IMG/VR virus record: IMGVR_UViG_3300008253_000110
Coordinates: 158 to 64,157 of that record
Direction: 5' to 3' (one strand)
Length of the DNA stretch: 64,000 nucleotides
DNA from: a virus
The notes beneath the pieces were generated by a model. That model made no database searches. It worked only from the letters and a program-made list of their open reading frames with translations, and was not told where the DNA came from. Positions 1 through 64,000 of the stretch are shown one piece after another. A program made the translations under genes and the position numbers. Numbering within the stretch: position 1 is the first letter of the stretch; every line of letters begins with the position of its first letter.

Positions 1-2201
1 TTAACCCAAGATGTACCATCCCAGACTGCTAATTTATTTAATGTAGAATCATAAACCAGATCACCAGAAGATGAACCTGTAGGTAATCCAGAAGTACTAA
101 AACTACTAAGACGAAGAGGTGAATTTTGTATTACAACAGCCCCTACTGGATCCAAGATTAGATTAGAAGCTGAAGTAATAGTAGGTACACCTGTCGCTGT
201 ACTACTAAACTCATTACTTGTAACTTTAGTGGTAGTAATTTGACCAGTGGTAGCAATCTCACCATCAATGCTTAATTTCTCGTTTGCAGCACTCCAATGG
301 AATTTTCCAACTGGTGTTGCTCCTGGTGCTGTATAGCCATAAAAATAAACGTCTGAATTCTTATCTACCTTTAATCCAAGATAAGGTACGGCGGAATGGT
401 AAGTCTTTATCGTAAATTCACCATTACCACCGTTGTCTGTATGGTTTCCCTCAAGCCTTACAATTGGTCGAAATGTAGTAGCATCTTTATTAGAAAATAT
501 TAATGCGCTTGTTCCAGCAGTTTGTGTTGTGGAGTTTCCTATTACTAAACTGTCACCAGTAGCTGTATTACAAGTCACCTGACCATTTGAATCATTATAT
601 GTTAGACTTGCAGCACCACCAAATGAACCGTTATTATTATATTGTACTTGTGTATCAGAACCACCTACGGGTGTTAAAGTATCTGTATCTGTCGGAACAA
701 CCCAAGTGCCATCTGCTCTTAAGAATTTAGTGTCATCACTAGTCGTTGATGTAGGTACTAATCCAGCGGTTGTTCCTGTAAAGTTAGAATATGTTGATGA
801 TATAACACCTGCCGCAGATATAGCTATATTTGTACCAGGGGTATATGAATCCGATGTTATAGTTTGTAATGGATCACTTGAGTATACAATTAATGAAAAT
901 GGAAATGTTGATGGTGATACATATGAACCTGATGCATCAGCTGAGATAATCCTAAATCCTGCAGTAGTTTTATTAACAGTTTCTATTTGTAAGTGATCAT
1001 AACTTTCAGAATCTGTAACTACTGAATAATTAGAATCTGGTTGTGCTGTATTAAATGTAAATTGTATTTCACCATTTATCGGGTTATAACTACCCCATGA
1101 TATACCAGGTCCAGTTCCGGAGCCTGGGTGTGATAATCTAGCTTGAGCAGCTGGTAATATGGCTGATGCAGTAGCACCTGCTGTAGCATTAGTACCGATA
1201 ACCCATTTACTTGTAACACTATCATATTTAAGAATAGAATTGTTGGTGATTCCGCTAGTGTTAGTATCAGTTAAACCTGCAACAGTATCAGTATCAGTCC
1301 AAGGGACATTAACATACATCTGCTCGGAAGATAGTACGACTGGATAATCCTTACCAGTTTGGGTAAACCCTATCTTAACTAAACCTAAAGTTCCTGATGT
1401 TGCTGTAGAGTATGTTGTATTCCAATCATCACCAATAACCCATTTAGATGTAGTAATATCATATTTAAGAATAGCATTATGAGAGACTCCAGTAGTATCA
1501 GTATCTGTTAAATCAGAAAGAGTATGTGTATTCCAATCATCACCAATAACCCATTTAGATGTAGTAATATCATATTTAAGAATAGCATTATGAGAGACTC
1601 CAGTAGTATCAGTATCTGTTAAACCAGAAAGAGTATCTGTGTTAGTATCTGTCCAAGGGACATTAACATAAGCCTTATCAGAACCATCTAATACAAGTGG
1701 GTAATCCTTACCAGTCTGGGTAAACCCTATCTTAACTAAACCTAAAGTTGATGATGTTGCTGTAGAGTATGTTGCAGACTGATCAGTAGCAATAACCCAT
1801 TTAGATGTGCTACTATCATATTTAAGAATAGAATCATTAATGACTCCAGCAGTATTAGTATCTGTTAAGCCAGAGAGAGTATCTGTGTTAGTATCTGTCC
1901 AAGGGACATTAACATAAGCCTGATTATTCGCATCTAATACAAGTGGGTAATCATTACCAGTCTGGGTAAATCCTATTTTAATTAATCCAGGATCAATTGA
2001 ATCAGCTATATTTCTAGTAGTTAATTCAACTATTCCTGTACTAACTCCTGCTATAAATGAACCATCATTTGTCCAGAGTGATTTATCAGTTGTGTTTAAT
2101 GCCAACTCACCCTGCTCTATGTAGGCAGGATCAGTTGATGGGGAAGCAACAGGTTCTTTACCTGATACCGCAGTCTGTTTTATTTTTAATCTAGTAGCCA
2201 T
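1..2201 (-). CDS. Tail fibre-like protein, truncated by the window edge (absent from the ORF track because no stop codon falls inside the window)
   Basis: Translated by hand from the ATG at 2201: MATRLKIKQTAVSGKEPVASPSTDPAYIEQGELALNT..., ending ...LAVWDGTSWV at base 3. It shares modules (GGSDTQVQYNNNGSFGG, GKFHWSAANEKLSIDGEIATT, PTITSASNLIL) with the 2691-aa fibre. Confidence 0.85.
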   Translation of the reverse strand, partial: MATRLKIKQTAVSGKEPVASPSTDPAYIEQGELALNTTDKSLWTNDGSFIAGVSTGIVELTTRNIADSIDPGLIKIGFTQTGNDYPLVLDANNQAYVNVPWTDTNTDTLSGLTDTNTAGVINDSILKYDSSTSKWVIATDQSATYSTATSSTLGLVKIGFTQTGKDYPLVLDGSDKAYVNVPWTDTNTDTLSGLTDTDTTGVSHNAILKYDITTSKWVIGDDWNTHTLSDLTDTDTTGVSHNAILKYDITTSKWVIGDDWNTTYSTATSGTLGLVKIGFTQTGKDYPVVLSSEQMYVNVPWTDTDTVAGLTDTNTSGITNNSILKYDSVTSKWVIGTNATAGATASAILPAAQARLSHPGSGTGPGISWGSYNPINGEIQFTFNTAQPDSNYSVVTDSESYDHLQIETVNKTTAGFRIISADASGSYVSPSTFPFSLIVYSSDPLQTITSDSYTPGTNIAISAAGVISSTYSNFTGTTAGLVPTSTTSDDTKFLRADGTWVVPTDTDTLTPVGGSDTQVQYNNNGSFGGAASLTYNDSNGQVTCNTATGDSLVIGNSTTQTAGTSALIFSNKDATTFRPIVRLEGNHTDNGGNGEFTIKTYHSAVPYLGLKVDKNSDVYFYGYTAPGATPVGKFHWSAANEKLSIDGEIATTGQITTTKVTSNEFSSTATGVPTITSASNLILDPVGAVVIQNSPLRLSSFSTSGLPTGSSSGDLVYDSTLNKLAVWDGTSWV
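1417..1636. repeat. Near-perfect 111-bp (37-aa) tandem duplication inside the fibre gene
   Basis: 1417-1525 is nearly identical to 1528-1636 and encodes TLS[DG]LTDTDTTGVSHNAILKYDITTSKWVIGDDWNT twice. Confidence 0.9.
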
Positions 2202-2250
2202 ATATATGGGTCTCTTTATATATTATTTAATATACTCTTATTTAGTTGTT

Positions 2251-4398
2251 CTAGAATGTTCCACAATCAATGATAGTATCTCCTGTTATAACACCATCTG
2301 TCATTCTACCTGCAGAGTCTATAACCATTGGATCTTTATAATTAATCTCTTCCCATGCTGTTAATGTTGGGTCAGTATTACCAGGTGCATCAGTGGCAGT
2401 CATTGTCCAACCACCTGCAGCTTTATATACGAAATATTTAGTTACACCAGCAAGTACATGTCTAACAATAACTCCAGTAGAATAGTATGTGGTCATTCCA
2501 GAGGACCATAAGTCAGGAGTAGTTCCTATAGTTACTTTGTTTGCTAGAAAAGCTGCACCAGCAGGTGAAGAGGCCGTATTAAAACTAGATGCTCCAGCGA
2601 CATTTAATGTGCCTGCAGTAACTACATCACCATTTGCACCATCGACAGTAAAATGATCCACATATATAGTAGATTCCGAATATACCGTTCCAGTTCTAAC
2701 TTTGATTCCGCCTTCGAGTGTAGATAATCCACTAACATCTAATGTACCTTGAGTTACTACATCACCATTTGTACCAGATACAGTAAAATTATCAGTATCA
2801 ACTTGTATACCACCATCGAGTGTAGATAATCCACTAACATTTAATGTACCTTGGGTTACTACATCACCATCTAATGCAGCTACAGTAAACTTATCAGTAT
2901 TAACTTGTATACCACCATTAGCATTTAATAGACCAGTTAATGTAGTTACTCCAGTAACACCTAAAGTTCCTCCAACTGTTGTGTCTCCAGTAATTGATGC
3001 ATCTCCAGATAGTGACATATCACCAAAAGCAACATCACCCCAAGCGGCACTAAAGTCTTCAGGAGTGTATGTATACGCAGCTATTTGAATAGATGCCCCT
3101 GAACCATTATTGTACTGTGCCTCTGTAATACCTGAATAGGCTCTTTGTGTCCAATCTACAAGTGTTGGTACTCTTGTACTTGTAGCGACTGTTACTGCAG
3201 CAGGTGCCGTTGCAACCGAAGTATCGGGTTTAAATACAAACTTTGAAGATTGAATATCAAAACCAAAGAAACCAGTTTTGACTGCAGTACCATTACCATA
3301 ATCAAATGTAACCCCACGATCAAGACCATCATCAAGTACTAATGAACCTTCACCGAGATGCATTACAGGATCAGCTATAGTTACAACAGTAGATTCTACA
3401 GTAGTAGTAGTTCCCTCTACGGTTAGATCACCTGATACTAATAGATTAGTATTTACTTTAACTTGACCTAATGATCCCTGTGCAGCCTTACCATTAATTA
3501 CATCAACTTGAAGTTCAGTTGAGTTAAGTCTCATTTCTTCAGTATTAGCTATAAAGAATCTTAGTGTATCATCAACTGTAACGTGACTTGGATTTCCTGT
3601 AGAATCTCCTGCATTATCTTCTTCTGCGGTGATATATGTATCTTGGTCAGTATCTATTACACCACCAAGACCAGTCCAATTACCATCAACTACACCTTCA
3701 AATCTATGAGTACTTGTATTGTATCTAATTGAACCAGTCATTGCTTGAGTATCACTAACTGTTCCGGATGTTGCTATTTTTCTAGTAGTAGTAGGGCCTG
3801 CAGGAATTCGAAGAACACCTGTTCCACCTGTTCCAAGTGCAACATCACCAGCACCTTTAGGTGTTATAGTAATAGATTGATTAGCAGTTTGATCAAAAAG
3901 ACCACCTTCTGCATTTATTGTATTACCATCAATTTTAAGATTATCAACTATTGCCGAGCCATATACTTTAAGATGTTGGACTGTTGTTGTGTTACCAATA
4001 TCTAAATTACCAGCAAATTCCTGATTTGATGTAAATTTAATCTTACCGGTACCATTTGCACTTAATGTTAAATCACCATTACCATTTGTAATAGATATTG
4101 TATTCCCATCTAATGTAATATTATCTACATTAAGTACATCAATTTTTCTATCACTATCTACTATAATTGCTGAATCAGCAGTTAATGTACCATGTGTATG
4201 GTCTAGCATCTGGGTGAAATATTCTCCACCAATAATAAGATTATCTGAAGATGCTAATTCACTACCTATATATAATTTAGAGCCACCACCTGACTGAGCT
4301 CCTGTACCAAAAGTGTATGCTAATTCACCTTGTGATAATTGATTTGCAAGAGGTGCTGTAACACCTGCGGATTGTTTGATTTTTATTACTGTTGCCAT
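2251..4398 (-). CDS. Tail fibre / virion structural protein (715 aa)
   Basis: The N-terminus MATVIKIKQS...QGELAY and the C-terminal IDCGTF are typical of myovirus fibre-like proteins. It has G/T/D-rich beta repeats and three ~35-aa repeats (DxFTVxxxxGDVVTxGTLxV). Confidence 0.75.
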   Translation of the reverse strand: MATVIKIKQSAGVTAPLANQLSQGELAYTFGTGAQSGGGSKLYIGSELASSDNLIIGGEYFTQMLDHTHGTLTADSAIIVDSDRKIDVLNVDNITLDGNTISITNGNGDLTLSANGTGKIKFTSNQEFAGNLDIGNTTTVQHLKVYGSAIVDNLKIDGNTINAEGGLFDQTANQSITITPKGAGDVALGTGGTGVLRIPAGPTTTRKIATSGTVSDTQAMTGSIRYNTSTHRFEGVVDGNWTGLGGVIDTDQDTYITAEEDNAGDSTGNPSHVTVDDTLRFFIANTEEMRLNSTELQVDVINGKAAQGSLGQVKVNTNLLVSGDLTVEGTTTTVESTVVTIADPVMHLGEGSLVLDDGLDRGVTFDYGNGTAVKTGFFGFDIQSSKFVFKPDTSVATAPAAVTVATSTRVPTLVDWTQRAYSGITEAQYNNGSGASIQIAAYTYTPEDFSAAWGDVAFGDMSLSGDASITGDTTVGGTLGVTGVTTLTGLLNANGGIQVNTDKFTVAALDGDVVTQGTLNVSGLSTLDGGIQVDTDNFTVSGTNGDVVTQGTLDVSGLSTLEGGIKVRTGTVYSESTIYVDHFTVDGANGDVVTAGTLNVAGASSFNTASSPAGAAFLANKVTIGTTPDLWSSGMTTYYSTGVIVRHVLAGVTKYFVYKAAGGWTMTATDAPGNTDPTLTAWEEINYKDPMVIDSAGRMTDGVITGDTIIDCGTF
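2590..2910. repeat. Three ~35-aa internal repeats; two are near-identical at DNA level with a 105-bp period
   Basis: tcgagtgtagataatccactaacat.taatgtaccttg.gttactacatcacca occurs near 2713 and near 2817. Confidence 0.8.
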
Positions 4399-4468
4399 TG
4401 TTAGAACTCCTAATTCTATTTAATTTATATTTGTTTTATTGTGGTAGGGTTATCTGTCTTATATAAGA

Positions 4469-4687
4469 CTAAAACGTTCCACCTATAATGAATAAATTAG
4501 AATGTTCTAATTTTGGTTTTACTTTGTATTTTGCTGCCGCTGCGTCCCATATAATAATGGACCCATCTATTTTTTCTGTTATATCTACATCATTTAAAGC
4601 ATCCAATCTACCGGAATTGTTAATAGTAGATGTAAGTTGGATATTCTGTGTAGCTGTTCCTACTTTTATATAATCTATTGTACTCAT
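4469..4687 (-). CDS. Small virion-associated hypothetical protein (72 aa)
   Basis: It carries the LDALNDVD...GSIIIWD...KY fibre-type repeat and ends in IGGTF, like the neighbouring fibre; it is in the operon orientation. Confidence 0.7.
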   Translation of the reverse strand: MSTIDYIKVGTATQNIQLTSTINNSGRLDALNDVDITEKIDGSIIIWDAAAAKYKVKPKLEHSNLFIIGGTF

Positions 4688-4704
4688 CTTTCTCTACTCC
4701 CAGT

Positions 4705-5109
4705 CTATATGAGTTTAGTTACATTACCTGAAAGTAATATATTTCCCTGCAAAATCCTTTCAACTATAGGTTGTTCTGTTGTTGAATTAAAACTCTTAAC
4801 CTCAATATCATAGATATAACGGCCTGGTTTCATTGTATTTGATACAGTATAAGGTAATCTAAGAATCACAATACCATTTATTGCATCAAGTACTTGAATA
4901 TTAAATTCATAAGATTTAATTGAATTAAAAGATTTTCTAATCTGACCTTTAATAACTGGATATGTACCCGGTGTCTGGAAAGCTGGATTATTATTAGCAT
5001 CCAAAACATATTCTCTAAGATCGAAAGGATTTAAGTCTTTATCGAATAAGGATACTGAGACTTCAAAATCAGTCCCCTGATCTATATTTAAATTACTAAT
5101 TGCCGCCAT
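4705..5109 (-). CDS. Conserved myovirus structural/adaptor-like protein (134 aa)
   Basis: The pattern MAAISNLNIDQGTDF...GRYIYDIEV...RILQG is one I recognise from small tail-region proteins of T4-like phages. A TATAAATA box lies upstream. Confidence 0.65.
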   Translation of the reverse strand: MAAISNLNIDQGTDFEVSVSLFDKDLNPFDLREYVLDANNNPAFQTPGTYPVIKGQIRKSFNSIKSYEFNIQVLDAINGIVILRLPYTVSNTMKPGRYIYDIEVKSFNSTTEQPIVERILQGNILLSGNVTKLI

Positions 5110-5144
5110 TGTGTGATTTCTCTTGTTATAGGTATTATTATTAC

Positions 5145-5152
5145 TATTTATA
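5145..5152 (-). promoter_or_regulatory. T4-type late promoter (TATAAATA)
   Basis: Exact match in intergenic DNA about 36 nt upstream of the ATG at 5109. Confidence 0.65.
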
Positions 5153-5187
5153 TATAATATGTTTCATTAGTTATCAACTGTCTTATG

Positions 5188-6903
5188 TCAATCAATATTC
5201 CATGGTTCAGGACTATTATATGGCCAATATGCTATTTTATTAGGTGCTCCATAAAGTCTTGGGATAACATTATTTTTATTAAATCCGAACTCAGTCTCAT
5301 CAATTGAATTGTATACAACTGAATTAGTTAATGCATGTTCCGTAAGAAAATCTTTAAATTGCTGTGCTGTCCCCTTTGGATTCATTTGTAACCATAATGC
5401 CCCCATACCAGTTATTTGAGGTGTGGCAAATGATGTTCCTGATGCTCGTATTGCATAATGTGTGGGTGCAGTTCCATCTAGATCTGTCGTTGTTTTTCCC
5501 CAAAACGACGAACTCATCGCGGTACTTATACGATCTCCCGCTGCTATTATATCAATACGAGGGCCTCGCTCACTATCCCTCCACATAAATTCTTGATTCT
5601 CACCATCCTCATAAACGGCATTGTCCAGACATGCTACAAATAGTGTATCATCACTTTCAGGTGTACTTACTCTATTAAAATACACTTTATCTGATGGATC
5701 TGGAGTACCATTTATGTTCTCAGAAACAAAAGCATTATCAGACATTCTAGCATCATAATAGGGTCCATCAGGAGGTCCAGCCATCGGGTGATAAGAATTC
5801 CCTGCGGCTCTAACACAAATTATACCTGCATCTGTTAACTGTTTTTGTTCAATATTGTAACCTATATCAATACCTCCAAAATGTGAACCTACTAAACCAA
5901 ATGGTATACCATCAGTTTGGCCTTCACCAGTACCAATACTAGTAACAGTTGTTCCAGCTGATAATACCTGATTACCCTGCCACCAAAATTCAGTAAGATG
6001 CCTACCGCTACCGGCGTGATCAGTATATTTTTCTGGTACTAAATAAAAGCTTTGATTTACAATAGTAGGCCTACCGGTATAAAGACTATCATCCGGGTCA
6101 TTTTTTCTCTCATGCCATAATCTGATAAGATCAAATGATTGAGAAGCGAAATTTTCCTCCACCGTTTCCTCACCGTCCGGTGTTAGAATATTAACACTAT
6201 AAATATGAGCATTTTTCGCCCAGCCATAATGGTTACCTGCTGCTATACCTGCACACCCAGTTCCGTGAGATCCAAACAAGGACGGCAGATTTGTGCCCCC
6301 ATTTGGGTCAATCCCGTAATAAGTAGGTATATCTGTGGTTATAATACCAGGTATAATCTGGTTCCAGTCAAATTGTATATGTCTTGAATTACCATCAGCA
6401 TCATGAAATTGTGAATGCCATGGATCTATACCATTATCCATAATGACAATATCAACACCAGTACCATCTAATGTATAATTATAATCCCCCGGCATATACG
6501 GAGCCTCTGAGGATCCACCCCCACTAATAAAGTTATAACTTTGCTCAGTATGTCTTTTTAATCCCCAATTACAACCTCCGTGAATACCTTCTTGGTTGTA
6601 TGCATCATAGCCGCGAGAAAAATTATTAGTTTGTGTTGCAGCAAGAACAAAGGGTTTAGCCTTTGGTAATACTGCAAGAATTCTAGGATCTTTTGATAGT
6701 TCAGTTGCTTCTTCATCCGATAATGTATAATGGGTAATTCTATTATTAAATTTTTTAGCATGAAGCACATCAACAATTCTATTCGGAATATATGTGGTAC
6801 TGTCACTAGTGTCACTAGTAGTATCCCGTTCTAGCTCAAATTCTAGTTCAGCAATATCAATACCTTCTTCTGAAATTACTCTATATTCCTTATTATCAGT
6901 CAT
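5188..6903 (-). CDS. Subtilisin-like S8 serine protease 1 (571 aa)
   Basis: Catalytic motifs VDIVIMDNG, HGTGCAGIAAG and GTSFATPQITG, oxyanion AAGN, and a ~90-aa N-terminal prodomain-like segment. Confidence 0.93.
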   Translation of the reverse strand: MTDNKEYRVISEEGIDIAELEFELERDTTSDTSDSTTYIPNRIVDVLHAKKFNNRITHYTLSDEEATELSKDPRILAVLPKAKPFVLAATQTNNFSRGYDAYNQEGIHGGCNWGLKRHTEQSYNFISGGGSSEAPYMPGDYNYTLDGTGVDIVIMDNGIDPWHSQFHDADGNSRHIQFDWNQIIPGIITTDIPTYYGIDPNGGTNLPSLFGSHGTGCAGIAAGNHYGWAKNAHIYSVNILTPDGEETVEENFASQSFDLIRLWHERKNDPDDSLYTGRPTIVNQSFYLVPEKYTDHAGSGRHLTEFWWQGNQVLSAGTTVTSIGTGEGQTDGIPFGLVGSHFGGIDIGYNIEQKQLTDAGIICVRAAGNSYHPMAGPPDGPYYDARMSDNAFVSENINGTPDPSDKVYFNRVSTPESDDTLFVACLDNAVYEDGENQEFMWRDSERGPRIDIIAAGDRISTAMSSSFWGKTTTDLDGTAPTHYAIRASGTSFATPQITGMGALWLQMNPKGTAQQFKDFLTEHALTNSVVYNSIDETEFGFNKNNVIPRLYGAPNKIAYWPYNSPEPWNID

Positions 6904-6920
6904 TTAAATACCTTTATAAC

Positions 6921-8453
6921 TTATGAAATGGTTACATTTTGCATATTTATCTGTACAGAATCATTAAATTTGTTATAAGCAAACCTAATAGGACTATTTT
7001 GAAGACTTCTATAGTTAGTGTAATCACTATCCAATCCTGTAGTATATAGCTTATCTGTTGTGTCACCAATTATAGATTGATGCATCTGCTCAGGAGCTCT
7101 TGAAGGATTTACCTGACAATGTAATGCAACCATTCCACAAATTTGTGGAGAAGCCATTGATGTTCCTGTCATATTTTTAATCATAAAATTCGTATCAAAA
7201 GGATATGGGTCTTCACTGTAATGATTTTGGGTTGAGATAGTACTCACAATGTTTGTTCCCGGTGCATATATATTAACAGCAGGTCCACATGCAGAAGAAC
7301 TCCTCTTCTGGTCAAGAGTACCTGTTGTGGATCGGTCTACATTCCCGACCATAAAGGCCCTAGAACTAAATGGAGACCCTCCTCTATGATAGTATCCGCT
7401 ACCAGTAGATCGATAAACTATGTTGTCGTAATCTGATCCACCTGGAACATCACATTTCTGATAATGGTTACCTGATGCAATACAAACATGAATACCTGCG
7501 TCAATCATTTCTTCTATATCAGCATCTAGTCCTGCATTTCTTGAGCCAAAATAGTATATCCCGTTTTTGGGATACCCAATCATTCCTTTGGAGGAATCCC
7601 TAGCAGTACCTGACCATGCTGTACCCCTATAATTACCACCAGTGATATTGCTAAAGGGGCTAACGCTTTGCCAACTCATATTAACAACCGTAGGACGTTT
7701 AACACCAGTGACAGGATCAACAGGTTTATTATTATGCCATCCTTTAATAATGTCTTGACTATAATAAGTGCTAAATCCTGTACCACTATCACCGTCGCCC
7801 GCCAAAGCATCAATCTTAACGCTGTAGATTCTAGCATTTTTCGCCCAGCCATAAGTTTTACCTGATACTGTGCCAGCACAATGAGTTCCATGTCCGTGAA
7901 AATCTCTATAATGGTTTGCATGCTGGGTACCCGAAATACCAGATTCTGCATACCAGTCAATTTCCTGAACCCTTGAATTACCATCAGCATCTTGAAATTC
8001 CGGATGATCTATTTGTAAACCGGAATCTGATATTACAACATCAACACCTGTACCGTCTAGTGTATAATTATAAACCTCTCCACCATCTAGAAAATCAGTA
8101 GCCCCATAAACATTTTCAAAATGGTTCATCCTAACCATCCCCCAGTTTAAACCAGAATTGTAACTTGTTTTCGTCCAATCCCCATCTTGTTGGGCAGCAG
8201 GTACAATCTCTACATCTTCAAGTTGCTCCAGAGGTAATTCAACATCCATTACTCGAGAATCAGATTTTAGTGATTCTGCTTCCTCAGACGTTAACATATA
8301 GTGAGTATTTCTTTTAGACAATTGACGGGCATTTGCTACTACTGGACTACGGCCTGGTATAAAACCGTCACCTGTAGTTGCAACCATCTCAGCGTCAAAT
8401 GTAGAATAATCCACATCTTTATGTAAGGTTACAATATATTCTTTTTCACTCAT
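6921..8453 (-). CDS. Subtilisin-like S8 serine protease 2 (510 aa)
   Basis: Motifs VDVVISDSG, HGTHCAGTVSG, ASGN and GTSMASPQICG. Confidence 0.94.
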   Translation of the reverse strand: MSEKEYIVTLHKDVDYSTFDAEMVATTGDGFIPGRSPVVANARQLSKRNTHYMLTSEEAESLKSDSRVMDVELPLEQLEDVEIVPAAQQDGDWTKTSYNSGLNWGMVRMNHFENVYGATDFLDGGEVYNYTLDGTGVDVVISDSGLQIDHPEFQDADGNSRVQEIDWYAESGISGTQHANHYRDFHGHGTHCAGTVSGKTYGWAKNARIYSVKIDALAGDGDSGTGFSTYYSQDIIKGWHNNKPVDPVTGVKRPTVVNMSWQSVSPFSNITGGNYRGTAWSGTARDSSKGMIGYPKNGIYYFGSRNAGLDADIEEMIDAGIHVCIASGNHYQKCDVPGGSDYDNIVYRSTGSGYYHRGGSPFSSRAFMVGNVDRSTTGTLDQKRSSSACGPAVNIYAPGTNIVSTISTQNHYSEDPYPFDTNFMIKNMTGTSMASPQICGMVALHCQVNPSRAPEQMHQSIIGDTTDKLYTTGLDSDYTNYRSLQNSPIRFAYNKFNDSVQINMQNVTIS

Positions 8454-8477
8454 TCTCTTTCCTTTTTAATATTGTGT

Positions 8478-10616
8478 CTAATTGTTACTATAAGTCATAG
8501 TTATGGGGTCATATAGTTTATCTGCACTACCTTCACTAGCAGTAATTGTAGCAGAAACATCCCACGGTTTGGTACCAGAATATGGCCAATATGCTATTCT
8601 ATCTGGCGTTCCGAAGGTGGGTCCTGGCTTCCAATGGTAGCCTTCCGGTGCTTCAGAAGGGTCTTTTGAGCTGTCTGAGTTGTATTTCCAATAGGGTCCA
8701 AATCTTTCTGCTTCTAACGTTTCAGGGTCACTACGGAACAACCCTGTTTTAGCGTGTTCCGTAAGAAAATCTTTAAATTGCTGTGCTGTTCCCTTTGGAT
8801 TCATTTGTAACCATAATGCCCCCATACCAGTTATTTGAGGTGCAGCCATTGATGTACCAGTATACCGAGCCTTATAATCACCATTTGGATCAGCAGTTGG
8901 AGTTTCCCCTTGTCCTTCATAATAACCATATTCAGGTATCGATTGTGGCCAATGTGAATGCCGTAAGTAATTTTTATCATAGTATGCAAAGGAGGTGGCA
9001 CTCCATATACCTGTACCGGCTGCACATATATCCATACGAGGACCACGCACGCTGGTACTCCACATGTGCTCATCCCATTCTGGAATCCTTGTTTCATCAG
9101 TTAGATTTGCAACAATAATAGTATCATTACTCCAAGGAGATGCAGGACGACAGAAATATCGCTTTGTAAAGGCCGCATGACCATAATTTACTCCAGTATA
9201 ACCCCCAGGTGTTCCATCCTCCCATGGTACAAAAGTTCCTGACGCATCCTCTGCTGTTATAAAATAACTGTCCCATCTTTCATCATAATAGGGGGTACCA
9301 GGTGGTCCGACCTGAAACTGGTGGTTATTACCACCAGCTTTGCAACAAATTATACCTGCATCTGTTAACTGTTGTTGTTCAACATTTGACCAATTGACTT
9401 GATTTCCATGTTTTCCTCCAGCACCAATTAATCCGTATGTGTCAGGCCAGTTCTCCTGATGCCAAGGGAATGTTGGATCATCCCCTCCTCCTTCATTACC
9501 ACCACCTTCCCAATTTGGTGGGAGTCCCTCAAACCAATCCTGTATAAGAAAATTAGGATCCTCTACACCTTTATAAGCTATGGTCTGCATAAAGAACTGA
9601 TGTTTTTTTGAATAATCATCGTGTCCCAAACTACCCATTGGAGCGAATTGTCCAAAGCTTTGATTTACAATAGTAGGCCTGCCGGTATAAAGACTATCAG
9701 TTGGGTCATTCTTTCTTTCATGCCATAATCTGATAAGATCATAATAATGTGGATAGGCTATTGCTCCCTCACCATTTGGACCACCTATTAATTGTACATT
9801 ATAAATATGTGCATTTTTTGCCCAACCAAAAGTTTTACCTGCTGCAATACCCGCACAATGAGTTCCGTGCCCTTTATCCGATAAACTACTATTATCAGAC
9901 CAAGTTTCGGTATAATAGTTACTTGGCATACACCCAGGTATAATCTGGTTCCAGTCAAATTGTATATATCTTGAATTACCATCAGCATCTTGAAAATCAG
10001 CATGATCTACCATACCGTTATCCATAATAACAATATCAACACCAGTACCATCTAATGAATATTCCTCATCCCTAAGAGCTCCATCGTACCAAGTACTATA
10101 TCCTGCAAAGAACAAACCTCGATCCACTGAGTCCAAAACATGTCTTCTTAATCCCCAATTCTTAGAATGTGTATAGTAGTGATGGTAGGAAGAAGGAATA
10201 CCTCCCATTATAAAATGAACATCAGTATTTTTTGCACATATTTCATATGGGTTTTCATTAACTATCTCTACATCAAGAATTCTAGGATCTTTTGATAGTT
10301 CAGTTGCTTCTTCATTAGATAGTATATAAATGGTAATTCTATTATTGGCCTTTTTAGCATGGGCCACATCAACAATTCTATTCGGAATATGTATAGTACT
10401 GTCACTAGTGTCATTAGTAGTATCCCGTTCTAGCTCTAATTCTAGTTCAGCAATATCAATACCTTCTTCTGAAATTACCGCATATTTTCTTAAAGAAGGG
10501 ACAGGTTCAAAAATAGTATTTTCATCAATAATAGTTTTAATAATATTTTCATCAATAATAGGAGTAGCAGTATTTTTATCAACACCCTCATCCGACATAA
10601 TATCTTCATTTATCAT
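8478..10616 (-). CDS. Subtilisin-like S8 serine protease 3 (712 aa)
   Basis: Motifs VDIVIMDNG, HGTHCAGIAAG, AGGN and GTSMAAPQITG; a close paralogue of protease 1. Confidence 0.93.
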   Translation of the reverse strand: MINEDIMSDEGVDKNTATPIIDENIIKTIIDENTIFEPVPSLRKYAVISEEGIDIAELELELERDTTNDTSDSTIHIPNRIVDVAHAKKANNRITIYILSNEEATELSKDPRILDVEIVNENPYEICAKNTDVHFIMGGIPSSYHHYYTHSKNWGLRRHVLDSVDRGLFFAGYSTWYDGALRDEEYSLDGTGVDIVIMDNGMVDHADFQDADGNSRYIQFDWNQIIPGCMPSNYYTETWSDNSSLSDKGHGTHCAGIAAGKTFGWAKNAHIYNVQLIGGPNGEGAIAYPHYYDLIRLWHERKNDPTDSLYTGRPTIVNQSFGQFAPMGSLGHDDYSKKHQFFMQTIAYKGVEDPNFLIQDWFEGLPPNWEGGGNEGGGDDPTFPWHQENWPDTYGLIGAGGKHGNQVNWSNVEQQQLTDAGIICCKAGGNNHQFQVGPPGTPYYDERWDSYFITAEDASGTFVPWEDGTPGGYTGVNYGHAAFTKRYFCRPASPWSNDTIIVANLTDETRIPEWDEHMWSTSVRGPRMDICAAGTGIWSATSFAYYDKNYLRHSHWPQSIPEYGYYEGQGETPTADPNGDYKARYTGTSMAAPQITGMGALWLQMNPKGTAQQFKDFLTEHAKTGLFRSDPETLEAERFGPYWKYNSDSSKDPSEAPEGYHWKPGPTFGTPDRIAYWPYSGTKPWDVSATITASEGSADKLYDPITMTYSNN

Positions 10617-10628
10617 AATATATCCTTT

Positions 10629-12212
10629 CTATGCATCTGATGTTATTGTCATTGCCACATGAGCACTATAGGGGAAATAGGCTATTCTATTTTCACTATT
10701 TTGTAAACTTACATCGTTTGCAAAAAACGTCGCTGCATTTGTTTCATCCGTGGGCCCTTGGTATAGTAAATCTTTAATTGAATTAGTATGCCACCACTCA
10801 CGTAATTGTGCAGGTGTCCATCCTGGGTTTAATTGTAATAGTAAACAACTCATACCAGCTATTTGAGGTGTAGACATTGATGTTCCTGTTATACTACTAT
10901 ATGTACTACTTGAGTAATCGTAAGCACTTAAAATATCTGAGCCAGCTGCCCATATATCAACCCTAGGACCTTTGTCACTACTACCTGCATTAGCTTCTTT
11001 GATAGTTCCATTATCATTGTATAAGGCACTATTTATGTTACCTACAACAACTGTGTCCGGACCTATGTTACCCGCGCCTCTATTATAATAGACAGGACTT
11101 CCTACAGGTATATGACCCGTAGCATAATTTCTGGTAATATAATTGTCGTAATCGATATCACCCGGATAACAGAGTTTTTGCTTTTGATTACCTGCACTTT
11201 TAAAATAATGTACACCAACTGATTGCATATCCTCAACTGCAGCATTTAGACTCCATGCCGACGTATTAAACCTTCCCGAACTGTCACCAATCATTCCATA
11301 ATCGCGACTTTTTGTAGTACCTACACTACTTCCTCTAAATTGAATACCTGACATGTAACTAAAGTAACCTTTAATGCCCCAGCTTGCACTTACTACTGTA
11401 GGACGTTTAAATCCTGTAACTGGATCAATGGGTTTAGCTAAATGAAATTCTTTAATGACAGAAAACCAATCAGCCTCGTTGCCGTTACCTGGGTTAAATT
11501 CATTGACTGGCATAGTATATATTGCAGCCCCTTTTGCCCAACCAACATCTTTCCCTACAGCAGTTCCGGCACAATGAGTTGCATGCGAGCTGGCAGCTGA
11601 GCTGGCAGCTGATGAATAGTCTAGTGTTGGTAGATGACTATGATTAGGGAGTGTATTCCATTGAAAAGGTACAACACGACTATTACCGTCTTTATCTAGA
11701 AATTGTTCGTGGTCAGTCCTAATGAACCCACCTTCTTGATGTATATAATCAATACCAGTACCATCTAAATGATAATCGTAGGTTGTTCCAGCTGGTAAAT
11801 CATTAGCAACATTTACTCCCCATTGGTTTGTTGTTTTAGTATGTCTTGACAATCCCCAATTAGTTCTAGCAGGACTTTCAGTTGACACACCATAGGTAGA
11901 TGGTGACTCTCTAACCCACGAGCCCCCGAAAGGAGGTTCTTCAACGTCTAACCACTCATCTGACCACTCCAGAGGAAGTTCAACACCTACTACTTCAGGA
12001 TGATTTGAAATCTCAGTAGCTTCTTCGTCTGTAAGAGATACTTGCAAGATACGAGGACTAGAGAGATTAGGTCTTACAATTTCAACTATTCTGTCTGGAA
12101 TTATACTGCTGTCAACATTACTATCATTCGTTGTATCCCTCTTAAGATTGTCTAAAAATTCATCTTTATTAGCACCTTTTATTAGAGTAATAACTTTACG
12201 ATTCTCATTCAT
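10629..12212 (-). CDS. Subtilisin-like S8 serine protease 4 (527 aa), with Glu at the catalytic Asp position
   Basis: Motifs GIDYIHQEGG, HATHCAGTAVG, SAGN and GTSMSTPQIAG. Confidence 0.9.
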   Translation of the reverse strand: MNENRKVITLIKGANKDEFLDNLKRDTTNDSNVDSSIIPDRIVEIVRPNLSSPRILQVSLTDEEATEISNHPEVVGVELPLEWSDEWLDVEEPPFGGSWVRESPSTYGVSTESPARTNWGLSRHTKTTNQWGVNVANDLPAGTTYDYHLDGTGIDYIHQEGGFIRTDHEQFLDKDGNSRVVPFQWNTLPNHSHLPTLDYSSAASSAASSHATHCAGTAVGKDVGWAKGAAIYTMPVNEFNPGNGNEADWFSVIKEFHLAKPIDPVTGFKRPTVVSASWGIKGYFSYMSGIQFRGSSVGTTKSRDYGMIGDSSGRFNTSAWSLNAAVEDMQSVGVHYFKSAGNQKQKLCYPGDIDYDNYITRNYATGHIPVGSPVYYNRGAGNIGPDTVVVGNINSALYNDNGTIKEANAGSSDKGPRVDIWAAGSDILSAYDYSSSTYSSITGTSMSTPQIAGMSCLLLQLNPGWTPAQLREWWHTNSIKDLLYQGPTDETNAATFFANDVSLQNSENRIAYFPYSAHVAMTITSDA

Positions 12213-12432
12213 TTTTCTACCTTTTAGATATTATATTTTAATACATTAATAGTATTTATCCTTATGTTTCAAAGGAATTAAATTTTACCCCATTTGTTTA
12301 TAGGACATGCGGATGATTTTAGTCTTATCTTACCCTCTATAATACACCCACATTTAGAACATAAGTCAACACCTACATTTTTTTTAAACTCGCAAGCTAA
12401 ACATATAGCCTTTCTAGATTTAATAAATTCAC

Positions 12433-12978
12433 TCATGTCTTCGCTTTGGCTGCAAGTTTAGCCATTTCAAGAGCGGCGTATTGGCGTCTAGCTTCAAGGG
12501 TAGCTAATTCAGAGTCGGAAAGACTATCTGTTTTAGAATCTTCAATCGGTTGTGATAGATCAGTACCTTCTGGTAGATTAACTGATGATGACATAATAAT
12601 ATTACCTGATGTTTCGGGTTTCTGTTCCGTTAGTTTCTTTCCGTTTATTGAGTTTTTTAAAGAAAGTTTTCCTGTTGATATGGGCTCATAACCAGGAATA
12701 TCCAAATACCTCCACGCTTTATCTATACACCCTTCTCCACTGAATACTACTTCAGTTTCAAACTTTATTAGATCCACTATTTTAACTTCGGGAGTAGCTG
12801 TCGGTCTAAATAATTCAACCCACATAGAGTGTTCTTCAGATAAGATATCTACTATAATAAATCTATTTTCCTCTTTGGGAAAATTTGTCAATTTCCTTAA
12901 CCTTACTAAAGCTTCAAGTTCCTTAGCACAGGGATCACACAGCTGTGATGTAAATAATATTATATGTCGTTTAATCAT
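12433..12978 (-). CDS. Thioredoxin-like CxxC protein (181 aa)
   Basis: IILFTSQLCDPCAKEL is a beta strand followed by CxxC and a helix; a later PT..P segment is compatible with the cis-Pro loop. Confidence 0.55.
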   Translation of the reverse strand: MIKRHIILFTSQLCDPCAKELEALVRLRKLTNFPKEENRFIIVDILSEEHSMWVELFRPTATPEVKIVDLIKFETEVVFSGEGCIDKAWRYLDIPGYEPISTGKLSLKNSINGKKLTEQKPETSGNIIMSSSVNLPEGTDLSQPIEDSKTDSLSDSELATLEARRQYAALEMAKLAAKAKT

Positions 12979-13004
12979 TGTTATTTTACCTTAGTTGAGT
13001 TGTG

Positions 13005-16000
13005 TTAAGTATTCCACGGACCTTGTGGGCATTCAGGTTCATTACTACCCCAGTTAGCAAATTTCACTATAGTAGCTTTAGGTGAAGCTTCAATGTACAC
13101 GTTACCTAAAGCACCTCTAGTGATGCCATTTAAATTCATATTAGAAAGAGCCCCATTACCATCCTCACCATTATTTAAGAGCTGCCCATACCGAGAATCC
13201 ATAATTCCGCTAAGCTCATCATTAAATAAAGTAGTTAGTTGATCACTTAAGCCTGTGTTATGATCAGGTATACTTTTTAGTATGTTTAGATTGGTATTGT
13301 CCGTGAGGGTATTAAAAGAAACGGTAGTTTGTTCCGGCGTTACAATACTACTTGTTGTATTACAAACGGAAGTATACGGGTGGTTTTCTGGTTCTATTAT
13401 ACTCAAGATTGCAATACGCATATCTTTTATACGAATTGATGCATTTTGATAATTAAGATCTGTAATTTGGCACTGAGGATGAAATTTATCCATAATGGGG
13501 GCTCCATAAGCCCTTGCACAATTAGAAAAGTTAAAGAAATCTGAGACATCTTTTTCTAAGTAAAGAGATAAATTATTATTAGCCACTCCCCATTCACGCA
13601 GTTCATTTTGATTTGTGTTAGCCCAATTGGTATATTCAGCCGGAATAAGAGAAGTTGGTAACTGCATACTAGTCATGGTATTAGTAAGACAAGGGGGTGC
13701 TACCATATCAATAGTAAAGGGAATCTCTGGTATAGATTCAGTTAAGTAGTATTCACCCTCTTGAATCCCCGACTCATTATCACCAAAATAAATATTTATA
13801 CAGGTTGCCGCAGTACATTTTTGTGAAATCCCTGTACGATAATGGGTCTGAGATTCCCCATTCTTAAGATAGTTAGTATTTGGATAAGACAATACATGAT
13901 TGGTGCTACCATAGTTGAGTTCCGTAATCGGAAATGCTATAGGCTTTAGGTAATTAATGTTAAATGGATACCCTCCACCCGCTCCCAAACTAGGATTACA
14001 AATGTTAATATCACCTACCGCGGCGCATGCTGTTAATGCATCATCAACCTCCTTAAAAGTTGTTTGAAGCCAATAAGAAAAGTCAATACCCGTAACACAA
14101 GCCCATGACCCATCGTATGTTGACTCAGTCATTAACGAGTATTCTGGGTCCACACCATTAGGATCATTTGCACTAAGTGGACACCCTACAGTACATAGTG
14201 CACCTGCAGACTTTTCAAGGTAGTCAGGTAAGCTTGCAACATAATACTGATAAAGAAACCGGTCAGTTTCAATTTTGATATTATCACCTATTACGGCAGA
14301 ATTTATAACTATGTTTCCAGTATCTGGGTAGTAATAGACAGCTATTGCAATAGATGCCCCTGAACCATTATTGTACTGTGCCTCTGTAATACCTGAGTGA
14401 TATCTTTGTTTATAATCTTCGAAGGTTGGTACTCTTGTACCTGCAGCGACTGTGACCATATCATAATTACCAGAAACCGTCCAATCCTCCTGCTCATGGT
14501 CATTTCGCAGAAGAACCCCATTTTTATAAACTCTTATAAAGTCCTTATTTATTCGTGGGTGATCAAAGAACTCAGTTATCGAGCTGGCATACCCATAATC
14601 AGTCATTGCAATTGCTGGAAACACCGGAGCATAGGAAAGATAGACATAACTTCCTGAGTTTGTACCTACTACATATTCAACTGTATAATGTATTGCTACT
14701 TCAAGATCAAAACACTGACCATAATATGGATTTGATGGATCTCGTACTGTTCCACCTTTAGCATCAATTAAGGCCCCAGCTGTGAAATTTCCTGATCCGT
14801 CCGGTACTTGTACGCGTGCTCCGTTCGTAGTATAAGGATTAGGAAAGGATCTTCGTAGGTCTGATGTATAATCTTCACCGCTGGGATCACCTTCAGGCCA
14901 TGATGGTTCCTCAGTTTCACTAAATCCACACCATTCCTTCAAAGTAAGATCAGTACCACTTATAGTTACACTTGTACCTGGTATTGCCAATGGAGTACCG
15001 TTAGTATAACTTCCCCCCGAAAAAGTCAATTCCCCATTATTACCTGGAATAGCACCACACGTCTCTATACGACTTGCTTGATTATATGGAACAAATCCTA
15101 GTTGAAAGAAAATAGTATATTTAGTTCCCACCACAGGTTCAGAAACCATTTCTATTCGTTCATAAGTAATATCATATGTATATTTACAAGCATAAAACGA
15201 TATTAAATAATCATTTGAGAGTAGCTCAGAACCTGCAAAATTAGGCATATCAATTCTTACTTTAACTACTTTATCCTCATCCCCTAAGGCATAATCATAA
15301 TTAACTGGCTGAGTCATAACTTTACCGTCACCTGAACCACCAAAAATAACCTCATTGGCATTAATTTCAATATTTTCTAATGACCAAGCAACTTCATTAT
15401 TTTCAACTTGATAAAGATTATAAACTGGCCAAGCACCAGAAGGCATTGCAATTCTTGTTGCTGTACCTTCCGGTGTTGTTGAGGGCTGTGTAAGAGAGTG
15501 GTTAAAAGTAAAGGAATACTCAAAGACGTGATGATTGGGTTCACCATCTAATGAAGGAACAAGGACCTTTAATGATGTTATATTCTGTGTAAAATCTACA
15601 CACTTTAGTGAAGTTAGTTCTAAATTGACGTTATTAATACCCAATGGGTCACTAAAGCCAGATATTTTTTTAGAATTAGCTAAGGTAATATTATTAGTAT
15701 TTTGTACAATATTTGGTAAATTAGAAGATCCTAAAGTATAATCCTGCAGGTGAACTTCATTTGGAGTAGCTGTATCCCTATTACTAAGTCTGTTTTTGAT
15801 AGTAAGAAGAGATGCAGTATCTGGTAATACCATACCATCAGGGTCAGGTGATATAGTAAATGTTAAATGGGTAGCAATAGCAATAGGTAACATATTAGTC
15901 GTGGAATTAGTTATGTTACCAACAAAAAATGAAATAGTTTCTACAAGATCAATCCACTCACCGTTTACATCCTTTACAAAAAGGTTTTCTACTGTCGTTC

Positions 16001-17183
16001 TTGAAACAGCATAAGCAAAAACCCCTGTGGAATCTATAACTAATGACCCATAAGCTCCATTAAGTGTTGTATTCCCATTTTCGGCGATTACGGTTATTCC
16101 AGGCCCTTCAGCTTCAAATTCTTCATCTGTAATAACAGTTAATCCACATTTTAACATTCGGATGTTCCAATCATTACCCGCTGGCATGGTGTCCATATAA
16201 AAGGGTAGTAGATTCGAAGTTATAGCAGGTGCGGGATCATTCTCATACTCTACTGCACTTAAATCCAGATTTACTACATATCCCGACCATGCTTCATTTA
16301 GTATTGGCTCATGCCAATTTGTATTTTTACCAAAAATAGCCTGAATCCCATCAATATCTCCCCATCCCAATTGCTGTATATCACCTGTAGGAGTGCCAGA
16401 TGTGGTGGTTTGCCCATAAACATATGTGAACATAATTTGATCTTCATAACCTTCCCCATCGTACTCATAAGATGCTTCATTATTAACATGCCCCAGACCA
16501 AGTGAATGTCCAATTTCATGAGCCAATACTGTTCTGAAATCCGCCTTCATGGTATTGTTATTTAAATTGGGTCCCCAGGGAGATGATAGATCCAATGCTT
16601 TAGAATACCATCTATAATTGGTATGTACATGGATATCCCCCATAATTGCTAATGTGAGTGGACTTCCGAAAGGGGCAGGAAGATTGTAGGTTTCTCCCAT
16701 ATATGCATGCTGGGTTGTATATTCAGATGACCACGAAGCTGCGTCTCCACACCATATTATAATGTTAGCATATTCGGGGCTTGCGATAATTGCAGCTTCG
16801 TCGTATTCTACATAATTAAAGACAAGATCAGCTACCTCAGCCCAAAGAGCAAAACAAGCCTCAGCGTCTTCTTTTACTTTGGCCATTACCTGAGCTTCGG
16901 TTAAGCTATGCCCGACATAACCGGATGCTGATGCTTGTGGCCATATAGTTGACCAGTCTAGTGTATGACTCCAAAGAGGATACGACGAGTTACCAGCTGA
17001 TCCAGGATATAAATCATTTAAATCAGAGTACAAGCCTTCACTACCCGATGAATATCCAGAAAGGCCACCTGGCCCTATTGTCCATGTAATTGGATTGTCA
17101 TATCTTGTATATGCAAATCCTGGTGTGCCAGCAAAAGCCCGTTGATTAAAGGGATTACGATTTCTAGCTAAAGAATGAGACAT
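13005..17183 (-). CDS. Large virion-type protein with an N-terminal metzincin (matrixin/M10-like) metalloprotease domain (1392 aa)
   Basis: The HEIGHSLGLGH zinc motif (16488-16520) is followed by a QIMF Met-turn. A GAYGSLVIDSTGVFAY adhesin-like repeat and a Cys-rich C-terminal third follow. Confidence 0.85.
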   Translation of the reverse strand: MSHSLARNRNPFNQRAFAGTPGFAYTRYDNPITWTIGPGGLSGYSSGSEGLYSDLNDLYPGSAGNSSYPLWSHTLDWSTIWPQASASGYVGHSLTEAQVMAKVKEDAEACFALWAEVADLVFNYVEYDEAAIIASPEYANIIIWCGDAASWSSEYTTQHAYMGETYNLPAPFGSPLTLAIMGDIHVHTNYRWYSKALDLSSPWGPNLNNNTMKADFRTVLAHEIGHSLGLGHVNNEASYEYDGEGYEDQIMFTYVYGQTTTSGTPTGDIQQLGWGDIDGIQAIFGKNTNWHEPILNEAWSGYVVNLDLSAVEYENDPAPAITSNLLPFYMDTMPAGNDWNIRMLKCGLTVITDEEFEAEGPGITVIAENGNTTLNGAYGSLVIDSTGVFAYAVSRTTVENLFVKDVNGEWIDLVETISFFVGNITNSTTNMLPIAIATHLTFTISPDPDGMVLPDTASLLTIKNRLSNRDTATPNEVHLQDYTLGSSNLPNIVQNTNNITLANSKKISGFSDPLGINNVNLELTSLKCVDFTQNITSLKVLVPSLDGEPNHHVFEYSFTFNHSLTQPSTTPEGTATRIAMPSGAWPVYNLYQVENNEVAWSLENIEINANEVIFGGSGDGKVMTQPVNYDYALGDEDKVVKVRIDMPNFAGSELLSNDYLISFYACKYTYDITYERIEMVSEPVVGTKYTIFFQLGFVPYNQASRIETCGAIPGNNGELTFSGGSYTNGTPLAIPGTSVTISGTDLTLKEWCGFSETEEPSWPEGDPSGEDYTSDLRRSFPNPYTTNGARVQVPDGSGNFTAGALIDAKGGTVRDPSNPYYGQCFDLEVAIHYTVEYVVGTNSGSYVYLSYAPVFPAIAMTDYGYASSITEFFDHPRINKDFIRVYKNGVLLRNDHEQEDWTVSGNYDMVTVAAGTRVPTFEDYKQRYHSGITEAQYNNGSGASIAIAVYYYPDTGNIVINSAVIGDNIKIETDRFLYQYYVASLPDYLEKSAGALCTVGCPLSANDPNGVDPEYSLMTESTYDGSWACVTGIDFSYWLQTTFKEVDDALTACAAVGDINICNPSLGAGGGYPFNINYLKPIAFPITELNYGSTNHVLSYPNTNYLKNGESQTHYRTGISQKCTAATCINIYFGDNESGIQEGEYYLTESIPEIPFTIDMVAPPCLTNTMTSMQLPTSLIPAEYTNWANTNQNELREWGVANNNLSLYLEKDVSDFFNFSNCARAYGAPIMDKFHPQCQITDLNYQNASIRIKDMRIAILSIIEPENHPYTSVCNTTSSIVTPEQTTVSFNTLTDNTNLNILKSIPDHNTGLSDQLTTLFNDELSGIMDSRYGQLLNNGEDGNGALSNMNLNGITRGALGNVYIEASPKATIVKFANWGSNEPECPQGPWNT

Positions 17184-20100
17184 TATTTATTCTCCAGAAT
17201 TTCAATCCTTTTTAATAATTCTTGATTCTGTTTCCATAGAAGTGCTGTAATTTTAGAATATTTTAATGCTAGATAACCTTCATCTGTAGTATGTACTAAT
17301 TCAGGTACACTATCTTCAAAATCCTGAGCAATAAACCCTATATCACCGTCATTAAATGTCACTGGATTAATAACCTTAAGAAGAGGAACTGAGTCCGTTT
17401 CGAGAGTCTTTATATTTGTCTTAAGTCTACGGTCTGAACTTAATACAAAATCAGTTGCGGTTAAAATACCAGTTATAGTAGAATTACCTGTTTTACTTAC
17501 AAAATTAGAAGTGCTCACATCAGTCCAAGGTACATTAACGTACATTTTACCCGAAGATAGTTGAACCGGATAATTCCTACCCGTGGCATTTAGAGTATAC
17601 CCTATCTTAACTAAACCTAAAGTTCCTGATGTTGCTGTAGAGTATGTTGTATTCGTATAATTACTAGCGTGGATAACAGCAGTAGCACTTTGATCTATAG
17701 TCCAATCAACACCACCACCACTAAATATTGTTCCGTTGATATACAATCCATTACTATCAACTTTAATTCGTTCTGTTTCACCAGCACCGATAAGAACAGT
17801 ATCAGCTAATAGTGATGATCCTGCTAAATGACCAATAACGGTATTATTATTACCAGTTGTTATTGCCATACCAGCACCATAACCGATACCTATATTCTTA
17901 GTACCTGAAGAGGTAGAGATTAAGGCCGCATAACCAACTGCAACATTGGATCTTACCATTGTTGTCGATTCTGAACCTAATGCTCCTGTTCCTAACCCTA
18001 CTGATAATGATGTTGCGTTATAATATCCATCAGATAAGGCATCTATACTACCACCACCAGCTGGTATATTAACTTCGATGTCATCTAAACCGTCATTTCT
18101 ACTAATTGTCAAATCTCTCGAAGAATTATCAAATGTAGCTGAGTCTACATAACTATTAGCACCAAGAGTGCTTAAATCTAATGTTAGGTCGGCAAAACTT
18201 GTATCTTTGAATTTTAGGGTTATATCTGTACCATTTTGTGATACACTCTCAATATAATTATCACTACCATTTCCACCAGAACCTGTACCTACATCAACCC
18301 AACCTGTCCCATTATGAAATACTAAATTACCTTTTGTAGAATCATAAGCAGTATCCCCACTCGTTCCTGCAGGTAATGCAGTAGTAACAAAGTTACCAAA
18401 TCGAAGAGGTGCATCTTGTATTACAACTGCAGCAGTTGGATATAAGACTATATTAGTAGCCGAAGTAATAGTCGGTATACCTGTCCCTGTACTTAAAATC
18501 TTATTAGTATGGATTTCACCAGCACTTAAAGCAGTAGATGAATAATTATACGTTAAACCTGCGTCGCCTTCAAATGAACCGTTACTATTAAATTGTACTT
18601 GTGTATCAGATCCACCTGGAGTTCCACTGCCTCCACCACTAGAACCTTCAACCCATGGTACATTAACATACATTTTACCAAAAGATAACTCAACTGGATA
18701 ATTCCTACCAATACCATCTAGAGTATATCCTATCTTAACTAAACCAAGATTACCTGATGTTGCTTGAGCGTATGTTGTATTAGTATTATTATAATTATTA
18801 GCATGGATATCACCGACCCCAGAGGATTGATCCTGAGTCCAATCAGTATAATTGCCAGAATGTATATTAGTAATACCCTGATCTATAGTCCAATCCAGAT
18901 TTGCAGCATAACCAGAGGTAAATACTTGGCCGTTGATATACAAATTATTGGCATCAATCTTTAATCGTTCTGTTGTACCTGCCGTAATAACTACTGTATC
19001 AGAAGTAAACGTTGTTGGATCTCCAACATCATCCATACCTTCATACCAACCAATAATAGTATTATTAGACCCCCTTATATTCTTTCCAGCCTTATAACCA
19101 ATACCAATATTATAGTCACCTTCAGTGTTAGAGAATAAAGCCTGATAACCAGCAGCTGTATTTGATCCACCTCCAATACAAAATTTTTGTGAATCACTAC
19201 CAATAGCTGTGTTATAATTAGCTGTGGTGTACCTTAAAGACTGCCAACCATGAGCTGTGTTATTACTACCTATTTCGTTAGTGTATAATGACTCATAACC
19301 AGTAGCTGTGTTAGCCCCATTATGGTCGCCAACCACGTTATTGAATAATGCTCTTGTACCAATAGCTGTATTATTACTACCTGCTTCGTTAGCTTCTAAA
19401 GCCTGAACACCAACAGCTACGTTATAATGACCAATGGTGTTATTTCGTAGAGCACTCAAACCAATAGCAACATGGCTATAACCTGTAGTGTTATCATATA
19501 GAGCATTTACACCAACAGCTGTGTTATTACTATAACCTGATTCGTTACTGTATAAAGCCCCTATACCAACAGCTGTACTGTAAGCACCTGTGGTGTTAGT
19601 AAACAAAGCATCTTTACCAATAGCAGTGTTTTGATAGCCTGTATCATTATTTGCTAAAGCATTAACACCAACAGCTGTATTAAATCTATCTGAGTTCCCT
19701 GTTTCATTAGCTAAACTCCCTGTACCTAATCCAAGTGATACTGATGTTGCGTTATAATACCCGTCAGTTAAGTCATTTATTGCAGATGCTCCGCCACCAG
19801 GACCACTAGAACCTGTACCTATATCGGTCCAAGCTGTGCCATCCCAGAATATTAATTTGTTTGTTGAGGAATTATAAACAATATCACCCTTAGTACCTGT
19901 GGGTAATTCAATAGTGCTATAATTACCAAGACGAAGAGGTGATTTTTCTATTACAACTGCACTAGCTGCACTTAATATTAAATTAGAGACTGAGGTAATA
20001 GTCGGTATACCTGTTGTTATAGAACTTAACTCCCCTTCAATAAAACAATCAGTTAGAGTAAGGTTTACAGTTGATACCTTATCAGTTGCAGAATCAGTAA

Positions 20101-23100
20101 GAATTGATAATAACTCATTGATATATAATCCTTCAGAATTAACCTTTAATCGTTCTGTTGAATGAGCACCGATAAGAACTGTATCAGTTAATACTGTTGA
20201 TCCTGGTAAACTACCAATGATCGTGTTATTCGAACCCGTTGTTATAGCAGTCCCTGCGTTGTAACCTATACCTATATTTCTTCTACCCTCAGCACTATTA
20301 CCTGAGGTAGTAGTAACTGAATTTAAACTCTCAGCACCTATAGCAGTGTTTTCAAAGCCATAGTTATTAGCCCATAAGCTACCATAACCAATAGCTACGT
20401 TTCTATAACCTGTAGTACAAGAACCTAACGCTCCGCCAGCACCAACAGCTACGTTGTTATTAGCAGTGCCGTCATCATTTGATAAAGCCGATGGACCAAG
20501 ACCAACAGAACCCCCGACACTCTTACCATCACTTAATTCATTAATAGAAGATGCTCCACCACCAGTACCACCAGTAAATAGTGCACCGTTGATATACAAA
20601 CCGGTATCATCAACTTTAATTCGCTCTGTTGCGCCAGCACCTATAAGAACAGTATCATTTAATGATGATGTTCCTAATAACTTACCAATAATGGTATTAT
20701 TGGAACCATTTACTAGGTTCTTCCCTGCAGAACCACCAATACCTATATTATCGTTTCCTATACTGTTAGATAGTAATGCCTTTTCACCAATAGCTGTGTT
20801 ATCACTCCCATTAGTGGTGCTTAATAAACTATGAGCACCAACAGCAACATTTCTAACTCCAATAGTCATACCCATTGCACTAGCTCTACCAATAGCAGTG
20901 TTCAGCTCTCCAACAGTAAGACTCTGTAAACTTGACATTCCAACAGCAGTGTTAAATAATGCCACTTCCTGTTGTTCTTCCGTATGTAAAGCTTGATCGC
21001 CTAATCCAAGTGAATGCGTAGATGCGTTATAATACGCGTCAGATAATTCATCAATACTAGTTGCTCCACCACCAGGACCAGTACCACCACTAAGAGATGA
21101 TAAATCTGCAGTTAAATCTGCTAAAGTTCCAGTTCTAGCTAGAGTTAAAGTTGTACCTGAAAGTGTAACTCCATCAACATATTCATTATCATGAGAATAA
21201 CCTAAGTGCTTATTTAATATATGATCCCCAAATGATATCTCATGTTCCTGTCTATTTACTGCATCAGACCAAAGTCTTTGGGCTTCGGCAGCTCGATTAT
21301 CGTGGCGAGAAGATTGGACAATTCCTAAATCCCTATAAAAGTCGTTCTCACTTGTCGCCATACCCTCCAAGCTTATAGGATGGATAATAAACTTTGTAAT
21401 ATAATGCCATCTAATATCTAACTCAAAATCATTGACAGCACCGGAGAAGTTCCCTTCATGGCTAGGATCGGTTGAAGGCCATGTGAATGACGTGTTAGTA
21501 GTGAGATAATCCTTAAATCTATTCCAAGGACCAACATTTGGAGAAAGGGGTTCTCCAATACCACCAGTAGGGCTTCCTTCAATCTCAAGAGTTGAGGCAT
21601 TAGCAAAGCTTCTAGGATTGTCATAATAATGTTCTTGGATACGAGGCCATTGTATATCTGCACGATAATGGACCCCACCCCAATTATTAATGGTCCCTAT
21701 ATCCGCTGAAAGATAATCAACAATACCCATTATTGGATTATCTTCATTAATTAATTCCGTATTATCTGAACCTAATAATAAGAATGCCCTCTCTAACGAT
21801 GGTAGAAGATATTTACTGAGAACTTTTTTGTACTCACGTTCCTCAGTTTGGTAGAGCCTATTAACTATAATGTCAGACCATTCATTTGCAATTTGTGACA
21901 TACCGACTGAATTAAGATGAGCAGAATCAGTCAGTCGTACATCCTGATAATCAAGGTCTAAATTAGGCCCAATTAACATTCTTTTGTGGAAGTCTGTTTT
22001 AGCATACAGTAAAGCCTGCTGATCGAAACCCCCTTCTTGATAAGCATTTTTGTAAGCGAGACTGTTAAAAATACTAAAAGCAACCATTGTACCCTTAATA
22101 ATATTTTTATCATAACCGGCTAAAGGATAGACCGTATTTTTTGGTACAAATGAAGTTCTTGCAAGAACAAATGATGTATCTGGACCGTAAACTCCTATAT
22201 TCTCTAGTTCACGGTATATACTTGCGAGGAGCGGATAGTATTCAAATTTAGTCATTGATGAATATGGGTCCTCAGGCTGAGTAGGCCAAAAATCATTATC
22301 AGCGTTTACTCCACGATTATCAGCTTCACCTTGACACCAGAATATGTAGTTATAATTAAAATTTTGTGTAGTAGCAAGATTTTTCGCATATTCGACTCTT
22401 TCCCATAACAATCTACTAGTGCTGTAATTAAAATCATCCTGTACGTGATTCTGAGGAGATGTTGCACTTATAGGAAAAGGTATTGTTGAGTCAGGCGACC
22501 ATTGTGTTATAGAAGAGCCCCCAACTGAAATATTAACAAAACGAACTTCATCATAACCCGTGGAGTTAATAATGTTATCACCTAATTCAGCAAGATATGA
22601 CCCACCACTACCTCCTCCTAAAGGAGCACCGGCATCACTATACCCAGCGGCCCATGTTGTTTCTAATACACCAGATGAAGGGTATGTATATGGATCTATA
22701 CCAATAGAATAACCATTATTGTACTCCTCAACTGTAACACCAGAGTAAGCTCTCTGAACATAGTCTACATCAGTTGGTATTCTACTTCCTCCAGCAACAG
22801 TAGTTTCTGTTGCCGGATTACCTAATCCCCATGTATTATCAGTAATACTAACCTGAGCAGGGCACTCAACCCATGATTCATTTAAACTCCACTTATGAAC
22901 TTTACCAATATTACCAGTGGTAGGTGTATAAGTGTATGATGGATCACCAAAAGCCGCTACATTTGATTGACCCATTACTAATATATAACATATACTAGTT
23001 GATACGATAAGGTCATTAGCCTCAGAACCATCAGGATTATTCCACTCTAGATTTCCTGTCGAGCCTACAGCTAATACCTTACCGACTGAACCAGTAGTAG

Positions 23101-25258
23101 AAGGTACATGAAGACCATGATCGTCAATACGACCATCTAAGACCGTACCTTGATTAGCAGATAAAGCCTCTGTTATTGATGTAGATATTAATGTGTCATT
23201 TACTATTACCTGTGTGTTGGTATCTTCATAATTATTCGCATGAATATTAACGTTACCTTGATCTACAGTCCAATCTATACCACTAGTGCCACCACCACTA
23301 GAACCTGTACCTACATCAGTCCATTCTGTACCATCCCAGAATACCAATTTGTTTGTTGTGGAATTATAAACAATATCACCTTTAGTACCTGTAGGTAATT
23401 CAATAAGGGTATAGTTACTAAGACGAAGAGGTGAATTTTCTATTACAACAGCACCTGCTGCATCCAAGATTAGATTAGAAGCTGCAGTAATAGTTGGTAT
23501 ACCTGTTGTTGTAATATCAATTACAGGTGTTGTAATCTTAGATGTAGTAGCAATCTCACCATCAATGCTTAATTTCTCGTTTGCAGCACTCCAATGGAAT
23601 TTTCCAACTGCAGAAGAATTATAAAAATAAACATCCGAACTCTTATCTACCTTTAATCCAAGATGAGGTGTACCGGAAGAATAAGTTTTTACTGCAAATT
23701 CGCCACTACCTACATTGTCTGTATGACTTCCTTCAAGCCTTACAATTGGCATAAAAACACCAGAATTCCGATTCTTAAATATTATTGCACTTGTTCCACC
23801 AGAAGCATTTACCGTCTGATTTCCTATTACTAAACTGTCTCCGCCGTCTGAATTAAGTACGAGTTGATTGGCGTTCCTAATATACACGAAAGCATCATTT
23901 CCTCCGAAAGTGCCGAAGTGATTATATTGTACTTGTGAATCATCACCACCTGGAGTTCCACTACCACTGCCACCACCACCAATATCATCTGCGGGCGCCC
24001 ATTTACTATCAGTATCAGACCATTTTAATACTTGTCCTGATGTCGGGGCCGTAGTTAAATTAACATCAGTTAAGGTTGCAATAGCGCCACCAGTATCAGT
24101 AAAGACTGCATTTAATGGAACAGCAGTCTTTACATTGTCAAATGCCCAATCAGAAGAGATAGAAGTTTCAGTAGCACCATCAGTTGGAGTAGAAGAAATT
24201 GCCCTCTGAGTTGTTATAGTATCGGCTGGAACAACCCAAGTACCATCTGCTCTTAGGAATTTAGTACTATTAGCTGTAGATAATGCAGGAACTAAACCTT
24301 TAGTCGTACCACTAAACTCAGCTAAAGCAGTAAATAGTGTACCTGATGATACAACATCAGTGGACCCAGAAGCTATAGGTCCTACAGTAAGTTGGTTTGT
24401 GATTGGGTCAACCCATACTAATTGACCGGTGCTTGGATCAACACCTAATACTTTACCCATATCAACTGTTCCAAAGGTTGGAACATGAATACCATGACCT
24501 GTTTCTGCTTTAGTTAAAAATTTAGTATATATATCACCTGATAATACAACATCAGTGGAATTTTCAGCTATAACACCTGTTGGGTGTTTCGTATCTGTTG
24601 ATGATATAACACCTTCCGCAGATATAGCTATATTTGTACCAGCGGTATATATACCAGTACCAATTTCCCATTTAGATGTAGTACTATTATATTTAAGAAT
24701 AGAATGATTAGTAACTCCGGTAGTATCGGTATCTGTTAAACCTTCAAGAGTACTAGAGCCACCACTACCAGAGCTAGTAGCTGATAAAACACCTGTTGTT
24801 GCATCAATATTTAGATTAGCACCTACTTTAATACCACCGAGAGCTGACGCTGTAGCTATAGGTAATTCATAAGATGATGATGATGATGGTGTTTCCCATG
24901 AACCTACTAAAGTACCACTCTCATTTTTTACAGTTAGTATATCACCTGCAACTGTAAGGGTAGGAACATGTATACCATGACTTACTAATGCATACTCAGA
25001 ATGTGTATGTGTATCAGGCGAATAACCATCAAGAGCTGTATATATATCACCTGATAATACAACATCAATGGATCCGGAAGCTATAGGTCCTGTTGAGTGT
25101 TTTGCTATGGTAGGTATGTTTGCATAATTTGTAACTCCATCACCAACTCTAATTATATTATTTGTTGTATCTAAACATAACTGCCCATCTGGTATTACAG
25201 GATTTTCTAATAGCCAATTTGCTGCTGTATCTCTACGTTGTTTTATTATCGTGGCCAT
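17183..25258 (-). CDS. Giant tail fibre/spike (2691 aa): Mtd_N-like N-terminus, SGNH esterase, NTAVG..AL repeats, S74-type C-terminal chaperone
   Basis: N-terminus MATIIKQRRDTAANW...GQLCLDT...RVGDG; esterase motifs GQSN, QGEADN and DSAH; many NTA[VI]GxxAL repeats; C-terminal SDRRLKTNIKTL...IGFIAQD...LKYSKI. Confidence 0.9.
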   Translation of the reverse strand: MATIIKQRRDTAANWLLENPVIPDGQLCLDTTNNIIRVGDGVTNYANIPTIAKHSTGPIASGSIDVVLSGDIYTALDGYSPDTHTHSEYALVSHGIHVPTLTVAGDILTVKNESGTLVGSWETPSSSSSYELPIATASALGGIKVGANLNIDATTGVLSATSSGSGGSSTLEGLTDTDTTGVTNHSILKYNSTTSKWEIGTGIYTAGTNIAISAEGVISSTDTKHPTGVIAENSTDVVLSGDIYTKFLTKAETGHGIHVPTFGTVDMGKVLGVDPSTGQLVWVDPITNQLTVGPIASGSTDVVSSGTLFTALAEFSGTTKGLVPALSTANSTKFLRADGTWVVPADTITTQRAISSTPTDGATETSISSDWAFDNVKTAVPLNAVFTDTGGAIATLTDVNLTTAPTSGQVLKWSDTDSKWAPADDIGGGGSGSGTPGGDDSQVQYNHFGTFGGNDAFVYIRNANQLVLNSDGGDSLVIGNQTVNASGGTSAIIFKNRNSGVFMPIVRLEGSHTDNVGSGEFAVKTYSSGTPHLGLKVDKSSDVYFYNSSAVGKFHWSAANEKLSIDGEIATTSKITTPVIDITTTGIPTITAASNLILDAAGAVVIENSPLRLSNYTLIELPTGTKGDIVYNSTTNKLVFWDGTEWTDVGTGSSGGGTSGIDWTVDQGNVNIHANNYEDTNTQVIVNDTLISTSITEALSANQGTVLDGRIDDHGLHVPSTTGSVGKVLAVGSTGNLEWNNPDGSEANDLIVSTSICYILVMGQSNVAAFGDPSYTYTPTTGNIGKVHKWSLNESWVECPAQVSITDNTWGLGNPATETTVAGGSRIPTDVDYVQRAYSGVTVEEYNNGYSIGIDPYTYPSSGVLETTWAAGYSDAGAPLGGGSGGSYLAELGDNIINSTGYDEVRFVNISVGGSSITQWSPDSTIPFPISATSPQNHVQDDFNYSTSRLLWERVEYAKNLATTQNFNYNYIFWCQGEADNRGVNADNDFWPTQPEDPYSSMTKFEYYPLLASIYRELENIGVYGPDTSFVLARTSFVPKNTVYPLAGYDKNIIKGTMVAFSIFNSLAYKNAYQEGGFDQQALLYAKTDFHKRMLIGPNLDLDYQDVRLTDSAHLNSVGMSQIANEWSDIIVNRLYQTEEREYKKVLSKYLLPSLERAFLLLGSDNTELINEDNPIMGIVDYLSADIGTINNWGGVHYRADIQWPRIQEHYYDNPRSFANASTLEIEGSPTGGIGEPLSPNVGPWNRFKDYLTTNTSFTWPSTDPSHEGNFSGAVNDFELDIRWHYITKFIIHPISLEGMATSENDFYRDLGIVQSSRHDNRAAEAQRLWSDAVNRQEHEISFGDHILNKHLGYSHDNEYVDGVTLSGTTLTLARTGTLADLTADLSSLSGGTGPGGGATSIDELSDAYYNASTHSLGLGDQALHTEEQQEVALFNTAVGMSSLQSLTVGELNTAIGRASAMGMTIGVRNVAVGAHSLLSTTNGSDNTAIGEKALLSNSIGNDNIGIGGSAGKNLVNGSNNTIIGKLLGTSSLNDTVLIGAGATERIKVDDTGLYINGALFTGGTGGGASSINELSDGKSVGGSVGLGPSALSNDDGTANNNVAVGAGGALGSCTTGYRNVAIGYGSLWANNYGFENTAIGAESLNSVTTTSGNSAEGRRNIGIGYNAGTAITTGSNNTIIGSLPGSTVLTDTVLIGAHSTERLKVNSEGLYINELLSILTDSATDKVSTVNLTLTDCFIEGELSSITTGIPTITSVSNLILSAASAVVIEKSPLRLGNYSTIELPTGTKGDIVYNSSTNKLIFWDGTAWTDIGTGSSGPGGGASAINDLTDGYYNATSVSLGLGTGSLANETGNSDRFNTAVGVNALANNDTGYQNTAIGKDALFTNTTGAYSTAVGIGALYSNESGYSNNTAVGVNALYDNTTGYSHVAIGLSALRNNTIGHYNVAVGVQALEANEAGSNNTAIGTRALFNNVVGDHNGANTATGYESLYTNEIGSNNTAHGWQSLRYTTANYNTAIGSDSQKFCIGGGSNTAAGYQALFSNTEGDYNIGIGYKAGKNIRGSNNTIIGWYEGMDDVGDPTTFTSDTVVITAGTTERLKIDANNLYINGQVFTSGYAANLDWTIDQGITNIHSGNYTDWTQDQSSGVGDIHANNYNNTNTTYAQATSGNLGLVKIGYTLDGIGRNYPVELSFGKMYVNVPWVEGSSGGGSGTPGGSDTQVQFNSNGSFEGDAGLTYNYSSTALSAGEIHTNKILSTGTGIPTITSATNIVLYPTAAVVIQDAPLRFGNFVTTALPAGTSGDTAYDSTKGNLVFHNGTGWVDVGTGSGGNGSDNYIESVSQNGTDITLKFKDTSFADLTLDLSTLGANSYVDSATFDNSSRDLTISRNDGLDDIEVNIPAGGGSIDALSDGYYNATSLSVGLGTGALGSESTTMVRSNVAVGYAALISTSSGTKNIGIGYGAGMAITTGNNNTVIGHLAGSSLLADTVLIGAGETERIKVDSNGLYINGTIFSGGGVDWTIDQSATAVIHASNYTNTTYSTATSGTLGLVKIGYTLNATGRNYPVQLSSGKMYVNVPWTDVSTSNFVSKTGNSTITGILTATDFVLSSDRRLKTNIKTLETDSVPLLKVINPVTFNDGDIGFIAQDFEDSVPELVHTTDEGYLALKYSKITALLWKQNQELLKRIEILENK

Positions 25259-25740
25259 TATGTGGCTCCTCCGCTTTCTATTGTTATGTCTGTTGCTGAA
25301 TATACAGTCGCTGCATTCCCATTGTCTAGTGATAAGTCAGATGGTAAAAATACACTTGATGCATCTCCACCATCAAATATAGTTGATCCAGGTGGCGCTG
25401 CTGCAACTCCTGAACCAATTGGTTCCCAACGCACCCCTAAAGAAGAAGAAGAATCATGCGTTTTTACATAATATTTAAATCCCATAACACCTGTAGAATC
25501 TCCAATACCGGTAATAGGGTTATAGTTGTTAAATCCGGCTATAGAGCCTACAGGTAATAATGCAAATTTCTCCTCTGCACCACCAGAAGTATAATCTCCA
25601 TCCTTAAAATCTATTTTTATAAAAGAATCAGTAGTTAAAGAAGATGTTTCTGGATTCTCTTTAAAGTATCTGAAGTTATCATCCATCTCATTATATGTTA
25701 ATGCACTTTCGTTATCACTTCTATATGTTAAAGTGGCCAT
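25258..25740 (-). CDS. Small fibre-associated protein (160 aa)
   Basis: The N-terminus MATLTYRSD..SALTYNEMDDNF resembles fibre attachment starts; the C-terminus has DGG/DNG/ESGG repeats; 1-nt overlap with the giant fibre gene. Confidence 0.6.
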   Translation of the reverse strand: MATLTYRSDNESALTYNEMDDNFRYFKENPETSSLTTDSFIKIDFKDGDYTSGGAEEKFALLPVGSIAGFNNYNPITGIGDSTGVMGFKYYVKTHDSSSSLGVRWEPIGSGVAAAPPGSTIFDGGDASSVFLPSDLSLDNGNAATVYSATDITIESGGAT

Positions 25741-25741
25741 G

Positions 25742-25981
25742 TTATGAATGTTCCCCTAGGTTTGATATATATTCTCCCACATAAGAAGTGAAAGGTGTTT
25801 CGTTAAGATTGGATGGATTATCACTTATATACTTATCATTAGAAAATGAGAATAATTGCTTTTCAGTATCTGTAAGTGGTTCTGGAAATTTATAAATCTC
25901 TTCTCTTATAGAATTCTTAGCCTCTATAGTAGTAGCGTTTCTTAAACTTTCAAATAATGCTGCGTAATCTGGTTTAGCCAT
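25742..25981 (-). CDS. Hypothetical protein (79 aa)
   Basis: Fills the gap between the PAAR gene and the fibre genes with tight spacing in operon orientation. Confidence 0.6.
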   Translation of the reverse strand: MAKPDYAALFESLRNATTIEAKNSIREEIYKFPEPLTDTEKQLFSFSNDKYISDNPSNLNETPFTSYVGEYISNLGEHS

Positions 25982-25984
25982 AAT

Positions 25985-26290
25985 TTAATTAGCAAATACG
26001 TTAGAAGAGCCGGTTTCCGCCGACGTTGGAGACCATGAACCATGACCTTCTGTAGCGTCACCTTGTCTATGGACTTTTATAGAATTAATAAATACAGTAG
26101 GTGATCCATCTTTTGCTGGATCTCCACATGATGTTTTATCACCTATACGAACTGTTGGTTTTGAATTAACAAATACTGTAGGTGACCCTTCATTATAAGC
26201 AGTCTGATGAAAAGGGTTGGGTGTTTGAGACGCATGACCTATATGTCTATCTAATTCTTTTCTTACTATTCCGGGCATTATATAATCCAT
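25985..26290 (-). CDS. PAAR-domain spike tip protein (T4 gp5.4-like); true start may be the MPG at 26278
   Basis: Repeated GSPTVF[VI]N..P..R.GD motifs with His/Cys metal ligands (RHIGH, SCG, GHG). Confidence 0.9.
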   Translation of the reverse strand: MDYIMPGIVRKELDRHIGHASQTPNPFHQTAYNEGSPTVFVNSKPTVRIGDKTSCGDPAKDGSPTVFINSIKVHRQGDATEGHGSWSPTSAETGSSNVFAN

Positions 26291-26306
26291 GAATTCTAAT
26301 TATATA

Positions 26307-26314
26307 TATTTATA
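26307..26314 (-). promoter_or_regulatory. T4-type late promoter (TATAAATA) upstream of the PAAR/fibre block
   Basis: Exact intergenic match; its last base is the A of the ATG of the opposite-strand gene at 26314. Confidence 0.6.
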
Positions 26315-26841
26315 TGAATAAAGATGCTATAATGATACACGAATTGAGAAAGCCTCTTATAATAGATCCAAATCTATTTTTAACGTTTGATGATGGCCTA
26401 TACACACAATATAAATATGCAAGACATCTTGAGAACCAAAAGATATTCTTTATATCGTCTGGAATTATTTGTCCAGAGAAGTCAATACAATCCTCTAGAT
26501 TTATAACATGTGGAAATGCTCATTTAAAAGCATTTAAGGGTAATATGGAAAATTATATGACTCTTGATCAAATGCTTGAGTTGCCTCTTGGGGCTCATTC
26601 ACATTATCATCAAAATCTTAATAAGTTTGAGAGATTAGTAGATAAGATATCTTGGATAAAACAAGATACAGAAGAAATGTTAGAATTCTGGTTAAAATAT
26701 TTTAACTCAGTACCTACATCATTCTGTTTTCCTTATAATGATGATCTTGATGGTCTATATAAGGCAATACTTTCAAAATCATACGGCTTTACTGACTTTT
26801 ATGGTTCAGGACGTATTAACATAGACGATATACTTGTTTAA
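26314..26841 (+). CDS. Polysaccharide deacetylase (NodB/CE4-like) family protein
   Basis: Motifs LTFDDG, GAHSHYH and SFCFPY. It is the only convincing plus-strand gene in the window. Confidence 0.8.
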   Translation: MNKDAIMIHELRKPLIIDPNLFLTFDDGLYTQYKYARHLENQKIFFISSGIICPEKSIQSSRFITCGNAHLKAFKGNMENYMTLDQMLELPLGAHSHYHQNLNKFERLVDKISWIKQDTEEMLEFWLKYFNSVPTSFCFPYNDDLDGLYKAILSKSYGFTDFYGSGRINIDDILV

Positions 26842-27460
26842 ACGCCTCTGCCCTATGTACTCCTACTTGCTTTCCACGGTACATAGCTAAGGCCTCCATA
26901 GATTCTATAGATCTACAATCAGGGTAATTATAAAGTTCAGTTGAATATAATGACATTACACGTTGTTTAAGTACTATCTTATCTGTTACATCAACATAAT
27001 AATTTGGTACAAATACAGGTTCAATTTGCCCAAAACTCCAATCTGTAGAAGATGGTATTTCTGACATATATAGAGCACGTACTGTACTCTGAGTCTTAGG
27101 TCTGCATGCTACCATACAGGCTTCTGCTACCATTCTATGATCCCTATGTATATCTGATATATTATGTGTATATACTTCTTCAGGTTTGTATGTTTCAATA
27201 ACATTTTCAATTGTTTCAAGAGTTTCAGAATAATCCATATTACAATCTGACTGATCGAATATAATAGGTTGGGCATTTAGGAGACGGCATGATTCTTTAA
27301 ATGCTAATATTCGATCGGAAGATACATGGGTTGCATGCGGTTTATCACCTTTACATAGTGAAATAACTACAACATTTTTATTATTATCAGATAATTTTGA
27401 TATTGTACCTGATGGTCCATACGATTCATCATCTGGGTGAGCAAATATAAAAAGTATCAC
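26816..27460 (-). CDS. PIG-L/LmbE family de-N-acetylase
   Basis: Motifs FAHPDDESYG and DIHRDHR, with C-terminal AEAF. Confidence 0.92.
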   Translation of the reverse strand: MILFIFAHPDDESYGPSGTISKLSDNNKNVVVISLCKGDKPHATHVSSDRILAFKESCRLLNAQPIIFDQSDCNMDYSETLETIENVIETYKPEEVYTHNISDIHRDHRMVAEACMVACRPKTQSTVRALYMSEIPSSTDWSFGQIEPVFVPNYYVDVTDKIVLKQRVMSLYSTELYNYPDCRSIESMEALAMYRGKQVGVHRAEAFKQVYRLC

Positions 27461-28350
27461 ATCATTTCCCTTATTATATCACCTAAATCATATCTAGGTT
27501 TGTAATCATACTTATTAATTGCCATAGACATATCGGGTATTCTATACATAATCTCACCAGATCTTGGATTTTTATAGGAAATTATAGATTTTGAGTGAAG
27601 AAGTTTAATAACTAGCATAGCTAGTGTTGTCATAGTAATAGGGTCCTCAGAATTACCTATATTAATTAATTTATCTTCAGGTGTTATCTTTTGTAGAAGA
27701 CTTACAGCATCTGAGACATGACAAAATGATCTTATTTGCTCTCCTGTACCATATATAGCTAAAGGTTTATTCTTTTTTGCCTTTTCAATAAATCTTGGTA
27801 GAACCATACCATACTTAGATGACTGGCCAGATCCTACTACATTAAATAGACGTGCTATAGAATATGGAAAAGAAGAGGATGTTATCATAAACTCTGTTAA
27901 TAACTTAGAGGCTGCATACCCACCTCTTGTATTAAGTGATGAGGGTATAGATGCCGGATCGTCTTCCGAAAATGCATACTCAGCAGAACCATATATTTCT
28001 GAAGATGATGTGAATATCACATGTCTTTGAGCTTTTTCGAATAGGGGAATAAGTTTCCTACAGATATCAACATTATTCAAAAGAGTTTGATAGGGATTAG
28101 AGTCTATATTAGATACACCAACAGATCCTGCAAGAAAATAAATCTTATCTGCATTCCCAATATATGGGTATAGTATCGAATCATCCATCTTTGTTATATC
28201 ATCATAGACTATATTAATGTTCTTAAGACCAGAGGAATTTGATGTTGAGTAGTTATCTATTACAGTTACATCATCTCCGGATTTTTTATATGATCTAACT
28301 AAATGTGTCCCTATAAATCCTGTCCCGCCTAATATTAATATCTTACTCAT
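27457..28350 (-). CDS. NAD-dependent nucleotide-sugar epimerase/dehydratase/decarboxylase (extended SDR)
   Basis: Motifs GGTGFIG, FTSSSEIYG, YAASK, RLFNVVG and GTGEQIRSFCHV. Confidence 0.93.
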   Translation of the reverse strand: MSKILILGGTGFIGTHLVRSYKKSGDDVTVIDNYSTSNSSGLKNINIVYDDITKMDDSILYPYIGNADKIYFLAGSVGVSNIDSNPYQTLLNNVDICRKLIPLFEKAQRHVIFTSSSEIYGSAEYAFSEDDPASIPSSLNTRGGYAASKLLTEFMITSSSFPYSIARLFNVVGSGQSSKYGMVLPRFIEKAKKNKPLAIYGTGEQIRSFCHVSDAVSLLQKITPEDKLINIGNSEDPITMTTLAMLVIKLLHSKSIISYKNPRSGEIMYRIPDMSMAINKYDYKPRYDLGDIIREMM

Positions 28351-28937
28351 TCATTACTCCATATAGGGTAATCTTTCCATGACCCTTGTTTAAATTCTTC
28401 ATTATAATTATTCAGTAGTAATACACCTTTAGCAGCTTGCTCTGGTGTCATATTCATATGATAACCATTAATAATACCAAGATCATCTTTAACTGGTATA
28501 GAGGCATCTCTACCATCCCAAGACATTCTTTTTAGTATATCATAGTCTTCTTTATTGTCAAGTAAAATTGCACCACCTTTACCAATAGGAATAGCTTTCT
28601 TTTGATGAAAGGATAAACACATCCAAAGACCTTTCTTATACATATCTCTATGAAATCCGACAGCTGAATCCCATATATGAGTACCTTTAAGGTTATATGA
28701 TCCTACCCATTCCTCTTTATTACCGGTATACTTATAACCTGCATTATTAATTGCTTGTGGTATTGAGATATATGTATGTATAGGTATTGATAGTACAGTA
28801 GGACTATTCAGGTACTTTAAACTCAGAAATATAGCATTAGAACAAGAATCAGTTAATACAACATAAGGAGCTCCTGTGTATTCTGATAATCTAGACTCAA
28901 ATAATGTTATAAAATCATGATTGTTATGGAAATTCAT
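28347..28937 (-). CDS. Short DegT/DnrJ/EryC1/StrS-family PLP aminotransferase (196 aa)
   Basis: Motifs FESRLSEYTG..Y.V.TDSCSNA, WDSA, SFHQKK.IPIGKGGAI and GYHMNM. It is about half the usual family length. Confidence 0.85.
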   Translation of the reverse strand: MNFHNNHDFITLFESRLSEYTGAPYVVLTDSCSNAIFLSLKYLNSPTVLSIPIHTYISIPQAINNAGYKYTGNKEEWVGSYNLKGTHIWDSAVGFHRDMYKKGLWMCLSFHQKKAIPIGKGGAILLDNKEDYDILKRMSWDGRDASIPVKDDLGIINGYHMNMTPEQAAKGVLLLNNYNEEFKQGSWKDYPIWSNE

Positions 28938-28940
28938 AGT

Positions 28941-29801
28941 TTATATTTTTGCTCGTTTAAAATATTCAATCTTCTCTCTTGTCCTTGTTTTGACATATTC
29001 TTCAGCTGCAATTAAATGTTCATGCCAGAAATAAATTCCTTCGATTTCAGAATCTTCAAATTCATCAATAGGTGTATAGAACTCACCAATTTGATATCGT
29101 TGAATAGGTTTAATAACAGGATGCATATTAGTATTAAAATGAAGGTCAATTGCATATTCTTCTAAATCATGTAGATGCCTATCTGACATATACTCATCCC
29201 ATATATCATCACCGCCGTTCTCGGTAAGATCTTTAAGTGACTCATAGAATGCTTTATAAAACCCTGAATCTCTATGTGATATGACAAATCCTGTATCAAA
29301 AGGATTAACCCATTCCTCCGGAGCATTCCTCTGTGAACCTGCTGAATAATCATCATACTGACCACATATAACAAAATCATTAGAGCCTACTGAATCAACT
29401 AGATCTCTTGGAAGAGGTTTAATTAGATTCATATCAAGATCAATATGAATGAATATATCTTCTTCTAATGTTTCTTCTAATATGTATCCTGCTAAAGGTA
29501 CGTTCCAATATCCACAAAAATAATCATCTGTTTCTTTAATATAGTTCTCTATATAGGTAACATTAAGATCCTTTAACTTATCCTGTGTTTCTTTAGATAT
29601 AGTATTCTTCGAAGGACAGTAGGCATATATAGGTATATCTTTCAGCCAACCACCATTCTTTCTCCAGTTCTTAAAACATATAATTGATTCAGACTCGTAC
29701 CTTCGAGGTTCTGGGTATTGTCCTTCATTATTTATATTGTTTATATTATGATCATCATTCTCAATCATTGTTATTAATGCGTACTTCATATTATACCTCA
29801 C
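28941..29801 (-). CDS. Putative GT-A glycosyltransferase-like protein (286 aa)
   Basis: FIHIDLDMNLIK contains a DxD motif, followed by PFDTGFVI (GT8-like pattern) and a late His; it sits among nucleotide-sugar genes. Confidence 0.55.
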   Translation of the reverse strand: MRYNMKYALITMIENDDHNINNINNEGQYPEPRRYESESIICFKNWRKNGGWLKDIPIYAYCPSKNTISKETQDKLKDLNVTYIENYIKETDDYFCGYWNVPLAGYILEETLEEDIFIHIDLDMNLIKPLPRDLVDSVGSNDFVICGQYDDYSAGSQRNAPEEWVNPFDTGFVISHRDSGFYKAFYESLKDLTENGGDDIWDEYMSDRHLHDLEEYAIDLHFNTNMHPVIKPIQRYQIGEFYTPIDEFEDSEIEGIYFWHEHLIAAEEYVKTRTREKIEYFKRAKI

Positions 29802-29803
29802 TT

Positions 29804-30289
29804 CTAAATTTTCACGAATTGATATAGACTTATCTCTGGTAATGTTGATATTATAACTTGTCTATTATCTTCTGTTAAACTATCAAAAAATAATATAGTT
29901 TTATCTTTATCCGATATTATAAACTTATCCCAAAAATTCCATACACGAACATCCACACTATTATATATTACACCATCAGCATCCTCAATTCCGTCATATA
30001 TTATAAATTCTTTATTACAAATATTAGTAACTTCAACATATTTCAATTTCCGGTTACTGTCTATTATAAAATCAGTTAATTTAAATTCTGTAGTTAATAA
30101 CTCATATGACTTTAATAATATAATAAAATCTAAATACTGTTGTTTAACATCACCATAAAAATCTGTAATTTTAAGTCCTCTATAAACTTGAGAGCTTACC
30201 CTATCAAAATATATTCCATTTTCTTTAATAAGTTTCTGTACAGATTTATAAGAACTTACATCAGTAAATTCTAATAAATTATTATTCAT
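29804..30289 (-). CDS. Hypothetical protein (161 aa)
   Basis: Tightly packed in the operon; no motif recognised. Confidence 0.6.
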   Translation of the reverse strand: MNNNLLEFTDVSSYKSVQKLIKENGIYFDRVSSQVYRGLKITDFYGDVKQQYLDFIILLKSYELLTTEFKLTDFIIDSNRKLKYVEVTNICNKEFIIYDGIEDADGVIYNSVDVRVWNFWDKFIISDKDKTILFFDSLTEDNRQVIISTLPEISLYQFVKI

Positions 30290-30294
30290 ATTAA

Positions 30295-31158
30295 TTATCC
30301 TTTAAACTCATTAAAGGATTCACCACCTATTAAAGTACCTTTAACATTACATACATTACATATCTCTATATCATTTCTACGGTAATTTAAAAATAACTCT
30401 CTCTGCTTTGTCTTTTTTCTCCACATATCAAGAAGGCCTGTATCATTAATATTACCTATTATTAAATTCTTTTTCCAATCATGTGGACAGTATTGATAAT
30501 CTCCATCAGGTGATACGAATAACATAAAAAATGGATAATAACAAGTCTTATTATCAGAATTATTATGTATTGATGGTACAGAACCTGCTCTATTATTAAG
30601 AGAAAAATTAGTAATGATATTTTCTATTGGATCAGACTCTAAAAATATTTCCTTTAATTCTATTCGCTTACCTGCGAACTTATTAGATATATCATTATAA
30701 TATTCTATATCATTGCGATTATATACTGATATTAATATCTCTACTTGTGAGTGCATTAAATTATACATCTTATCGATAAACTTAGAAGAGCCGAACTTTT
30801 TCTTATAACCATTAGTAACTAATCGAACAGTTAAGAGATCGTTTATTTGAGTTAGTTTCTCAAATATCTCTAGGAAATCCGGATGTAATGTAGGTTCTCC
30901 TAAACCAGCTAGATCTATTTGACCTGAAAAACCTACATCTCTTAGCTCTTCAACAATTTTATTTACTATATCCATAGACATAAATTGTACTTCTTGCTTA
31001 TTAAATGATCTATAATCTATTACAGAGTGAGGACATGACACACATTGTTTGTCACAGGTCCGGGATAGTGATAGTTCTATCTCTCCAAATATATCTATGC
31101 ATGACTCATTATCTACATTTCTCTTTTTATGGGATGTATCTATATTAAAAGTTTTCAT
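30295..31158 (-). CDS. Radical SAM protein with SPASM/Twitch domain (287 aa)
   Basis: CDKQCVSC, GLGEPTLH, and C-terminal CYYPF..CPHD..C..C. Confidence 0.93.
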   Translation of the reverse strand: MKTFNIDTSHKKRNVDNESCIDIFGEIELSLSRTCDKQCVSCPHSVIDYRSFNKQEVQFMSMDIVNKIVEELRDVGFSGQIDLAGLGEPTLHPDFLEIFEKLTQINDLLTVRLVTNGYKKKFGSSKFIDKMYNLMHSQVEILISVYNRNDIEYYNDISNKFAGKRIELKEIFLESDPIENIITNFSLNNRAGSVPSIHNNSDNKTCYYPFFMLFVSPDGDYQYCPHDWKKNLIIGNINDTGLLDMWRKKTKQRELFLNYRRNDIEICNVCNVKGTLIGGESFNEFKG

Positions 31159-31997
31159 TCCAATCGACCATCAATAACTGAATATCTATAGGCTTTATAC
31201 TCAGAATAATATCTTGTCTCCTCCAAGATATCTTCTTTAAGTAATACAATAGGGGCTTTAGTTGCAAAAGAAATATTATCTCCTTCTTTTTCTATAAACT
31301 TTAAAGTAGCCTTGTTAATAATCTCTTTATGTCTCTGTATAATATCAGGTGTAAATATCTCTTGAAATATTTTTAGGGATATTGATGTTATATTCCACGG
31401 CTGTCTTGATGTTAACTCTAGAGATGATATACCTATACCCACTCTTAAACCAGTCAATCCAGTCATCTTAGAGAATGATATAAGAGTCATGACATTTGAA
31501 TATAAAGATAACTTTTCTACATATTCTATATGAGTAGATAGACTATCTTTAACATAGATATCATATGATAGGTCAATAATAAAAAATTTATCAAGATTTT
31601 CTGATATATACGTTATTATATCTGAGTCAGAAACAGATAGACCATTTGAAGGATTTGGAGTTGATATGTATATAACAGAGGCCTCAGAGAAACCAGTATG
31701 CCTTATATTATAAAGCTCAGTATAATAATCAAGCATACCATAATTAGGTGATTTATAATATATACTCTGACCTTTAAATTCATATAGAGTGTCTTTTATA
31801 ACACCATCAGTACCATACCTAACAGAGATCATATCATTATTAACCCTATACATATTAGCTATAGTAGAGAATGTATCTCTATCATGTGGATAATTGTATA
31901 AGTCAGATATACTAATATTATCAATAACAACCTGTGATTTATCTAAGATGTACTTAGATATCGGAGTATTATTGTTTGTGTGGTAAACTGAAGTCAT
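31155..31997 (-). CDS. PLP-dependent class I/II aminotransferase or decarboxylase (HisC/CobD-like)
   Basis: Motifs YISTPNPSNG, IIDLSYD and SFSK.TGLTGLRVG. Confidence 0.85.
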   Translation of the reverse strand: MTSVYHTNNNTPISKYILDKSQVVIDNISISDLYNYPHDRDTFSTIANMYRVNNDMISVRYGTDGVIKDTLYEFKGQSIYYKSPNYGMLDYYTELYNIRHTGFSEASVIYISTPNPSNGLSVSDSDIITYISENLDKFFIIDLSYDIYVKDSLSTHIEYVEKLSLYSNVMTLISFSKMTGLTGLRVGIGISSLELTSRQPWNITSISLKIFQEIFTPDIIQRHKEIINKATLKFIEKEGDNISFATKAPIVLLKEDILEETRYYSEYKAYRYSVIDGRLE

Positions 31998-32391
31998 TGG
32001 TGTTTAGTATTATCCATTTTAAGTCAATGTAGTACACTATATTGTTACGGACTACAAAGTTTCTAATATCACTATCTATTAACCTAAAGTAGCTAGTGAA
32101 CATACCGTGATCTTTTATGTAGTTTGATATTAGTATACTATTTACTCTAGGACGTGGATCTTCTTCTATATATTCAAAATAGTAATAATCATCATCTTTA
32201 TATAAATAGTTAGGTACATTAGGATCCTTATTCATACTATATAAAAAGTCTGCAGTAAATCTCATGTTACTATTATCATCAACTTTTATCAATTTCATAC
32301 CATTGAATTTATAAGATAAGAAATACTTAGACTCTAAATCATCTCCCGCAGGATCTCCTTTCTCATATACATTATTTAATAATATCACCAA
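31969..32391 (-). CDS. Small protein-kinase/phosphotransferase-fold protein (140 aa, tentative)
   Basis: YYYFEYIE resembles a hinge segment; DSDIRNFV and YYIDL resemble the catalytic loop and Mg-binding motifs. Confidence 0.45.
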   Translation of the reverse strand: MVILLNNVYEKGDPAGDDLESKYFLSYKFNGMKLIKVDDNSNMRFTADFLYSMNKDPNVPNYLYKDDDYYYFEYIEEDPRPRVNSILISNYIKDHGMFTSYFRLIDSDIRNFVVRNNIVYYIDLKWIILNTNDFSLPHKQ

Positions 32392-33241
32392 AGTCCTTAT
32401 AAAAGTTTCTAACTACAGTTTTATATGTTTCATTTAAATTACCAAGATTAGAATAGAAATCACAAGAAATACATAAGTCTTGTCTTAAATCATCTCCTAT
32501 ATTATTATATATATCCCCTATATCATCATCATATATATTACCTATTTTAGTCTCTGACTTACCATCTATCCATGTACATACTAAGATATCACCATTAGGA
32601 GCAGTACCATTATCCATAATAGCATACTGACAAGGTTTGTCTATATCAGTCCAGCCTGTAGAAGCATGTGAGTGTGAGTGATTAACCCAATCATCATATG
32701 TTCTCATTGACTCTAGTATAACTCTAAAAAAAGTATCAGGTTTCTTTGAAGATCGTAATAATACCGCTAAATTAGGGATATATTTTTTGAATTTAATTAC
32801 ATTACTTTTAAGAATGTCATATTGTTTCTCTTTACCTAATGTAATACGTTTAAATTCCTTTAGTTCAGACCCATATAGAGAAATATATACACATAGCTTC
32901 TTTCTTTGTGCCAATGACTGCATAAATGAATCAGATAGCACTGATGAGGATACTGCTGATGTGTAGAAGTAATAATTATCTATACTATCTTTAGAGTCAA
33001 GATAATCGAAGAGCTCTAACAAATCATTATGGTTATAGGATAATATATCACCTACAGTAGGTGTCATTTCAATTATCCTTGTACCATTTTTTTCTACTTC
33101 ATCAATAATATATTTGAATTTATCTATTTCAAGTGGTGTATATTTCTGATAGATACCCCCTTCTATTCCTTTTAGACAGAAGTTACATTTAAGAAAGCAT
33201 GTCGATGTTAATGATACATTAAATATATGTGGAAAGTTCAT
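32372..33241 (-). CDS. Radical SAM protein with SPASM/Twitch domain (289 aa)
   Basis: CFLKCNFC and C-terminal CQY..CTW..IGNI..C..C. Confidence 0.92.
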   Translation of the reverse strand: MNFPHIFNVSLTSTCFLKCNFCLKGIEGGIYQKYTPLEIDKFKYIIDEVEKNGTRIIEMTPTVGDILSYNHNDLLELFDYLDSKDSIDNYYFYTSAVSSSVLSDSFMQSLAQRKKLCVYISLYGSELKEFKRITLGKEKQYDILKSNVIKFKKYIPNLAVLLRSSKKPDTFFRVILESMRTYDDWVNHSHSHASTGWTDIDKPCQYAIMDNGTAPNGDILVCTWIDGKSETKIGNIYDDDIGDIYNNIGDDLRQDLCISCDFYSNLGNLNETYKTVVRNFYKDFGDIIK

Positions 33242-34031
33242 TATAAGGGATAATCCGTGTGTCTGGAAACTTTTTTAGCATTACTGTACATATCTTAGCA
33301 TAACACTCTTCTAAGTTATATTTTTTAGAAGCCTGCTTCAACTGAGACTTTTCATACTCTGTAATCCATTTATTAGCAGCTGTATTAAATTGGTTGTAAG
33401 TTGTAGTAAAAATAGTATTATCTTCTTCTTCTATATATTGGTAAAATGACTCTAGAATACAATTACGTTTATTAGGATTAATTAGATCAGTATGTTCTAT
33501 ATTAAGAAAGTTTAATCTTGCATACTCAAACTTATCATTATCATCAACTAGTTCTTTAACATATGCATCTAACACCTCTGAAAAGGTACCTTCACCCCTT
33601 TCTATGTAGTTATAAAAAGTAGTAAAGAATGCAATAGTAATATTTCTGGAGATATTAATTTGCTTCAATACATAATCTTGATAAAGGACATTAATATCTT
33701 TAGATAGTGTTTCCTTAGGGTGGTGAATACCTGTGGATTTAGATAGTATACAGTTTTCTTTAGCTTTTATAAGAAATGCATAGTTAATATAGTTTTCATA
33801 TAAGGTACAACTCTCTTTAAACACTAATTGGTTTTTATATAGTTTAAAAGCGTCCCTAATAGATATATTAAAATCTTTATAAAGGTTTATTATAGAGGAT
33901 TTGGGAGAACCTAAGGAATCCTCTACTGAACATCTTATATTTGGAGCTTCTTCTAATAAGCGAATTAATGTATTTTTACCACAATTATCTATACCATATA
34001 CAGTTATTATCTTTTTCTTTCTATTAGTCAT
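33219..34031 (-). CDS. Hypothetical P-loop-like protein (270 aa)
   Basis: N-terminal ITVYGIDNCGKNTL resembles the Walker A loop of NMP-kinase/sulfotransferase-type folds. Confidence 0.45.
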   Translation of the reverse strand: MTNRKKKIITVYGIDNCGKNTLIRLLEEAPNIRCSVEDSLGSPKSSIINLYKDFNISIRDAFKLYKNQLVFKESCTLYENYINYAFLIKAKENCILSKSTGIHHPKETLSKDINVLYQDYVLKQINISRNITIAFFTTFYNYIERGEGTFSEVLDAYVKELVDDNDKFEYARLNFLNIEHTDLINPNKRNCILESFYQYIEEEDNTIFTTTYNQFNTAANKWITEYEKSQLKQASKKYNLEECYAKICTVMLKKFPDTRIIPYNELSTYI

Positions 34032-34860
34032 TATACTTAGGATACTCTAGCATTAACGTACATTCACAAAACTTTAATTTGCAAGTTGATATTAATAAAT
34101 CCTCCTTTGATATTTTTAATTTATATGTTTCTTTAGTACAATTATTTTTAAACTTCCCATTATAGTCTATATCAATAAACATTGGCCTACATTGTTTATT
34201 CTCAAATCTATTAGACCCTGTAGCAAATGATATGAAATGAGATGGATTAACAGCATCCGCAAGTTCCTTTTCAAATACTTTTATAATATCATCAGAGTAA
34301 TTAGATTTAAACCCAATTGATTCTATAGGTGTTAAATAGTTTAATTCATACGGTATACTAAGCTTAAGTAATTCTGCTATTCGTTCTTTTGTTTTACGAT
34401 GATAGATAGGGTCTGGATGGATATTTACTATAACAAGAGTCTTTGATGATATATCCTTTAATCTTTTGAAAAAACTATCTAAGTCATATTCAGGATGATA
34501 AGAAGCTTTAATAGTTATATTATTAAGTGAATGTACTAACTCAACTCTCTTAGATAGATTGGTTATAATAAAGGTATTCTCAGAAGTTCTTGATTCTATC
34601 TTTTGAACCTCTGATATAATAAAATCAATATGTTTTGATAATAAAGGTTCACCACCAAGTATCTCTAGATTATACTCAAAATCAATGAGTTTTAGTCTAG
34701 CTATTACCAGTCGAATGATACGTCTTTCTTGTTTTGTATTAATTTTCTCTGATATATTTAATTCAGAAGCACAACAATATGTACAATGATAGTTACATCT
34801 ATTGTTTATCATCCATGAGAATGTAGGTATCGCTTTTTCAGAACCAGCTATTAGTGTCAT
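34024..34860 (-). CDS. Radical SAM protein (278 aa)
   Basis: CNYHCTYC, LGGEPLL, and a C-terminal Cys cluster (CRP..C..C..C.C). Confidence 0.93.
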   Translation of the reverse strand: MTLIAGSEKAIPTFSWMINNRCNYHCTYCCASELNISEKINTKQERRIIRLVIARLKLIDFEYNLEILGGEPLLSKHIDFIISEVQKIESRTSENTFIITNLSKRVELVHSLNNITIKASYHPEYDLDSFFKRLKDISSKTLVIVNIHPDPIYHRKTKERIAELLKLSIPYELNYLTPIESIGFKSNYSDDIIKVFEKELADAVNPSHFISFATGSNRFENKQCRPMFIDIDYNGKFKNNCTKETYKLKISKEDLLISTCKLKFCECTLMLEYPKYND

Positions 34861-35684
34861 AAGTCGTATTTACATGTATACATACACCCATTAAGGGATG
34901 TTGTAATTGAATTACATTGAGACTCTTGATCTTCAAGTTGTATCATCTCATAATTATCTATATTATATTTTGTTTTTGTGGTCCTTCTCGCTATTACATC
35001 ACATGGATATATATTACCTATCTCTGATACAAATATATACTTTGTATACTTAGGTTTAAGTCTAAACACTCTATTGAATTGGGGTTTATCTTTAAATACT
35101 TTATCTGCAGGTATAATATATGTAGAAAAATCTGAAGGGTATTTAAGTTTTGAGGAGGTATATCGTGTATCTCGAACTTTTAGATTATCATATTTTTTAC
35201 GCATAGCATCTTCTTGATTTTCATTATGTAGATACCTAGTAAATACAACACAAACATTAATACCATTCGTATTCATATACTCTATATTTTTATCAATAGC
35301 TTTTAGTTTTCTCCCTGGTCTGGATATCTGTTGTGTTTTATTATCAATACCATCTATAGCTATTTCTATTATATGCCTAGATGGAAGTGCCTGACTTAGT
35401 GAGTGTAGTGTACGTTTTTGTATATTACCATTAGAATATATCTCAACATATACAGACAGAGAAGATAGGAACTTAATGATATCTTTATGTTGTGTTGGTT
35501 CCCCTGCATTACCACATAGTATAATTTTATTTAAATTTTTAAGTTTTGAAAGGAATTGAAGGAGTTTATCTATATTAATTGAATTTAATATAATATCATT
35601 ATTATGTCTAAAACATAAAGGACATCCTGCATTACATAGATTTGTTAGTTCTATCTCTACTACTTCTATATTGTCTAGATACAT
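34857..35684 (-). CDS. Radical SAM protein (275 aa)
   Basis: EIELTNLCNAGCPLC, CGNAGEP, YPCD and C..C. Confidence 0.92.
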   Translation of the reverse strand: MYLDNIEVVEIELTNLCNAGCPLCFRHNNDIILNSINIDKLLQFLSKLKNLNKIILCGNAGEPTQHKDIIKFLSSLSVYVEIYSNGNIQKRTLHSLSQALPSRHIIEIAIDGIDNKTQQISRPGRKLKAIDKNIEYMNTNGINVCVVFTRYLHNENQEDAMRKKYDNLKVRDTRYTSSKLKYPSDFSTYIIPADKVFKDKPQFNRVFRLKPKYTKYIFVSEIGNIYPCDVIARRTTKTKYNIDNYEMIQLEDQESQCNSITTSLNGCMYTCKYDL

Positions 35685-36742
35685 TCTCTATCAATTTCTA
35701 TCGTGGAACAATGTATACCTCCAGCAAATAACTTATTATGTCGTAGCTGTACAGGTATTACTTTATAACTATTTTCTTCAAGGACTTTAATAGTAGAGTG
35801 TGCATCATTATTTACTAGTATTGTATTCTCATCAATATTAAGCACATTAATATCCATACCCCCTTGTGTTGCAAATCCTTCTCCATCTTCTATAGACCTT
35901 TGAGGGAATATATATTTAAAATCATCAAACTCAGAAGGTAGTTGAGTTCTATAGTCTAACTCAGTAAGTATAGGATTAGCTAAGAATACTTTATCTGATA
36001 TAATATTTAGTAACCCATCTATGTGATTATCCGTAAATTCTACATAATATACCTTAATAGGTAGTACTCTCTTTAACCATTTGTATCCAAGATAATGGTT
36101 AATATTAGATATATTAATAACAAGAACATCTTTATATACAATACATTGAGCTGCATCAAAGGATATATCGTATCCTTTTAAATCTAATGACTTATAGTCT
36201 CTCTTGATTCTCCAATTATCAGTATCAGTAGAGTCTTTTTCTAATTTAGGTTCAGGGGCTTTGATCCATATCTTATCTAGTTTACGGAAAATATTATATA
36301 ATAACTTGGTTTCTTGTACACGACTTCGTATAAGTACTGGAGTTTCTATTAAGTAATCATGGCACATTAATGTTAAATCTCTAACATTACCTGCACCCGA
36401 CATATAAGTTGTGTAATTAAAAGTTTTTATAGGGATTAATGTATCTACAGACTCTGGTCTATGTACAATTATACCTAAATCTTCTAATGTAGTTGCTAGT
36501 GTATCTAAATCATCTTGTCTTTCTTTAAGTATATTGTGGTTTATAGATATATTTTCATTACCTGCATTGTATTGAGATACAGTAAGATTATCTCTAAAGA
36601 AATGTTTAAATGTAAAGTCAACCATCTTTGTAGGTATATTTAATTCTTTTCCTACAATTATTTCCTTTAATATAGCGAATGGGTTATTAATCATAATTCT
36701 GGTATATCCTCCTGTGGTTGTATTATAGTGATAGGTCTCCAT
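35675..36742 (-). CDS. Amidinotransferase (glycine/inosamine-phosphate amidinotransferase family, 355 aa; true start may be slightly downstream)
   Basis: VHRP, NVRD, FDAAQ, HIDG and GGIHCST match the Asp/His/Cys catalytic pattern of guanidino-group-modifying enzymes. Confidence 0.87.
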   Translation of the reverse strand: METYHYNTTTGGYTRIMINNPFAILKEIIVGKELNIPTKMVDFTFKHFFRDNLTVSQYNAGNENISINHNILKERQDDLDTLATTLEDLGIIVHRPESVDTLIPIKTFNYTTYMSGAGNVRDLTLMCHDYLIETPVLIRSRVQETKLLYNIFRKLDKIWIKAPEPKLEKDSTDTDNWRIKRDYKSLDLKGYDISFDAAQCIVYKDVLVINISNINHYLGYKWLKRVLPIKVYYVEFTDNHIDGLLNIISDKVFLANPILTELDYRTQLPSEFDDFKYIFPQRSIEDGEGFATQGGMDINVLNIDENTILVNNDAHSTIKVLEENSYKVIPVQLRHNKLFAGGIHCSTIEIDRECI

Positions 36743-37698
36743 TTCTTAAACTCTAGACCATCATAACAAGCCTTATTAAGACAATACTTATTCTTTATCT
36801 CTATATCTTCTGATATATCTTGTATACCTATGTTGTTATAAAAGTCGTCATTACACCTATACATCTTTAGGTTATGGTCTATAACAAGATTCTTAGTACC
36901 ACACTCACACTTCATAAACCTTACTTGTTTATGTATATCTTTAGCTTTCACCATAGAATAGTTAACAACCTTATCATCTACCTGAAAATTAAATCCCTCT
37001 TCAAGATAATTAAGTAGGAAAGGATATTTCTGTGTAAAATATCTAAATTCAAATGATTTAATATCACCTTGATCCGAAGGATATAATTGAGCTTCTCTTG
37101 AATTAATAACTCCTAAACCAATTTCTGTGAATTTTATCTTGACTTTATTATCAAATTCATGTATCATTAACTTCAACTCTTTCATAAATTGTTCTTCATT
37201 TAGATATTCTGTAGAAGGAAATATATTACCTAATGCATTATACTTCTTTAATATTTTAAGCTTATCTATTAGATCTTCAATCTTCTGTTTATTAAGATGT
37301 ACAGAAGTTGATATATCTAGTGTATGATCTTTATATAATTCTAATGTATTAAGAAATCTTAATAGTCTTTTAACATTCATAGAACCATTAGTCTGAGTTT
37401 GTATGAATAGTTTCTTATGTCTGTGTCTTTTAGTAATCTCATAGTGTAAGTACTCATAATACTTAGATAGAGTAGGCTCACCACCATAGAAATATATAAA
37501 GATAGATTGATAGGGTTTTAATACATTATCAAGCTTATCTAATACTTTATTACAATCCTCTTTTGACCATTCATACGAATTATTATCATATTCAGTACAG
37601 AACCAACAGGCTTGATTACATCTAAATGATGGTTTTAATGTTACTTTAAAGTCGAATGTAGGATACTCATCTGTTGGTATTAATTCAAATAGATTCAT
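36691..37698 (-). CDS. Radical SAM protein (335 aa)
   Basis: CNQACWFC, FYGGEPTL, and C-terminal CECG..C..C..C. Confidence 0.93.
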   Translation of the reverse strand: MNLFELIPTDEYPTFDFKVTLKPSFRCNQACWFCTEYDNNSYEWSKEDCNKVLDKLDNVLKPYQSIFIYFYGGEPTLSKYYEYLHYEITKRHRHKKLFIQTQTNGSMNVKRLLRFLNTLELYKDHTLDISTSVHLNKQKIEDLIDKLKILKKYNALGNIFPSTEYLNEEQFMKELKLMIHEFDNKVKIKFTEIGLGVINSREAQLYPSDQGDIKSFEFRYFTQKYPFLLNYLEEGFNFQVDDKVVNYSMVKAKDIHKQVRFMKCECGTKNLVIDHNLKMYRCNDDFYNNIGIQDISEDIEIKNKYCLNKACYDGLEFKKWRPITIIQPQEDIPEL

Positions 37699-38731
37699 AA
37701 TATCCTTTACGATAATGTATAGGATTATATATCAATTCACCTTTTATTGCTAAGGGTAGAGTAGAGTTATTTTCAGTCTCAATACCATCACATATAAAAA
37801 AATACTTACATCCCATACATGATTTAGGTTTCATATATGTTTGATTTCTATTTTCTTTAGCTACTTTGAGCAGATGTTTTAATGAATCTTTTTTATATAC
37901 CTGAGGATCAACAGAATAGTCATATACCCCGATATTCCAATCATAGACATCCCATATATGTTGATATGTAGAGCATACATATTTCTCATACCCTTCCATG
38001 TAACAGTATGGAGTATATCTAACATTAATTATTTTAACTGCTGATTTAAGTATGTCAATAGACTTTTTTATTTCAGTGCATACTACATTATAATCTAATG
38101 GTATCTGTGTCTTAGCGTCATCCCAATGATTTAGGGGTAAGTAGTTAACCTCAAATACATCGGCATCGAGACTTTGAATTAGTGTAGAGAATTCTGATAA
38201 AGCAGTAAAGTTTTCCATAGTAACAGTAGTATTGATACGAACTTTAATACCTACTTCTCTACATAGATTGATAGCTTTAATAATACGATTAAATGCTCCT
38301 GATCGTCTTACTATTTTATCATGTATACTGGCATTAGAACCGTGAACAGAAAATAATATTTCTGTTAGACCTGCATTATAAGCTTTACGCATGAAGTCAA
38401 TCTTAGAAAATTTATGTCCGTTAGATAATGTAGATATACTAGAAAAGCCTTTATCTTTGGCATATTGTACTAACTCAAAAAAGTCTTTATGTATAGAAGA
38501 TTCCCCTCCAGAAAAGTCTATTTCTTCCATACCTGTATCCCAGAGATAATCAATACGTTTCTTTATAACATCAGTATCAGTACGAATATGAAGTTGTTCT
38601 CCGTAATAGCAGAACTCACAGTCATAATTACAATGAGTACCTGTGTCTAACTTAGCTCTTGAACATAGTTTGTCTTTATTTTCAGACTGAATCTTATGAT
38701 GTGATACAATGTTATAGTTTATTGGGCTCAT
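37685..38731 (-). CDS. Radical SAM protein with C-terminal CxxC-x4-C cluster (348 aa)
   Basis: CNYDCEFC, FSGGES and CMGCKYFFICDG. Confidence 0.93.
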   Translation of the reverse strand: MSPINYNIVSHHKIQSENKDKLCSRAKLDTGTHCNYDCEFCYYGEQLHIRTDTDVIKKRIDYLWDTGMEEIDFSGGESSIHKDFFELVQYAKDKGFSSISTLSNGHKFSKIDFMRKAYNAGLTEILFSVHGSNASIHDKIVRRSGAFNRIIKAINLCREVGIKVRINTTVTMENFTALSEFSTLIQSLDADVFEVNYLPLNHWDDAKTQIPLDYNVVCTEIKKSIDILKSAVKIINVRYTPYCYMEGYEKYVCSTYQHIWDVYDWNIGVYDYSVDPQVYKKDSLKHLLKVAKENRNQTYMKPKSCMGCKYFFICDGIETENNSTLPLAIKGELIYNPIHYRKGYYESI

Positions 38732-39668
38732 TATATATAATATTCTTAATAATATTAATTATGTCATCATTTTCCTCTAGGTTTAATGAATCAAAGTCCT
38801 CTTCAATATCTTGCATTCTATATTTAAGTCCTAAGTCTGTCTCAAGATACTCATCGTTTATTTTAGAATCGTATACGACTTGTTTATTATAATGTCTACA
38901 CTCAGCTATAAACCTAGGAGAACAATCATGCTTTCTTTCTATAGGTGTATAATAATACATAATAAATCTATTAAATAGATCCTTTGTAGGTACTTCATAA
39001 TATTTAATCCACTCAGAGTCTTCACCTTTATTTTCTGAGTTAGTAAGCACCATTATATGATATCCTTTATACTTATTAGATATTTTTTTAATTTGAGCTT
39101 CTGGAATATTACGACAATTCTTAGTAGAATATAGCATAATAGTTCTTAACCAGCCAGGGAATAATGCAGGTCGTTTAAGTCGTTTTAATCTAGAAAATAG
39201 TATTTTCTTTTTGTAATTAATACCATTAAGAGTTACTGGGTCATAAACTCTATCATCTTGAAGTATCCACACATTTTCTTTTGTATTATCTTTTATTTCT
39301 TTATCACCACAAGCCATATGAAAGATATTATCAAATATTAATGTTTTATCTTTTGTTGATAATACACCACCATCAGTAAAAATAATATTAGATCCTGATA
39401 CTAGTCTAGGTCTCTTTTTAAAAAGAGTATTTTGCTTTATATCTTCAAGTTCATTAGTATTAAAATCGTATTTCTCTTGAATAGCCTGAACAAACATATT
39501 CATATCTATATCTTCAGCTAATAATATACCAACTTTAAAATGGTTTTTTAATATATGGTAGTAATCAATGACTTCAAAAGTATGACCACATATGCCGTGG
39601 TTGTTATTACTCCATGAATAAGTCAACCATAATTCATATTCTTTAGGTAATTGTAGTATTTTACTCAT
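38712..39668 (-). CDS. Hypothetical, possibly glycosyltransferase-like protein (318 aa), paralogue of the next gene
   Basis: Shares DLF...Y.Y.....D..PR.I.E..YY.K with the 256-aa protein. Confidence 0.45.
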   Translation of the reverse strand: MSKILQLPKEYELWLTYSWSNNNHGICGHTFEVIDYYHILKNHFKVGILLAEDIDMNMFVQAIQEKYDFNTNELEDIKQNTLFKKRPRLVSGSNIIFTDGGVLSTKDKTLIFDNIFHMACGDKEIKDNTKENVWILQDDRVYDPVTLNGINYKKKILFSRLKRLKRPALFPGWLRTIMLYSTKNCRNIPEAQIKKISNKYKGYHIMVLTNSENKGEDSEWIKYYEVPTKDLFNRFIMYYYTPIERKHDCSPRFIAECRHYNKQVVYDSKINDEYLETDLGLKYRMQDIEEDFDSLNLEENDDIINIIKNIIYNEPNKL

Positions 39669-40435
39669 CCTAGCATTCCCTGTATCATCATATCGTTAGA
39701 GGATAATGTATAATTAGAAAGACCATTACTCTTAATATCATTATATCTAAGAGTAACAGAGTCTATTATATTCTCTAATTCCTCAATGATTTTAATTTTC
39801 TTAGAGTAATAAAAGGCTTCCGGAATTATTCTATTATTAGTATCACGTGAGCTATGTACATATACTATTGAAGATATTAATTCAAATAAATCTCCACGAC
39901 CTATATAATGTTCTTTCATTATAACATTATCTCTATTCCGATATTTCGAGAGTCCTAAGAATGGATACACTCCTGATACAAAGGTTTTATCTCCAGACTT
40001 TATAATATCTTTAAATATAGAAAAGTTTAATTTAAGGTAATTGAATACATCATAGTCCTGATAATCATATGATCCATAGTATGTTACACTTCTGTCATTC
40101 TTATATCTAAACATAGGATGAGGTACATCGGAGAATACATGAACATCTCCTGACAGGAATTCCTTTACATTATAGAACGATTTAATATCAACTAATAGAG
40201 TTTTCTGGAGATCAAGACTATATAAATTAGTTACATTAATTGATTTAATATTCTTTGGAGAAATAGAGTATTTTGATCTTAAGATATTGTTAACTAAATT
40301 TAAATCTTCTTTTGTGATTCCTGCTATGTATAGCTCAGTTTTGAGGTATACTGCATACTCAAATGCATAGAATAGAGATCCATTTATCTTATTATGTATT
40401 TGCCATTTATATACTACACCAATTCGCCTGCTCAT
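39665..40435 (-). CDS. Hypothetical, possibly glycosyltransferase-like protein (256 aa)
   Basis: DLFELISSIVYVHSSRDTNNRIIPEAFYYSKKI aligns with the 318-aa paralogue. Confidence 0.45.
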   Translation of the reverse strand: MSRRIGVVYKWQIHNKINGSLFYAFEYAVYLKTELYIAGITKEDLNLVNNILRSKYSISPKNIKSINVTNLYSLDLQKTLLVDIKSFYNVKEFLSGDVHVFSDVPHPMFRYKNDRSVTYYGSYDYQDYDVFNYLKLNFSIFKDIIKSGDKTFVSGVYPFLGLSKYRNRDNVIMKEHYIGRGDLFELISSIVYVHSSRDTNNRIIPEAFYYSKKIKIIEELENIIDSVTLRYNDIKSNGLSNYTLSSNDMMIQGMLG

Positions 40436-40437
40436 TA

Positions 40438-41070
40438 TTAAACATTTAACATCATATGACTTTTTATAAATTTGTCAGCTTTCTCCGTAACCTTATCTTT
40501 ATCTGTAAGAGTCATTATCTCTTTAAAAATATTAGAAAATTTAGAATTTAGATGGGATACTCTAGCAATCTCATCTTTATAATTTAAATATTCTTCTAAC
40601 TTGTTAATAAGCTCTTCATCACCAGTCTCTAATATACTTAGGTATACTTCCTCTCTATTACCATCATATATAAAGTATCCTTTAGAATTTAGTTCATTAT
40701 TAAGGATAATCCATGAGTAGAGTGCTACACCTGAAATGGATGCAAGTTCGGGTGTTATTAAAGCTCTAATTCTCCTAATCTCTACCGATTTAACATTCCC
40801 AATATCCTCAGGGTCTATATCCTCTACAATAACTTCTGACGGTAAAACTTCAAGAGTTTGAAGAGTTTTAGGAATTATTATATTTTTACATCCGTCGTTT
40901 AAACTTGTTTTAATCCTTTCAGCTGCCATTACAGAAAGCTTAAGATATTGTTCATTTGTATTAACAATATTATCTAATGTATTAGAAGTAATACCCGTAA
41001 CTTGCCAATGTGTTCCACTATCTCTAACTAATGCTAATTCATATATCATTTGTTTTTTTCTCCAATTCAA
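40438..41070 (-). CDS. Hypothetical protein next to the Cys-rich gene (210 aa)
   Basis: In operon orientation; helical C-terminus; no motif recognised. Confidence 0.65.
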   Translation of the reverse strand: MNWRKKQMIYELALVRDSGTHWQVTGITSNTLDNIVNTNEQYLKLSVMAAERIKTSLNDGCKNIIIPKTLQTLEVLPSEVIVEDIDPEDIGNVKSVEIRRIRALITPELASISGVALYSWIILNNELNSKGYFIYDGNREEVYLSILETGDEELINKLEEYLNYKDEIARVSHLNSKFSNIFKEIMTLTDKDKVTEKADKFIKSHMMLNV

Positions 41071-41102
41071 TAATTCTTTTTTCTAATTAAACAATGGTAC
41101 TA

Positions 41103-41606
41103 TTATGCAGTGTAATTACACTCGCAATTATTATTACAAGTACAGACAGAATTACAAGAACAATCGGAATTACAAATGCAATCCTTCCTAACAATTTCAT
41201 ATTTTTCATAGATCGACCTAGCGTAAATGTCAGGACCCGCCCAATCAGTAGCATCAATCAGCTCCCCATCTCTATCAGCCATAAATCCTTGCCCACCGGT
41301 AACTTTGTCTACCATAAAGTATAATTCCTCTACATGATTATCCGTAATAATAGTAGATGTTGTATAAGGAGTTGGTTGGGTGACGGTAAAATCATGATAC
41401 CTATGTTCATTCCATCTAGTTAATTCTGCTCTAATCTTTTGTCTTACCTCTTCTAATATGTCAACGTTTATAGGAGCTCCTTCAGCAACATTAGCCGTAG
41501 TAGTTAAGGGTCTATTTGTTAAACACCCACCCCTTGATCCTAGACCGTCACGACCAGTACTGTAACCCTCCCAATTAGCCACACAATTGTGCTCTAGACA
41601 CGACAT
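41103..41606 (-). CDS. Cys-rich protein with a C-terminal (CxCNxx)4 repeat; candidate radical-SAM substrate (167 aa)
   Basis: Ends in DCICNSDCSCNSVCTCNNNCECNYTA and lies immediately downstream of a SPASM radical SAM gene (2-nt gap). Confidence 0.75.
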   Translation of the reverse strand: MSCLEHNCVANWEGYSTGRDGLGSRGGCLTNRPLTTTANVAEGAPINVDILEEVRQKIRAELTRWNEHRYHDFTVTQPTPYTTSTIITDNHVEELYFMVDKVTGGQGFMADRDGELIDATDWAGPDIYARSIYEKYEIVRKDCICNSDCSCNSVCTCNNNCECNYTA

Positions 41607-41608
41607 AA

Positions 41609-42748
41609 TTATCTCCCCTGATTCTTTATACTGGATACAACCGCTCTATCGATTTCTCCAAATGTTTTAAAATACCCACACTGATTATTTATATATCTGT
41701 CCGTCCATTGCTCCATGAAATTAGACTTCACTGAATTGTCTAGTGAGGATACAGGGCAAATCATACAAGTTGTTGCAACACAATCTGTACATGTTGTTGG
41801 TACAGTTTTAATATAATTTGCATATTTTTGAGTTTCAATACCTAAATTCTCGACCCATTCTTTATCCATTATAGATCCAGAGCCCATTGATTCTTTATTA
41901 GGGGAATATAACGAGCCATGACAAGCATAAGATTTTCCAGTTACATCTATAGCGACCATATTAGCACCAGAGGCGCAATGTACTTTTTGTTCATTACCAT
42001 CAAACCAAGAACATAAAAAATGATCATGTTTCTTATAAAACTCTATTTCCTTTTTTGCTACTCTAAGCATAGCTGACCGAAATGTAGCTACAGATTCTTC
42101 AAGTTCAACATCAGGTAACTCATTCACATAATCTATTGTAGGTGCGTATGTTACCGCCGCATGCCCATCTAATCTATCATACAAAGCTTTATAGGAATCC
42201 CATGTCTCTTCAATATCTTTCATAGATTCTAAAGGTACAGTAGCTTTCATAGATACATTTATATTTTTTGTAATTAAGTATTCTAGATTAGCTAATACTC
42301 TTTCTGTTGTATCTGTATTCACACCCTGAACTCTATACTTTTTATTAATAACTTCACCGTCCCAAGATACCTGGATTCTAAATTTATCTAGAGCAGACTG
42401 TGGTACGGAGTCTAAAACATAATCCAGTCGTTTTCTATCTAGAGCATTAGTATACATGTGAAAAGATACTAAATCATTATCCCCAAATGTATTCATTATA
42501 TCAACAATTAATTTACCATTTAATGTAGGCTCACCTCCCCAAAATGATATATTAAAAGCACCAAAACGTTGTATAAACCATTCTGACTCAAGAATTTGAT
42601 TAATTTTAGCTTTTAAAACCTCTATTTTTACATTACTCAGAGTCTGTTTGTTTGTTTTCAGTCCTTCAAAACAATATGTACAAGACATATTGCAAAGAGC
42701 TGTAGTTGTAATCTCAAACGAAAACTGATTTCTTTTATTATTAAGCAT
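41609..42748 (-). CDS. Radical SAM/SPASM peptide or protein maturase-like enzyme (379 aa)
   Basis: CNMSCTYC, FWGGEPTL and SWDG, plus a full SPASM array CASG..CHG..CTDC....CMIC..C. Confidence 0.92.
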   Translation of the reverse strand: MLNNKRNQFSFEITTTALCNMSCTYCFEGLKTNKQTLSNVKIEVLKAKINQILESEWFIQRFGAFNISFWGGEPTLNGKLIVDIMNTFGDNDLVSFHMYTNALDRKRLDYVLDSVPQSALDKFRIQVSWDGEVINKKYRVQGVNTDTTERVLANLEYLITKNINVSMKATVPLESMKDIEETWDSYKALYDRLDGHAAVTYAPTIDYVNELPDVELEESVATFRSAMLRVAKKEIEFYKKHDHFLCSWFDGNEQKVHCASGANMVAIDVTGKSYACHGSLYSPNKESMGSGSIMDKEWVENLGIETQKYANYIKTVPTTCTDCVATTCMICPVSSLDNSVKSNFMEQWTDRYINNQCGYFKTFGEIDRAVVSSIKNQGR

Positions 42749-42962
42749 TAAGTATATCCTCTAATATGGAATCTAACTTCTCATCTGTTATTTTTTCTTT
42801 TTGTGGTTCAATTACTCCGATAAGGGCATTTGCTAATTGGGATACTTTTAAAGCTTCTTCCTGGAATTGAGGTATATCAGATAAATGCTTTGCAGCTTCA
42901 ATAAGATTAAAGGAGGCATTGGCCAAATGTTTATTTACATCATTTATACTATCACGAATCAT
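42741..42962 (-). CDS. Small helical hypothetical protein between two radical SAM genes (73 aa)
   Basis: Overlaps both neighbours and is helical/acidic. Confidence 0.6.
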   Translation of the reverse strand: MIRDSINDVNKHLANASFNLIEAAKHLSDIPQFQEEALKVSQLANALIGVIEPQKEKITDEKLDSILEDILNA

Positions 42963-43941
42963 GGAATTCTCTCCTTATTATATCTCTAGGTATCAAAGGT
43001 AATATTTCTTTTGTTTTATCATAACAATATTTATATATATCACAAAGTTCGGGTATTGGTCCATTCGACTTAATTTGCTCATACATGCAACCTTTATGAC
43101 AATAATCCTTTACACGACAAGTTGAGCATTCAGGCATAGAGTAAAACTGATCTATCTTCTCAGCTGCTTCTTTATCCCCAGTAAATCTGTCACATGTAAC
43201 GGACTCTCCAGTCTCTGTTAATGCATAAAGATTTCTTCCTACACCACACCCTTCAGCTGTAAATCCTTTATAATGATATCTTAATATATCACGAAGCCAG
43301 GATAGTATAAAATTAGGCATATCCTCCGTAATATTATTTTTGTACCACTCATACATTTCATCAATACCGATCTGGAGAAGTTTAACTGATTCCGGAGTCC
43401 ATGTCCCTCTATCTCTAACTAATGTTAATCCAGGATTCATTCCAAAATTTCGAGTTATATATAAATGATTTTCTAGTAAATTATAGTCAGATCCGGATAT
43501 CATAGAATGACATTTTAATCCAGAAAACAATTCTCGTTTAGCGTATAATACATCTAAAGAAGATAGATTGGAATCTCTAATAGGTCTTCTATCGTTTTGC
43601 CATAAGCCATCGAATGATATTGATATCTTAACATTTTCTTTTAAAAGATAATCTAGTATTCCAGGTGTTAGGGATATCCCATTAGTAGGCATAGCTAAGG
43701 CATAATTATCATCAACTTTCTTCATTGTTGATATAACTGACTTAACCATCTTCATCTGGAGAAGAGGCTCACCCCCGAAAAAGTCTATTTGTATAAGATC
43801 ATTAGGGTGCTCAAGTCTAAGTTCTTTAAATTTATTTATTATAGAATCATGAGATAAAGTATTCTTAGACCACTTATCCATTCCACAATATGAGCAGTTT
43901 AAATTACACCCTTCTGATAATAGAACATTTAATGTCTTAAT
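42952..43941 (-). CDS. Radical SAM/SPASM protein; the ORF track starts at 43881, but the reading frame extends upstream, probably from ATT at 43941
   Basis: In-frame upstream codons read IKTLNVLLSEGCNLNCSYCGMDK and contain the CxxxCxxC motif; then FFGGEPLL, SFDG, CGVG..CD..CSTC....CHKGC..C. In-frame stop at 43948-43950. Confidence 0.85.
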   Translation of the reverse strand: MKTLNVLLSEGCNLNCSYCGMDKWSKNTLSHDSIINKFKELRLEHPNDLIQIDFFGGEPLLQMKMVKSVISTMKKVDDNYALAMPTNGISLTPGILDYLLKENVKISISFDGLWQNDRRPIRDSNLSSLDVLYAKRELFSGLKCHSMISGSDYNLLENHLYITRNFGMNPGLTLVRDRGTWTPESVKLLQIGIDEMYEWYKNNITEDMPNFILSWLRDILRYHYKGFTAEGCGVGRNLYALTETGESVTCDRFTGDKEAAEKIDQFYSMPECSTCRVKDYCHKGCMYEQIKSNGPIPELCDIYKYCYDKTKEILPLIPRDIIRREFHDS

Positions 43942-44675
43942 AACGAATTAACCTCTAATATACTTTTTACTAAATCCATAGAGTATACAGAGGCAAAAGA
44001 CTCAGCATCTTTAGGAAGACACGGCCCACCAAATCCATACTTACCATCTGGACCAGGAACATCAAAAAGACCTGTACCCATCCGTGGTACTCGCTCTAGT
44101 ACAGATACTATTTCTTTGTAATCTATACCCTCTATCCCACATACTTTATATATCTCGTTTAAATATGTTATTTTTAGGGCGTTGAAGGTGTTCATAGTAT
44201 ACTTTAATATACAAGCTGTTTTTATATCTGTTAGATGTACATTCTTTGTGGAAACCTCAGAATATTTCTTAAATATAGCTAAAGTATGCTGTGATGTAAC
44301 AATAGAATTTGATCCTATTATTAATACATGAGGGTTAATGAAATCATGGTGGGCCGTTGCTCTAGACAAGAATTCCGGTACACATACTATATTATTAGAG
44401 TACCCTTTAATTAGGTCTGGAAGCACAGTAGATTTTATTATTATAAGACCAGAGTACTCAAGTTCTTTTAGATTCTCAAGTGCATTTAATAGTATTGTTG
44501 CTTCTATTTTACCGTTTACTGTAGGTGTTGGGAGGCATACAAATATACATTCTGTATCCATCATATCTTCGATAGATACATCATTATATAAAGGGTCCGA
44601 TATTATTTTATCTGTTTTGGTAAACCCTTTATCAACTGCTTTCCCAACAAAACCATAACCAAGAATACCAATCAT
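43929..44675 (-). CDS. UDP-glucose/GDP-mannose 6-dehydrogenase family protein (248 aa, lacking the C-terminal domain)
   Basis: Motifs GYGFVG, FVCLPTP, IIKSTV, PEFL, K...NTF.A.KI...NE and GFGGPCLPKD. Confidence 0.9.
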   Translation of the reverse strand: MIGILGYGFVGKAVDKGFTKTDKIISDPLYNDVSIEDMMDTECIFVCLPTPTVNGKIEATILLNALENLKELEYSGLIIIKSTVLPDLIKGYSNNIVCVPEFLSRATAHHDFINPHVLIIGSNSIVTSQHTLAIFKKYSEVSTKNVHLTDIKTACILKYTMNTFNALKITYLNEIYKVCGIEGIDYKEIVSVLERVPRMGTGLFDVPGPDGKYGFGGPCLPKDAESFASVYSMDLVKSILEVNSLLRH

Positions 44676-47600
44676 TAGGTAATAACTACCTCTATTAACT
44701 CAGTACCTTCAGAAGTTTTAGATACTACAGCCTTTCCTATAATAGAACCAAATGAAGGGTTATTATTAGAAACCCCTGTACCTCTCCCAGATGATATAAT
44801 AATGTCACCTTTATCAACTGGTCCTTCTACTTTAACAGGTACTCTTCCTCTTAGTGCAACAGTAGCTATAAATTCACCTGAACAACCAGAATTCATTAAG
44901 TATGCAGGATTTTCAGAAACGACTCCTACGATTCTAGAATCCATTATCCTATCTGATTCTGTAACCTCAAATTCACCACCTAAGGATAATACTGTACCAA
45001 CTTCATATTGTTTATCAGCAACATAGTTTTCCGCTAAATCTGCATATCGGGCTTTAGTTGCTGTACCAGTCATTACACCACAACTAAAAGCCCCTGAAGC
45101 ATCTCTGTATACTATGGTATTTGCTGTATTTATTGAAGTAGCATCAGACTGTATAGTATAGTCCCCACCCGCAGATCCAGATACAGACACCCCGTTATTA
45201 TTTGTGGAATGCATAACCACCGATTTTACATAGGCACCAGAGGTATCAGTCCCTAGTGCTATCGTCTTTCCAGTAGTATCAATTGAATACGTCGCCTCAT
45301 CGGAACTATTATTCATTGTTACCTCGCCGGTCACATCTCCGGTTAACTTAATAGTATGGTCCCAGGCTGTAAAATCGAGTGTACCATCATCAGTTTGATA
45401 TGTTACAGCAATACCCTTTTCAGTATTACCACTAACCATAGCACCAACAACATCTTCTATTACCTCATCGTTCAATGATGTATTAATATCTATATTAGTT
45501 TCATCTAAGTCAATTGTAGTAGCATCTGATGTAATTTTTCCTGTTAACGTAATAGTTGGTTTTCCGGCAATGATATGGATATCATTAACCCAATATGTAT
45601 CAACCACCATAGGACTACCAGCATTATATTGTTCTGTAGTAATTATGTTACCATTAGATTTTGCATTGTTAAGATAATCTTTTTCTGTAGGTATTCTAGT
45701 GCTACCCGTTATTTGCATACTTTCATATTCTACGTCAACACCTTCATGTTTGTCATGAGTTGCTGGGGATTGAACAAGCATAGACTTGATAACATCCTGT
45801 GTCCATAACTTAAATGTAGTAGGTTTGAGTTCATTATGCTGTGTATAATTTCCAGTAGAATCAAATACAGTATCCTCACCTATTTGTAATTCTTTAGTGA
45901 ATTTAGAAATACCCTGAAGGGCTACATCAGATGTTACTATTTGTTGATCAATATTAGCAAGTTTTAAATACCTTAAATCTGTATCCTCAGTGCCATATAT
46001 AAATTTAGTACCTTTGATATGTCCATATACATCTAATTTAGCAGAAGCATCTGCTGTCTTACCTATACCTACAGAACCATTTGTTGAAATGCGCATTTGT
46101 TCAACAAGAGGAGCATCAGGGTCAGCTACTATTTCAGTAGCTGTAGGCTCCCTAAAGAATAACATATTATCGTTACTAGAAATACCAGCAGTTGATAATG
46201 TTAAAGGTCTAGCTATAGCATCAGCACTTTTCTGACTAAACATATCAAACATACCATCTCTTCTAAGATAGACATTGTCTAATGTTTCGCCTTTTGATGA
46301 TTCATATAAAGTATTTAATATAGTTATTAAAGTATTAATACCAGTTTCTGGACTACCATCACCAGTTACTGGATCCTGTCGAGTGGTGGAGTTCGCATTA
46401 ATTATGTCTATACCAGTCCAAGATGGATCTCGAAAATATCGTAGTTTAGAAGTTTCATAGACTTCCTGGGTAACTAATCCAGTAAGAAAATCATTTTCAG
46501 TAGGTACTCTAGTTAGTAGTACTCCAACATTGGATTGGTATGACGCACCTCCTTCATTCCATCTTGCTGATGCGCCTATTCTTTCATAAAAATTTGCATA
46601 TCCGTGATCATATCCTTGAGCGGCCGACGACAATGAACTATTTTGCCATGTACCTGCTTGTATTTTACTTAGTGGAGCTCCGTGCTCATTTAGTGAAAAA
46701 TCAACTTTAGATTTAATTGAATTTAGCGCGTCCGTAATATTGTCTGAAAGATTAACATAACCCATTGGGTGATCTGTATTATTGCCAGATGTACCTGCAT
46801 TATTAGGAGTATCTGGTATTGTTTGTAGAAACTCTGCTTCACCAAAACCAATATTTGTTCTATGCTCCATTAAAAGTGTAGTTATATTTTTATCATCAGG
46901 TAGTGTTGCAGTATTAACATGGTTAAGACTTAAAAGATTTCCATTACCTTGATAAGTATCTATTTTTTTAATAGCATCTTCTAGGCAAACAAATCTACTT
47001 TTTTGGTAGCCATTTGCTACGGTGGCAATATTTAATGGGTATTCAGTATCATCAAATAATAAGTAATTAGGAACAGAGCCTCTTTGAATTTGGAAAAGCT
47101 CATTAATACCCCCACCAAGTGTTTGTGCTGTTGTATCAAGATGTATGGATGACGAACCTGAACCACCACCTAATATATCTATTCTCAGCTGATTTACTTC
47201 TGATACTATATCAGGTACTACAGAATCACTTAAAGTTATGAATTGATTTAAAGAAGTCGATTCATTTGGTATTACACCATATATATTAGTCTCAGTAATT
47301 TTACCTAGCGAGCTATTAGTAATATGAATTCTTAAATCATTTACATTGTTAATCCCACCTAGATTAGACCCTTTAATAATTAATATTTGTCCACTAATAT
47401 AGGATGAGGGGGAGTTATCACCCGAGGATGCAATTTCACAAGTGTAAAAAAATCTTTGAGTCCGTGATATGGTGTTACCAGCCTGAATAATTGTCGCAGA
47501 TGGGATAGATTCTGATACCTCCCCAATTGGGTCAGAACAAGTGTTGGTACTTGATGCAACACAATCTGGATCAAAATTAGGATTTGCATATATAGTTATG

Positions 47601-47803
47601 TCAAATGTAGCACCTGTTCCCAAAAGATCCGGCTCACTTGATGGATAAAAACCTCCACGATCATAAATAGCTGAGACACCGGAATATTTTCTAACAGCAT
47701 GGAGAGTCATAACTTTAGTATCACCCACGGATGATGAAATTTGATTAGTATTTACTCGCCATTCCTCAAAAGTATTACCTTGAGTTACTATAAACTTAGA
47801 CAT
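44675..47803 (-). CDS. Tail fibre protein with C-terminal chaperone-like domain (1042 aa)
   Basis: N-terminal TFEEWRVNTN fibre-attachment pattern and TITLTGDVTG-like repeats; C-terminal ARYADLAENY..YEVGTV..GVVS.NPAYLMN..VAL.GRVPVKV..IIGKA. Confidence 0.85.
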   Translation of the reverse strand: MSKFIVTQGNTFEEWRVNTNQISSSVGDTKVMTLHAVRKYSGVSAIYDRGGFYPSSEPDLLGTGATFDITIYANPNFDPDCVASSTNTCSDPIGEVSESIPSATIIQAGNTISRTQRFFYTCEIASSGDNSPSSYISGQILIIKGSNLGGINNVNDLRIHITNSSLGKITETNIYGVIPNESTSLNQFITLSDSVVPDIVSEVNQLRIDILGGGSGSSSIHLDTTAQTLGGGINELFQIQRGSVPNYLLFDDTEYPLNIATVANGYQKSRFVCLEDAIKKIDTYQGNGNLLSLNHVNTATLPDDKNITTLLMEHRTNIGFGEAEFLQTIPDTPNNAGTSGNNTDHPMGYVNLSDNITDALNSIKSKVDFSLNEHGAPLSKIQAGTWQNSSLSSAAQGYDHGYANFYERIGASARWNEGGASYQSNVGVLLTRVPTENDFLTGLVTQEVYETSKLRYFRDPSWTGIDIINANSTTRQDPVTGDGSPETGINTLITILNTLYESSKGETLDNVYLRRDGMFDMFSQKSADAIARPLTLSTAGISSNDNMLFFREPTATEIVADPDAPLVEQMRISTNGSVGIGKTADASAKLDVYGHIKGTKFIYGTEDTDLRYLKLANIDQQIVTSDVALQGISKFTKELQIGEDTVFDSTGNYTQHNELKPTTFKLWTQDVIKSMLVQSPATHDKHEGVDVEYESMQITGSTRIPTEKDYLNNAKSNGNIITTEQYNAGSPMVVDTYWVNDIHIIAGKPTITLTGKITSDATTIDLDETNIDINTSLNDEVIEDVVGAMVSGNTEKGIAVTYQTDDGTLDFTAWDHTIKLTGDVTGEVTMNNSSDEATYSIDTTGKTIALGTDTSGAYVKSVVMHSTNNNGVSVSGSAGGDYTIQSDATSINTANTIVYRDASGAFSCGVMTGTATKARYADLAENYVADKQYEVGTVLSLGGEFEVTESDRIMDSRIVGVVSENPAYLMNSGCSGEFIATVALRGRVPVKVEGPVDKGDIIISSGRGTGVSNNNPSFGSIIGKAVVSKTSEGTELIEVVIT

Positions 47804-47806
47804 CTC

Positions 47807-48007
47807 TTATTTCTCCAATATTTTTGTTAAAATGGCTTTTATCTCATTTATATCATTTTTAATCTCTATCATTTCATTCTCTTTTGCTTTTGCTTGTTGT
47901 TTTAATCTATTATACTCTAATATTTCATTTGAGTTTGTATTAACTATAGCATTTGTAGAAGAATCCCTATATAACCCTTTATGACCTTCTACTGGAATCA
48001 TCCTCAT
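47807..48007 (-). CDS. Small conserved myovirus protein (66 aa)
   Basis: V.GH.GLYRD..T.AIVN followed by a coiled coil; this pattern is typical of the gene just downstream of VrlC-like genes in T4-like phages. Confidence 0.7.
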   Translation of the reverse strand: MRMIPVEGHKGLYRDSSTNAIVNTNSNEILEYNRLKQQAKAKENEMIEIKNDINEIKAILTKILEK

Positions 48008-51000
48008 ACTTGAGCTGCAATAATTCTTAAATCTTTACATGTAGGAACTCTAGATGTATTAGTCGATTTAGATACTATTTTAATAGCGAATATAGAAAAA
48101 TTAGAAGCTACTTCTATGTTATACTCAACTTCTTCATATTCACCTGAGTCAGAAACTGATATATCCAGAAGTGGTGATGCTTTAATCCAGTTCTGTAAAT
48201 CTATCTTATCAGCTTCAAGATGTGTACGGTAATAAACTTCAATATCTGTAAAGGAAGGTCTGTTAACATCTAAATACATTCTAATAGTGTCTGATTCTGC
48301 TTTTAATTTAATATTTTTTGTAACATATTTAGCTAGTGCTTCACCATTTTTAGGATCTGTTTCAGGGAAAATAGAATTAGTTCCAGGTGAATTAATTCTA
48401 TTTTGTATAGCAGTAACTGAACATCTTTCTAAATCTATTATCGGTGATATATAATCTTTATCAGATGATAAAATTACTTTAAGGGCAACATTTGCAAAGT
48501 CTGAATCTGTAATACCGTTTCCTCTACGACCTATCATCATTTGAGATGGTAATGTAACATTCTCATTAGGTACTATAGGAAATGTTACATTAGCAGCTGG
48601 ATATGGTTGACCAATATCAGCTGCAGATGAGCCCTTATAAGTACTCATCCCCCATTGTATATTAGTTGATGAGAATTTTAAAAATTGTAGATTAGGATGA
48701 ATAACATTATATAATATATTTTCAGATATATATACATCTCCACCACCACCAAGATCTGTGGCCAAGGCTGTCTGGGAAACACCACTGTTATCCATTATCG
48801 ATACCCTAAATGAATCTTGATCTGCTATATATACCTCTTGTGGTGCTGGTGCACCGAGGGGAGTAACTTTATTAATATTAGCAACATCTATTCCTCCAAT
48901 TTTCCCAGACGCATCACCAGTTACACCTTTTATAATAACCCAAGTTTTATTCGATGATGATGAACTAAGAAACCCATGATTTTTGTGATGTACTGTAATC
49001 CAATTTTCACCCTGTATAGTAGTAATAGGATTATTATATAATCTTGTATTAGGACTAGAAATATCAGTAGTCTTAAGATTAACAGATGCCAATGGACTAA
49101 ATTTAGCTCTATTAAGTGTAAATTTTAAATCCTTATTCTGATCAGGTGTCCAGGTAGAAGCATTTTGTGATGTAAATAATACACCTGCATAAGGTTGTTT
49201 AGATATACGTTTCTGGGTACCTATATCCTCACCTCCTATAGAAGCATAATAGCATTCATAGTCAATTGAGTTAGCCATTACAATAAAACAATATTCCACA
49301 CCTGATTGAAGATATACAGGAGAACTAAATTCAAATTTAGTTCCCGCAGTTCCAGTTCCAGATTCAGTGACTGAATCAACTGACGGCTGAAGAGTTACAT
49401 TTGAAAATGGTATAATATTTTGAGTAGGTATTCCCTGATTCATCTCTCTAATCTGAAGTGTAACAGGAATAGTATCTGATTTAGTCTTAAAATAAAGATC
49501 TATTGAAGTAAGAAATAATCCTTCAGGGTATTGGTCAGTATCAATAAGGAAGGATTGTGCTAAAGGATCCCACCATCTTGTTCTTGTTCTTCTAGATGTG
49601 GATACTACTACTCTATCATCAGCAACTTCTCTTTGTTCAATTTCAGTAAGTCTTGTTGAAATAGTAACATTTTCTTTTGTTTCTAATAAACCTCTTGCTG
49701 TATACATAGTAGCAGCAAAAGTAGTTTCTACTGAGGTTGCATCATCAGGGTCTTTATCTGTTAATTTAAATCTTCTAGTTCCAGCTTTAAATCTTACAGA
49801 GTCCGTATTTGGGAGCCAGAATGAACCTGTAAGATTTCCAGAGGCATCTGTTATTAGTTCTATAAATGAAGCATCAGATGCTGTAACCTTATTATTATGC
49901 TCTGCAGCTTTTTGTGGATGCTCTAATTCACCATTTCCTGATGTAAAATCAGCTCCATAATTTGACACCATATCAGTCATAATCTCGTCATCGGAATCCG
50001 TATAAGATATATATTCCTGATCTTTAATAGTCCAATTAGATATATTCTTATTATCAAAATAAGCATACATTTTAGTATTAGGTTTTAGTCTAGAAGCATT
50101 AAATGATACTCTGCGTGATCTAGCAAATGGTGCGAAATTAACCTCTACTACTCTTTCACCTATATTAGTTGTCATAGTACCAGGAACAACAGCAGTTTCA
50201 ATTCCTGTTCTGGATTGTTTCTGTGTTGTTTCAGTTTCTGTAGTAGTTGATTGCCAATTACGTCCAGAACCAGATACCCATGAAGTAGAAGTAGACCCTG
50301 TCCAATTTGTCTGCCATGAATTCCAAACTGTACCTAAAGCATCTGTAGCATCTAATATACCCATTAATGCATCATAGATACCAGTTTGGTTAATAACTAA
50401 TGTTGGTCTATTAATAGTATCTTTCCATTGATCTGATGAAGGTGATAGTGTAATTTCACCAACCCAATCAAATATATCGTAAGGATTAACATTAATAGAA
50501 CCTGAGGCTTTATCCTGATCAAATAGAACTTCTTCCGCCCAAGGTAATGTAACAAGATCTCCTGTTTTAGTACCGTTAGGGTATGTTGTAGTGGCGACCG
50601 TGTCAACCCCATATTTTAAAGCTACATTCTTTTCAACAAATAAAGGTCTAAGTGTATGATTTACTCTATCTATAGCTGCTCTATATTCCGGTGATAATAC
50701 ATTACCTGATTTATGTGTATTAAAGGAATCAACTAAGAAACCTGATTTTACTCGTCTTAATCCAGTTGCATCATAAACGTCTTTATTAACAGCTTCTGAT
50801 TCTAATAAAGATAATGCTGTATAATATTCTAATGAGTTAATACGTTTCTCTAGAGAGCCTATATCCCTCATAGTATATCTACGATTATCTAATAACCTTA
50901 AATTAACATCATCAAGTGAAAAAGTATATGCAGGTATAGCAGCATGATAAAGAACCATAGATTCTTTCGGTGTATCTGGTAATTCAGGACTTAATGAAGA

Positions 51001-53883
51001 TACACCTTGTGTTACCCCAAAATTACCTGTTTTATCTAAATATATTTTATCTAGTCTAGAAGTATAATATCTTATATTAGTAGAAAAAACAGATTCAGGT
51101 AATGGACATATTGTTGGTGTATCACTTCCGATATCTGGTCTAAAATCTACACAATCTCTTAATTGAAGTCTAGCTGAATCGGTTGCTGAATCAAAGGATG
51201 GTATATTGTCATAGCTAGAAACCGAACTACCGTCCCAGTAAGAGTCAACGGAGGAAAAGTATTTTCCAGAAGCAGGTGTCCGACCTACCCAAACATTATA
51301 TTCTACTACTATTATGTTTGTTGGTATGAAATTAGAATTTCTTTTTAGATTTACATAACAATTATCATAATAAGAATCTGTCTGTCCATCATTAAATTCA
51401 TAATGTTCAGTAACGTCTTCCCAATATGTAGTATTCGGTGGGGTAATACCTTTGGAATCAACATGTATAGAGTGGTACACGTTAGTTAAAGAATGGCCAT
51501 ATGGTTTTGAGAGACCTAAAGTTGCAGGAACATCAGATGACCCCCAAGATCCAAAAGAGTCAAGTTGAGCAGTGGAACTCGCACTAATTGTGCTTATGTG
51601 ACCTCCGGTGGTACCATCTGAAAGACTATTAACATCCACTCTTGTTATTACGGAGTAAGACCGATCGGTTATTCCGTCCGGTTCGTGTTCCGCCAAATTG
51701 GTATGCCATACATCTAATATTGAATTATCATTTCCTCCAGTACCAGAAACTAACCAACCGTCAGGGTCAGAAGCACTATAATTCTGATCGTCAAAATATA
51801 GCACAGTACCGTCGTACTCATCAACAAGCACAAAGTAACTCATCCACAATGGGTTGAAGGTTACACCTGTAGGTAGACCCTGAAATCGTAAAGACACCAA
51901 AGTATTACTGCCTGTTCCTGTAGACTGAGGATTTGCCGTTAGTTTCATAAGAGAACTATAACTAGAACCAAAGAAAGGAGTTGCTACAGTACCAGTATCA
52001 CAACTTTTTATAGCATTATAGGGTAATTTGAATACTAAGGACTTTTTCTGAGGATCCTCAAGAACTGCCTTTGGTGTCGCTCCTGTTGTCGCTCCTGTTA
52101 AAATAAAATTAGCAGTAAAATCATGAGATGCATCAGTTCCTGTATAATTAAGCTCACAAGATTTTGCGTCTGAAAATGGTGCAATCCCTCCAGAAGGAAG
52201 TGTAAGATGGTCTACAACAATACCAGATGCTGGAAAGGTTATCGTAGTATTACTCTGAAAAAATGAATAGGCAGCTGAATTAAAAATACAGGCTGTATTA
52301 TTGCTCTTAAAACTACCATCAGCTGACGGGTTATTTTGTGTAAAAATTAATTTTTTAGTATCAGCATTATATGATACCACAACAGCTTTAACAGTATAAG
52401 CCCCCTCAGCATGTGAAATATTCAATTCAAATTCTTCACCACGGTGAAGTATACCAAAGAGTGCATTAGATTGTGTTGCAGACATGGTTGAGTCTAATGT
52501 AATGGACATTTGATTTAAATCAACATCAAACAACCATACACGGTAGTCTGTCGCGTTTAATTGTCTAATAGATCTTACACGAGCCCATGCTATAATCGCA
52601 CCACTACTTTGATTAGCAACTACATCATCATATATGGATATCTGCTGAAAGGTTTGGATATCGGGTAACCCTGTTACATCTGTAATATCAATATAATTAC
52701 CAAAATTCATCTGTACTTGAGCATTTTCCTGGTCTTCTGTCGCTCGAGCTTTATCCAATTCCAATGTTTTAGTAGCTAATGTTTCTATCTCATAACCATG
52801 AACATAAGCTTTAGCAGGCTCTAATTCAATGTTAAATTTTTCATTATCAGAATTTTCAGTTATTTGAGCCATAAACGGTTTTACCGTATAATTACCCGAC
52901 TCATCATAAGTTCTTCTAGCTAATGTTTCTTCTATAATGGCATAATCAGTAGCTCTAACTTGTTTTGTAACTATTCCATTTTCTATTCTAACTAATAATA
53001 AAAAGTCATCTTCTGTACCATCAATATCAGAATTTAAAACAGTTTTAACTAAGCTTGTGGAAACCTTATATCTGTGTGCTCCGGGAGCATTCTCATTAGA
53101 AGATCCTGTGGCGTTATCGTTTAATGATTCATCCTCTAAAGATGTTGCAATTGATTCAGTTATTTGAAGACCTATATCAAAATTCGAGGTGTTATCAGTA
53201 GAAGAGAAAGGGGATATAACTACCTGATCTTGCTGTACAACAACAAAAAGGCTTTTAATAAAATATATACCTTGCTCTATAAATGCTAGAGTACCTGTCC
53301 CTATTGCATTAAGTTCTTCAATATTATTTGTAGTATCCTCTTCAATATCCGGTGATATTACTACTGTTTGAGTCACTAACGTAGAGACTATTATTTCTAG
53401 GTCTAAATTAGCACCAGTGGTATCAGAATATTCAAAAACTTGTCGCTGACCTCCTGTGTCAGTAGTGGCAGATTTTTGGTATTGTATATACAAAGTATAT
53501 ATGCTGTCTACTAGATCAACAGCTATAATTGTAGCAGTTAATACGTCTGACGTATTAGCAGGGTCAATAGATGAAATTGATTTTCCTATTATACTACTAA
53601 TATCAAAACCGGCCGGGAATGAATTAATAACTCTGACATAATCAACATCTTTAACAGAAACGTTACCAGGAATAACCATAGAACCATCTTTAAAAAGATG
53701 ATTACCTACCTGTGATACTTGGTTCTGGAGTGTAGATTGTATTTGAGTTAATTCCCTAGCTTGTACCGCATGAGCAGGCCTAAATAATATTCTATTATAT
53801 TTTTCTTTTGGTGAAAGCTCTCCAGTTGATGTAGGTGTTTCGAAATCATCAAAATATGGTGCTATATTAAACTTTACAGACAT
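48004..53883 (-). CDS. VrlC/DUF4815-like large virion structural protein (1959 aa)
   Basis: Motifs FNIAPYFDDF, RILFRP..AVQARELTQIQSTLQNQ, APGAHRYK, LARRTYDESGNY, RYTMRDIG.LEKRI..LEYYT.LSLLE, KSGF.VD.F and DPLAQSF. Confidence 0.88.
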   Translation of the reverse strand: MSVKFNIAPYFDDFETPTSTGELSPKEKYNRILFRPAHAVQARELTQIQSTLQNQVSQVGNHLFKDGSMVIPGNVSVKDVDYVRVINSFPAGFDISSIIGKSISSIDPANTSDVLTATIIAVDLVDSIYTLYIQYQKSATTDTGGQRQVFEYSDTTGANLDLEIIVSTLVTQTVVISPDIEEDTTNNIEELNAIGTGTLAFIEQGIYFIKSLFVVVQQDQVVISPFSSTDNTSNFDIGLQITESIATSLEDESLNDNATGSSNENAPGAHRYKVSTSLVKTVLNSDIDGTEDDFLLLVRIENGIVTKQVRATDYAIIEETLARRTYDESGNYTVKPFMAQITENSDNEKFNIELEPAKAYVHGYEIETLATKTLELDKARATEDQENAQVQMNFGNYIDITDVTGLPDIQTFQQISIYDDVVANQSSGAIIAWARVRSIRQLNATDYRVWLFDVDLNQMSITLDSTMSATQSNALFGILHRGEEFELNISHAEGAYTVKAVVVSYNADTKKLIFTQNNPSADGSFKSNNTACIFNSAAYSFFQSNTTITFPASGIVVDHLTLPSGGIAPFSDAKSCELNYTGTDASHDFTANFILTGATTGATPKAVLEDPQKKSLVFKLPYNAIKSCDTGTVATPFFGSSYSSLMKLTANPQSTGTGSNTLVSLRFQGLPTGVTFNPLWMSYFVLVDEYDGTVLYFDDQNYSASDPDGWLVSGTGGNDNSILDVWHTNLAEHEPDGITDRSYSVITRVDVNSLSDGTTGGHISTISASSTAQLDSFGSWGSSDVPATLGLSKPYGHSLTNVYHSIHVDSKGITPPNTTYWEDVTEHYEFNDGQTDSYYDNCYVNLKRNSNFIPTNIIVVEYNVWVGRTPASGKYFSSVDSYWDGSSVSSYDNIPSFDSATDSARLQLRDCVDFRPDIGSDTPTICPLPESVFSTNIRYYTSRLDKIYLDKTGNFGVTQGVSSLSPELPDTPKESMVLYHAAIPAYTFSLDDVNLRLLDNRRYTMRDIGSLEKRINSLEYYTALSLLESEAVNKDVYDATGLRRVKSGFLVDSFNTHKSGNVLSPEYRAAIDRVNHTLRPLFVEKNVALKYGVDTVATTTYPNGTKTGDLVTLPWAEEVLFDQDKASGSINVNPYDIFDWVGEITLSPSSDQWKDTINRPTLVINQTGIYDALMGILDATDALGTVWNSWQTNWTGSTSTSWVSGSGRNWQSTTTETETTQKQSRTGIETAVVPGTMTTNIGERVVEVNFAPFARSRRVSFNASRLKPNTKMYAYFDNKNISNWTIKDQEYISYTDSDDEIMTDMVSNYGADFTSGNGELEHPQKAAEHNNKVTASDASFIELITDASGNLTGSFWLPNTDSVRFKAGTRRFKLTDKDPDDATSVETTFAATMYTARGLLETKENVTISTRLTEIEQREVADDRVVVSTSRRTRTRWWDPLAQSFLIDTDQYPEGLFLTSIDLYFKTKSDTIPVTLQIREMNQGIPTQNIIPFSNVTLQPSVDSVTESGTGTAGTKFEFSSPVYLQSGVEYCFIVMANSIDYECYYASIGGEDIGTQKRISKQPYAGVLFTSQNASTWTPDQNKDLKFTLNRAKFSPLASVNLKTTDISSPNTRLYNNPITTIQGENWITVHHKNHGFLSSSSSNKTWVIIKGVTGDASGKIGGIDVANINKVTPLGAPAPQEVYIADQDSFRVSIMDNSGVSQTALATDLGGGGDVYISENILYNVIHPNLQFLKFSSTNIQWGMSTYKGSSAADIGQPYPAANVTFPIVPNENVTLPSQMMIGRRGNGITDSDFANVALKVILSSDKDYISPIIDLERCSVTAIQNRINSPGTNSIFPETDPKNGEALAKYVTKNIKLKAESDTIRMYLDVNRPSFTDIEVYYRTHLEADKIDLQNWIKASPLLDISVSDSGEYEEVEYNIEVASNFSIFAIKIVSKSTNTSRVPTCKDLRIIAAQV

Positions 53884-53895
53884 TAGATTTTCCTA

Positions 53896-55452
53896 TTATA
53901 TTTCTAGTACTAAATTTATCGTTTCTGTTTGTGTTTCCGATCTATTAACAGGTGTTCTATTATCTAGAAATATTATATCACCTGAAAACCTTTTAACATC
54001 ATCGTACAGATGATTAGCTTTCTCATCACCATCATAAGTACTCGGTGGAGCAATAAAGGGTGTAGTACCAACAGGAGTAGTACCATAAGATTGATTTATA
54101 CCGGGTAGTCTTACAGAAGTACCATAAGGATGTGTCGATCCATATAATATAGGTGAAAATCCTGTTAAGTCATTCTGATGATATTTTATATAGGCTGTAT
54201 GGGTAGTGGTACCACTAACAGTTTCAGAAATAGTAACTTTATCATCAATAATACCATAAACAATATCACCAGACCACGCTGATGGAGCTAATTGAAAGAA
54301 TTTTCCTGTTAACCAAGAATCAACATCAGATACATCATCAACCTGAAACTTCAGAGTTTTAGTCAATGCATAACTAGGTCCTTCTAGAAGAACATTAGCT
54401 GAATCAGTTGGATTTTTAATTAAACCAATTTGTCTAAATGAACCGTCCTCTGCTATAAAAGCATCACCTTCAGACATCATTAGTTGCGCAGACACTGAAA
54501 CGAAATGAGCTCTTAATTCATTTGTAGGATTGTAACCAAATCCACCTTCTGGACCAATAACAACTAATCCAACTGCATCTGTAACTAAAGCACCATCTTG
54601 GTAAACTTCTACATGAGCTTCGGTGTAACCACTTCCTGGATTAGTAACAGTAAATCCAGTAATAACTCCACCAACTGGACTTATGTTATCTAACACACAG
54701 CCAGACCCATCCCCAACTACCTTAGCAGTAATAATTCCTGTCAGATTCTCGCTACCACCACCTACGGCTACTTTAACATTATATATAGCACCATCTATAG
54801 CATCTGGATAGGTATTACCTCCATTCATTGTCCAAGCTTCACGGTTATTTTTAGTTTCTGTAGCAGTAGCACCAACTAGTGAGTCTATATCCGGAACTGG
54901 TATAAATGCAGATGAGACATACTTATAATATTTTTGTGGGATAGTATATAGTTGTTTCCATATATAACCATCAGTACATTTTCTAATTGTACCATCGGAA
55001 TGATGAATAGTCCCGTTTGTAGGAGATATAGAACTTGTTGAAGCACCAGGAACTAAACACATCCATACAGTATAGTTATCATCCATAGCATAATATGGGT
55101 TATCAGTTTTAAACTCTAATTGCTCATCCCTATCATCGTATTCTGAAAAATTTTGACCAGAAAAAAGATTATATCTCTTTGTTGCAAAAGCTACAGAGTG
55201 CGAGCTTGCAGTAACAGAAGTTGAAGGCTCAAGTTTTTTCATTGATAACATGTTATGCCAGACAGAATGTCGTGTTGCATAATGGTTATCATACAATGTT
55301 TCGACATCAGCAGCGGTATCTGCGCCGGCCTCTGTCCATGAATCAGATTTCCCTATAAATAAGTAATATTCATCACCAGTTGAATCTTGATGATTTTTAA
55401 TTATTTGTTTTGTTGTTTCTAATCTAAATTGACTAGTAATAATAGCGCTCAT
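53896..55452 (-). CDS. gp8: Baseplate wedge subunit, T4 gp8-like
   Basis: MSAIITSQFR, YY.FIGK..W, ML.MKK, VW.CL, DGY.WK.LY, RQIGLI.NP, SGDIIFLDNR.PV.RS..Q.E.I.LV. Confidence 0.88.
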   Translation of the reverse strand: MSAIITSQFRLETTKQIIKNHQDSTGDEYYLFIGKSDSWTEAGADTAADVETLYDNHYATRHSVWHNMLSMKKLEPSTSVTASSHSVAFATKRYNLFSGQNFSEYDDRDEQLEFKTDNPYYAMDDNYTVWMCLVPGASTSSISPTNGTIHHSDGTIRKCTDGYIWKQLYTIPQKYYKYVSSAFIPVPDIDSLVGATATETKNNREAWTMNGGNTYPDAIDGAIYNVKVAVGGGSENLTGIITAKVVGDGSGCVLDNISPVGGVITGFTVTNPGSGYTEAHVEVYQDGALVTDAVGLVVIGPEGGFGYNPTNELRAHFVSVSAQLMMSEGDAFIAEDGSFRQIGLIKNPTDSANVLLEGPSYALTKTLKFQVDDVSDVDSWLTGKFFQLAPSAWSGDIVYGIIDDKVTISETVSGTTTHTAYIKYHQNDLTGFSPILYGSTHPYGTSVRLPGINQSYGTTPVGTTPFIAPPSTYDGDEKANHLYDDVKRFSGDIIFLDNRTPVNRSETQTETINLVLEI

Positions 55453-55487
55453 CTTTGTTCCTTTTGTCTGTATGCTTTAATTAGTTA

Positions 55488-55495
55488 TATTTATA
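55488..55495 (-). promoter_or_regulatory. T4-type late promoter (TATAAATA)
   Basis: Exact intergenic match about 36 nt upstream of the gp8-like start. Confidence 0.65.
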
Positions 55496-55524
55496 TATAA
55501 TTCTAAAGATTAATATATATTTTA

Positions 55525-57132
55525 TTAGTTCCATGAAGTTTCAGTAGTTGAGCCATAACCACTCTCTCCAGGTACAAGTGGGATAGGATTCGCTTTAGAC
55601 CTAGGCCCATCGGCATTCCAAGCTAATGGTAGAGTTTCATCTGGCCAAATAATTGAATTCATATTAGAATTAGCTACACCTTTAGTATATTTAATATCCT
55701 TATAGCTTGTTAATGTCTCATCATCGTACAATCGATACGTTTGATAAGTATCTAATACATCTATAAATGTTACTGAATCCCAAGCTTTTACTCCACCAGT
55801 TAGTTTAAATTTCATTTTATCAAAATATCCGGCCGGACCCATTGTTGCAATGTGTTTGTCATCGTTTATCTCTAAATCAACCGAAATTCCTAAATAGAAA
55901 ATATCTTTATAACCTTGTAGTGACCAATCATTATGCCAGCCTGGATTATCAAATCTAAGCTTACGATCTTCGATAGACATAAACCCATGTATACCATTAT
56001 ATATGTCATGAAATTTTAATTTAGCATCTACTACTGGGAGCCAGAAATAGATAACTGGTTCACCTCGATCTAATGAGAACTGCAGCATTGGGAATGGAGA
56101 ATCTGCAGATTTATGTATTGATATTTTATTAAAAAATATAAACCCTGCAGTATGTATTAATCTATTAAAAGCATTATGCCATAATTTAGGATCTACTCCT
56201 GTTTGAATTTCATATGAAAATTGCTGATAATAGTAAGAATCCTGTATTTTTTTAGCTGTATCTGAAATGAACCCATCATTAGTAACTGAATATCCTCGTG
56301 GATAGAATCTTAGTTCACTGTTCGCCCATATATACTCATCAAACTTAAAATGCCATTCATTATATGAAGGAACTTTAAAATAGCCGAGATTAGGATCAAA
56401 CGGAAGTAAACCCCAGTTTATTTCACCTAGTGCTTCCATATCTTCCCATGTAATCTCTCTAAATGATGATTTTACTTCATGAAGAGAGATAGTAGGCTGC
56501 AATTCTGGTTTATAAGTATTGGCAGGACCAGAATTGGTTTCCATAGCAAACACAAATAACTTAGTAACTTCAATATTCTTTATTTCAGGTATTCTAACAA
56601 AATTTACTGAATCACCAGACATGCTGTTGTCATAGGTGGATTTATAACCATTTGCAGCAATTCCAATATATGATGGAGTTTTATTCTCTAGATTATCTAT
56701 ATCCAGATTATTCTTTATAAATTTTCCATCGGATGGTTTAAGCATGTCATCTTTAGGAAAATAGATCTGAGCACTATCATTATATAATACATTAAAAAAT
56801 GCAGTAATAGAATCTATAGTACCTCGCGATTTGTATAATTCTGTAAGATGTTTATATAAAAGACGTGAATCAGTAGCAAATTCTTTAGGTATAGATTGTC
56901 CAATCTCATTCTGTATATTACCTAAAAAATGGTCATCTAGATGATCTAAATCGCGATTATTAAGTATGTTGTTAATATAATATGTAGACTCATTCTCTAG
57001 TTCTAGAAACTCTAGATATTTTTTTAAAAATACCTCTAAATCTGGAGCATTAGATTTAATATACTGAGGTAGTACAGTAGATACTTCTGCAGATATATTA
57101 AATCGTGAATGATTAGAACCTATTCCGGCCAT
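55525..57132 (-). CDS. gp7: Baseplate wedge subunit, gp7-like (short, 535 aa)
   Basis: LP.YI....P....FL..Y.EFLE, Y.SRGT..SI..FF..LY and IQDSYYYQQFSYEI..H.AG; lies between gp6 and gp8. Confidence 0.72.
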   Translation of the reverse strand: MAGIGSNHSRFNISAEVSTVLPQYIKSNAPDLEVFLKKYLEFLELENESTYYINNILNNRDLDHLDDHFLGNIQNEIGQSIPKEFATDSRLLYKHLTELYKSRGTIDSITAFFNVLYNDSAQIYFPKDDMLKPSDGKFIKNNLDIDNLENKTPSYIGIAANGYKSTYDNSMSGDSVNFVRIPEIKNIEVTKLFVFAMETNSGPANTYKPELQPTISLHEVKSSFREITWEDMEALGEINWGLLPFDPNLGYFKVPSYNEWHFKFDEYIWANSELRFYPRGYSVTNDGFISDTAKKIQDSYYYQQFSYEIQTGVDPKLWHNAFNRLIHTAGFIFFNKISIHKSADSPFPMLQFSLDRGEPVIYFWLPVVDAKLKFHDIYNGIHGFMSIEDRKLRFDNPGWHNDWSLQGYKDIFYLGISVDLEINDDKHIATMGPAGYFDKMKFKLTGGVKAWDSVTFIDVLDTYQTYRLYDDETLTSYKDIKYTKGVANSNMNSIIWPDETLPLAWNADGPRSKANPIPLVPGESGYGSTTETSWN

Positions 57133-57134
57133 AA

Positions 57135-58988
57135 TTATCTCTCAGTTGAAGTGGTATTATAATTTATACCTGCAGTTGTACCACCGGTAATCATAGTATC
57201 AACCTCACCTACTATAGTAGTGTTATCTACTAAAATTGTTAGAAGTTCATTTCTAATAGGAGCTATATCATTTGAATTAGGTGGTACTGTAACTTCAATA
57301 TAATCAACTGTAGTATCTACAAGTGATGTGGGAAGAAACCCTTCTAATATTATTTTCCCATTAAATTCATCTATATATCCAATTGCGGGTTGTACCACAT
57401 CATACGTTAAATTAACTATATTAATAATACGAGTACCTGTATTATCTAGTACATCTTGTAGAGTACATTGTTGATTCTTATAAAAAAACTTTGTAGAGGT
57501 CATGATATTATCATTTGTATTAGTAGATTTAATAGGAGCTGAAAATACAAGCTCATATCTAGTTTCCGCTGAAAATACAGGAATAAACCTCTTTTTCATA
57601 TATACTCTAACTAATGAATTAATAATAGCTGAATCCGAATTATCAATATGTCCTAATACTGTGGAGTATCTAAACACACCGTCAAATCCTTTTAATGAAT
57701 TCTCTTGATATAAACTCAATGTGTCTTTAATCTTCTCTGATAATTCTATTACAGCCAAATTAGTTTTATTAGGATTGTATTTAAAGAATACTTCAAGATG
57801 AAGATAGGTATATGTAGGATCTACTATTATAGGAGTAATAGATACAACATTTTTTGGTTTAAGATATTGGGTTTTCAGTATCTCCTTATCTTGATAACTA
57901 AGCGCTTCAGTTTCTTTAGGTGCTATAGTAATATATACTTTACCATAATCTGGTGGATCATTATTCTCACCACCCCAAACATTAACAGCTCTAACATTTC
58001 CATAATTAGCATGTATTATTGATCTATAATCATCTGGTGTAACTGCTCTATTCTGTGTAATATAATTTAGAGGAGCATTAAACCTAATAGACTCTATATC
58101 TTCCCTTTCTGAACCACCGGATGCAGGAACTACTGTTGTAATACCAACACCCGCCATATTACCATCAATTGAATCCAATAATGCAAATACTTTAGCTCCA
58201 TTAGCGATATCGTTATTACCTCGCGAAATATACTTTATTTCAATTATATTTCCATCTGTTATTTTAGAACCTATATAACCATCACCAAAGGAGAGTTCAT
58301 AATCACCATTTTTGTTTTCCTGAATCCAAAAGGTATTACTGGAGGAGTCAAGATTTACTAAGTTAGAAGCTAAAGTATATGCAATTGTAGCTTCTGAACT
58401 CTGTAGAGGTATAACTTGTACAATTAAGGATGAAGTATCAACATTTTTATGGGGTATAATATATTTCTCTGGTGAATCTTCGTCATAAACATATTTTATA
58501 GTTTTATACTCTCCTTGTAGGATTTGTATATCCTTAAAGGTATATTGACCATCAGTAGAAGAAGAAGCAATAGTCTCATTAACTGAAAATATAATATTAG
58601 AGTCATTAACAACTGTTTTGAATCTTGTACCTTGACTCATAACTATGGAGTTATATGTACCATCATCATTAAGAACATTGGTCGGATTAGAAATCTCTAT
58701 ATCTATTGTTGCAGTTGAAGAGTAACAAGATCTTGGTGTATAGCCTAATAACTTAGCATGAGATACAACTGAACTTCTTAATTGTGCAGTATCTAGAAAA
58801 CACTCATTAACAGACATATTAGCATTAAATGCATTATAGTGAGTTGTATAAGCTAATACATCTAAAAGTGCATTAATAGTAGATCCGTCAAAGTTATAAT
58901 CAGTAAATTCTGACTGCCCTTTAAGGAAATCCTTTAGGTTATTCTTAATAGATTTGAAATCTAATTCTGAAACATTTAGATTTGACAT
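57135..58988 (-). CDS. gp6: Baseplate wedge subunit gp6
   Basis: LDF..IK.NLK.FLK.Q.EFTDYNFDGS, FLDTAQLRSSVVSHAK.LGY.PRS, L.FGDG..G, QNRAVT..DY and VWGGE.NDPP.YGKVYI. Confidence 0.95.
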   Translation of the reverse strand: MSNLNVSELDFKSIKNNLKDFLKGQSEFTDYNFDGSTINALLDVLAYTTHYNAFNANMSVNECFLDTAQLRSSVVSHAKLLGYTPRSCYSSTATIDIEISNPTNVLNDDGTYNSIVMSQGTRFKTVVNDSNIIFSVNETIASSSTDGQYTFKDIQILQGEYKTIKYVYDEDSPEKYIIPHKNVDTSSLIVQVIPLQSSEATIAYTLASNLVNLDSSSNTFWIQENKNGDYELSFGDGYIGSKITDGNIIEIKYISRGNNDIANGAKVFALLDSIDGNMAGVGITTVVPASGGSEREDIESIRFNAPLNYITQNRAVTPDDYRSIIHANYGNVRAVNVWGGENNDPPDYGKVYITIAPKETEALSYQDKEILKTQYLKPKNVVSITPIIVDPTYTYLHLEVFFKYNPNKTNLAVIELSEKIKDTLSLYQENSLKGFDGVFRYSTVLGHIDNSDSAIINSLVRVYMKKRFIPVFSAETRYELVFSAPIKSTNTNDNIMTSTKFFYKNQQCTLQDVLDNTGTRIINIVNLTYDVVQPAIGYIDEFNGKIILEGFLPTSLVDTTVDYIEVTVPPNSNDIAPIRNELLTILVDNTTIVGEVDTMITGGTTAGINYNTTSTER

Positions 58989-59389
58989 TAGCGTAATCTC
59001 TCTACAATAAATTCAACTGTGGTAGTGGTTTGTTCTGGTGACATTATATTAAATTCTAGTAATATCCGAAGGGCATTTCTTTCTGTAAGATCATTTATAT
59101 CTATAGATACAATTTCAATTCTTGGTTCATAATTTAAAAGAGATGATGTTATTCTCGATTTAATAGCGGCCGCTGTTATAGAATCATAATTCTCAAACAA
59201 ATAATCCCTTAAACTTCCACCAAAATTAGAATCAAATACTTTTTCACCTCTCGATGTCATTAATATATTAATAACAGATTGTTTTACAGCTTGCACATCC
59301 TTTTTAAGTGCAATATCACCTATGTTTGGTATTAATCTAAATCTTAGATCAATATCACTGTATGTATGTACTCTTGAACTTATTCCCAT
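58988..59389 (-). CDS. gp25: Baseplate wedge subunit gp25
   Basis: YSDIDL.F, AVKQSV.NIL.T..GE..F...FG and EPRI. Confidence 0.93.
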   Translation of the reverse strand: MGISSRVHTYSDIDLRFRLIPNIGDIALKKDVQAVKQSVINILMTSRGEKVFDSNFGGSLRDYLFENYDSITAAAIKSRITSSLLNYEPRIEIVSIDINDLTERNALRILLEFNIMSPEQTTTTVEFIVERLR

Positions 59390-59394
59390 ATCTT

Positions 59395-59402
59395 TATTTA
59401 TA
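59395..59402 (-). promoter_or_regulatory. T4-type late promoter (TATAAATA) just upstream of gp25
   Basis: Exact intergenic match 5 nt before the ATG, which would give a nearly leaderless transcript. Confidence 0.5.
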
Positions 59403-59431
59403 TCTTTATTAGTATTGTTAATTGCCCATGA

Positions 59432-60685
59432 TTAATCGAACCATCCTTGGGAGTTCTTAGTATATATTTTAACGTTGTGTGTAAAATAATATGAATCATG
59501 GGAACCATTTGGATTTTTTTCGGCAACTTGTACAAGAGTTTTGAATTTACCCGACACGAAAGTATACCCGTCAGCTTCAAGTTCTGCGGTTTTTTTGCTT
59601 AAGAACTCATCAGCTAGAGCAGCTTGTCTGGTTTTTATTTCTTTTAGTTTCACATTATTTGCTGCCCAGGCCTCTTCGGTGGTCGCTTTATTACCTTCAT
59701 TAAGCGTCCACCCAAAGTCTATTACAATGTGGTCTGCATAGATTTCATTACCCATGTTGTTCAAAACCTTCCCCGGTCCAGGAATAAAGACTTCACCTGA
59801 AACTGTTCTACCTTTGTATGCCCCACTTGCTGACATCTCCATATCGTTAAAAAACCAAAAATGACCATGAGAGTACCGGGTTTCTGGTTCAAAATCGTCT
59901 ACTAGTAGAATTACGGTGTCCATTCCTACAAATTGTTTATGTTCTTTCACATCTACTATCTTTTTCTGTATAGTAGATGTTTTAGAATTAGCAGGTGATT
60001 TTGCTTTTCTTGACTTTTTCATATCAGCTGCGGTTTTAGACGAAGCAGAATCTTGTACTTTTTGCATCTGTTTGGCTACAACACCTACATTAGCGGACAC
60101 TACTTCACCAACAGCATCTATAGCACCCTTAGCTTCTGTAGCAACTGCTGATATCTCTGACTTTATTTCTTTCAATGCTCCTTCAATAGGAAACGTTGGC
60201 ATATTAGGTGCCATTGTGATAAGTCCATCAACACCTTTTTGTAGATTAGGTATAAGAGCACATGGGTCTATATCCCCTCCACCATTTAGTGCATCAAGTA
60301 TCTTATCTAAATCAATACCTTGTTTATCTAATGCTTCTCCCCATTCGTCTTTAAATGCCTTCTTAGCTTTCGCCATTTCTTGTGCTATTGCATCTTTAGC
60401 ATCTTGTGGAAGTTCTTCATTAGCTAAGTCTTTTGCGTATCCTGCTAGTTTAGATGCAAGTGCCATCATTTCAACTGACATTGGTATCTTAGGGAGTTCA
60501 GGTAACTCAGGAAGTTCCGCCATCCAACCCCGAATCTCTGATTCCATTGACTCTTTTAACTTTTCAGCTTCTACTTTAGCATCGGCCGCAAGTTGATCAA
60601 CCATCGCTAATGCAGAATCTTTAGCTTCGTTTAACTTATCTTGAAGTCCACCTATTAGAGCATCAACATCTATTCCACAAATCAT
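59432..60685 (-). CDS. Hypothetical protein between gp5 and gp25 (417 aa)
   Basis: Ala/Lys/Glu-rich helical N-terminal half with DPCALIPNL, and an unrelated-looking aromatic-rich C-terminal half. Confidence 0.7.
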   Translation of the reverse strand: MICGIDVDALIGGLQDKLNEAKDSALAMVDQLAADAKVEAEKLKESMESEIRGWMAELPELPELPKIPMSVEMMALASKLAGYAKDLANEELPQDAKDAIAQEMAKAKKAFKDEWGEALDKQGIDLDKILDALNGGGDIDPCALIPNLQKGVDGLITMAPNMPTFPIEGALKEIKSEISAVATEAKGAIDAVGEVVSANVGVVAKQMQKVQDSASSKTAADMKKSRKAKSPANSKTSTIQKKIVDVKEHKQFVGMDTVILLVDDFEPETRYSHGHFWFFNDMEMSASGAYKGRTVSGEVFIPGPGKVLNNMGNEIYADHIVIDFGWTLNEGNKATTEEAWAANNVKLKEIKTRQAALADEFLSKKTAELEADGYTFVSGKFKTLVQVAEKNPNGSHDSYYFTHNVKIYTKNSQGWFD

Positions 60686-60695
60686 TTATATATTC

Positions 60696-61946
60696 CTATT
60701 TGTTAAGGTGTATCTCAGCACCAGTTACTTCAACATTAGCAGCTGATACAACTGTAAGTAAACCAACAGAATCAATAGCTAATGTTTCACCTACTTTATA
60801 TGTACATAATCCAGCAACACCAAATTCTAACTTACCACCTACTTTCATAGAAGAGTTTAGAGCAGAGAATGTTCCGAAATTACCATGAGTGGTTAAATTA
60901 CATTCTTTTGTAGTAGTGACCTGAGTGTTACCTAATATAGTCTGATCCCAATCACCATTAATAGTATGCTTATGATTCTTGAATGTTGTTATAGTAGAAT
61001 CTTCTCCTATTCGTAGTATCTCCGATTTAGATATATTACCAGTACGATTACCTATAATTTCAAAGGCATCATTACCACCACCATCATCATCACCTCTAGC
61101 TCCTATTTTGGTATATCTATTCTGATGTACTTTAGTGGTCATATCACCTTCAACTTCTAGTACATAATCACCTTTAATAAGTTGTCGAACAGATCCATCT
61201 ATAGTAATATCACAAGCTCCCATAATATATACTTTTTTCTTACCTAATACTATCTCATAATCATCACGGACAATTTTAACCATTCTATCCCCAGTAGGAT
61301 GGATTTCTTCAAAAGTACCTGACTTATGCTGAGTCATTAGACGTTCACCATCTGGTGAATCATCAACTTCTACAACATGACCACACTCTGATTCATATAC
61401 ATGATTGTAAGGGTATTGTGAATAAGTATCCGACTTAGGACTTGGTTCATCCCAGAGTTCAGGTGGATCGGGAGGTAAGGATTCTACAGTTTTTACATCC
61501 GGTTTAGTAGCTTTAGGTATATCTGTTACTTTCATTGCTCTGCGTTGCATTAATGCAATGTGATACTCTGCTTCAAGACCCCTACCTAGTCTATTATAAT
61601 CAGGTTCACCTACTAACTCAGGATATATACCATTAGGGTCAGAAAATCCTGTATTAGGACTTGGTATCTGTGATGGATTAGATCCGATAGTACCTAGTAC
61701 AATAGGATCTTGCATAAAGTCATCATTAAATGCTAATACAACCCATGCACCCTCTACTAAGAACTGTGTATGTCCTAAACCGGATACAGATGGTGATGTT
61801 GTTGGAAGCATTACTGTAGCCCAAGGTAATGATTCAGTTGGTATTTCTTGCAGATCTGGAGAATGTTTTCCTAGTATACGAACACGAACTCTACCTAATT
61901 CTTCAGGATCATGTCTGTCCTCTACTACACCTAATTCAACTTGCAT
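60696..61946 (-). CDS. gp5: Baseplate central spike gp5-like (OB fold plus beta-helix; no lysozyme domain)
   Basis: GVVEDR.DPE.LGRVRVRI.G.H, LPWA.V..P, YPYNHV.ESE.GH..E.DD.P..ER....H.SG.F.EI and C-terminal (V.G....)n repeats. Confidence 0.92.
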   Translation of the reverse strand: MQVELGVVEDRHDPEELGRVRVRILGKHSPDLQEIPTESLPWATVMLPTTSPSVSGLGHTQFLVEGAWVVLAFNDDFMQDPIVLGTIGSNPSQIPSPNTGFSDPNGIYPELVGEPDYNRLGRGLEAEYHIALMQRRAMKVTDIPKATKPDVKTVESLPPDPPELWDEPSPKSDTYSQYPYNHVYESECGHVVEVDDSPDGERLMTQHKSGTFEEIHPTGDRMVKIVRDDYEIVLGKKKVYIMGACDITIDGSVRQLIKGDYVLEVEGDMTTKVHQNRYTKIGARGDDDGGGNDAFEIIGNRTGNISKSEILRIGEDSTITTFKNHKHTINGDWDQTILGNTQVTTTKECNLTTHGNFGTFSALNSSMKVGGKLEFGVAGLCTYKVGETLAIDSVGLLTVVSAANVEVTGAEIHLNK

Positions 61947-63223
61947 TATTTTTTCACCTTTTGATGATTTATACCTATACCATCTCTAACCAATTCAATA
62001 GCCATTTTATATGTTTCACCCTCTGATGTATTAGTAAATATATGAGCGATTGCAGAGATCATATATTTACCACTTGATATTTTATCTGCAGATACTTTAT
62101 CTAAAGTGGGGATGTTTTGTTGTATCATAACATTAATACAATTTCCACACTCAATTTCCTTAATAGGATCAACTTCTATATTTAATGTAGAAAGGAACAT
62201 TCTATTGGTATATGATTTTCTAATTAGAAGAGATCTAGGCTCTATAGTAGTAAAATTAGGTAATGAATTCTCAAATGCTTTAGAATTATGATTTAATACA
62301 TGATGTTTAGCATTTGATAATCCTGATAAAGAATATTCATTTAGTTTAAAATGATCTGATATCATTTCTGGGTTAACAGACTCGGCATTGTTCTTATAAT
62401 TAAATACTGTATTATTTACTGTTTTTAATGAAATATCATGATGAGTAACATTAGATGCATATGATCCTCTAGACAATAGTGATAATGTGTTGTAAGCTGC
62501 CTCTTGTTTTATAGAATCTATATGATGACGATCATCAGTCATTCCTCTTACAGTAGAACCAGCTAAACCTGTATTAAATAATGCTGACTCCCCTATAGTG
62601 AATTTAGCTTCTTCAGACATCATAGATTTAATAGATTTAATTACAGGATATCCAGGTCCATTTAGAGTTTCAAATAGGAACAATGGAGCTCCATCTACAT
62701 CAAAAGCTGATTGGAGAACTTTAGATATAGCTTGATAAGGTTTAATATAAGGGAATACTATATTCATAGTAGAAGCACCACCATCATATATTCTTATAGA
62801 TTCATTTAAATGGTCAGCATGTATAGAAGATATTATAGAAGTGGAAGATCCAGAATATGATTGTGAAAAGGTAGAGGCTGAATTTAAAAGTTCTTTTGTT
62901 GGTACTAACCTAAATTTTATACCTGATACATCAGTACGAATTTTAGTAACATCATGTATATCAATTATATTTAAATTTATAGATCTTTTTATAGAATCTT
63001 TAACAAATGTAATCGCAATGCTTTCCTGACCTACAAGAGGTATTCTATTAATTAATCCAGAATCATCATACATACTCATAATACCGGATAAGAAAAAAGA
63101 ATCAATTGATTCGTATATAGTAAATGATGTTACATTTTCAGTAACATCATACTTATTTCCATTAACTCCAGTAATTATAATTGATAATGATGATAATGAA
63201 TTGATTAGAGAATCAGTAGCCAT
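61946..63223 (-). CDS. Baseplate hub protein (gp27-like position and pattern)
   Basis: F.IYESI...FLSG.....D...L....P..GQE, FLFETL and SGKYMISAI.H.F; directly upstream of gp5. Confidence 0.65.
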   Translation of the reverse strand: MATDSLINSLSSLSIIITGVNGNKYDVTENVTSFTIYESIDSFFLSGIMSMYDDSGLINRIPLVGQESIAITFVKDSIKRSINLNIIDIHDVTKIRTDVSGIKFRLVPTKELLNSASTFSQSYSGSSTSIISSIHADHLNESIRIYDGGASTMNIVFPYIKPYQAISKVLQSAFDVDGAPLFLFETLNGPGYPVIKSIKSMMSEEAKFTIGESALFNTGLAGSTVRGMTDDRHHIDSIKQEAAYNTLSLLSRGSYASNVTHHDISLKTVNNTVFNYKNNAESVNPEMISDHFKLNEYSLSGLSNAKHHVLNHNSKAFENSLPNFTTIEPRSLLIRKSYTNRMFLSTLNIEVDPIKEIECGNCINVMIQQNIPTLDKVSADKISSGKYMISAIAHIFTNTSEGETYKMAIELVRDGIGINHQKVKK

Positions 63224-63227
63224 AATA

Positions 63228-63965
63228 TTAACTAATACTCTTATTTAATTCTTCTATGAAAAGGTCTGACACCTCTTCAATAAATTCAGGTTTTATTACC
63301 CTTATCTTTGATCGTTTTAAGTTTTCTTCCTGCTCTACTTCATAATATGAAATATGTTCTATTGTTGTATGTGTATCACTTCTATTTACTATGTCCCCTG
63401 TTGCTTCATCTACAAAATGATGCGGAGCATATATATGTTTTGTTACTGACGCAATATCACAAGGAGCTTGTGAAGTTGTTCCTTGTATAACTTCACCAGA
63501 GCTTTTAAAGGTGCCTGATATAGGTTTAACTAGAAGCCATCGTGCTGTTGGGTATATATGTACTATCTGTCCTATTGCTCCGGATTGTGAACCTTCTACG
63601 TTTTCACCTACTTGCAACCCTAATGTTGCAAGATCCGGATCATCAGTTATAAAAGCTAGATGGGGATATTTATCATCAATATATTCTAATAATTTTGATG
63701 AATCTTTTGGCCAGTGAGTATAATAGTTTGTAAGTTCTGGATTGATTATAAAAAAAGTCCAATAATATTTATCAGTACCGTATAATGTATAAGATACATT
63801 ATCAGGTCTATATCCATCTGGGATAACATAATGAGAATAAAATGCTATATTATCTAATTGTTTTGATTTTATAGCTACATAACTAGTTATATTAGTTACA
63901 TTTTGTGTAGTACCAGAATTGTCTATATCATAATCAAATTTTGGGAAATTAGTAAAATAACTCAT
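63228..63965 (-). CDS. gp53: Baseplate wedge subunit gp53
   Basis: MSYF..FP...Y, Y.IPDG.RPD.VSY.LYG...YYW....N, WP, and YE.E..EN.KR.KI..IKP. Confidence 0.9.
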   Translation of the reverse strand: MSYFTNFPKFDYDIDNSGTTQNVTNITSYVAIKSKQLDNIAFYSHYVIPDGYRPDNVSYTLYGTDKYYWTFFIINPELTNYYTHWPKDSSKLLEYIDDKYPHLAFITDDPDLATLGLQVGENVEGSQSGAIGQIVHIYPTARWLLVKPISGTFKSSGEVIQGTTSQAPCDIASVTKHIYAPHHFVDEATGDIVNRSDTHTTIEHISYYEVEQEENLKRSKIRVIKPEFIEEVSDLFIEELNKSIS

Positions 63966-63968
63966 TAA

Positions 63969-64000
63969 TTAGTATCCTTGGTGAATATGACTATTATATA
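63969..64000 (-). CDS. 3' end of an upstream gene (possibly gp48/tail-tube-cap-like)
   Basis: One frame reads ...YNSHIHQGY-stop just before the gp53 start; the stretch is too short to identify. Confidence 0.25.
   Translation of the reverse strand, partial: YNSHIHQGY

What the first reader, a model, noticed from the sequence alone, without database searches (positions are those of the whole stretch)
3061..46515. A ~40-aa motif shared by four unrelated structural proteins, with a 48-bp identical core
Seen in sequence: TRVPTLVDWTQRAYSGITEAQYNNGSGASIQIAAYTY (715-aa fibre, ~3065-3185); TRVPTFEDYKQRYHSGITEAQYNNGSGASIAIAVYYY (1392-aa metalloprotease, ~14325-14440); SRIPTDVDYVQRAYSGVTVEEYNNGYSIGIDPYTY (2691-aa fibre, ~22683-22790); TRIPTEKDYLNNAKSNGNIITTEQYNAGSPMVVDTYW (1042-aa fibre, ~45590-45705); and a weaker TRVPTENDFLTGLVTQEVY (~46450-46515). 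Bases 3088-3135 are identical to 14349-14396. The flanks differ in each host protein. In the 715-aa protein the motif appears to interrupt the fibre segment KF.F.PD...E.FS...GDVAF as I recall it from related phage proteins. Inference: a mobile mini-domain or tag spread by recombination, possibly a docking site for a small accessory protein, a recognition sequence for the island's modifying enzymes (conserved R, T, D, S, Y, N), or a site for the phage proteases.
Basis: partly seen in the sequence, partly recalled or inferred. Interest (0 to 1): 0.88.

Follow-up and report, generated by a model that had tools for sequence, protein, structure and literature searches.

The report
Portable mini-domain in phage fibre proteins
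An uncultured marine T4-like phage has copied one 49-residue peptide module, found only in its own small lineage, in frame into at least four unrelated tail and baseplate proteins; this is a very small example of the domain shuffling that shapes phage host-recognition proteins, and its function is unknown.

Summary
A module of about 49 aa (strand, R-[VI]-P-T-x-x-D-aromatic helix, T-x-x-Q-Y-N-x-G helix, strand) occurs in the 715-, 1392-, 2691- and 1042-aa virion proteins. The 1042-aa protein also has a degenerate copy. The 48-nt identity is exact.

In the 715-aa fibre the module is a clean insertion: 32 homologous fibre segments lack it. In the 2691-aa fibre it lies between SGNH/SASA esterase blocks I and II.

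Copies differ at many synonymous sites (dN/dS 0.4-0.7). They have no terminal repeats, target duplications or consistent RNA fold, so the peptide is what selection keeps.

A profile search of 1.84 billion proteins found it only in this phage and one orthologue. Pfam, PHROGs, PDB, cultured phages and prokaryote genomes gave nothing. Three related contigs carry copies in partly different host proteins.

AlphaFold predicts strand-helix-helix-strand (pLDDT about 80 in fibre context), with no fold match.

Best reading: a lineage-specific plug-in mini-domain spread by recombination within the hypervariable host-recognition cluster. It is probably a surface binding module. Links to the radical SAM island or the proteases are unsupported. 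The scan had not found this on other DNA. This is a new variant of a known kind, of moderate interest.

The parts
3061..3207 (-). Copy 1: 49-aa insertion (residues 398-446) in the 715-aa fibre protein (gene 2251-4398)
   Evidence: The alignment with 32 homologous fibre segments shows a clean 49-column gap in all but the orthologues. HMM score 90 bits. AF2 pLDDT is about 80 over the insert, read as E-E-H-H-H-E-E.
14313..14465 (-). Copy 2: module at residues 907-957 of the 1392-aa metzincin-bearing protein (gene 13005-17183)
   Evidence: HMM score 91 bits. 59% aa identity to copy 1 over 59 aa. The host region has no homologue in 5.8 billion clusters, so the insertion boundaries are untestable.
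3088..3135 (.). 48-nt run identical to 14349-14396 (encodes S-G-I-T-E-A-Q-Y-N-N-G-S-G-A-S-I)
   Evidence: Exact and maximal. The same 48 nt are also unchanged in the p715 orthologue of L015 and differ by 1 nt in G001.
14349..14396 (.). Partner of the 48-nt identical run
22667..22813 (-). Copy 3: module at residues 816-864 of the 2691-aa giant fibre (gene 17183-25258), inside its SGNH/SASA-like esterase domain
   Evidence: HMM score 87 bits. It lies between GQSN (residue 763) and GGSSI (residue 913). The block I-II spacing is 150 aa against 104 in E. coli NanS and about 82 in the Pfam profile.
21929..23041 (-). SGNH/SASA-like esterase domain of p2691 that hosts copy 3 (blocks GQSN 763, GGSSI 913, QGEAD 976, DSAH 1111)
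   Evidence: Pfam SASA scores 23.9 bits, just under the cut-off of 24.8.
45572..45727 (-). Copy 4: module at residues 693-744 of the 1042-aa tail protein (gene 44675-47803)
   Evidence: HMM score 89 bits. 35% identity to copy 2. The G001 orthologue shares only the N-terminus (26%) and C-terminus (91%) and has no module.
46409..46540 (-). Copy 5: degenerate copy at about residues 422-465 of the same 1042-aa protein (T-R-V-P-T-E-N-D-F, shortened first helix, then V-T-Q-E-V-Y)
   Evidence: The HMM gives only 5-6 bits on the first half. It is accepted on the pattern enrichment.
36542..36664 (-). Unproven candidate copy near the N-terminus of a 355-aa island protein (gene 35675-36742; weak arginine-deiminase-like Pfam hit)
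   Evidence: HMM score 7-10 bits, i-Evalue 0.01-0.14. Pfam ADI E 0.002.
48028..48054 (-). S-R-V-P-T-C-K-D-L at the C-terminal end of the VrlC/DUF4815 protein: a resemblance, probably not a copy
   Evidence: The conserved VrlC end in G001 reads S-V-I-P-Q-V-R-D-L-R. HMM score 0.5 bits.

Best explanation
The motif is a self-contained mini-domain of about 49 residues. It consists of a beta strand, a helix opened by a P-T-x-x-D-aromatic capping box, a short second helix T-x-x-Q-Y-N-x-G ending in a glycine turn, and a return strand, so its two ends lie side by side. That geometry lets it be spliced into a surface loop without breaking the host fold. Within the hypervariable host-recognition cluster of this T4-like marine myophage lineage it has been copied in frame, at different times, into unrelated tail, fibre and baseplate proteins. 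The likely route is illegitimate recombination followed by gene conversion; this route is inferred. The copies are kept by selection on the peptide, not on the DNA; this is shown. Its most likely role is an exposed accessory binding patch added to host-recognition proteins. A shared weak host-surface (glycan) contact is my first choice. This would be comparable in logic to the Ig-like domains scattered over phage virion proteins. The role is inferred only. I put the structural and evolutionary part at about 0.8 and the binding role at about 0.35.
For: The module is shared by four otherwise unrelated proteins, with similarity ending at the module edges. It is a clean 49-aa insertion in p715 against 32 homologues. 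It lies between catalytic blocks I and II of an esterase domain, with excess spacing. Identical residues are encoded by different codons between copies, with dN/dS 0.39-0.68 between paralogous copies. The module sits in the best conserved block of p715 (89-98% identity against 67-68% overall) across three phages. There are no terminal inverted repeats, no target duplication and no consistent RNA fold. Host proteins differ between close relatives: the wedge-like 1464/1401-aa ORFs carry a divergent copy in G001-G003, while the window's 535-aa orthologue has none, and p1042 has copies where the G001 orthologue has none. Graded divergence (dS 0.23 to 0.88) indicates spread at several times. AF2 gives strand-helix-helix-strand twice, with pLDDT about 80 in fibre context. 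All carriers are baseplate or fibre proteins downstream of VrlC, the region described as the host recognition cluster of pelagi- and cyanomyophages (PMC7029224). The precedent of accessory domains proposed to bind cell-surface carbohydrate weakly comes from Fraser et al. 2006, as cited in PMC8718954.
Against: No binding partner or ligand is shown. The insertion is proven in only one host (p715), is merely consistent in p2691, and is untestable in p1392 and p1042 because no homologues exist. The motif-only AF2 model is poor (pLDDT 50). Most conserved residues can be explained as helix caps and turns, so they do not point to a binding site. The exposed positions of helix 1 differ between copies in the same genome, which weakens the idea of one common ligand. 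Only about four closely related genomes are known.
Confidence: 0.55

Rival explanations
1. Docking tag. Every carrier displays the same small module so that one phage-encoded partner (a small accessory protein, a branch fibre or an assembly chaperone) can bind all of them, much as dockerins let many enzymes bind one scaffold or as LtfB hangs on LtfA in branched fibres.
For: One module occurs on several proteins of the same tail apparatus. The core 16 residues are identical at the DNA level in two copies. Branched fibres offer a precedent (PMC4728585). A 152-aa gene just upstream of p715 is conserved at 87% in G001.
Against: The surface positions of helix 1 and the last strand differ strongly between copies in one genome. 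There is no concerted evolution: the p1392 copy is no nearer to the window's own p715 copy than to those of the relatives. A site inside an enzyme domain is an odd place for a dock. No partner has been identified, and complexes cannot be predicted with the tools available.
Confidence: 0.2
2. Passenger element. The module is a selfish or neutral in-frame insertion, comparable to Rickettsia palindromic elements. It spreads at the DNA level and is merely tolerated in loops, with no function of its own.
For: It sits in loops of unrelated hosts. Copy number and hosts differ between close relatives. Degenerate copies exist. The window holds many recombining repeats.
Against: There are no terminal repeats, palindromes, target duplications or stable folds. 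Amino acids are conserved through synonymous change, with dN/dS below 1. The module is as conserved as the core fibre segment among orthologues.
Confidence: 0.12
3. Processing or modification tag. The module is recognised by the phage's S8 or metzincin proteases, or by enzymes of the radical SAM and sugar island, which cut or modify the virion proteins that carry it.
For: The genes lie close together in the same cluster. All known carriers also hold the island. A possible weak copy lies in an island enzyme.
Against: Co-occurrence is explained by common descent of four near-identical islands. G001 keeps the p715 module, yet the S8 and p1392 block is absent from the syntenic site. The module has no Cys or other known radical-SAM peptide target. 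The N-x-S/T sequon is not conserved among copies. By Pfam the island reads as a sugar-nucleotide pathway.
Confidence: 0.08
4. There is no homology. The copies are convergent helix-capping motifs or chance matches in repetitive fibre sequence.
For: P-T-x-x-D-aromatic and T-x-x-Q are generic helix starts. The VrlC end shows that a look-alike can arise independently.
Against: HMM scores are 75-91 bits for five copies. DNA identity is 70-85% over 91-123 nt. The pattern is enriched about 200-fold.
Confidence: 0.03

Closest known systems
Promiscuous Ig-like domains (I-set, FN3, Big_2) on phage virion proteins (Fraser et al. 2006, as cited in PMC8718954)
   Same: An accessory module found on many unrelated structural proteins. 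It is exchanged horizontally, is dispensable for the host fold, and is proposed to make weak contacts with the cell surface.
   Different: The module here is half the size (49 aa), is predicted as strand-helix-helix-strand rather than a beta sandwich, and has no Pfam match. It is inserted inside domains rather than appended at ends, and is confined to one rare phage lineage.
Mosaic cassette exchange in the host recognition cluster of pelagimyophages and cyanomyophages (PMC7029224)
   Same: The location is the same, downstream of VrlC. The neighbours are the same: fibres, sugar or LPS genes and radical SAM cassettes. Turnover between close relatives is the same.
   Different: That description concerns whole genes and gene cassettes. 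Here the exchanged unit is 147 nt inside genes.
Dockerin modules and branched-fibre docking regions (LtfA/LtfB of phage DT57C, PMC4728585)
   Same: A small shared module, or a defined internal region, that lets several proteins attach to a common partner. The module also has two short helices in tandem with a repeated T-x-x-[DQ]-Y pattern.
   Different: There are no calcium-binding loops, no Pfam dockerin match and no known partner. The surface residues are not conserved between copies.
In-frame mobile DNA insertions such as Rickettsia palindromic elements (from my own knowledge)
   Same: Short insertions of about 100-150 nt that land in frame in unrelated genes and are tolerated in surface loops.
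   Different: There is no palindrome or terminal repeat, and selection acts on the peptide rather than on the DNA.

Membership tests
Ig-like accessory domains of phage virion proteins | Match to Ig-like Pfam families (I-set, FN3, Big_1/2) or a beta-sandwich fold of 80-100 aa | tested here: not met
   No Pfam hit even at E 5 on the isolated modules. The length is 49 aa. AF2 gives two helices between strands. The only weak link is a 21-position match (E 1e-5, summed over 5 repeats) to I-T-A-x-Q-I-N-N-G-S stretches of repeat proteins.
Ig-like accessory domains of phage virion proteins | Presence on several unrelated structural proteins, absent from their homologues | tested here: met
Dockerin | Duplicated 22-residue calcium-binding loop-helix (Pfam dockerin) | tested here: not met
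   No Pfam match. No D-x-D-x-D-G type loop is visible in the alignment.
In-frame mobile DNA element (RPE-like) | Palindromic or terminal inverted repeat structure, with DNA better conserved than the peptide | tested here: not met
   The longest inverted repeat is 8 nt. Fold z-scores are +0.3, +0.8, -2.7 and +0.7. Identical residues are encoded with synonymous differences. dN/dS is 0.4-0.7.
Intein / mini-intein | N-terminal Cys/Ser/Thr, C-terminal His-Asn followed by Cys/Ser/Thr, and at least about 130 aa | tested here: not met
   The insert is 49 aa, begins A-P-A-A and ends Y-T-Y-T-P before E-D-F.
Self-splicing intron or translational bypass element | Conserved RNA structure, or a stop codon with matched take-off and landing codons | tested here: not met
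   No Rfam match in the window. There is no stop codon in any copy and no consistent fold.
SGNH/SASA esterase (host domain of copy 3, not the module) | Blocks I GQSN, II GG[ST], III QGE[AS]D and V DxxH, in order | tested here: met
   Residues 763, 913, 976 and 1111. NanS of E. coli shows the same first three blocks.
SGNH/SASA esterase (host domain of copy 3, not the module) | Pfam PF03629 at or above the gathering score | tested here: not met
   23.9 bits against a cut-off of 24.8, with only profile positions 74-134 aligned. No PDB or database homologue was found by sequence.

The most novel reading that the evidence does not exclude
The module is a portable address label. By carrying it, otherwise unrelated tail proteins become clients of one phage-encoded machine: a docking partner, a maturation protease, or a modifying enzyme of the adjacent radical SAM and sugar island. 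The phage could then re-equip its host-recognition apparatus simply by pasting 147 nt into a new gene.
Probability: 0.12. Interest if true: 0.8.

Novelty: new variant of a known kind. Interest (0 to 1): 0.45.

Why it matters
Phage host-range evolution is usually described as the exchange of whole genes or large C-terminal domains. Here the unit of exchange is a 49-residue fold dropped into loops, including a loop of an enzyme domain and the middle of a conserved fibre repeat. If it proves to be a binding patch or a docking tag, it would be a natural, minimal, loop-insertable module of the kind phage engineers try to design. If it is only a tolerated passenger, it still marks permissive insertion sites in a fibre segment that is very common in marine metagenomes (411 relatives at E <= 0.001 in one search) and has no solved structure.

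Tried and rejected
- **Known domain.** Pfam and PHROGs were scanned on whole proteins and on isolated modules. PDB sequence and profile searches were run. Foldseek and VIA-align were run on the AF2 model, with best E 0.65 and best Z 2.6. The ESM Atlas gave no usable hit. Nothing was found.
- **Wide distribution.**
  - The HMM search against 1.84 billion representatives returned only own proteins and P0002 below 1e-10.
  - tblastn against 50,697 phage records found nothing.
  - IMG/VR gave one locus.
  - JGI metagenome contigs gave none, and GTDB genomes gave none.
  - A broader alignment could not be used for a collection scan.
- **DNA-level element.** There are no inverted repeats, no target duplication and no RNA fold.
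- **Positive selection after copying.** My hand count suggested dN > dS between the p715 and p1392 copies. The Nei-Gojobori estimate gave 0.68, so I dropped the idea.
- **Recent gene conversion as the sole cause of the 48-nt identity.** This explanation is weakened, because the same 48 nt are also nearly invariant among the p715 orthologues.
- **Insertion boundaries in the other hosts.**
  - The p2691 esterase piece and p1392 residues 760-1100 have no detectable homologues.
  - The p1042 homologies begin downstream of the module.
  - Only a block-spacing comparison with NanS was possible.
- **Similarity beyond the module** between p1392 and p1042 is negligible.
- **VrlC C-terminal look-alike.** I treat it as the conserved VrlC end, not a copy.
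- **Tool limits.** Relatives cannot be drawn for a virus record.
Full report
**Context.** All genes of the window lie on the - strand.
- The gene order is baseplate genes, a 1959-aa VrlC/DUF4815 protein, then fibres interleaved with sugar-nucleotide and radical SAM genes.
- The best cultured match of VrlC is Pelagibacter phage Mosig at 33%, followed by T4-like cyanophages.
- This is the layout described as the hypervariable 'host recognition cluster' downstream of VrlC in pelagi- and cyanomyophages, which there too contains radical SAM cassettes (PMC7029224).
- The 'genome' held is only this 65-kb contig, with a CheckV completeness estimate of 38%.

**Observation.**
- A regex and six-frame scan found the stated peptides at the stated places.
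- All-against-all BLASTP shows the four host proteins share only this stretch: p1392/p715 59% over 59 aa, and p1392/p2691 46% over 56 aa. Beyond the module the similarity is negligible.
- The 48-nt identity is exact and maximal. It is one of 12 exact repeats of 30 nt or more in the window. All the others join paralogous fibre or S8 genes.
- The pattern R[VI]PT..D is about 200-fold enriched over shuffles both here and in a relative.
- The same phage was assembled independently in another sample, so this is not an assembly artefact.

**Insertion.**
- A search with p715 residues 300-520 returned 411 marine relatives.
- An alignment of 32 distinct fibre segments shows a clean 49-column gap between K-P-D-x-S and E-D-F-S-x-x-W-G-D. 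Only p715 and its two orthologues fill it.
- In p2691 the module lies between esterase blocks I (GQSN, residue 763) and II (GGSSI, residue 913). That spacing is 150 aa, against 104 in E. coli NanS and about 82 in the Pfam SASA profile. This is consistent with an insertion but does not prove one, because no homologue of this domain could be found.
- For p1392 and p1042 the boundaries cannot be tested.

**Peptide or DNA.**
- Between the p715 and p2691 copies, identical residues are often encoded by different codons.
- Nei-Gojobori dN/dS between paralogous copies is 0.39-0.68, with dS running from 0.23 (p1392 against p715-type) to 0.88. The copies are therefore of different ages and the peptide is under purifying selection.
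- There are no terminal inverted repeats, no flanking duplications and no consistent RNA structure. There is no Rfam match.
- Among p715 orthologues the module lies in the best conserved block: 89-98% identity against 67-68% overall.
- The 48-nt core is also almost invariant among those orthologues. The differences between the p715 and p1392 copies cluster in the first helix and the last strand.

**Distribution.**
- A 49-position profile was searched against 1.84 billion representative proteins. Below 1e-10 it found only p1392, p2691 and P0002, which is an orthologue of p715.
- The weak hits near 1e-5 are repeat proteins with I-T-A-x-Q-I-N-N-G-S stretches.
- Cultured phages, JGI metagenome contigs and GTDB genomes gave nothing.
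- IMG/VR holds three related contigs, G001-G003. A 7-kb contig from the same sample as G003 carries P0002.
- In these relatives the island proteins are 73-97% identical to the window's (most 89-97%), while the baseplate proteins are 32-73%.
- The relatives carry the p715 copy and a divergent copy (S-L-R-I-P-T-E-N-D ... Q-Y-D-Q-G ... D-I-P-T-Y) in a 1464/1401-aa baseplate-wedge-like protein. The window orthologue of that protein is 535 aa and has no module.
- They also carry half-copies in a 3319-aa fibre and in the VrlC-like giants.
- Conversely, p1392, p2691 and the S8 cluster have no counterpart in G001. The G001 orthologue of p1042 lacks the module.
- The set of host proteins therefore changes between close relatives.

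**Structure.**
- AF2 on the seven-copy alignment alone is of low confidence (pLDDT 50) but gives strand, helix, helix, strand.
- In the p715 context with 38 sequences the insert reaches pLDDT of about 80: two short strands, a helix over P-T-L-V-D-W-T-Q-R-A, a helix over T-E-A-Q-Y, and two return strands.
- Weak VIA alignments (Z 2-2.6) pair model residues of about 40-75 with residues of about 130-139 and skip the insert. This would fit a loop-out between strands of a small host sheet, but it is only suggestive.
- No fold match was found.
- From general knowledge of helix capping, P-T-x-x-D-aromatic and T-x-x-Q are capping boxes and N-x-G is a C-cap. Most invariant residues are therefore likely structural. 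This is an inference.

**Interpretation.**
- Shown: a lineage-restricted, protein-selected module that is an insertion in at least one host and sits in different hosts in different relatives.
- Inferred: it spread by recombination within a repeat-rich, recombining cluster, and it is a loop-insertable fold with adjacent ends.
- The function is not shown. I favour an exposed accessory binding patch on host-recognition proteins, by analogy with the promiscuous Ig-like domains (Fraser 2006, via PMC8718954). My reason is that all carriers are fibre, baseplate or envelope-degrading proteins, and one copy sits near the substrate side of an esterase.
- The docking-tag rival (precedent PMC4728585) is weakened by the variable surface of helix 1 between copies in one genome.
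- The modification or protease-tag idea has no support beyond proximity. The island reads as a sugar pathway plus radical SAM enzymes, and co-occurrence cannot be separated from common descent.

**Verdict.** The 'mobile mini-domain' reading is supported and the functional guesses remain open. I classify it as a new variant of a known kind (promiscuous accessory modules and mosaic fibres), found in about four uncultured genomes. Interest is moderate.

Noticed in passing
window 26816-44675 versus G001 (L006-L009), G002, G003: The sugar and radical SAM island proteins are 73-97% identical between the window and three IMG/VR relatives (most 89-97%). The flanking baseplate proteins are only 32-73% identical. 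Either the island was exchanged recently or it evolves far more slowly than its surroundings.
   Followed up: partly
window 5188-26300: A block of about 21 kb is absent from the syntenic position in G001, where the orthologue of 4708-5163 directly follows the orthologue of 26816-27460. The block holds four S8 proteases, the 181-aa gene, the metzincin protein p1392, the 2691-aa fibre and the 160-aa gene.
   Followed up: partly
window 48004-53883 and 55525-57132 versus G001 15938-28945 and 9701-14092: There are large size differences between orthologues. VrlC is 1959 aa here and 4336 aa in G001/G002 (2723 aa in G003). The baseplate-wedge-like protein is 535 aa here and 1464/1401 aa in the relatives.
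   Followed up: no
window 2929-3441 (p715 residues 320-490): The fibre segment D-R-G ... G-F-F-G-x-D ... F-x-F-x-P-D ... F-S-G is very common in marine metagenomes: 411 proteins at E <= 0.001 in one capped search, sometimes twice per protein. It has no Pfam family and no PDB relative.
   Followed up: partly
window 3-2201 (733-aa fibre, residues 264-292): A Pfam AcrIIA4 hit of 31.4 bits lies above the cut-off of 27, but with no stretch passing on its own and only 29 residues aligned. It is probably spurious in repetitive fibre sequence.
   Followed up: no
window 1-25258: Fibre genes p733 and p2691 share many DNA repeats, with exact runs up to 64 nt and families of 110-230 nt at 66-87% identity. 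The S8 paralogues share runs up to 52 nt. This indicates active intragenomic recombination or recent duplication.
   Followed up: partly
window 1-64000: The whole window has no tRNA genes and no Rfam family at gathering score.
   Followed up: yes
window 35675-36742: A 355-aa island protein has a weak arginine-deiminase-like C-terminus (Pfam ADI, E 0.002) and no orthologue in G001. Its N-terminus holds a sub-threshold look-alike of the module.
   Followed up: partly

Follow-up and report, generated by a model that had tools for sequence, protein, structure and literature searches.

Which molecule is modified by the products of eight radical SAM genes that lie among the tail genes of a marine T4-like phage? 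The question is raised by positions 26314-44675 of a stretch of 64,000 nucleotides of viral DNA from IMG/VR, which we call the window. A preliminary description had taken the region for an island that was inserted among the genes of the tail operon, and had suggested that the substrate is the virion, or else a small molecule made late, and not DNA. The ORF listing confirms the described layout. Indeed, the interval bounded by the gene for a 1042-aa fibre (44675-47803) and that for the PAAR protein (25985-26290) contains 24 tightly packed genes. The first start codon shares 1 nt, at 44675, with the stop codon of the fibre gene, and 23 of the 24 are co-oriented with the structural genes, on the minus strand like the baseplate and fibre genes. 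Five of the gene overlaps measure 4 nt and many are longer, while the widest intergenic gaps are 32 and 47 nt. Judged from this arrangement, the island genes, which follow the fibre gene without a gap, are probably read through from structural promoters. A late-promoter-like motif, TATAAATA, is found at 26307-26314 by the PAAR gene. From the fibre to the PAAR gene, the features are:

44675..47803, minus strand, tail fibre of 1042 aa (PHROG tail-fibre and minor-tail matches)
43929..44675, minus strand, truncated NDP-sugar dehydrogenase-like protein of 248 aa, first core gene (Pfam PF00984/PF03721 above cut-off)
42952..43947, minus strand, rSAM8, radical SAM/SPASM enzyme with canonical CX2CX5CX3C (PF04055; best match NCBIfam PapB ranthipeptide maturase, full length, 1e-28)
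42741..42962, minus strand, u73, acidic Cys-free protein of 73 aa in a conserved slot between both maturases
41609..42748, minus strand, rSAM7, radical SAM/SPASM enzyme of 379 aa (Pfam PF04055)
41103..41606, minus strand, Cys-repeat protein of 167 aa, helical core and C-terminal DCICNSDCSCNSVCTCNNNCECNY-TA (family profile, AF2 model)
40438..41070, minus strand, u210 (phrog_25260)
39665..40435, minus strand, u256, conserved protein
38712..39668, minus strand, u318, conserved alpha/beta protein (phrog_24441)
37685..38731, minus strand, rSAM6, best-conserved radical SAM enzyme, which closes the core (PF04055 1e-20)
36691..37698, minus strand, rSAM5, 335 aa, in the variable extension (PF04055 3e-11; CX3CX2C and C-terminal Cys cluster)
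35675..36742, minus strand, amidinotransferase of pentein fold, catalytic ...GGIHCST... (PDB matches HsvA 1.4e-20, StrB1 2e-19, AGAT and SxtG; catalytic Cys aligned)
34857..35684, minus strand, rSAM4, 275 aa (PF04055 3e-10; Cys pattern)
34024..34860, minus strand, rSAM3, 278 aa (PF04055 1e-7, Fer4_12; Cys pattern)
33219..34031, minus strand, Walker-A (GIDNCGKNT) protein of 270 aa, kinase-like by motif only (weak phrog_761 match, residues 1-28)
32372..33241, minus strand, rSAM2, 289 aa (PF04055 below cut-off; weak SPASM; CX3CX2C at residue 15)
31969..32391, minus strand, u140 (no family match in searches)
31155..31997, minus strand, short class I/II aminotransferase-like PLP enzyme of 280 aa, SFSK (PF00155; NCBIfam HisC 2e-18)
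30295..31158, minus strand, rSAM1, radical SAM and SPASM, 287 aa (PF13186 SPASM 6e-11, PF04055)
29804..30289, minus strand, u161 (no family match in searches)
28941..29801, minus strand, u286, candidate GT-A-like transferase with DLD motif (phrog_23758 3e-51)
28347..28937, minus strand, short DegT/DnrJ/EryC1-type PLP enzyme of 196 aa, SFHQKK (Pfam PF01041 3e-14)
27457..28350, minus strand, NAD-dependent sugar epimerase/dehydratase, SDR (Pfam PF01370 5e-39)
26816..27460, minus strand, PIG-L/LmbE-type deacetylase, AHPDDE (Pfam PF02585 4e-21)
26314..26841, plus strand, the only island gene on this strand, polysaccharide-deacetylase-like (phrog_26430 2e-27; 36% identity to CP220 gp156)
25985..26290, minus strand, PAAR spike-tip protein, downstream boundary (Pfam PF05488)

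Most of the enzymes named in the preliminary description were recovered. PF04055 matches eight frames, seven of them above the Pfam cut-off, all eight genes carry C-terminal Cys clusters, and a script found an N-terminal CX3CX2C in exactly eight ORFs of the whole window, all within the island. In rSAM8, which had been called as 42952-43881, this motif (CNLNCSYC) lies upstream of the first ATG/GTG/TTG (ATG 43881). Upstream of this ATG the frame stays open as far as 43947, and its sole candidate start is an ATT at 43941, preceded by AGAGG, making it the probable start codon. The SDR, the amidinotransferase and both deacetylases were also found, as were the two PLP enzymes, which are short and retain their lysine motifs. 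The annotation as a UDP-sugar dehydrogenase holds for the Rossmann motif and the catalytic GGPCLPKD, which belong to the NAD-binding and central domains (NCBIfam TIGR03026 6e-35, profile positions 70-294 of 413), but the C-terminal UDP-binding domain is absent. Behind the plural "kinase-like proteins" we see one Walker-A protein, for which no PDB relative was found and which has two paralogues in the related contig L011. Of three announced GT-like proteins, support was obtained for u286 only, which shows 38% identity to CP220 gp088, annotated as nucleotide-diphospho-sugar transferase superfamily, and 45-66% identity to proteins of L011, L015, L020 and Halobacteriovorax. Homologues of the HisC-like enzyme and of the short DegT-type form (200-205 aa) are present in L011, the latter also in L015. 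The amidinotransferase has 213 homologues, and many of these lie in large phage contigs that carry the same module.

The picture of an insertion was not supported. The nine genes at 37685-44675 (dehydrogenase, rSAM8, 73-aa protein, rSAM7, Cys-repeat protein, u210, u256, u318 and rSAM6) form a core, and the neighbourhood search that had been suggested found its order in the 17 IMG/VR loci picked out by the Cys-repeat motif, in L011, L013, L015 and L017, in two short contigs and in Halobacteriovorax. In all 17 loci rSAM8 is present, rSAM7 lies directly upstream of the Cys-repeat gene and u210 directly downstream. u318 and rSAM6 were found in 15/17, u256 in 14/17, and u73 and the dehydrogenase in 10/17 each, always in the order of the window. 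The dehydrogenase fills the same slot in two further contigs, and u73 does so in L011 and Halobacteriovorax; u73 gave no family match and is a candidate helper of the maturases. The module is a conserved synteny of a broad T4-like phage group and one bacterium, and not a private insertion. GC dips to 0.30 in the island, compared with 0.34-0.37, and because a dip of the same kind occurs at 13 of 14 related loci, low GC is a property of the module rather than a sign of recent insertion.

The surroundings of the core point to fibres. The last ~130 residues of the window fibre (ADLAENY... domain) recur at the end of the gene immediately upstream of the module in relatives; in no fewer than 10 of the 17 loci, residues ~908-1041 are matched by the upstream gene product at 36-51% identity, and the domain also matches the CP220 tail fibre gp103 and L017. 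Further upstream, a giant DUF4815 protein is encoded in 5/17 loci. In the Halobacteriovorax chromosome the ordered module adjoins the gene for a protein of 526 aa that begins like a type IV pilin and carries an S74 domain; this again links the module with an extracellular fibre rather than with DNA.

A profile search for the Cys-repeat protein gave 217 cluster representatives. The signature, formed by the last 24 residues of the window protein, is [DN]C[ILV]CNSDCxCNxVCxC[HN]x[DN]CGCNY. It holds eight conserved cysteines per chain in CxC spacing, its most conserved non-Cys positions are Asn/Asp, many members carry His instead of Asn at two sites, and it can be parsed as three N-x-x-C units plus C-x-x-D pairs. 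Among the 124 representatives with the strict motif, the motif is the C-terminal end in 45, is followed by a short tail in 44 (38 with SDxxLK) and by a long tail in 35 (32 with SDxxLK). In more than half of the family members it stands immediately before the Peptidase_S74 fibre-chaperone cleavage motif; Pfam detects Peptidase_S74 in the long-tailed P0186 and P0248, and the PHROG tail-fibre matches of P0186 come from the S74 part alone. In these relatives the Cys motif would become the extreme C-terminus once the intramolecular chaperone self-cleaves. More than 300 aa precede the motif in 10/124 representatives, and relatives of 600-830 aa end at it. The window protein itself has no S74 domain; its AF2 model (pTM 0.72) shows a helical core and a Cys tail of low confidence.

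rSAM7 and rSAM8, which flank this protein, resemble thioether-forming maturases of the PapB/QhpD type over their full length. Both match NCBIfam PapB best (rSAM7 1e-22, rSAM8 1e-28), followed by QhpD, anSME and the SCIFF maturases, although their NCBIfam scores are far under the equivalog cut-offs. We found no RiPP recognition element or leader. PapB, QhpD, SCIFF maturase and anSME all modify proteins or peptides, three of them make Cys thioethers, and Asn/Asp are acceptor residues of known thioether maturases. Among the other core proteins, rSAM6 matches HxsC, AhbD, NirJ and BlsE weakly, and u210 has no PDB relative for its alignment. u318 (AF2 pLDDT 88.8, pTM 0.88, beta-alpha alternation) has Glycos_transf_1 and DUF2827 clusters among its language-model neighbours and is tentatively glycosyltransferase-like. 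u256, which in the atlas is surrounded by viral or Campylobacterota proteins, none of a named family, is possibly a distant paralogue of u318 (weak similarity, E 0.01).

Campylobacter Firehammervirus phages have the same genes in scattered form and, judged by homology, the module genes are the long-unexplained radical SAM set of these phages. CP220 encodes homologues of rSAM7 (gp136, 9e-40), rSAM6 (gp163, 45% identity), the amidinotransferase (gp086, 40% identity) and u210 (gp015, which adjoins the baseplate hub). Parts of the set adjoin the genes for the baseplate hub, the tail fibre and the PAAR protein, the last of which is again ~2 kb away from the radical SAM genes. Additionally, CP220 gp140, 2 kb from gp136, contains (CTCDCNY)n repeats and is a probable Cys-repeat relative (profile match E 9e-5; hhalign probability only 40%). 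Its orthologue in IBB_35, gene 3-9 (60.3 kDa, 94% identity), was identified by MS in purified virions (PMC3322345 Table S2), and as the link of gp140 to the family is weak, this evidence covers a probable relative only.

Could the eight cysteines instead bind metal? In a metallothionein-like tip, comparable to the iron-binding His-x-His sites at the end of T4 gp37, enzymatic crosslinking would not be needed, and the radical SAM enzymes would act on sugars or cofactors, or build or insert a metal cluster. The CxC spacing and the His replacements fit this idea, a trimer would gather 24 thiols, and the unstructured AF2 tail is what a metal- or partner-dependent fold would give. However, it leaves the two flanking maturases, present in 17/17 loci, unexplained, as well as the strong conservation of Asn/Asp, which known thioether maturases use as acceptors, and we consider it quite improbable. 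Hypermodification of phage DNA after replication we regard as very improbable. Thymidine hypermodification pathways rely on kinases, PLP enzymes and radical SAM isomerases, and the island does combine PLP and radical SAM enzymes with a P-loop protein; some CP220 homologues lie amid nucleotide-metabolism genes (rSAM6 by thymidine kinase, the SDR and deacetylases by ThyX). Yet domain searches found no DNA-binding, glycosylase, transglycosylase or DNA-transferase domain in any island gene, the module is centred on a protein with a fibre-chaperone motif, and it occurs in a bacterial chromosome by a pilin-like fibre protein. CP220 DNA is reported to carry dADG, made by a separate 7-deazaguanine pathway (bioRxiv 10.1101/2023.04.13.536721).

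A diffusible or host-directed product of the variable half, or of the whole block, is unlikely but deserves more weight. An aminoglycoside-like or guanidino-sugar metabolite, or a remodelled host surface glycan, could serve superinfection exclusion, competition or host takeover. The DegT- and HisC-type PLP enzymes, the SDR and the PIG-L deacetylase resemble aminocyclitol/amino-sugar pathways, and the amidinotransferase is closest to HsvA and StrB1. A mini-set in cyanophage S-SCSM2R was read by its authors as antibiotic-synthesis genes (PMC12801897), and Timms et al. proposed a metabolic benefit (PMC2853527). Moreover, the extension is loosely linked to the core: within the 10-kb neighbourhood of the 17 loci the amidinotransferase appears in only 3 and the sugar genes in 1-3, so the variable half may serve another purpose. 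Nevertheless, the extension and the Cys-repeat core remain physically linked in the window, L011, L013, L015, L020, L033, L036 and Halobacteriovorax. The phage versions of the dehydrogenase lack the nucleotide-binding domain, which would be odd in a free nucleotide-sugar pathway, and among the island genes we saw neither an exporter nor a gene for membrane glycan assembly.

In summary, modification of a part of the virion, by crosslinking and/or glycosylation of a fibre, rather than of DNA is, as initially suggested, the best-supported reading, given the Cys-repeat core, the S74 motif, the two flanking maturases, the upstream fibre domain and the probable relative in virions. We propose on these grounds that the Cys-repeat protein is both the substrate and a fibre-tip component, which would most likely be cross-linked and decorated before it joins the virus particle. 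rSAM8 and rSAM7, perhaps assisted by the 73-aa protein, would abstract hydrogen from its Asn/Asp side chains, which would then be joined to neighbouring cysteines as thioether bridges. The product would be a covalently stapled knot, resistant to proteases and redox changes, that caps the tip of a trimeric, fibre-like protein of the virion. The rest of the core (truncated dehydrogenase, u210, u256, u318 and rSAM6) may act on the same protein, and so may the variable half with its five radical SAM enzymes, amidinotransferase, two PLP enzymes, SDR, two deacetylases and GT-A-like protein. The sugar and amidino genes might build an unusual amino or guanidino sugar, or a similar group, that is attached to the Cys-repeat protein or the adjacent fibre. 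We found no description of a radical-SAM finishing step for fibre tips in the published literature. On balance, we lean towards the view that the region is a conserved enzymatic maturation module for a phage fibre-tip protein.

The source viral contig is 65 kb long and 38% complete by CheckV; 64 kb of it make up the window, in which almost all genes lie on the − strand. Along this strand, a T4-like baseplate set (gp53-, gp5-, gp25- and gp6-like genes, among others) is followed by a 1959-aa DUF4815 protein, the 1042-aa fibre, an 18-kb block, a PAAR gene, giant fibre-like proteins and four protease-like paralogues. The latter (510-712 aa) stand in tandem at 5188-12212, 3' of the giant fibre genes, and match phrog_9158 and the 'protease' PHROG phrog_3677. 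Within the 200-nt 'gap' that separates the fibre gene from the DUF4815 giant gene (47804-48003) lies an open frame of about 64 codons (MIPVEGHKG...LEK), which is under the ORF-listing threshold. Our ORF listing of the block confirmed 24 genes, all but one on the − strand. They overlap or are spaced by a few bases, and the fibre gene is joined to them by a 1-nt stop/start overlap. The products, named by Pfam, NCBIfam and PHROG scans, are listed below.

Features of the block and its borders, with products as named by Pfam, NCBIfam and PHROG scans
44675-47803, − strand: 1042-aa fibre
26314-44675, 23 of 24 genes on the − strand: the block
42952-43947, − strand: radical SAM enzyme rSAM8
41609-42748, − strand: radical SAM enzyme rSAM7
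41103-41606, − strand: Cys-repeat protein, 167 aa
25985-26290, − strand: PAAR gene
In the block: eight radical SAM enzymes (rSAM1-rSAM8)
In the block: deacetylases, a PIG-L and a polysaccharide-deacetylase-like protein
In the block: one SDR epimerase/dehydratase
In the block: PLP enzymes, a short DegT-type and a short HisC-type
In the block: one amidinotransferase
In the block: one NDP-sugar dehydrogenase, truncated
In the block: nine proteins without a named family

A search of phage and metagenome contigs for this neighbourhood did return the same gene set in large phage contigs, and part of it in 17 IMG/VR loci, which we retrieved through the Cys-repeat motif and compared with every protein of the block. 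In all 17 loci the Cys-repeat gene is directly preceded by rSAM7 and directly followed by u210 (block proteins without a name are designated by their length in aa), and rSAM8 is present as well. The genes for u318 and rSAM6 (15/17 each), u256 (14/17), u73 and the short dehydrogenase (10/17 each) recur, and the gene order is that of the window throughout. Each locus carries 4-10 ORFs with a CX3CX2C motif. Because the remaining genes seldom appear within the 10-kb flank (the amidinotransferase in only 3/17 loci, sugar genes in 1-3), we distinguish a fixed core of nine genes (37685-44675) from a variable extension (26314-37684). At least 10 of the 17 loci have, 5' of the core, a gene whose C-terminal domain is 36-51% identical to fibre residues ~908-1041, and in five loci a DUF4815 protein is found further upstream, indicating that the fibre-then-module arrangement is ancestral for the group. 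The preliminary description had called the block an inserted island. This we can no longer maintain: the module is conserved in relatives, with a fixed core and the fibre upstream, and its GC dip, which recurs in 13 of 14 relatives, is no sign that it was inserted recently.

Megablast of the block against 50,697 phage records gave no match, nor did the amidinotransferase when used as a single-protein pattern to scan IMG/VR. Homologues of this enzyme (213 matches, ~40% identity) led to the large phage contigs with the same gene set. One of them, L011, is gene-for-gene collinear with the block at 28-66% identity; another, the 181-kb contig L015, carries about ten radical SAM genes. In the variable part of its module L015 also has a gene with a Pfam Tad6 match and an AstE/AspA-like deacylase gene (L015:13588-14304). 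A third phage contig of 192 kb (L013/L014; ENA k141_86166) contains the same module and is translated correctly only with TAG read as Gln; several in-frame TAG codons lie in its Cys-repeat gene.

The Cys-repeat protein ends in DCICNSDCSCNSVCTCNNNCECNY-TA. Word-based searching found only three proteins, so that a profile search was needed. Built from five relatives and run on 1.84 billion proteins, the profile collected 217 cluster representatives, of which 99 reach E <= 1e-10. The logo of the 124 representatives with the strict motif reads [DN]C[ILV]CNSDCxCNxVCxC[HN]x[DN]CGCNY, with the Tyr conserved in 99% and the Asn/Asp positions in 77-94%. One reading of the motif is three N-x-x-C units (N5..C8, N11..C14, N/H17..C20) with C-x-x-D interleaved. 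A streptococcal radical SAM enzyme forms beta-thioethers between Cys and Asn of NxxC motifs.

Of the 124 proteins with the strict motif, 45 end no more than three residues after the Tyr, 44 continue with a short tail (38 starting with SDxxLK) and 35 with a long one (32 starting with SDxxLK), giving 70 representatives with SDxxLK right after the motif. This sequence is the start of the Peptidase_S74 intramolecular chaperone, which folds trimeric fibres and spikes and then cleaves itself off. Pfam recognised Peptidase_S74 in the representatives P0186 and P0248, and precomputed matches do likewise for several other members. With the chaperone removed, the Cys-repeat would be the mature C-terminal tip in this family. 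The protein of the window itself ends in ...CNYTA and lacks the C-terminal S74 domain that, with its S-D-x-x-x-K autocleavage motif, marks Peptidase_S74 fibres. More than 300 residues precede the motif in ten representatives, and the proteins reach 830 aa. The PHROG tail-fibre matches of P0186 were discarded as proof of a Cys-repeat core in long tail fibres, as tblastn traced them to the S74 part alone. An AlphaFold model from 59 sequences gave a confident helical core (pTM 0.72) and left the Cys tail unmodelled. Foldseek found no match to it in the PDB, and one of its Atlas fold neighbours is a viral cluster carrying PF27846 (TM 0.42). The CxC repeat is absent from all other structural proteins of the window.

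The eight radical SAM genes of the preliminary description were all recovered: the entire window holds eight ORFs with an N-terminal CX3CX2C, every one inside the block. Seven exceed the 29.5-bit Pfam cut-off of PF04055 and the remaining one scores 21.5 bits. Recent paralogy is ruled out by pairwise identities of 27% or less. The C-terminal auxiliary-cluster Cys motif places the enzymes in the SPASM/twitch subgroup, with the canonical CX2CX5CX3C in rSAM8, CX2CX4CX2C in rSAM7, a PF13186 score of 42.8 bits (cut-off 21.5) for rSAM1 and partial C-terminal Cys clusters in the other five. The cluster motif of rSAM8 lies 5' of the first ATG/GTG/TTG (window 43881-43947), in a frame that is open from 43947; the only plausible start is an ATT at 43941, preceded by AGAGG, and an out-of-frame ATG at 43928 opens nine codons only. 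A rare start codon or an assembly indel could be the reason.

With its 22-residue N-terminal extension, rSAM8 matches the NCBIfam model of the PapB ranthipeptide maturase end to end (1e-28), as does rSAM7 (1e-22); QhpD, the SCIFF maturase and the anaerobic sulfatase maturase are the next-best NCBIfam matches. The substrates of all these enzymes are peptides or proteins, and the products of PapB, QhpD and the SCIFF enzyme are Cys-to-Asp/Glu/Thr thioethers. At 80.5 bits for rSAM7 and 100.5 for rSAM8, the two are outside PapB family NF047865 (at least 340 bits) and, being so far under the equivalog cut-offs, can at best count as members of a new family. The target does not resemble the short leader-and-core precursor of a RiPP system, having 167 aa and a confidently modelled helical core. 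Neither a leader peptide nor an RRE/PqqD-like domain was found, and both enzymes begin directly with the radical SAM domain. The small protein u73 has no PHROG or NCBIfam family match.

The locus resembles the ranthipeptide, sactipeptide and QhpC systems (PapB/PapA, CteB/SCIFF, QhpD/QhpC, and the Cys-Asn thioether system of NxxC motifs) in that its maturases align end to end with PapB and its target is Cys-rich, has conserved Asn/Asp at i±3 and is encoded next to the maturase gene. It differs from them in the low family scores, in a folded structural-type target of 167 (up to 830) aa with no recognisable leader or RRE, and in its enzyme number, two maturases being joined by as many as eight more radical SAM enzymes and by sugar enzymes. 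It also lies in a virion fibre module and not in a bacteriocin locus. In the CXXX-repeat system (TIGR04114/TIGR04115; Pfam PF27846) a Cys stands at every fourth residue, whereas the period here is six (CxCNxx); the Cys-repeat protein has no NCBIfam match to these models, and rSAM3 is the sole radical SAM enzyme of the block to touch TIGR04115 (E 0.002). Virion glycosylation systems are known from mycobacteriophage capsids and tails and from giant-virus fibrils. They share with our locus the virus-encoded sugar-nucleotide enzymes and transferases adjoining structural genes, but are not known to have radical SAM enzymes or a Cys-repeat target. Small secreted peptides and one enzyme subunit (QhpC) are the known substrates of radical SAM/SPASM crosslinking, which is not known to act on virus particles. 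Literature searches on phage radical SAM fibre crosslinking and on CXXX-repeat systems found no description of such a system. What is distinctive here is the repeat type, the much larger conserved gene set and the proposed account of the Campylobacter-phage radical SAM genes; the cassette sits within a block of 9-24 genes.

The amidinotransferase matches HsvA (1.4e-20), StrB1 (2e-19), AGAT (5e-18) and also SxtG in the PDB. Its C-terminal catalytic Cys aligns in the GG-x-HC context (FAGGIHCSTIEI versus the catalytic FGGSFHCATLDV), placing it in the amidinotransferase (pentein) family, with the Pfam ADI model alone under its cut-off. The enzyme previously described as a UDP-sugar dehydrogenase has N-terminal NAD-binding and central domains over the cut-offs and keeps GGPCLPKD; it is truncated, however, and the UDP-binding domain, the third of a UDP-glucose/GDP-mannose dehydrogenase, is absent in the phage versions. 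Both PLP enzymes keep their lysine motifs. The protein u286 has a DLD motif and is homologous to gp088/089 of the Campylobacter phage CP220, annotated SSF53448; as a single sequence it gave no PDB match. A confident alpha/beta AlphaFold model was obtained for u318 (pLDDT 88.8), which may tentatively be called a GT-B-type glycosyltransferase from its language-model neighbours. No solved relatives were found with the u318 and u210 profiles or with the single sequence of the P-loop protein.

The nearest cultured relatives are the group II (Firehammervirus) phages of Campylobacter. The gene set of CP220, CPt10 and IBB_35 includes homologues of at least 13 genes of the block. Identities to CP220 are 45% for rSAM6 (gp163), 40% for the amidinotransferase (gp086), 38% for u286 and 27% for rSAM7, and further homologues exist for u318, u210, the short dehydrogenase with a small gene and a radical SAM gene, the SDR, the PIG-L and the polysaccharide deacetylase. 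Genes of the rSAM7 type (at E <= 1e-10) and of the u210 type are confined to Campylobacter phages in a set of 50,697 phage records. In CP220, five radical SAM genes form a cluster with the amidinotransferase and two GT-A-like genes, upstream of a tail fibre and at a distance of about 2 kb from PAAR; the short dehydrogenase, small gene, radical SAM gene and u210 homologue adjoin the baseplate hub, and the SDR/PIG-L/deacetylase trio has a separate location. The genes of CP220 are thus dispersed over at least five places, with identities to the block of 26-45%, whereas the window and its metagenomic relatives keep them in one collinear block behind the fibre gene. Timms et al. (2010) reported 11-12 radical SAM genes and an 'interchangeable' cluster containing the amidinotransferase, with no function assigned; the ideas put forward were a metabolic advantage when oxygen is low, or an 'interchangeable module' (PMC2853527). 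For IBB_35, Carvalho et al. (2012) counted the radical SAM and carbohydrate genes among its unusual features (PMC3322345). Neither work connected the enzymes to a Cys-repeat virion protein (PMC2853527, PMC3322345).

A candidate for such a protein is CP220 gp140 (534 aa; L019:633-2237, NC_027997 160932-162536), in which (CTCDCNY)n heptads arise from a 21-bp tandem DNA repeat, so that slippage can lengthen the Cys-repeat. The rSAM7 homologue gp136 (9e-40) is 2 kb away, and an Rnl1/gp63-type 'tail fibre attachment' gene stands between the two. The N-terminal part of gp140 matches the family profile at E 9e-5, with an hhalign probability of only 40%. The IBB_35 orthologue, gene 3-9 (94% identical; 1605 bp, 60,318 Da), is one of 38 proteins identified by MS from purified virions, at 2.6% coverage (PMC3322345); because the homology of gp140 to the Cys-repeat family is weak, this support is indirect. 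The orthologues in CP21 and WX1 are annotated 'putative N-acetylneuraminate pyruvate lyase', a name that nothing we saw supports.

Scanning 185,579 species genomes with the 5-row Cys-repeat alignment, we matched two Halobacteriovorax assemblies only. In this predatory bacterium the module (L037/L039; G001:C1, ~1713500-1732000) sits in the chromosome between housekeeping genes, in the order rSAM8, u73, rSAM7, Cys-repeat protein (...CGCHY), u210, u256, u318, rSAM6, four radical SAM genes, amidinotransferase, u286, SDR, deacetylase, a radical SAM gene, PIG-L and a full-length dehydrogenase with all three domains. The adjoining gene encodes a protein of 526 aa that has both the N-terminal methylation motif of type IV pilins and an S74 domain; it may be a matured pilus-tip adhesin. 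The last ~100 residues of this protein are 35% identical to residues 2606-2690 of a giant fibre of the window (17183-25258, 2691 aa).

Virion modification, as first suggested for this locus, is the best-supported reading for the core, given the Cys-repeat/S74 motif, the maturase-like neighbours and the fibre upstream, but it is unproven. We tentatively propose, and rate somewhat short of an even chance, that a dedicated multi-enzyme radical SAM pathway, used by a wide group of T4-like phages and, on a pilin-like fibre, by at least one predatory bacterium, covalently staples the C-terminal 24 residues of an adhesin or fibre tip, which it probably glycosylates or guanidinylates as well. Glycosylation in this module we only infer. 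Antibiotic-peptide chemistry would then act on a virion structural protein and yield a new class of enzymatically matured host-recognition organelle. A rival reading is that the Cys-repeat of the fibre tip binds metal; another, which concerns the variable half of the block, is that its enzymes make a small molecule or a host-glycan product. A block that modifies DNA would be a third, but the Halobacteriovorax module adjoins the pilin-like S74 protein, a position that points to an extracellular fibre as target and speaks against DNA.

The T4-type late-promoter core TATAAATA occurs on the − strand at 5145, 26307 (17 nt 5' of the PAAR gene), 55488 and 59395, in four intergenic gaps of structural genes, and in none of the gaps of the block. 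This placement suggests putative T4-like late transcription signals in this phage. The total count is under chance (13 versus 20.7 expected) and hence tells nothing firm about the timing of the block; sigma-70-like sites and terminators are at chance level. Near-identical sequence was found in marine sediment, seawater and vent metagenomes only, and no RNA sequencing run contained it.

If the stapled-tip model holds, phage fibres can bear covalent staples put in by enzymes, along with unusual sugar or amidino groups, which would affect receptor recognition and stability in harsh settings (sediment, vents, gut) and bear on fibre engineering and on expression in other hosts. The 217 clusters (50% identity) make up a large protein family that has had no annotation and is now defined by a sharp signature, which annotation pipelines at present miss. 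The model, if true, would also account for the 11-12 radical SAM genes in the Campylobacter phages, and would give a concrete answer to a question open since 2010, namely why Firehammervirus, candidates for food-safety biocontrol, carry a dozen such enzymes. The Halobacteriovorax copy beside the pilin-like S74 protein suggests that the same chemistry serves bacterial predation.

Follow-up and report, generated by a model that had tools for sequence, protein, structure and literature searches.

A cysteine-repeat protein paired with a radical SAM/SPASM enzyme in the tail-fibre region of T4-like phages: a candidate crosslinked fibre tip

Does a phage gene that ends in a run of regularly spaced cysteines, and that stands directly behind radical SAM genes, encode a peptide precursor or a part of the virus particle? 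Crosslinking by radical SAM/SPASM enzymes has been described in small secreted peptides and in a single enzyme subunit (QhpC); to our knowledge, it has no precedent in virus particles. We analysed a 64,000-nt stretch of viral DNA (the window; positions 158 to 64,157 of IMG/VR record IMGVR_UViG_3300008253_000110), in which such a gene lies in the tail-fibre region of a T4-like myovirus. The original prediction took its 167-aa product for a precursor with a leader or structural domain of ~140 aa, possibly a thioether-stapled virion protein. On balance we lean towards a fibre-type phage protein whose Cys tail is modified by the enzyme encoded just upstream (enzyme B), rather than a leader-plus-core peptide. 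The features of the locus are collected in Table 1.

Table 1. Features of the locus, in window coordinates
Feature	Position	Strand	Basis or remarks
Downstream partner, 203 aa	40438..41049	-	phrog_25260; N-terminal beta domain + helical bundle
Relic of S74 chaperone ORF 3' end, non-coding	41050..41102	-	DNA alignment with L001
Cys-repeat gene	41103..41606	-	167-aa ORF; N-terminal Cys motif, helical core, C-terminal 8-Cys block
(CxCNxx)x4 block, residues 143-166	41109..41180	-	ORF reading + family alignment
Enzyme B, radical SAM/SPASM, 379 aa	41609..42748	-	Pfam PF04055; invariant Cys; constant partner of Cys-repeat gene
73-aa protein, acidic, probably helical, without Cys	42741..42962	-	Conserved between both enzymes in type I clusters
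Enzyme A, radical SAM/SPASM, 329 aa	42952..43941	-	Read from conserved ATT start
Short nucleotide-sugar dehydrogenase-like gene	43929..44675	-	TIGR03026, E 6e-35; heads module in most relatives

The strict six-residue repeat that had been claimed is present (CICNSD CSCNSV CTCNNN CECNYT), as are three additional Cys near the N-terminus (residues 3, 8 and 28), where the motif of this copy is degenerate relative to the family consensus MAC.GH.C. A GGAG ribosome-binding site precedes the ATG of the gene. Its product is a member of a large, unannotated phage family that comprises 80 or more clusters and proteins of 150 to 833 aa. In an alignment of 44 sequences drawn from 80 representatives, the eight Cys of the block, N152 and Y165 are invariant (columns listed: C143, C145, C149, N152, C155, C157, C161, C163 and Y165), and the block consensus is DC[IV]C[NH]xD CxCNx[VI] CxC[HN]x[DN] CxC[NH]Y, with His frequently in place of Asn at repeat position 4. 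The CxCNxx repeat far exceeds chance. With respect to gene order, two radical SAM genes and the 73-aa gene do precede the Cys-repeat gene and a 210-aa ORF does lie downstream, but the two enzymes do not flank it, since both are upstream.

S74 domains nucleate the trimeric folding of tail fibres and spikes and then cleave themselves off, N-terminal to their own Ser. In most relatives, the Cys block abuts such a Peptidase_S74 intramolecular chaperone, either fused (PF13884 is carried by fused forms in >200 clusters) or split off into a second ORF, and the block forms the final segment before the cleavage site (..CNY/SD.RLK, the slash marking the bond). When the 175-aa and 84-aa ORFs of one related locus (L001) are joined, PF13884 is matched in full (E 2.6e-9, profile positions 1-56), the match beginning at SD immediately past ..CNY. 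The S74 segments of relatives start S-D-x-R-L-K, with Ser and Lys five residues apart, matching the described cleavage N-terminal to Ser with Lys at +5; in T5 pb1, it is the Thr1263-Ser1264 bond that is cut, after which the chaperone departs (PMC4690869). These observations lend support to the earlier guess of a virion protein as opposed to a small peptide, and we infer both the trimeric state and the location in the virion from S74.

Many relatives divide S74 over two ORFs, the remainder lying in the -1 frame with a TTG or ATG start that overlaps the stop codon. Programmed -1 frameshifting at this junction was considered. Termination-reinitiation is the likelier route, because no slippery heptamer was found and the TTG/ATG overlaps the stop in three of three lineages. 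The window's protein differs from both arrangements in that the C-terminal PF13884 with its Ser...Lys dyad, present in relatives, is absent; it terminates ..CNYTA, two residues beyond the S74 cleavage position. Just downstream, a relic of 53-55 nt matches the end of L001's 84-aa chaperone ORF, and ~240 nt are missing between ..NY and ..DY. By this alignment, the window's copy has lost its S74 chaperone by deletion, with most of the domain gone in this lineage. Judged from these sequence features, the family overall qualifies as an S74-bearing fibre or spike type, of which the window's copy is a chaperone-less derivative.

Is the N-terminal part a leader? An AF2 model gives pLDDT 80-92 over residues ~30-125, a confidently folded helical domain, and leaves the Cys tail unstructured (pLDDT <50). 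This is not a short leader followed by a Cys-rich core, and, with some relatives reaching 789-833 aa, the notion of a precursor with a ~140-aa leader does not hold up. A classical exported RiPP, i.e. a bacteriocin-like ranthipeptide or sactipeptide whose unusually long leader is removed later, is very improbable. Such a product would explain a Cys-rich C-terminus beside SPASM enzymes, as in the ranthipeptide/SCIFF systems (PapB-PapA of freyrasin, CteB-CteA, NxxcB), where a SPASM enzyme is likewise encoded next to a Cys-repeat substrate. In contrast to those systems, however, the phage substrate is a folded protein of 167-833 aa rather than a short leader-plus-core peptide. Neither enzyme has an RRE (the cluster motifs begin at residues 12-19, and the alignment with CteB begins at CteB residue 97) or a PqqD-like match, and neither a leader protease nor an ABC exporter is encoded nearby. 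The gene is located in a tail-fibre operon, and the only processing site seen in relatives, that of S74, is C-terminal.

Database searches returned little for the Cys-repeat protein. Pfam, PHROGs and NCBIfam contain no match for it or for the 44 family members. Nothing meaningful was found in the PDB with the sequence, the family profile or the Cys tail alone (top match, a Dumpy fragment at E 0.13), and fold searches with the AF2 model retrieved only generic helical bundles (Z ≤5.2). An isolate phage collection, searched at the nucleotide and protein levels with the region and with the 167-aa protein as queries, gave no match; with a fused relative as query, only S74 domains were matched (Brucella, Microcystis, Roseobacter and Rhizobium phage proteins), and no member of that collection carries the Cys-repeat family. 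A virion proteome of a relative did not turn up either. The public sequencing runs are of DNA only (marine, sediment and vent metagenomes), with no RNA.

The claim of two radical SAM/SPASM neighbours is borne out, as both enzymes have CxxxCxxC and a full SPASM-type set of Cys. As criterion for SPASM we used the seven-Cys motif CX9-15GX4C ... CX2CX5CX3C ... C, which corresponds to two auxiliary clusters. Enzyme B matches PF04055 (33.3 bits, cutoff 29.5), has the cluster motif CNMSCTYC at C19/C23/C26, and carries seven C-terminal Cys (258, 276, 320, 323, 328, 331 and 357) that are all invariant in 15 orthologues, in the pattern C258, G271-x4-C276, C320-x2-C323-x4-C328-x2-C331, C357. Enzyme A is given in the ORF list as a 309-aa ATG ORF (42952-43881), and its CxxxCxxC motif CNLNCSYC (43885-43908) is in frame upstream of that ATG, where no in-frame ATG, GTG or TTG is available. 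The Met of MKTL... in homologues falls exactly on an ATT at 43941, and L001 and two further loci (L002 and L004) have the same ATT start; the end coordinate 43941 of the original prediction is therefore right and the protein is 329 aa long. Only in this reading is the cluster motif (C12/C16/C19) seen. The SPASM motif of enzyme A is canonical CX2CX5CX3C (CSTCRVKDYCHKGC plus flanking Cys). Scores are 28.6 bits for PF04055 on the truncated ORF and 25.5 bits for TIGR04085 SPASM, slightly below the 27-bit cutoff, and the best solved relative of the full form is CteB (5wgg, E 2e-11).

The association of enzyme B with the Cys-repeat protein is kept, in both directions, wherever it was read. In all contexts read (13 IMG/VR loci and 8 further ones), the gene immediately upstream of the Cys-repeat gene encodes an enzyme B orthologue (E 1e-49 to 1e-137), frequently with overlapping stop and start; one caveat here is that the type I contexts are mostly from T4-like phages that are related to one another, and the synteny therefore partly reflects shared ancestry. 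Homologues standing without an adjacent radical SAM gene, which had been named as a case against the prediction, were not encountered in these contexts. Reciprocally, of 43 IMG/VR loci that encode a strong enzyme-B homologue and do not all represent independent lineages, 35 have a next ORF with at least 6 Cys in 30 aa; as background, at least 7 Cys in 30 aa occur in 29 of 1627 other ORFs. In other phages, the proteins encoded behind enzyme-B homologues carry different repeats (CTCNCNY, CxCxxR or Cxxx, with up to 38 Cys), CQxx and CHSx proteins being among them. Because its homologues elsewhere precede these other types of Cys repeat, the data support the view that enzyme B and the Cys-repeat protein form an enzyme-substrate pair. 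In Campylobacter CP220-like phages, nothing Cys-rich is encoded beside the enzyme-B homologue (~27% identity), and CP220 was set aside as a cultured model.

An alternative is that the Cys block is a trimer tip locked by metal, Fe-S or disulfides with no radical SAM modification, the enzymes serving sugar or cofactor chemistry of the surrounding island. In such a tip, three chains would form a triple beta-helix with the CxC side chains facing the axis, like HxH iron sites. T4 gp37/gp12 and P2 gpV-type spikes use HxH to bind Fe or Zn, and lambda gpL carries a 4Fe-4S cluster; these models share with the phage block short x-spaced ligand pairs along a three-fold axis, which the S74 context also implies. 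A CxC every six residues, directly followed by Asn/His and accompanied by conserved small residues, fits an inward-facing ladder, and the exchange of N for H fits metal ligands. The island does hold UGDH, epimerase, DegT and PIG-L genes, along with seven or more further radical SAM genes; one radical SAM enzyme there resembles the sugar decarboxylase BlsE. In the known tips, however, the ligands are His, or four Cys in gpL, and we know of none with a dedicated radical SAM enzyme. This reading also leaves unexplained why the orthologue of one SPASM enzyme always immediately precedes the gene, often translationally coupled to it, and why quite different Cys repeats stand behind distant enzyme-B homologues. 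We therefore regard a locked, unmodified tip as rather unlikely, with the qualification that the two ideas are not exclusive, as unmodified Cys could still bind metal.

The remaining neighbours are conserved as well. Homologues of the 73-aa protein occupy the same position in L001-L017, L021, L022, L026 and L028, and have no match in Pfam, PHROG or NCBIfam. This protein is possibly an adaptor or chaperone; it was rejected as the true precursor peptide, being conserved, acidic, probably helical and devoid of Cys or any modifiable repeat. The downstream ORF extends to a TTG at 41070 (210 aa), whereas homologues start at the position matching the ATG at 41049, most likely its true start. In almost every type I locus, this 203-aa gene comes next after the Cys-repeat/S74 gene, and the model of its product (mean pLDDT 82.7) retrieved only generic three-helix matches, none informative. 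Finally, TATAAATA is present on the minus strand at 41686-41693, as had been noted, but its proposed role as a late promoter of the Cys-repeat gene was rejected: the window holds 13 copies against 20.7 expected, and this copy is a by-product of the codons R-Y-I-N-N of the 379-aa enzyme and is missing in more distant relatives.

What might enzyme B do? The comparison with characterised maturase families that had been called for gave PapB as the best match of both enzymes (80.5 bits for enzyme B, its top NCBIfam match, and 77.1 bits for enzyme A), but the 340-bit cutoff was missed and other families scored lower. The reaction type is a guess, because the NCBIfam scores fall far beneath every equivalog cutoff, a further difference from ranthipeptide systems. 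The nearest characterised relatives of both enzymes (PapB, CteB and QhpD) are thioether formers. PapB installs six thioethers in repeated CXXXD motifs (PMC12373016), and NxxcB and CteB form saturated thioethers, with H-abstraction at the Asn C-beta proposed for SycC by analogy to NxxcB (PMC10989515). In repeat types I and II, N or D stands at +3 of 60-65% of the repeat Cys; a universal C-x-x-N/D acceptor rule was rejected, as it fails for types IV and V. The CxC spacing resembles metallothionein and, together with the N-to-H exchange, suits metal binding equally with an acceptor role. Our best guess is Cys thioethers to Asn or Asp. That enzyme B uses the same substrate for other chemistry, such as S-C-alpha (sactionine) linkage, Cys oxidation of the anaerobic-sulfatase-maturase type or another Cys-centred reaction, seems to us quite unlikely. 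In favour of it, enzyme B aligns full length with anSME (50.8 bits) and QhpD (TIGR03906, 54 bits, cutoff 453) besides PapB, reaching no family cutoff, and types IV and V have no constant N/D partner. Against this, the closest characterised relatives by score, PapB and CteB, make side-chain thioethers, and a CxPxR-type sulfatase motif is absent.

In the mechanism that we favour, the Cys block would be the mature distal (C-terminal) tip of a homotrimeric fibre-type protein. Enzyme B, probably aided by enzyme A and the 73-aa protein, would act on the Cys tail before it folds: an auxiliary cluster would be bound by a substrate Cys, and the 5'-deoxyadenosyl radical would take a side-chain hydrogen, leading to a Cys-derived crosslink. 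The likeliest products would be small, ranthipeptide-like thioether rings within one chain, each linking a Cys to the Asn/Asp at +3, and the outcome a covalently stapled, redox-insensitive fibre tip made within the reducing host cell.

QhpD shows that a SPASM enzyme can crosslink Cys to Asp/Glu within a protein without leader-peptide logic, and enzyme B matches the QhpD family model over its full length; the phage substrate, however, is unrelated to QhpC, a cellular periplasmic enzyme subunit that has no repeats. The phage relatives resemble the S74 fibres and spikes K1F endosialidase and T5 pb1 in carrying a full PF13884, here after the Cys block. They differ in the split or missing domains described above and in having, ahead of the cleavage site, a Cys repeat for which no counterpart has been solved. 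No S74 protein with a radical SAM partner is known to us. One existing label is PF27846 of Pfam 38.1 ('tSAM_targ_Cxxx_rpt'), which is applied to phage clusters that are Atlas neighbours of the Cys-repeat protein by features and structure. By its name, the family would comprise Cxxx-repeat proteins predicted to be radical SAM targets, resembling the CQxx/CHSx proteins behind enzyme-B homologues. The Cxxx pattern differs from the CxCNxx repeat of the window's protein, and the label hints that a sister repeat type has already been noticed by curators. In the literature, we found no description of PF27846 or of phage radical SAM/fibre/thioether systems.

Radical SAM gene cassettes have been noted in host-recognition regions of marine T4-like phages (PMC7029224, PMC5332604). 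If the pairing holds, it would explain at least part of these puzzling cassettes, and it would represent a new means by which a tip that binds receptors or pierces could be hardened in the reducing interior of a cell. Leader-independent enzymes for several natural repeat scaffolds would also become available, of use in peptide and protein stapling. We advance only tentatively the broader proposal that many phages, marine ones and others, devote a radical SAM/SPASM enzyme to covalently crosslinking, through Cys, the repeats at the tip of a virion fibre that forms trimers with the help of S74. A virus structural protein modified post-translationally by radical SAM chemistry would be a first, and the repeat types (CxCNxx, CTCNCNY, CxCxxR, Cxxx) would form a new, protein-scale branch of ranthipeptide-like chemistry. 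Marine phages may thus staple the tip of a virion fibre chemically, much as bacteria do their antibiotic peptides.

The Cys-repeat gene is best seen as encoding a phage fibre protein of the S74 type that lacks its chaperone, within a widespread family that carries no annotation, bears a tip of Cys repeats and has its own dedicated radical SAM/SPASM partner. As originally described, this 167-aa protein ends in a strict repeat (CICNSD CSCNSV CTCNNN CECNYT-A, residues 143–167); further Cys residues lie at positions 3, 8 and 28. An exhaustive profile-free search gave a family of 80 representatives (E < 1e-3), with a consensus made up of an N-terminal MAC.G.HC..H.TGT.TC.GHR..C.TN motif, a helix of the form I.A.dIe.LR..Ir.E and, after a variable middle region, the C-terminus ..Y..iR.DCICNSDCxCNAVCxCHNDCGCNY. 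Throughout the family alignment, N152, Y165 and eight Cys do not vary. Long members of 462, 789 and 833 aa have the same terminal block, which is what one would expect of fibres whose middle domain varies. For the window protein, AF2 predicts a confident helical domain at residues ∼30–125 (pLDDT 80–92) and an unstructured Cys tail, the latter being expected in a monomer model. No solved structure resembling either part was found in sequence and fold searches.

S74 domains (Peptidase_S74, PF13884) act as intramolecular chaperones of endosialidases and tail fibres. In relatives of the window protein, the sequence SD.RLK..I. comes directly after the Cys block. When the two ORFs of the closest relative (175 and 84 aa) are joined, they give a complete S74 domain (E 2.6e-9, profile positions 1–56 of 58), with the match beginning at the Ser of SD.RLK. 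Fused versions of 220–335 aa carry PF13884 in precomputed annotation, and a further search recovered >200 clusters of S74-fused Cys-block proteins, none of them named. In T5 pb1, S74 trimerises, directs how the fibre tip folds and is freed by cleavage of the Thr1263–Ser1264 bond, aided by Lys1269 (PMC4690869); the spacing of Ser and Lys is identical in the Cys-repeat family. Given this spacing and the position of S74 right after the block, the Cys block would be the C-terminal tip of a mature homotrimer. We infer the trimeric virion-fibre nature of these proteins from what S74 domains do.

Three C-terminal states occur in the family. S74 can be fused, within the same ORF as the Cys block, or split, as found in three lineages, where the first ORF stops after SD.RLK..I.Y[CMLF] and the rest lies in the −1 frame, starting from a TTG or ATG that overlaps the stop. 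The split point is conserved in many relatives (contigs L001, 3380–3430; L026, 3950–3975; L027, 660–690; L028, 8600–8625); splitting makes the 'intramolecular' chaperone intermolecular, or possibly marks a recoding site. In the third state, to which the window copy belongs, S74 is absent and the protein finishes at ..NY. A DNA alignment with L001 shows that in the window the 53 nt after the stop of the Cys-repeat gene, up to the start of the following gene, correspond to the 3' end of the L001 chaperone ORF; relative to L001, ∼240 nt between ..NY and ..DY are deleted. The N-terminus of the window protein (41523–41606, minus strand; MSCLEHNC...GGC) is degenerate with respect to the consensus MAC.G.HC..H.TGT.TC.GHR..C, having lost one Cys and the His residues. 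Taken together, the degenerate N-terminus and the chaperone deletion mark this protein as a derived copy.

Association with a radical SAM gene was examined in both directions. The forward set comprised 13 IMG/VR loci obtained with the family profile and eight further contexts picked for their divergence, among them the 789- and 833-aa proteins and members at ∼25–30% identity. In every one, an orthologue of enzyme B, the 379-aa radical SAM/SPASM protein (E 1e-49 to 1e-137), is encoded directly upstream of the Cys-repeat gene, often with a 4-nt stop/start overlap. Genes for enzyme A (the second radical SAM/SPASM protein), for the ∼75-aa protein and for the 203-aa protein are frequent across these contexts, without being universal. 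In the reverse direction, an enzyme B profile retrieved 79 IMG/VR loci, 43 of them strong matches, not all from independent lineages; the next ORF has at least 6 Cys in some 30-residue window in 35 of the 43. For background, at least 7 Cys in 30 aa are found in 29 of 1627 other ORFs of the same loci.

Repeat type varies with enzyme divergence. Type I, that of the window, consists of four copies of CxC[NH]xx; type II, C[TA]C[NDQ]CNY, reaches ∼11 copies and 35 Cys, and many of these proteins also end in NY|SD.RLK. CxCxxR-type repeats span ∼11 residues each, with up to 38 Cys, and Cxxx repeats take the forms CQxx and CHSx. Long-repeat proteins with CTCNCNY heptads, CxCxxR units or CQxx/CHSx tetrads (13–38 Cys) lie directly behind enzyme B homologues in other phages, at L052 5129–5806, L056 5134–5871, L061 5106–5717, L091 5326–6093, L095 5173–5832, L075 5346–6353 and L064 5160–5663. 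An enzyme that stays constant while the Cys-repeat protein beside it diversifies is the hallmark of an enzyme–substrate pair, and shared ancestry alone can hardly explain it. The main alternative is a CxC ladder, not modified by any enzyme, that binds metal or Fe-S or links the chains through disulfides along the three-fold axis. The metallothionein-like spacing and the frequent Asn-to-His exchange fit such a ladder, but the constant, diversifying gene pair does not, and we consider it rather unlikely.

CP220-group Campylobacter phages have a ∼27%-identical enzyme B homologue (L030, Campylobacter phage CP220, 5962–7131). The protein encoded downstream (7227–10706; 1159 aa, annotated as endolysin) is Cys-poor, so the enzyme B family also occurs without a Cys-repeat neighbour. 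Among the Atlas neighbours of the window protein are phage clusters that bear the label of a Pfam 38.1 family, PF27846 ('tSAM_targ_Cxxx_rpt'). The name suggests that its curators had come to a comparable conclusion on the Cxxx type; literature searches found no publication on this family.

Minus-strand genes at 40.4–44.7 kb, in order of transcription
Feature	Coordinates	Strand	Remark
Short nucleotide-sugar dehydrogenase-like gene	43929–44675	-	First in transcription order
Radical SAM gene (enzyme A)	42952–43881 as ATG ORF; 42952–43941 from ATT	-	
73-aa gene	42741–42962	-	
Radical SAM gene, 379 aa (enzyme B)	41609–42748	-	
Cys-repeat gene, 167 aa	41103–41606	-	
210-aa ORF	40438–41070	-	Downstream of Cys-repeat gene; start most likely ATG at 41049 (203 aa), matching that of its homologues

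Enzyme B contains CxxxCxxC (C19/C23/C26) and seven more Cys in a SPASM pattern, invariant across 15 orthologues, and enzyme A has the canonical CX2CX5CX3C motif. The CxxxCxxC motif of enzyme A (CNLNCSYC) lies in frame upstream of the listed ATG, and no ATG, GTG or TTG precedes it. An ATT at 43939–43941 lines up with the initiator Met (MKTL...) of eight homologues and is kept in the close relatives L001 (561–563), L002 and L004. Because the motif precedes the ATG and the ATT aligns with the homologues' Met, enzyme A (329 aa) appears to start at this rare codon. The last 13 nt of the dehydrogenase gene are shared with the start of the enzyme A gene. Between the two enzyme genes is encoded an acidic 73-aa protein without Cys, which, judged by sequence, looks helical and has no family match in Pfam, PHROG or NCBIfam.

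For both enzymes PapB is the best NCBIfam match (80.5 bits for B, 77.1 bits for A). Next come further SPASM families that modify peptides or proteins, namely QhpD and anSME in the case of enzyme B, and nif11-type maturases, SCIFF maturases and QhpD in that of enzyme A; every score is far under the curated cutoff. Among solved structures, enzyme A is closest to the thioether synthase CteB (E 2e-11); the alignment begins at residue 97 of CteB, beyond the N-terminal RRE of that protein, and neither phage enzyme has room for an RRE. The module had been read as RiPP-like, with a precursor bearing a ∼140-aa leader or structural domain. The underlying observation was confirmed, and the reading built on it gains partial support. 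As a RiPP, the module fails by the form of the precursor, the missing RRE and the family cutoffs; a classical exported RiPP is highly improbable.

TATAAATA at 41686–41693 had been put forward as a possible booster of late expression. The motif has 13 copies in the window versus 20.7 expected, and this copy, which encodes R-Y-I-N-N of enzyme B, is common only to close AT-rich relatives and missing in more distant ones; it offers no evidence of a promoter. The Cys-repeat gene, with a GGAG ribosome-binding site, begins 2 nt past the enzyme B stop, consistent with co-translation from an operon transcript. Two intergenic copies of TATAAATA (5145–5152 and 55488–55495, minus strand), both ∼36 nt upstream of minus-strand gene starts (4705–5109 and 53896–55452), are better candidates for a T4-type late promoter than the 41686–41693 copy.

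The window is part of a T4-like myovirus, and its DNA is found in metagenomes from marine, sediment and vent sources. The region is bordered by genes for baseplate wedge, hub and tail proteins and for a VrlC-like giant protein. An AT-rich island of ∼18 kb (26.8–44.7 kb) holds at least nine genes with radical SAM signatures, as well as epimerase, DegT-type aminotransferase, PIG-L and dehydrogenase genes. Its remainder (26816–40435, minus strand) includes at least seven further radical SAM-type genes, among them one 348-aa HxsC/NirJ/BlsE-like gene and several of ∼280 aa, together with an amidinotransferase-like gene, DegT-type aminotransferases, an epimerase and a PIG-L deacetylase. Island genes of 256, 318 and 348 aa accompany the Cys-repeat module in most relatives. 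Radical SAM cassettes occur in the host-recognition cluster of marine pelagimyophages (PMC7029224), and an environmental T4-like genome has 12 radical SAM genes (PMC5332604); no function was proposed in either case.

The closest characterised enzymes are our basis for inferring the chemistry. PapB installs thioethers within repeats of the motif CXXXD while an auxiliary cluster binds the substrate Cys (PMC12373016). CteB and NxxcB make saturated thioethers; for the related SycC, analogy to NxxcB led to the proposal of an Asn C-beta radical (PMC10989515). Of the repeat Cys in types I and II, 60–65% have Asn or Asp at +3, which would allow small intrachain rings. The Cys-repeat/SPASM pair would work like a ranthipeptide system. 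On balance we favour a reading in which enzyme B staples the unfolded tail, with enzyme A and the small protein as helpers; the chain would then trimerise, assisted by S74 where present, and the chaperone would cut itself off to leave a covalently reinforced tip. Some different Cys chemistry seems less probable even than an unmodified ladder. The Cys-repeat/radical SAM module is of interest as widespread, so far unexplained and testable with three genes.
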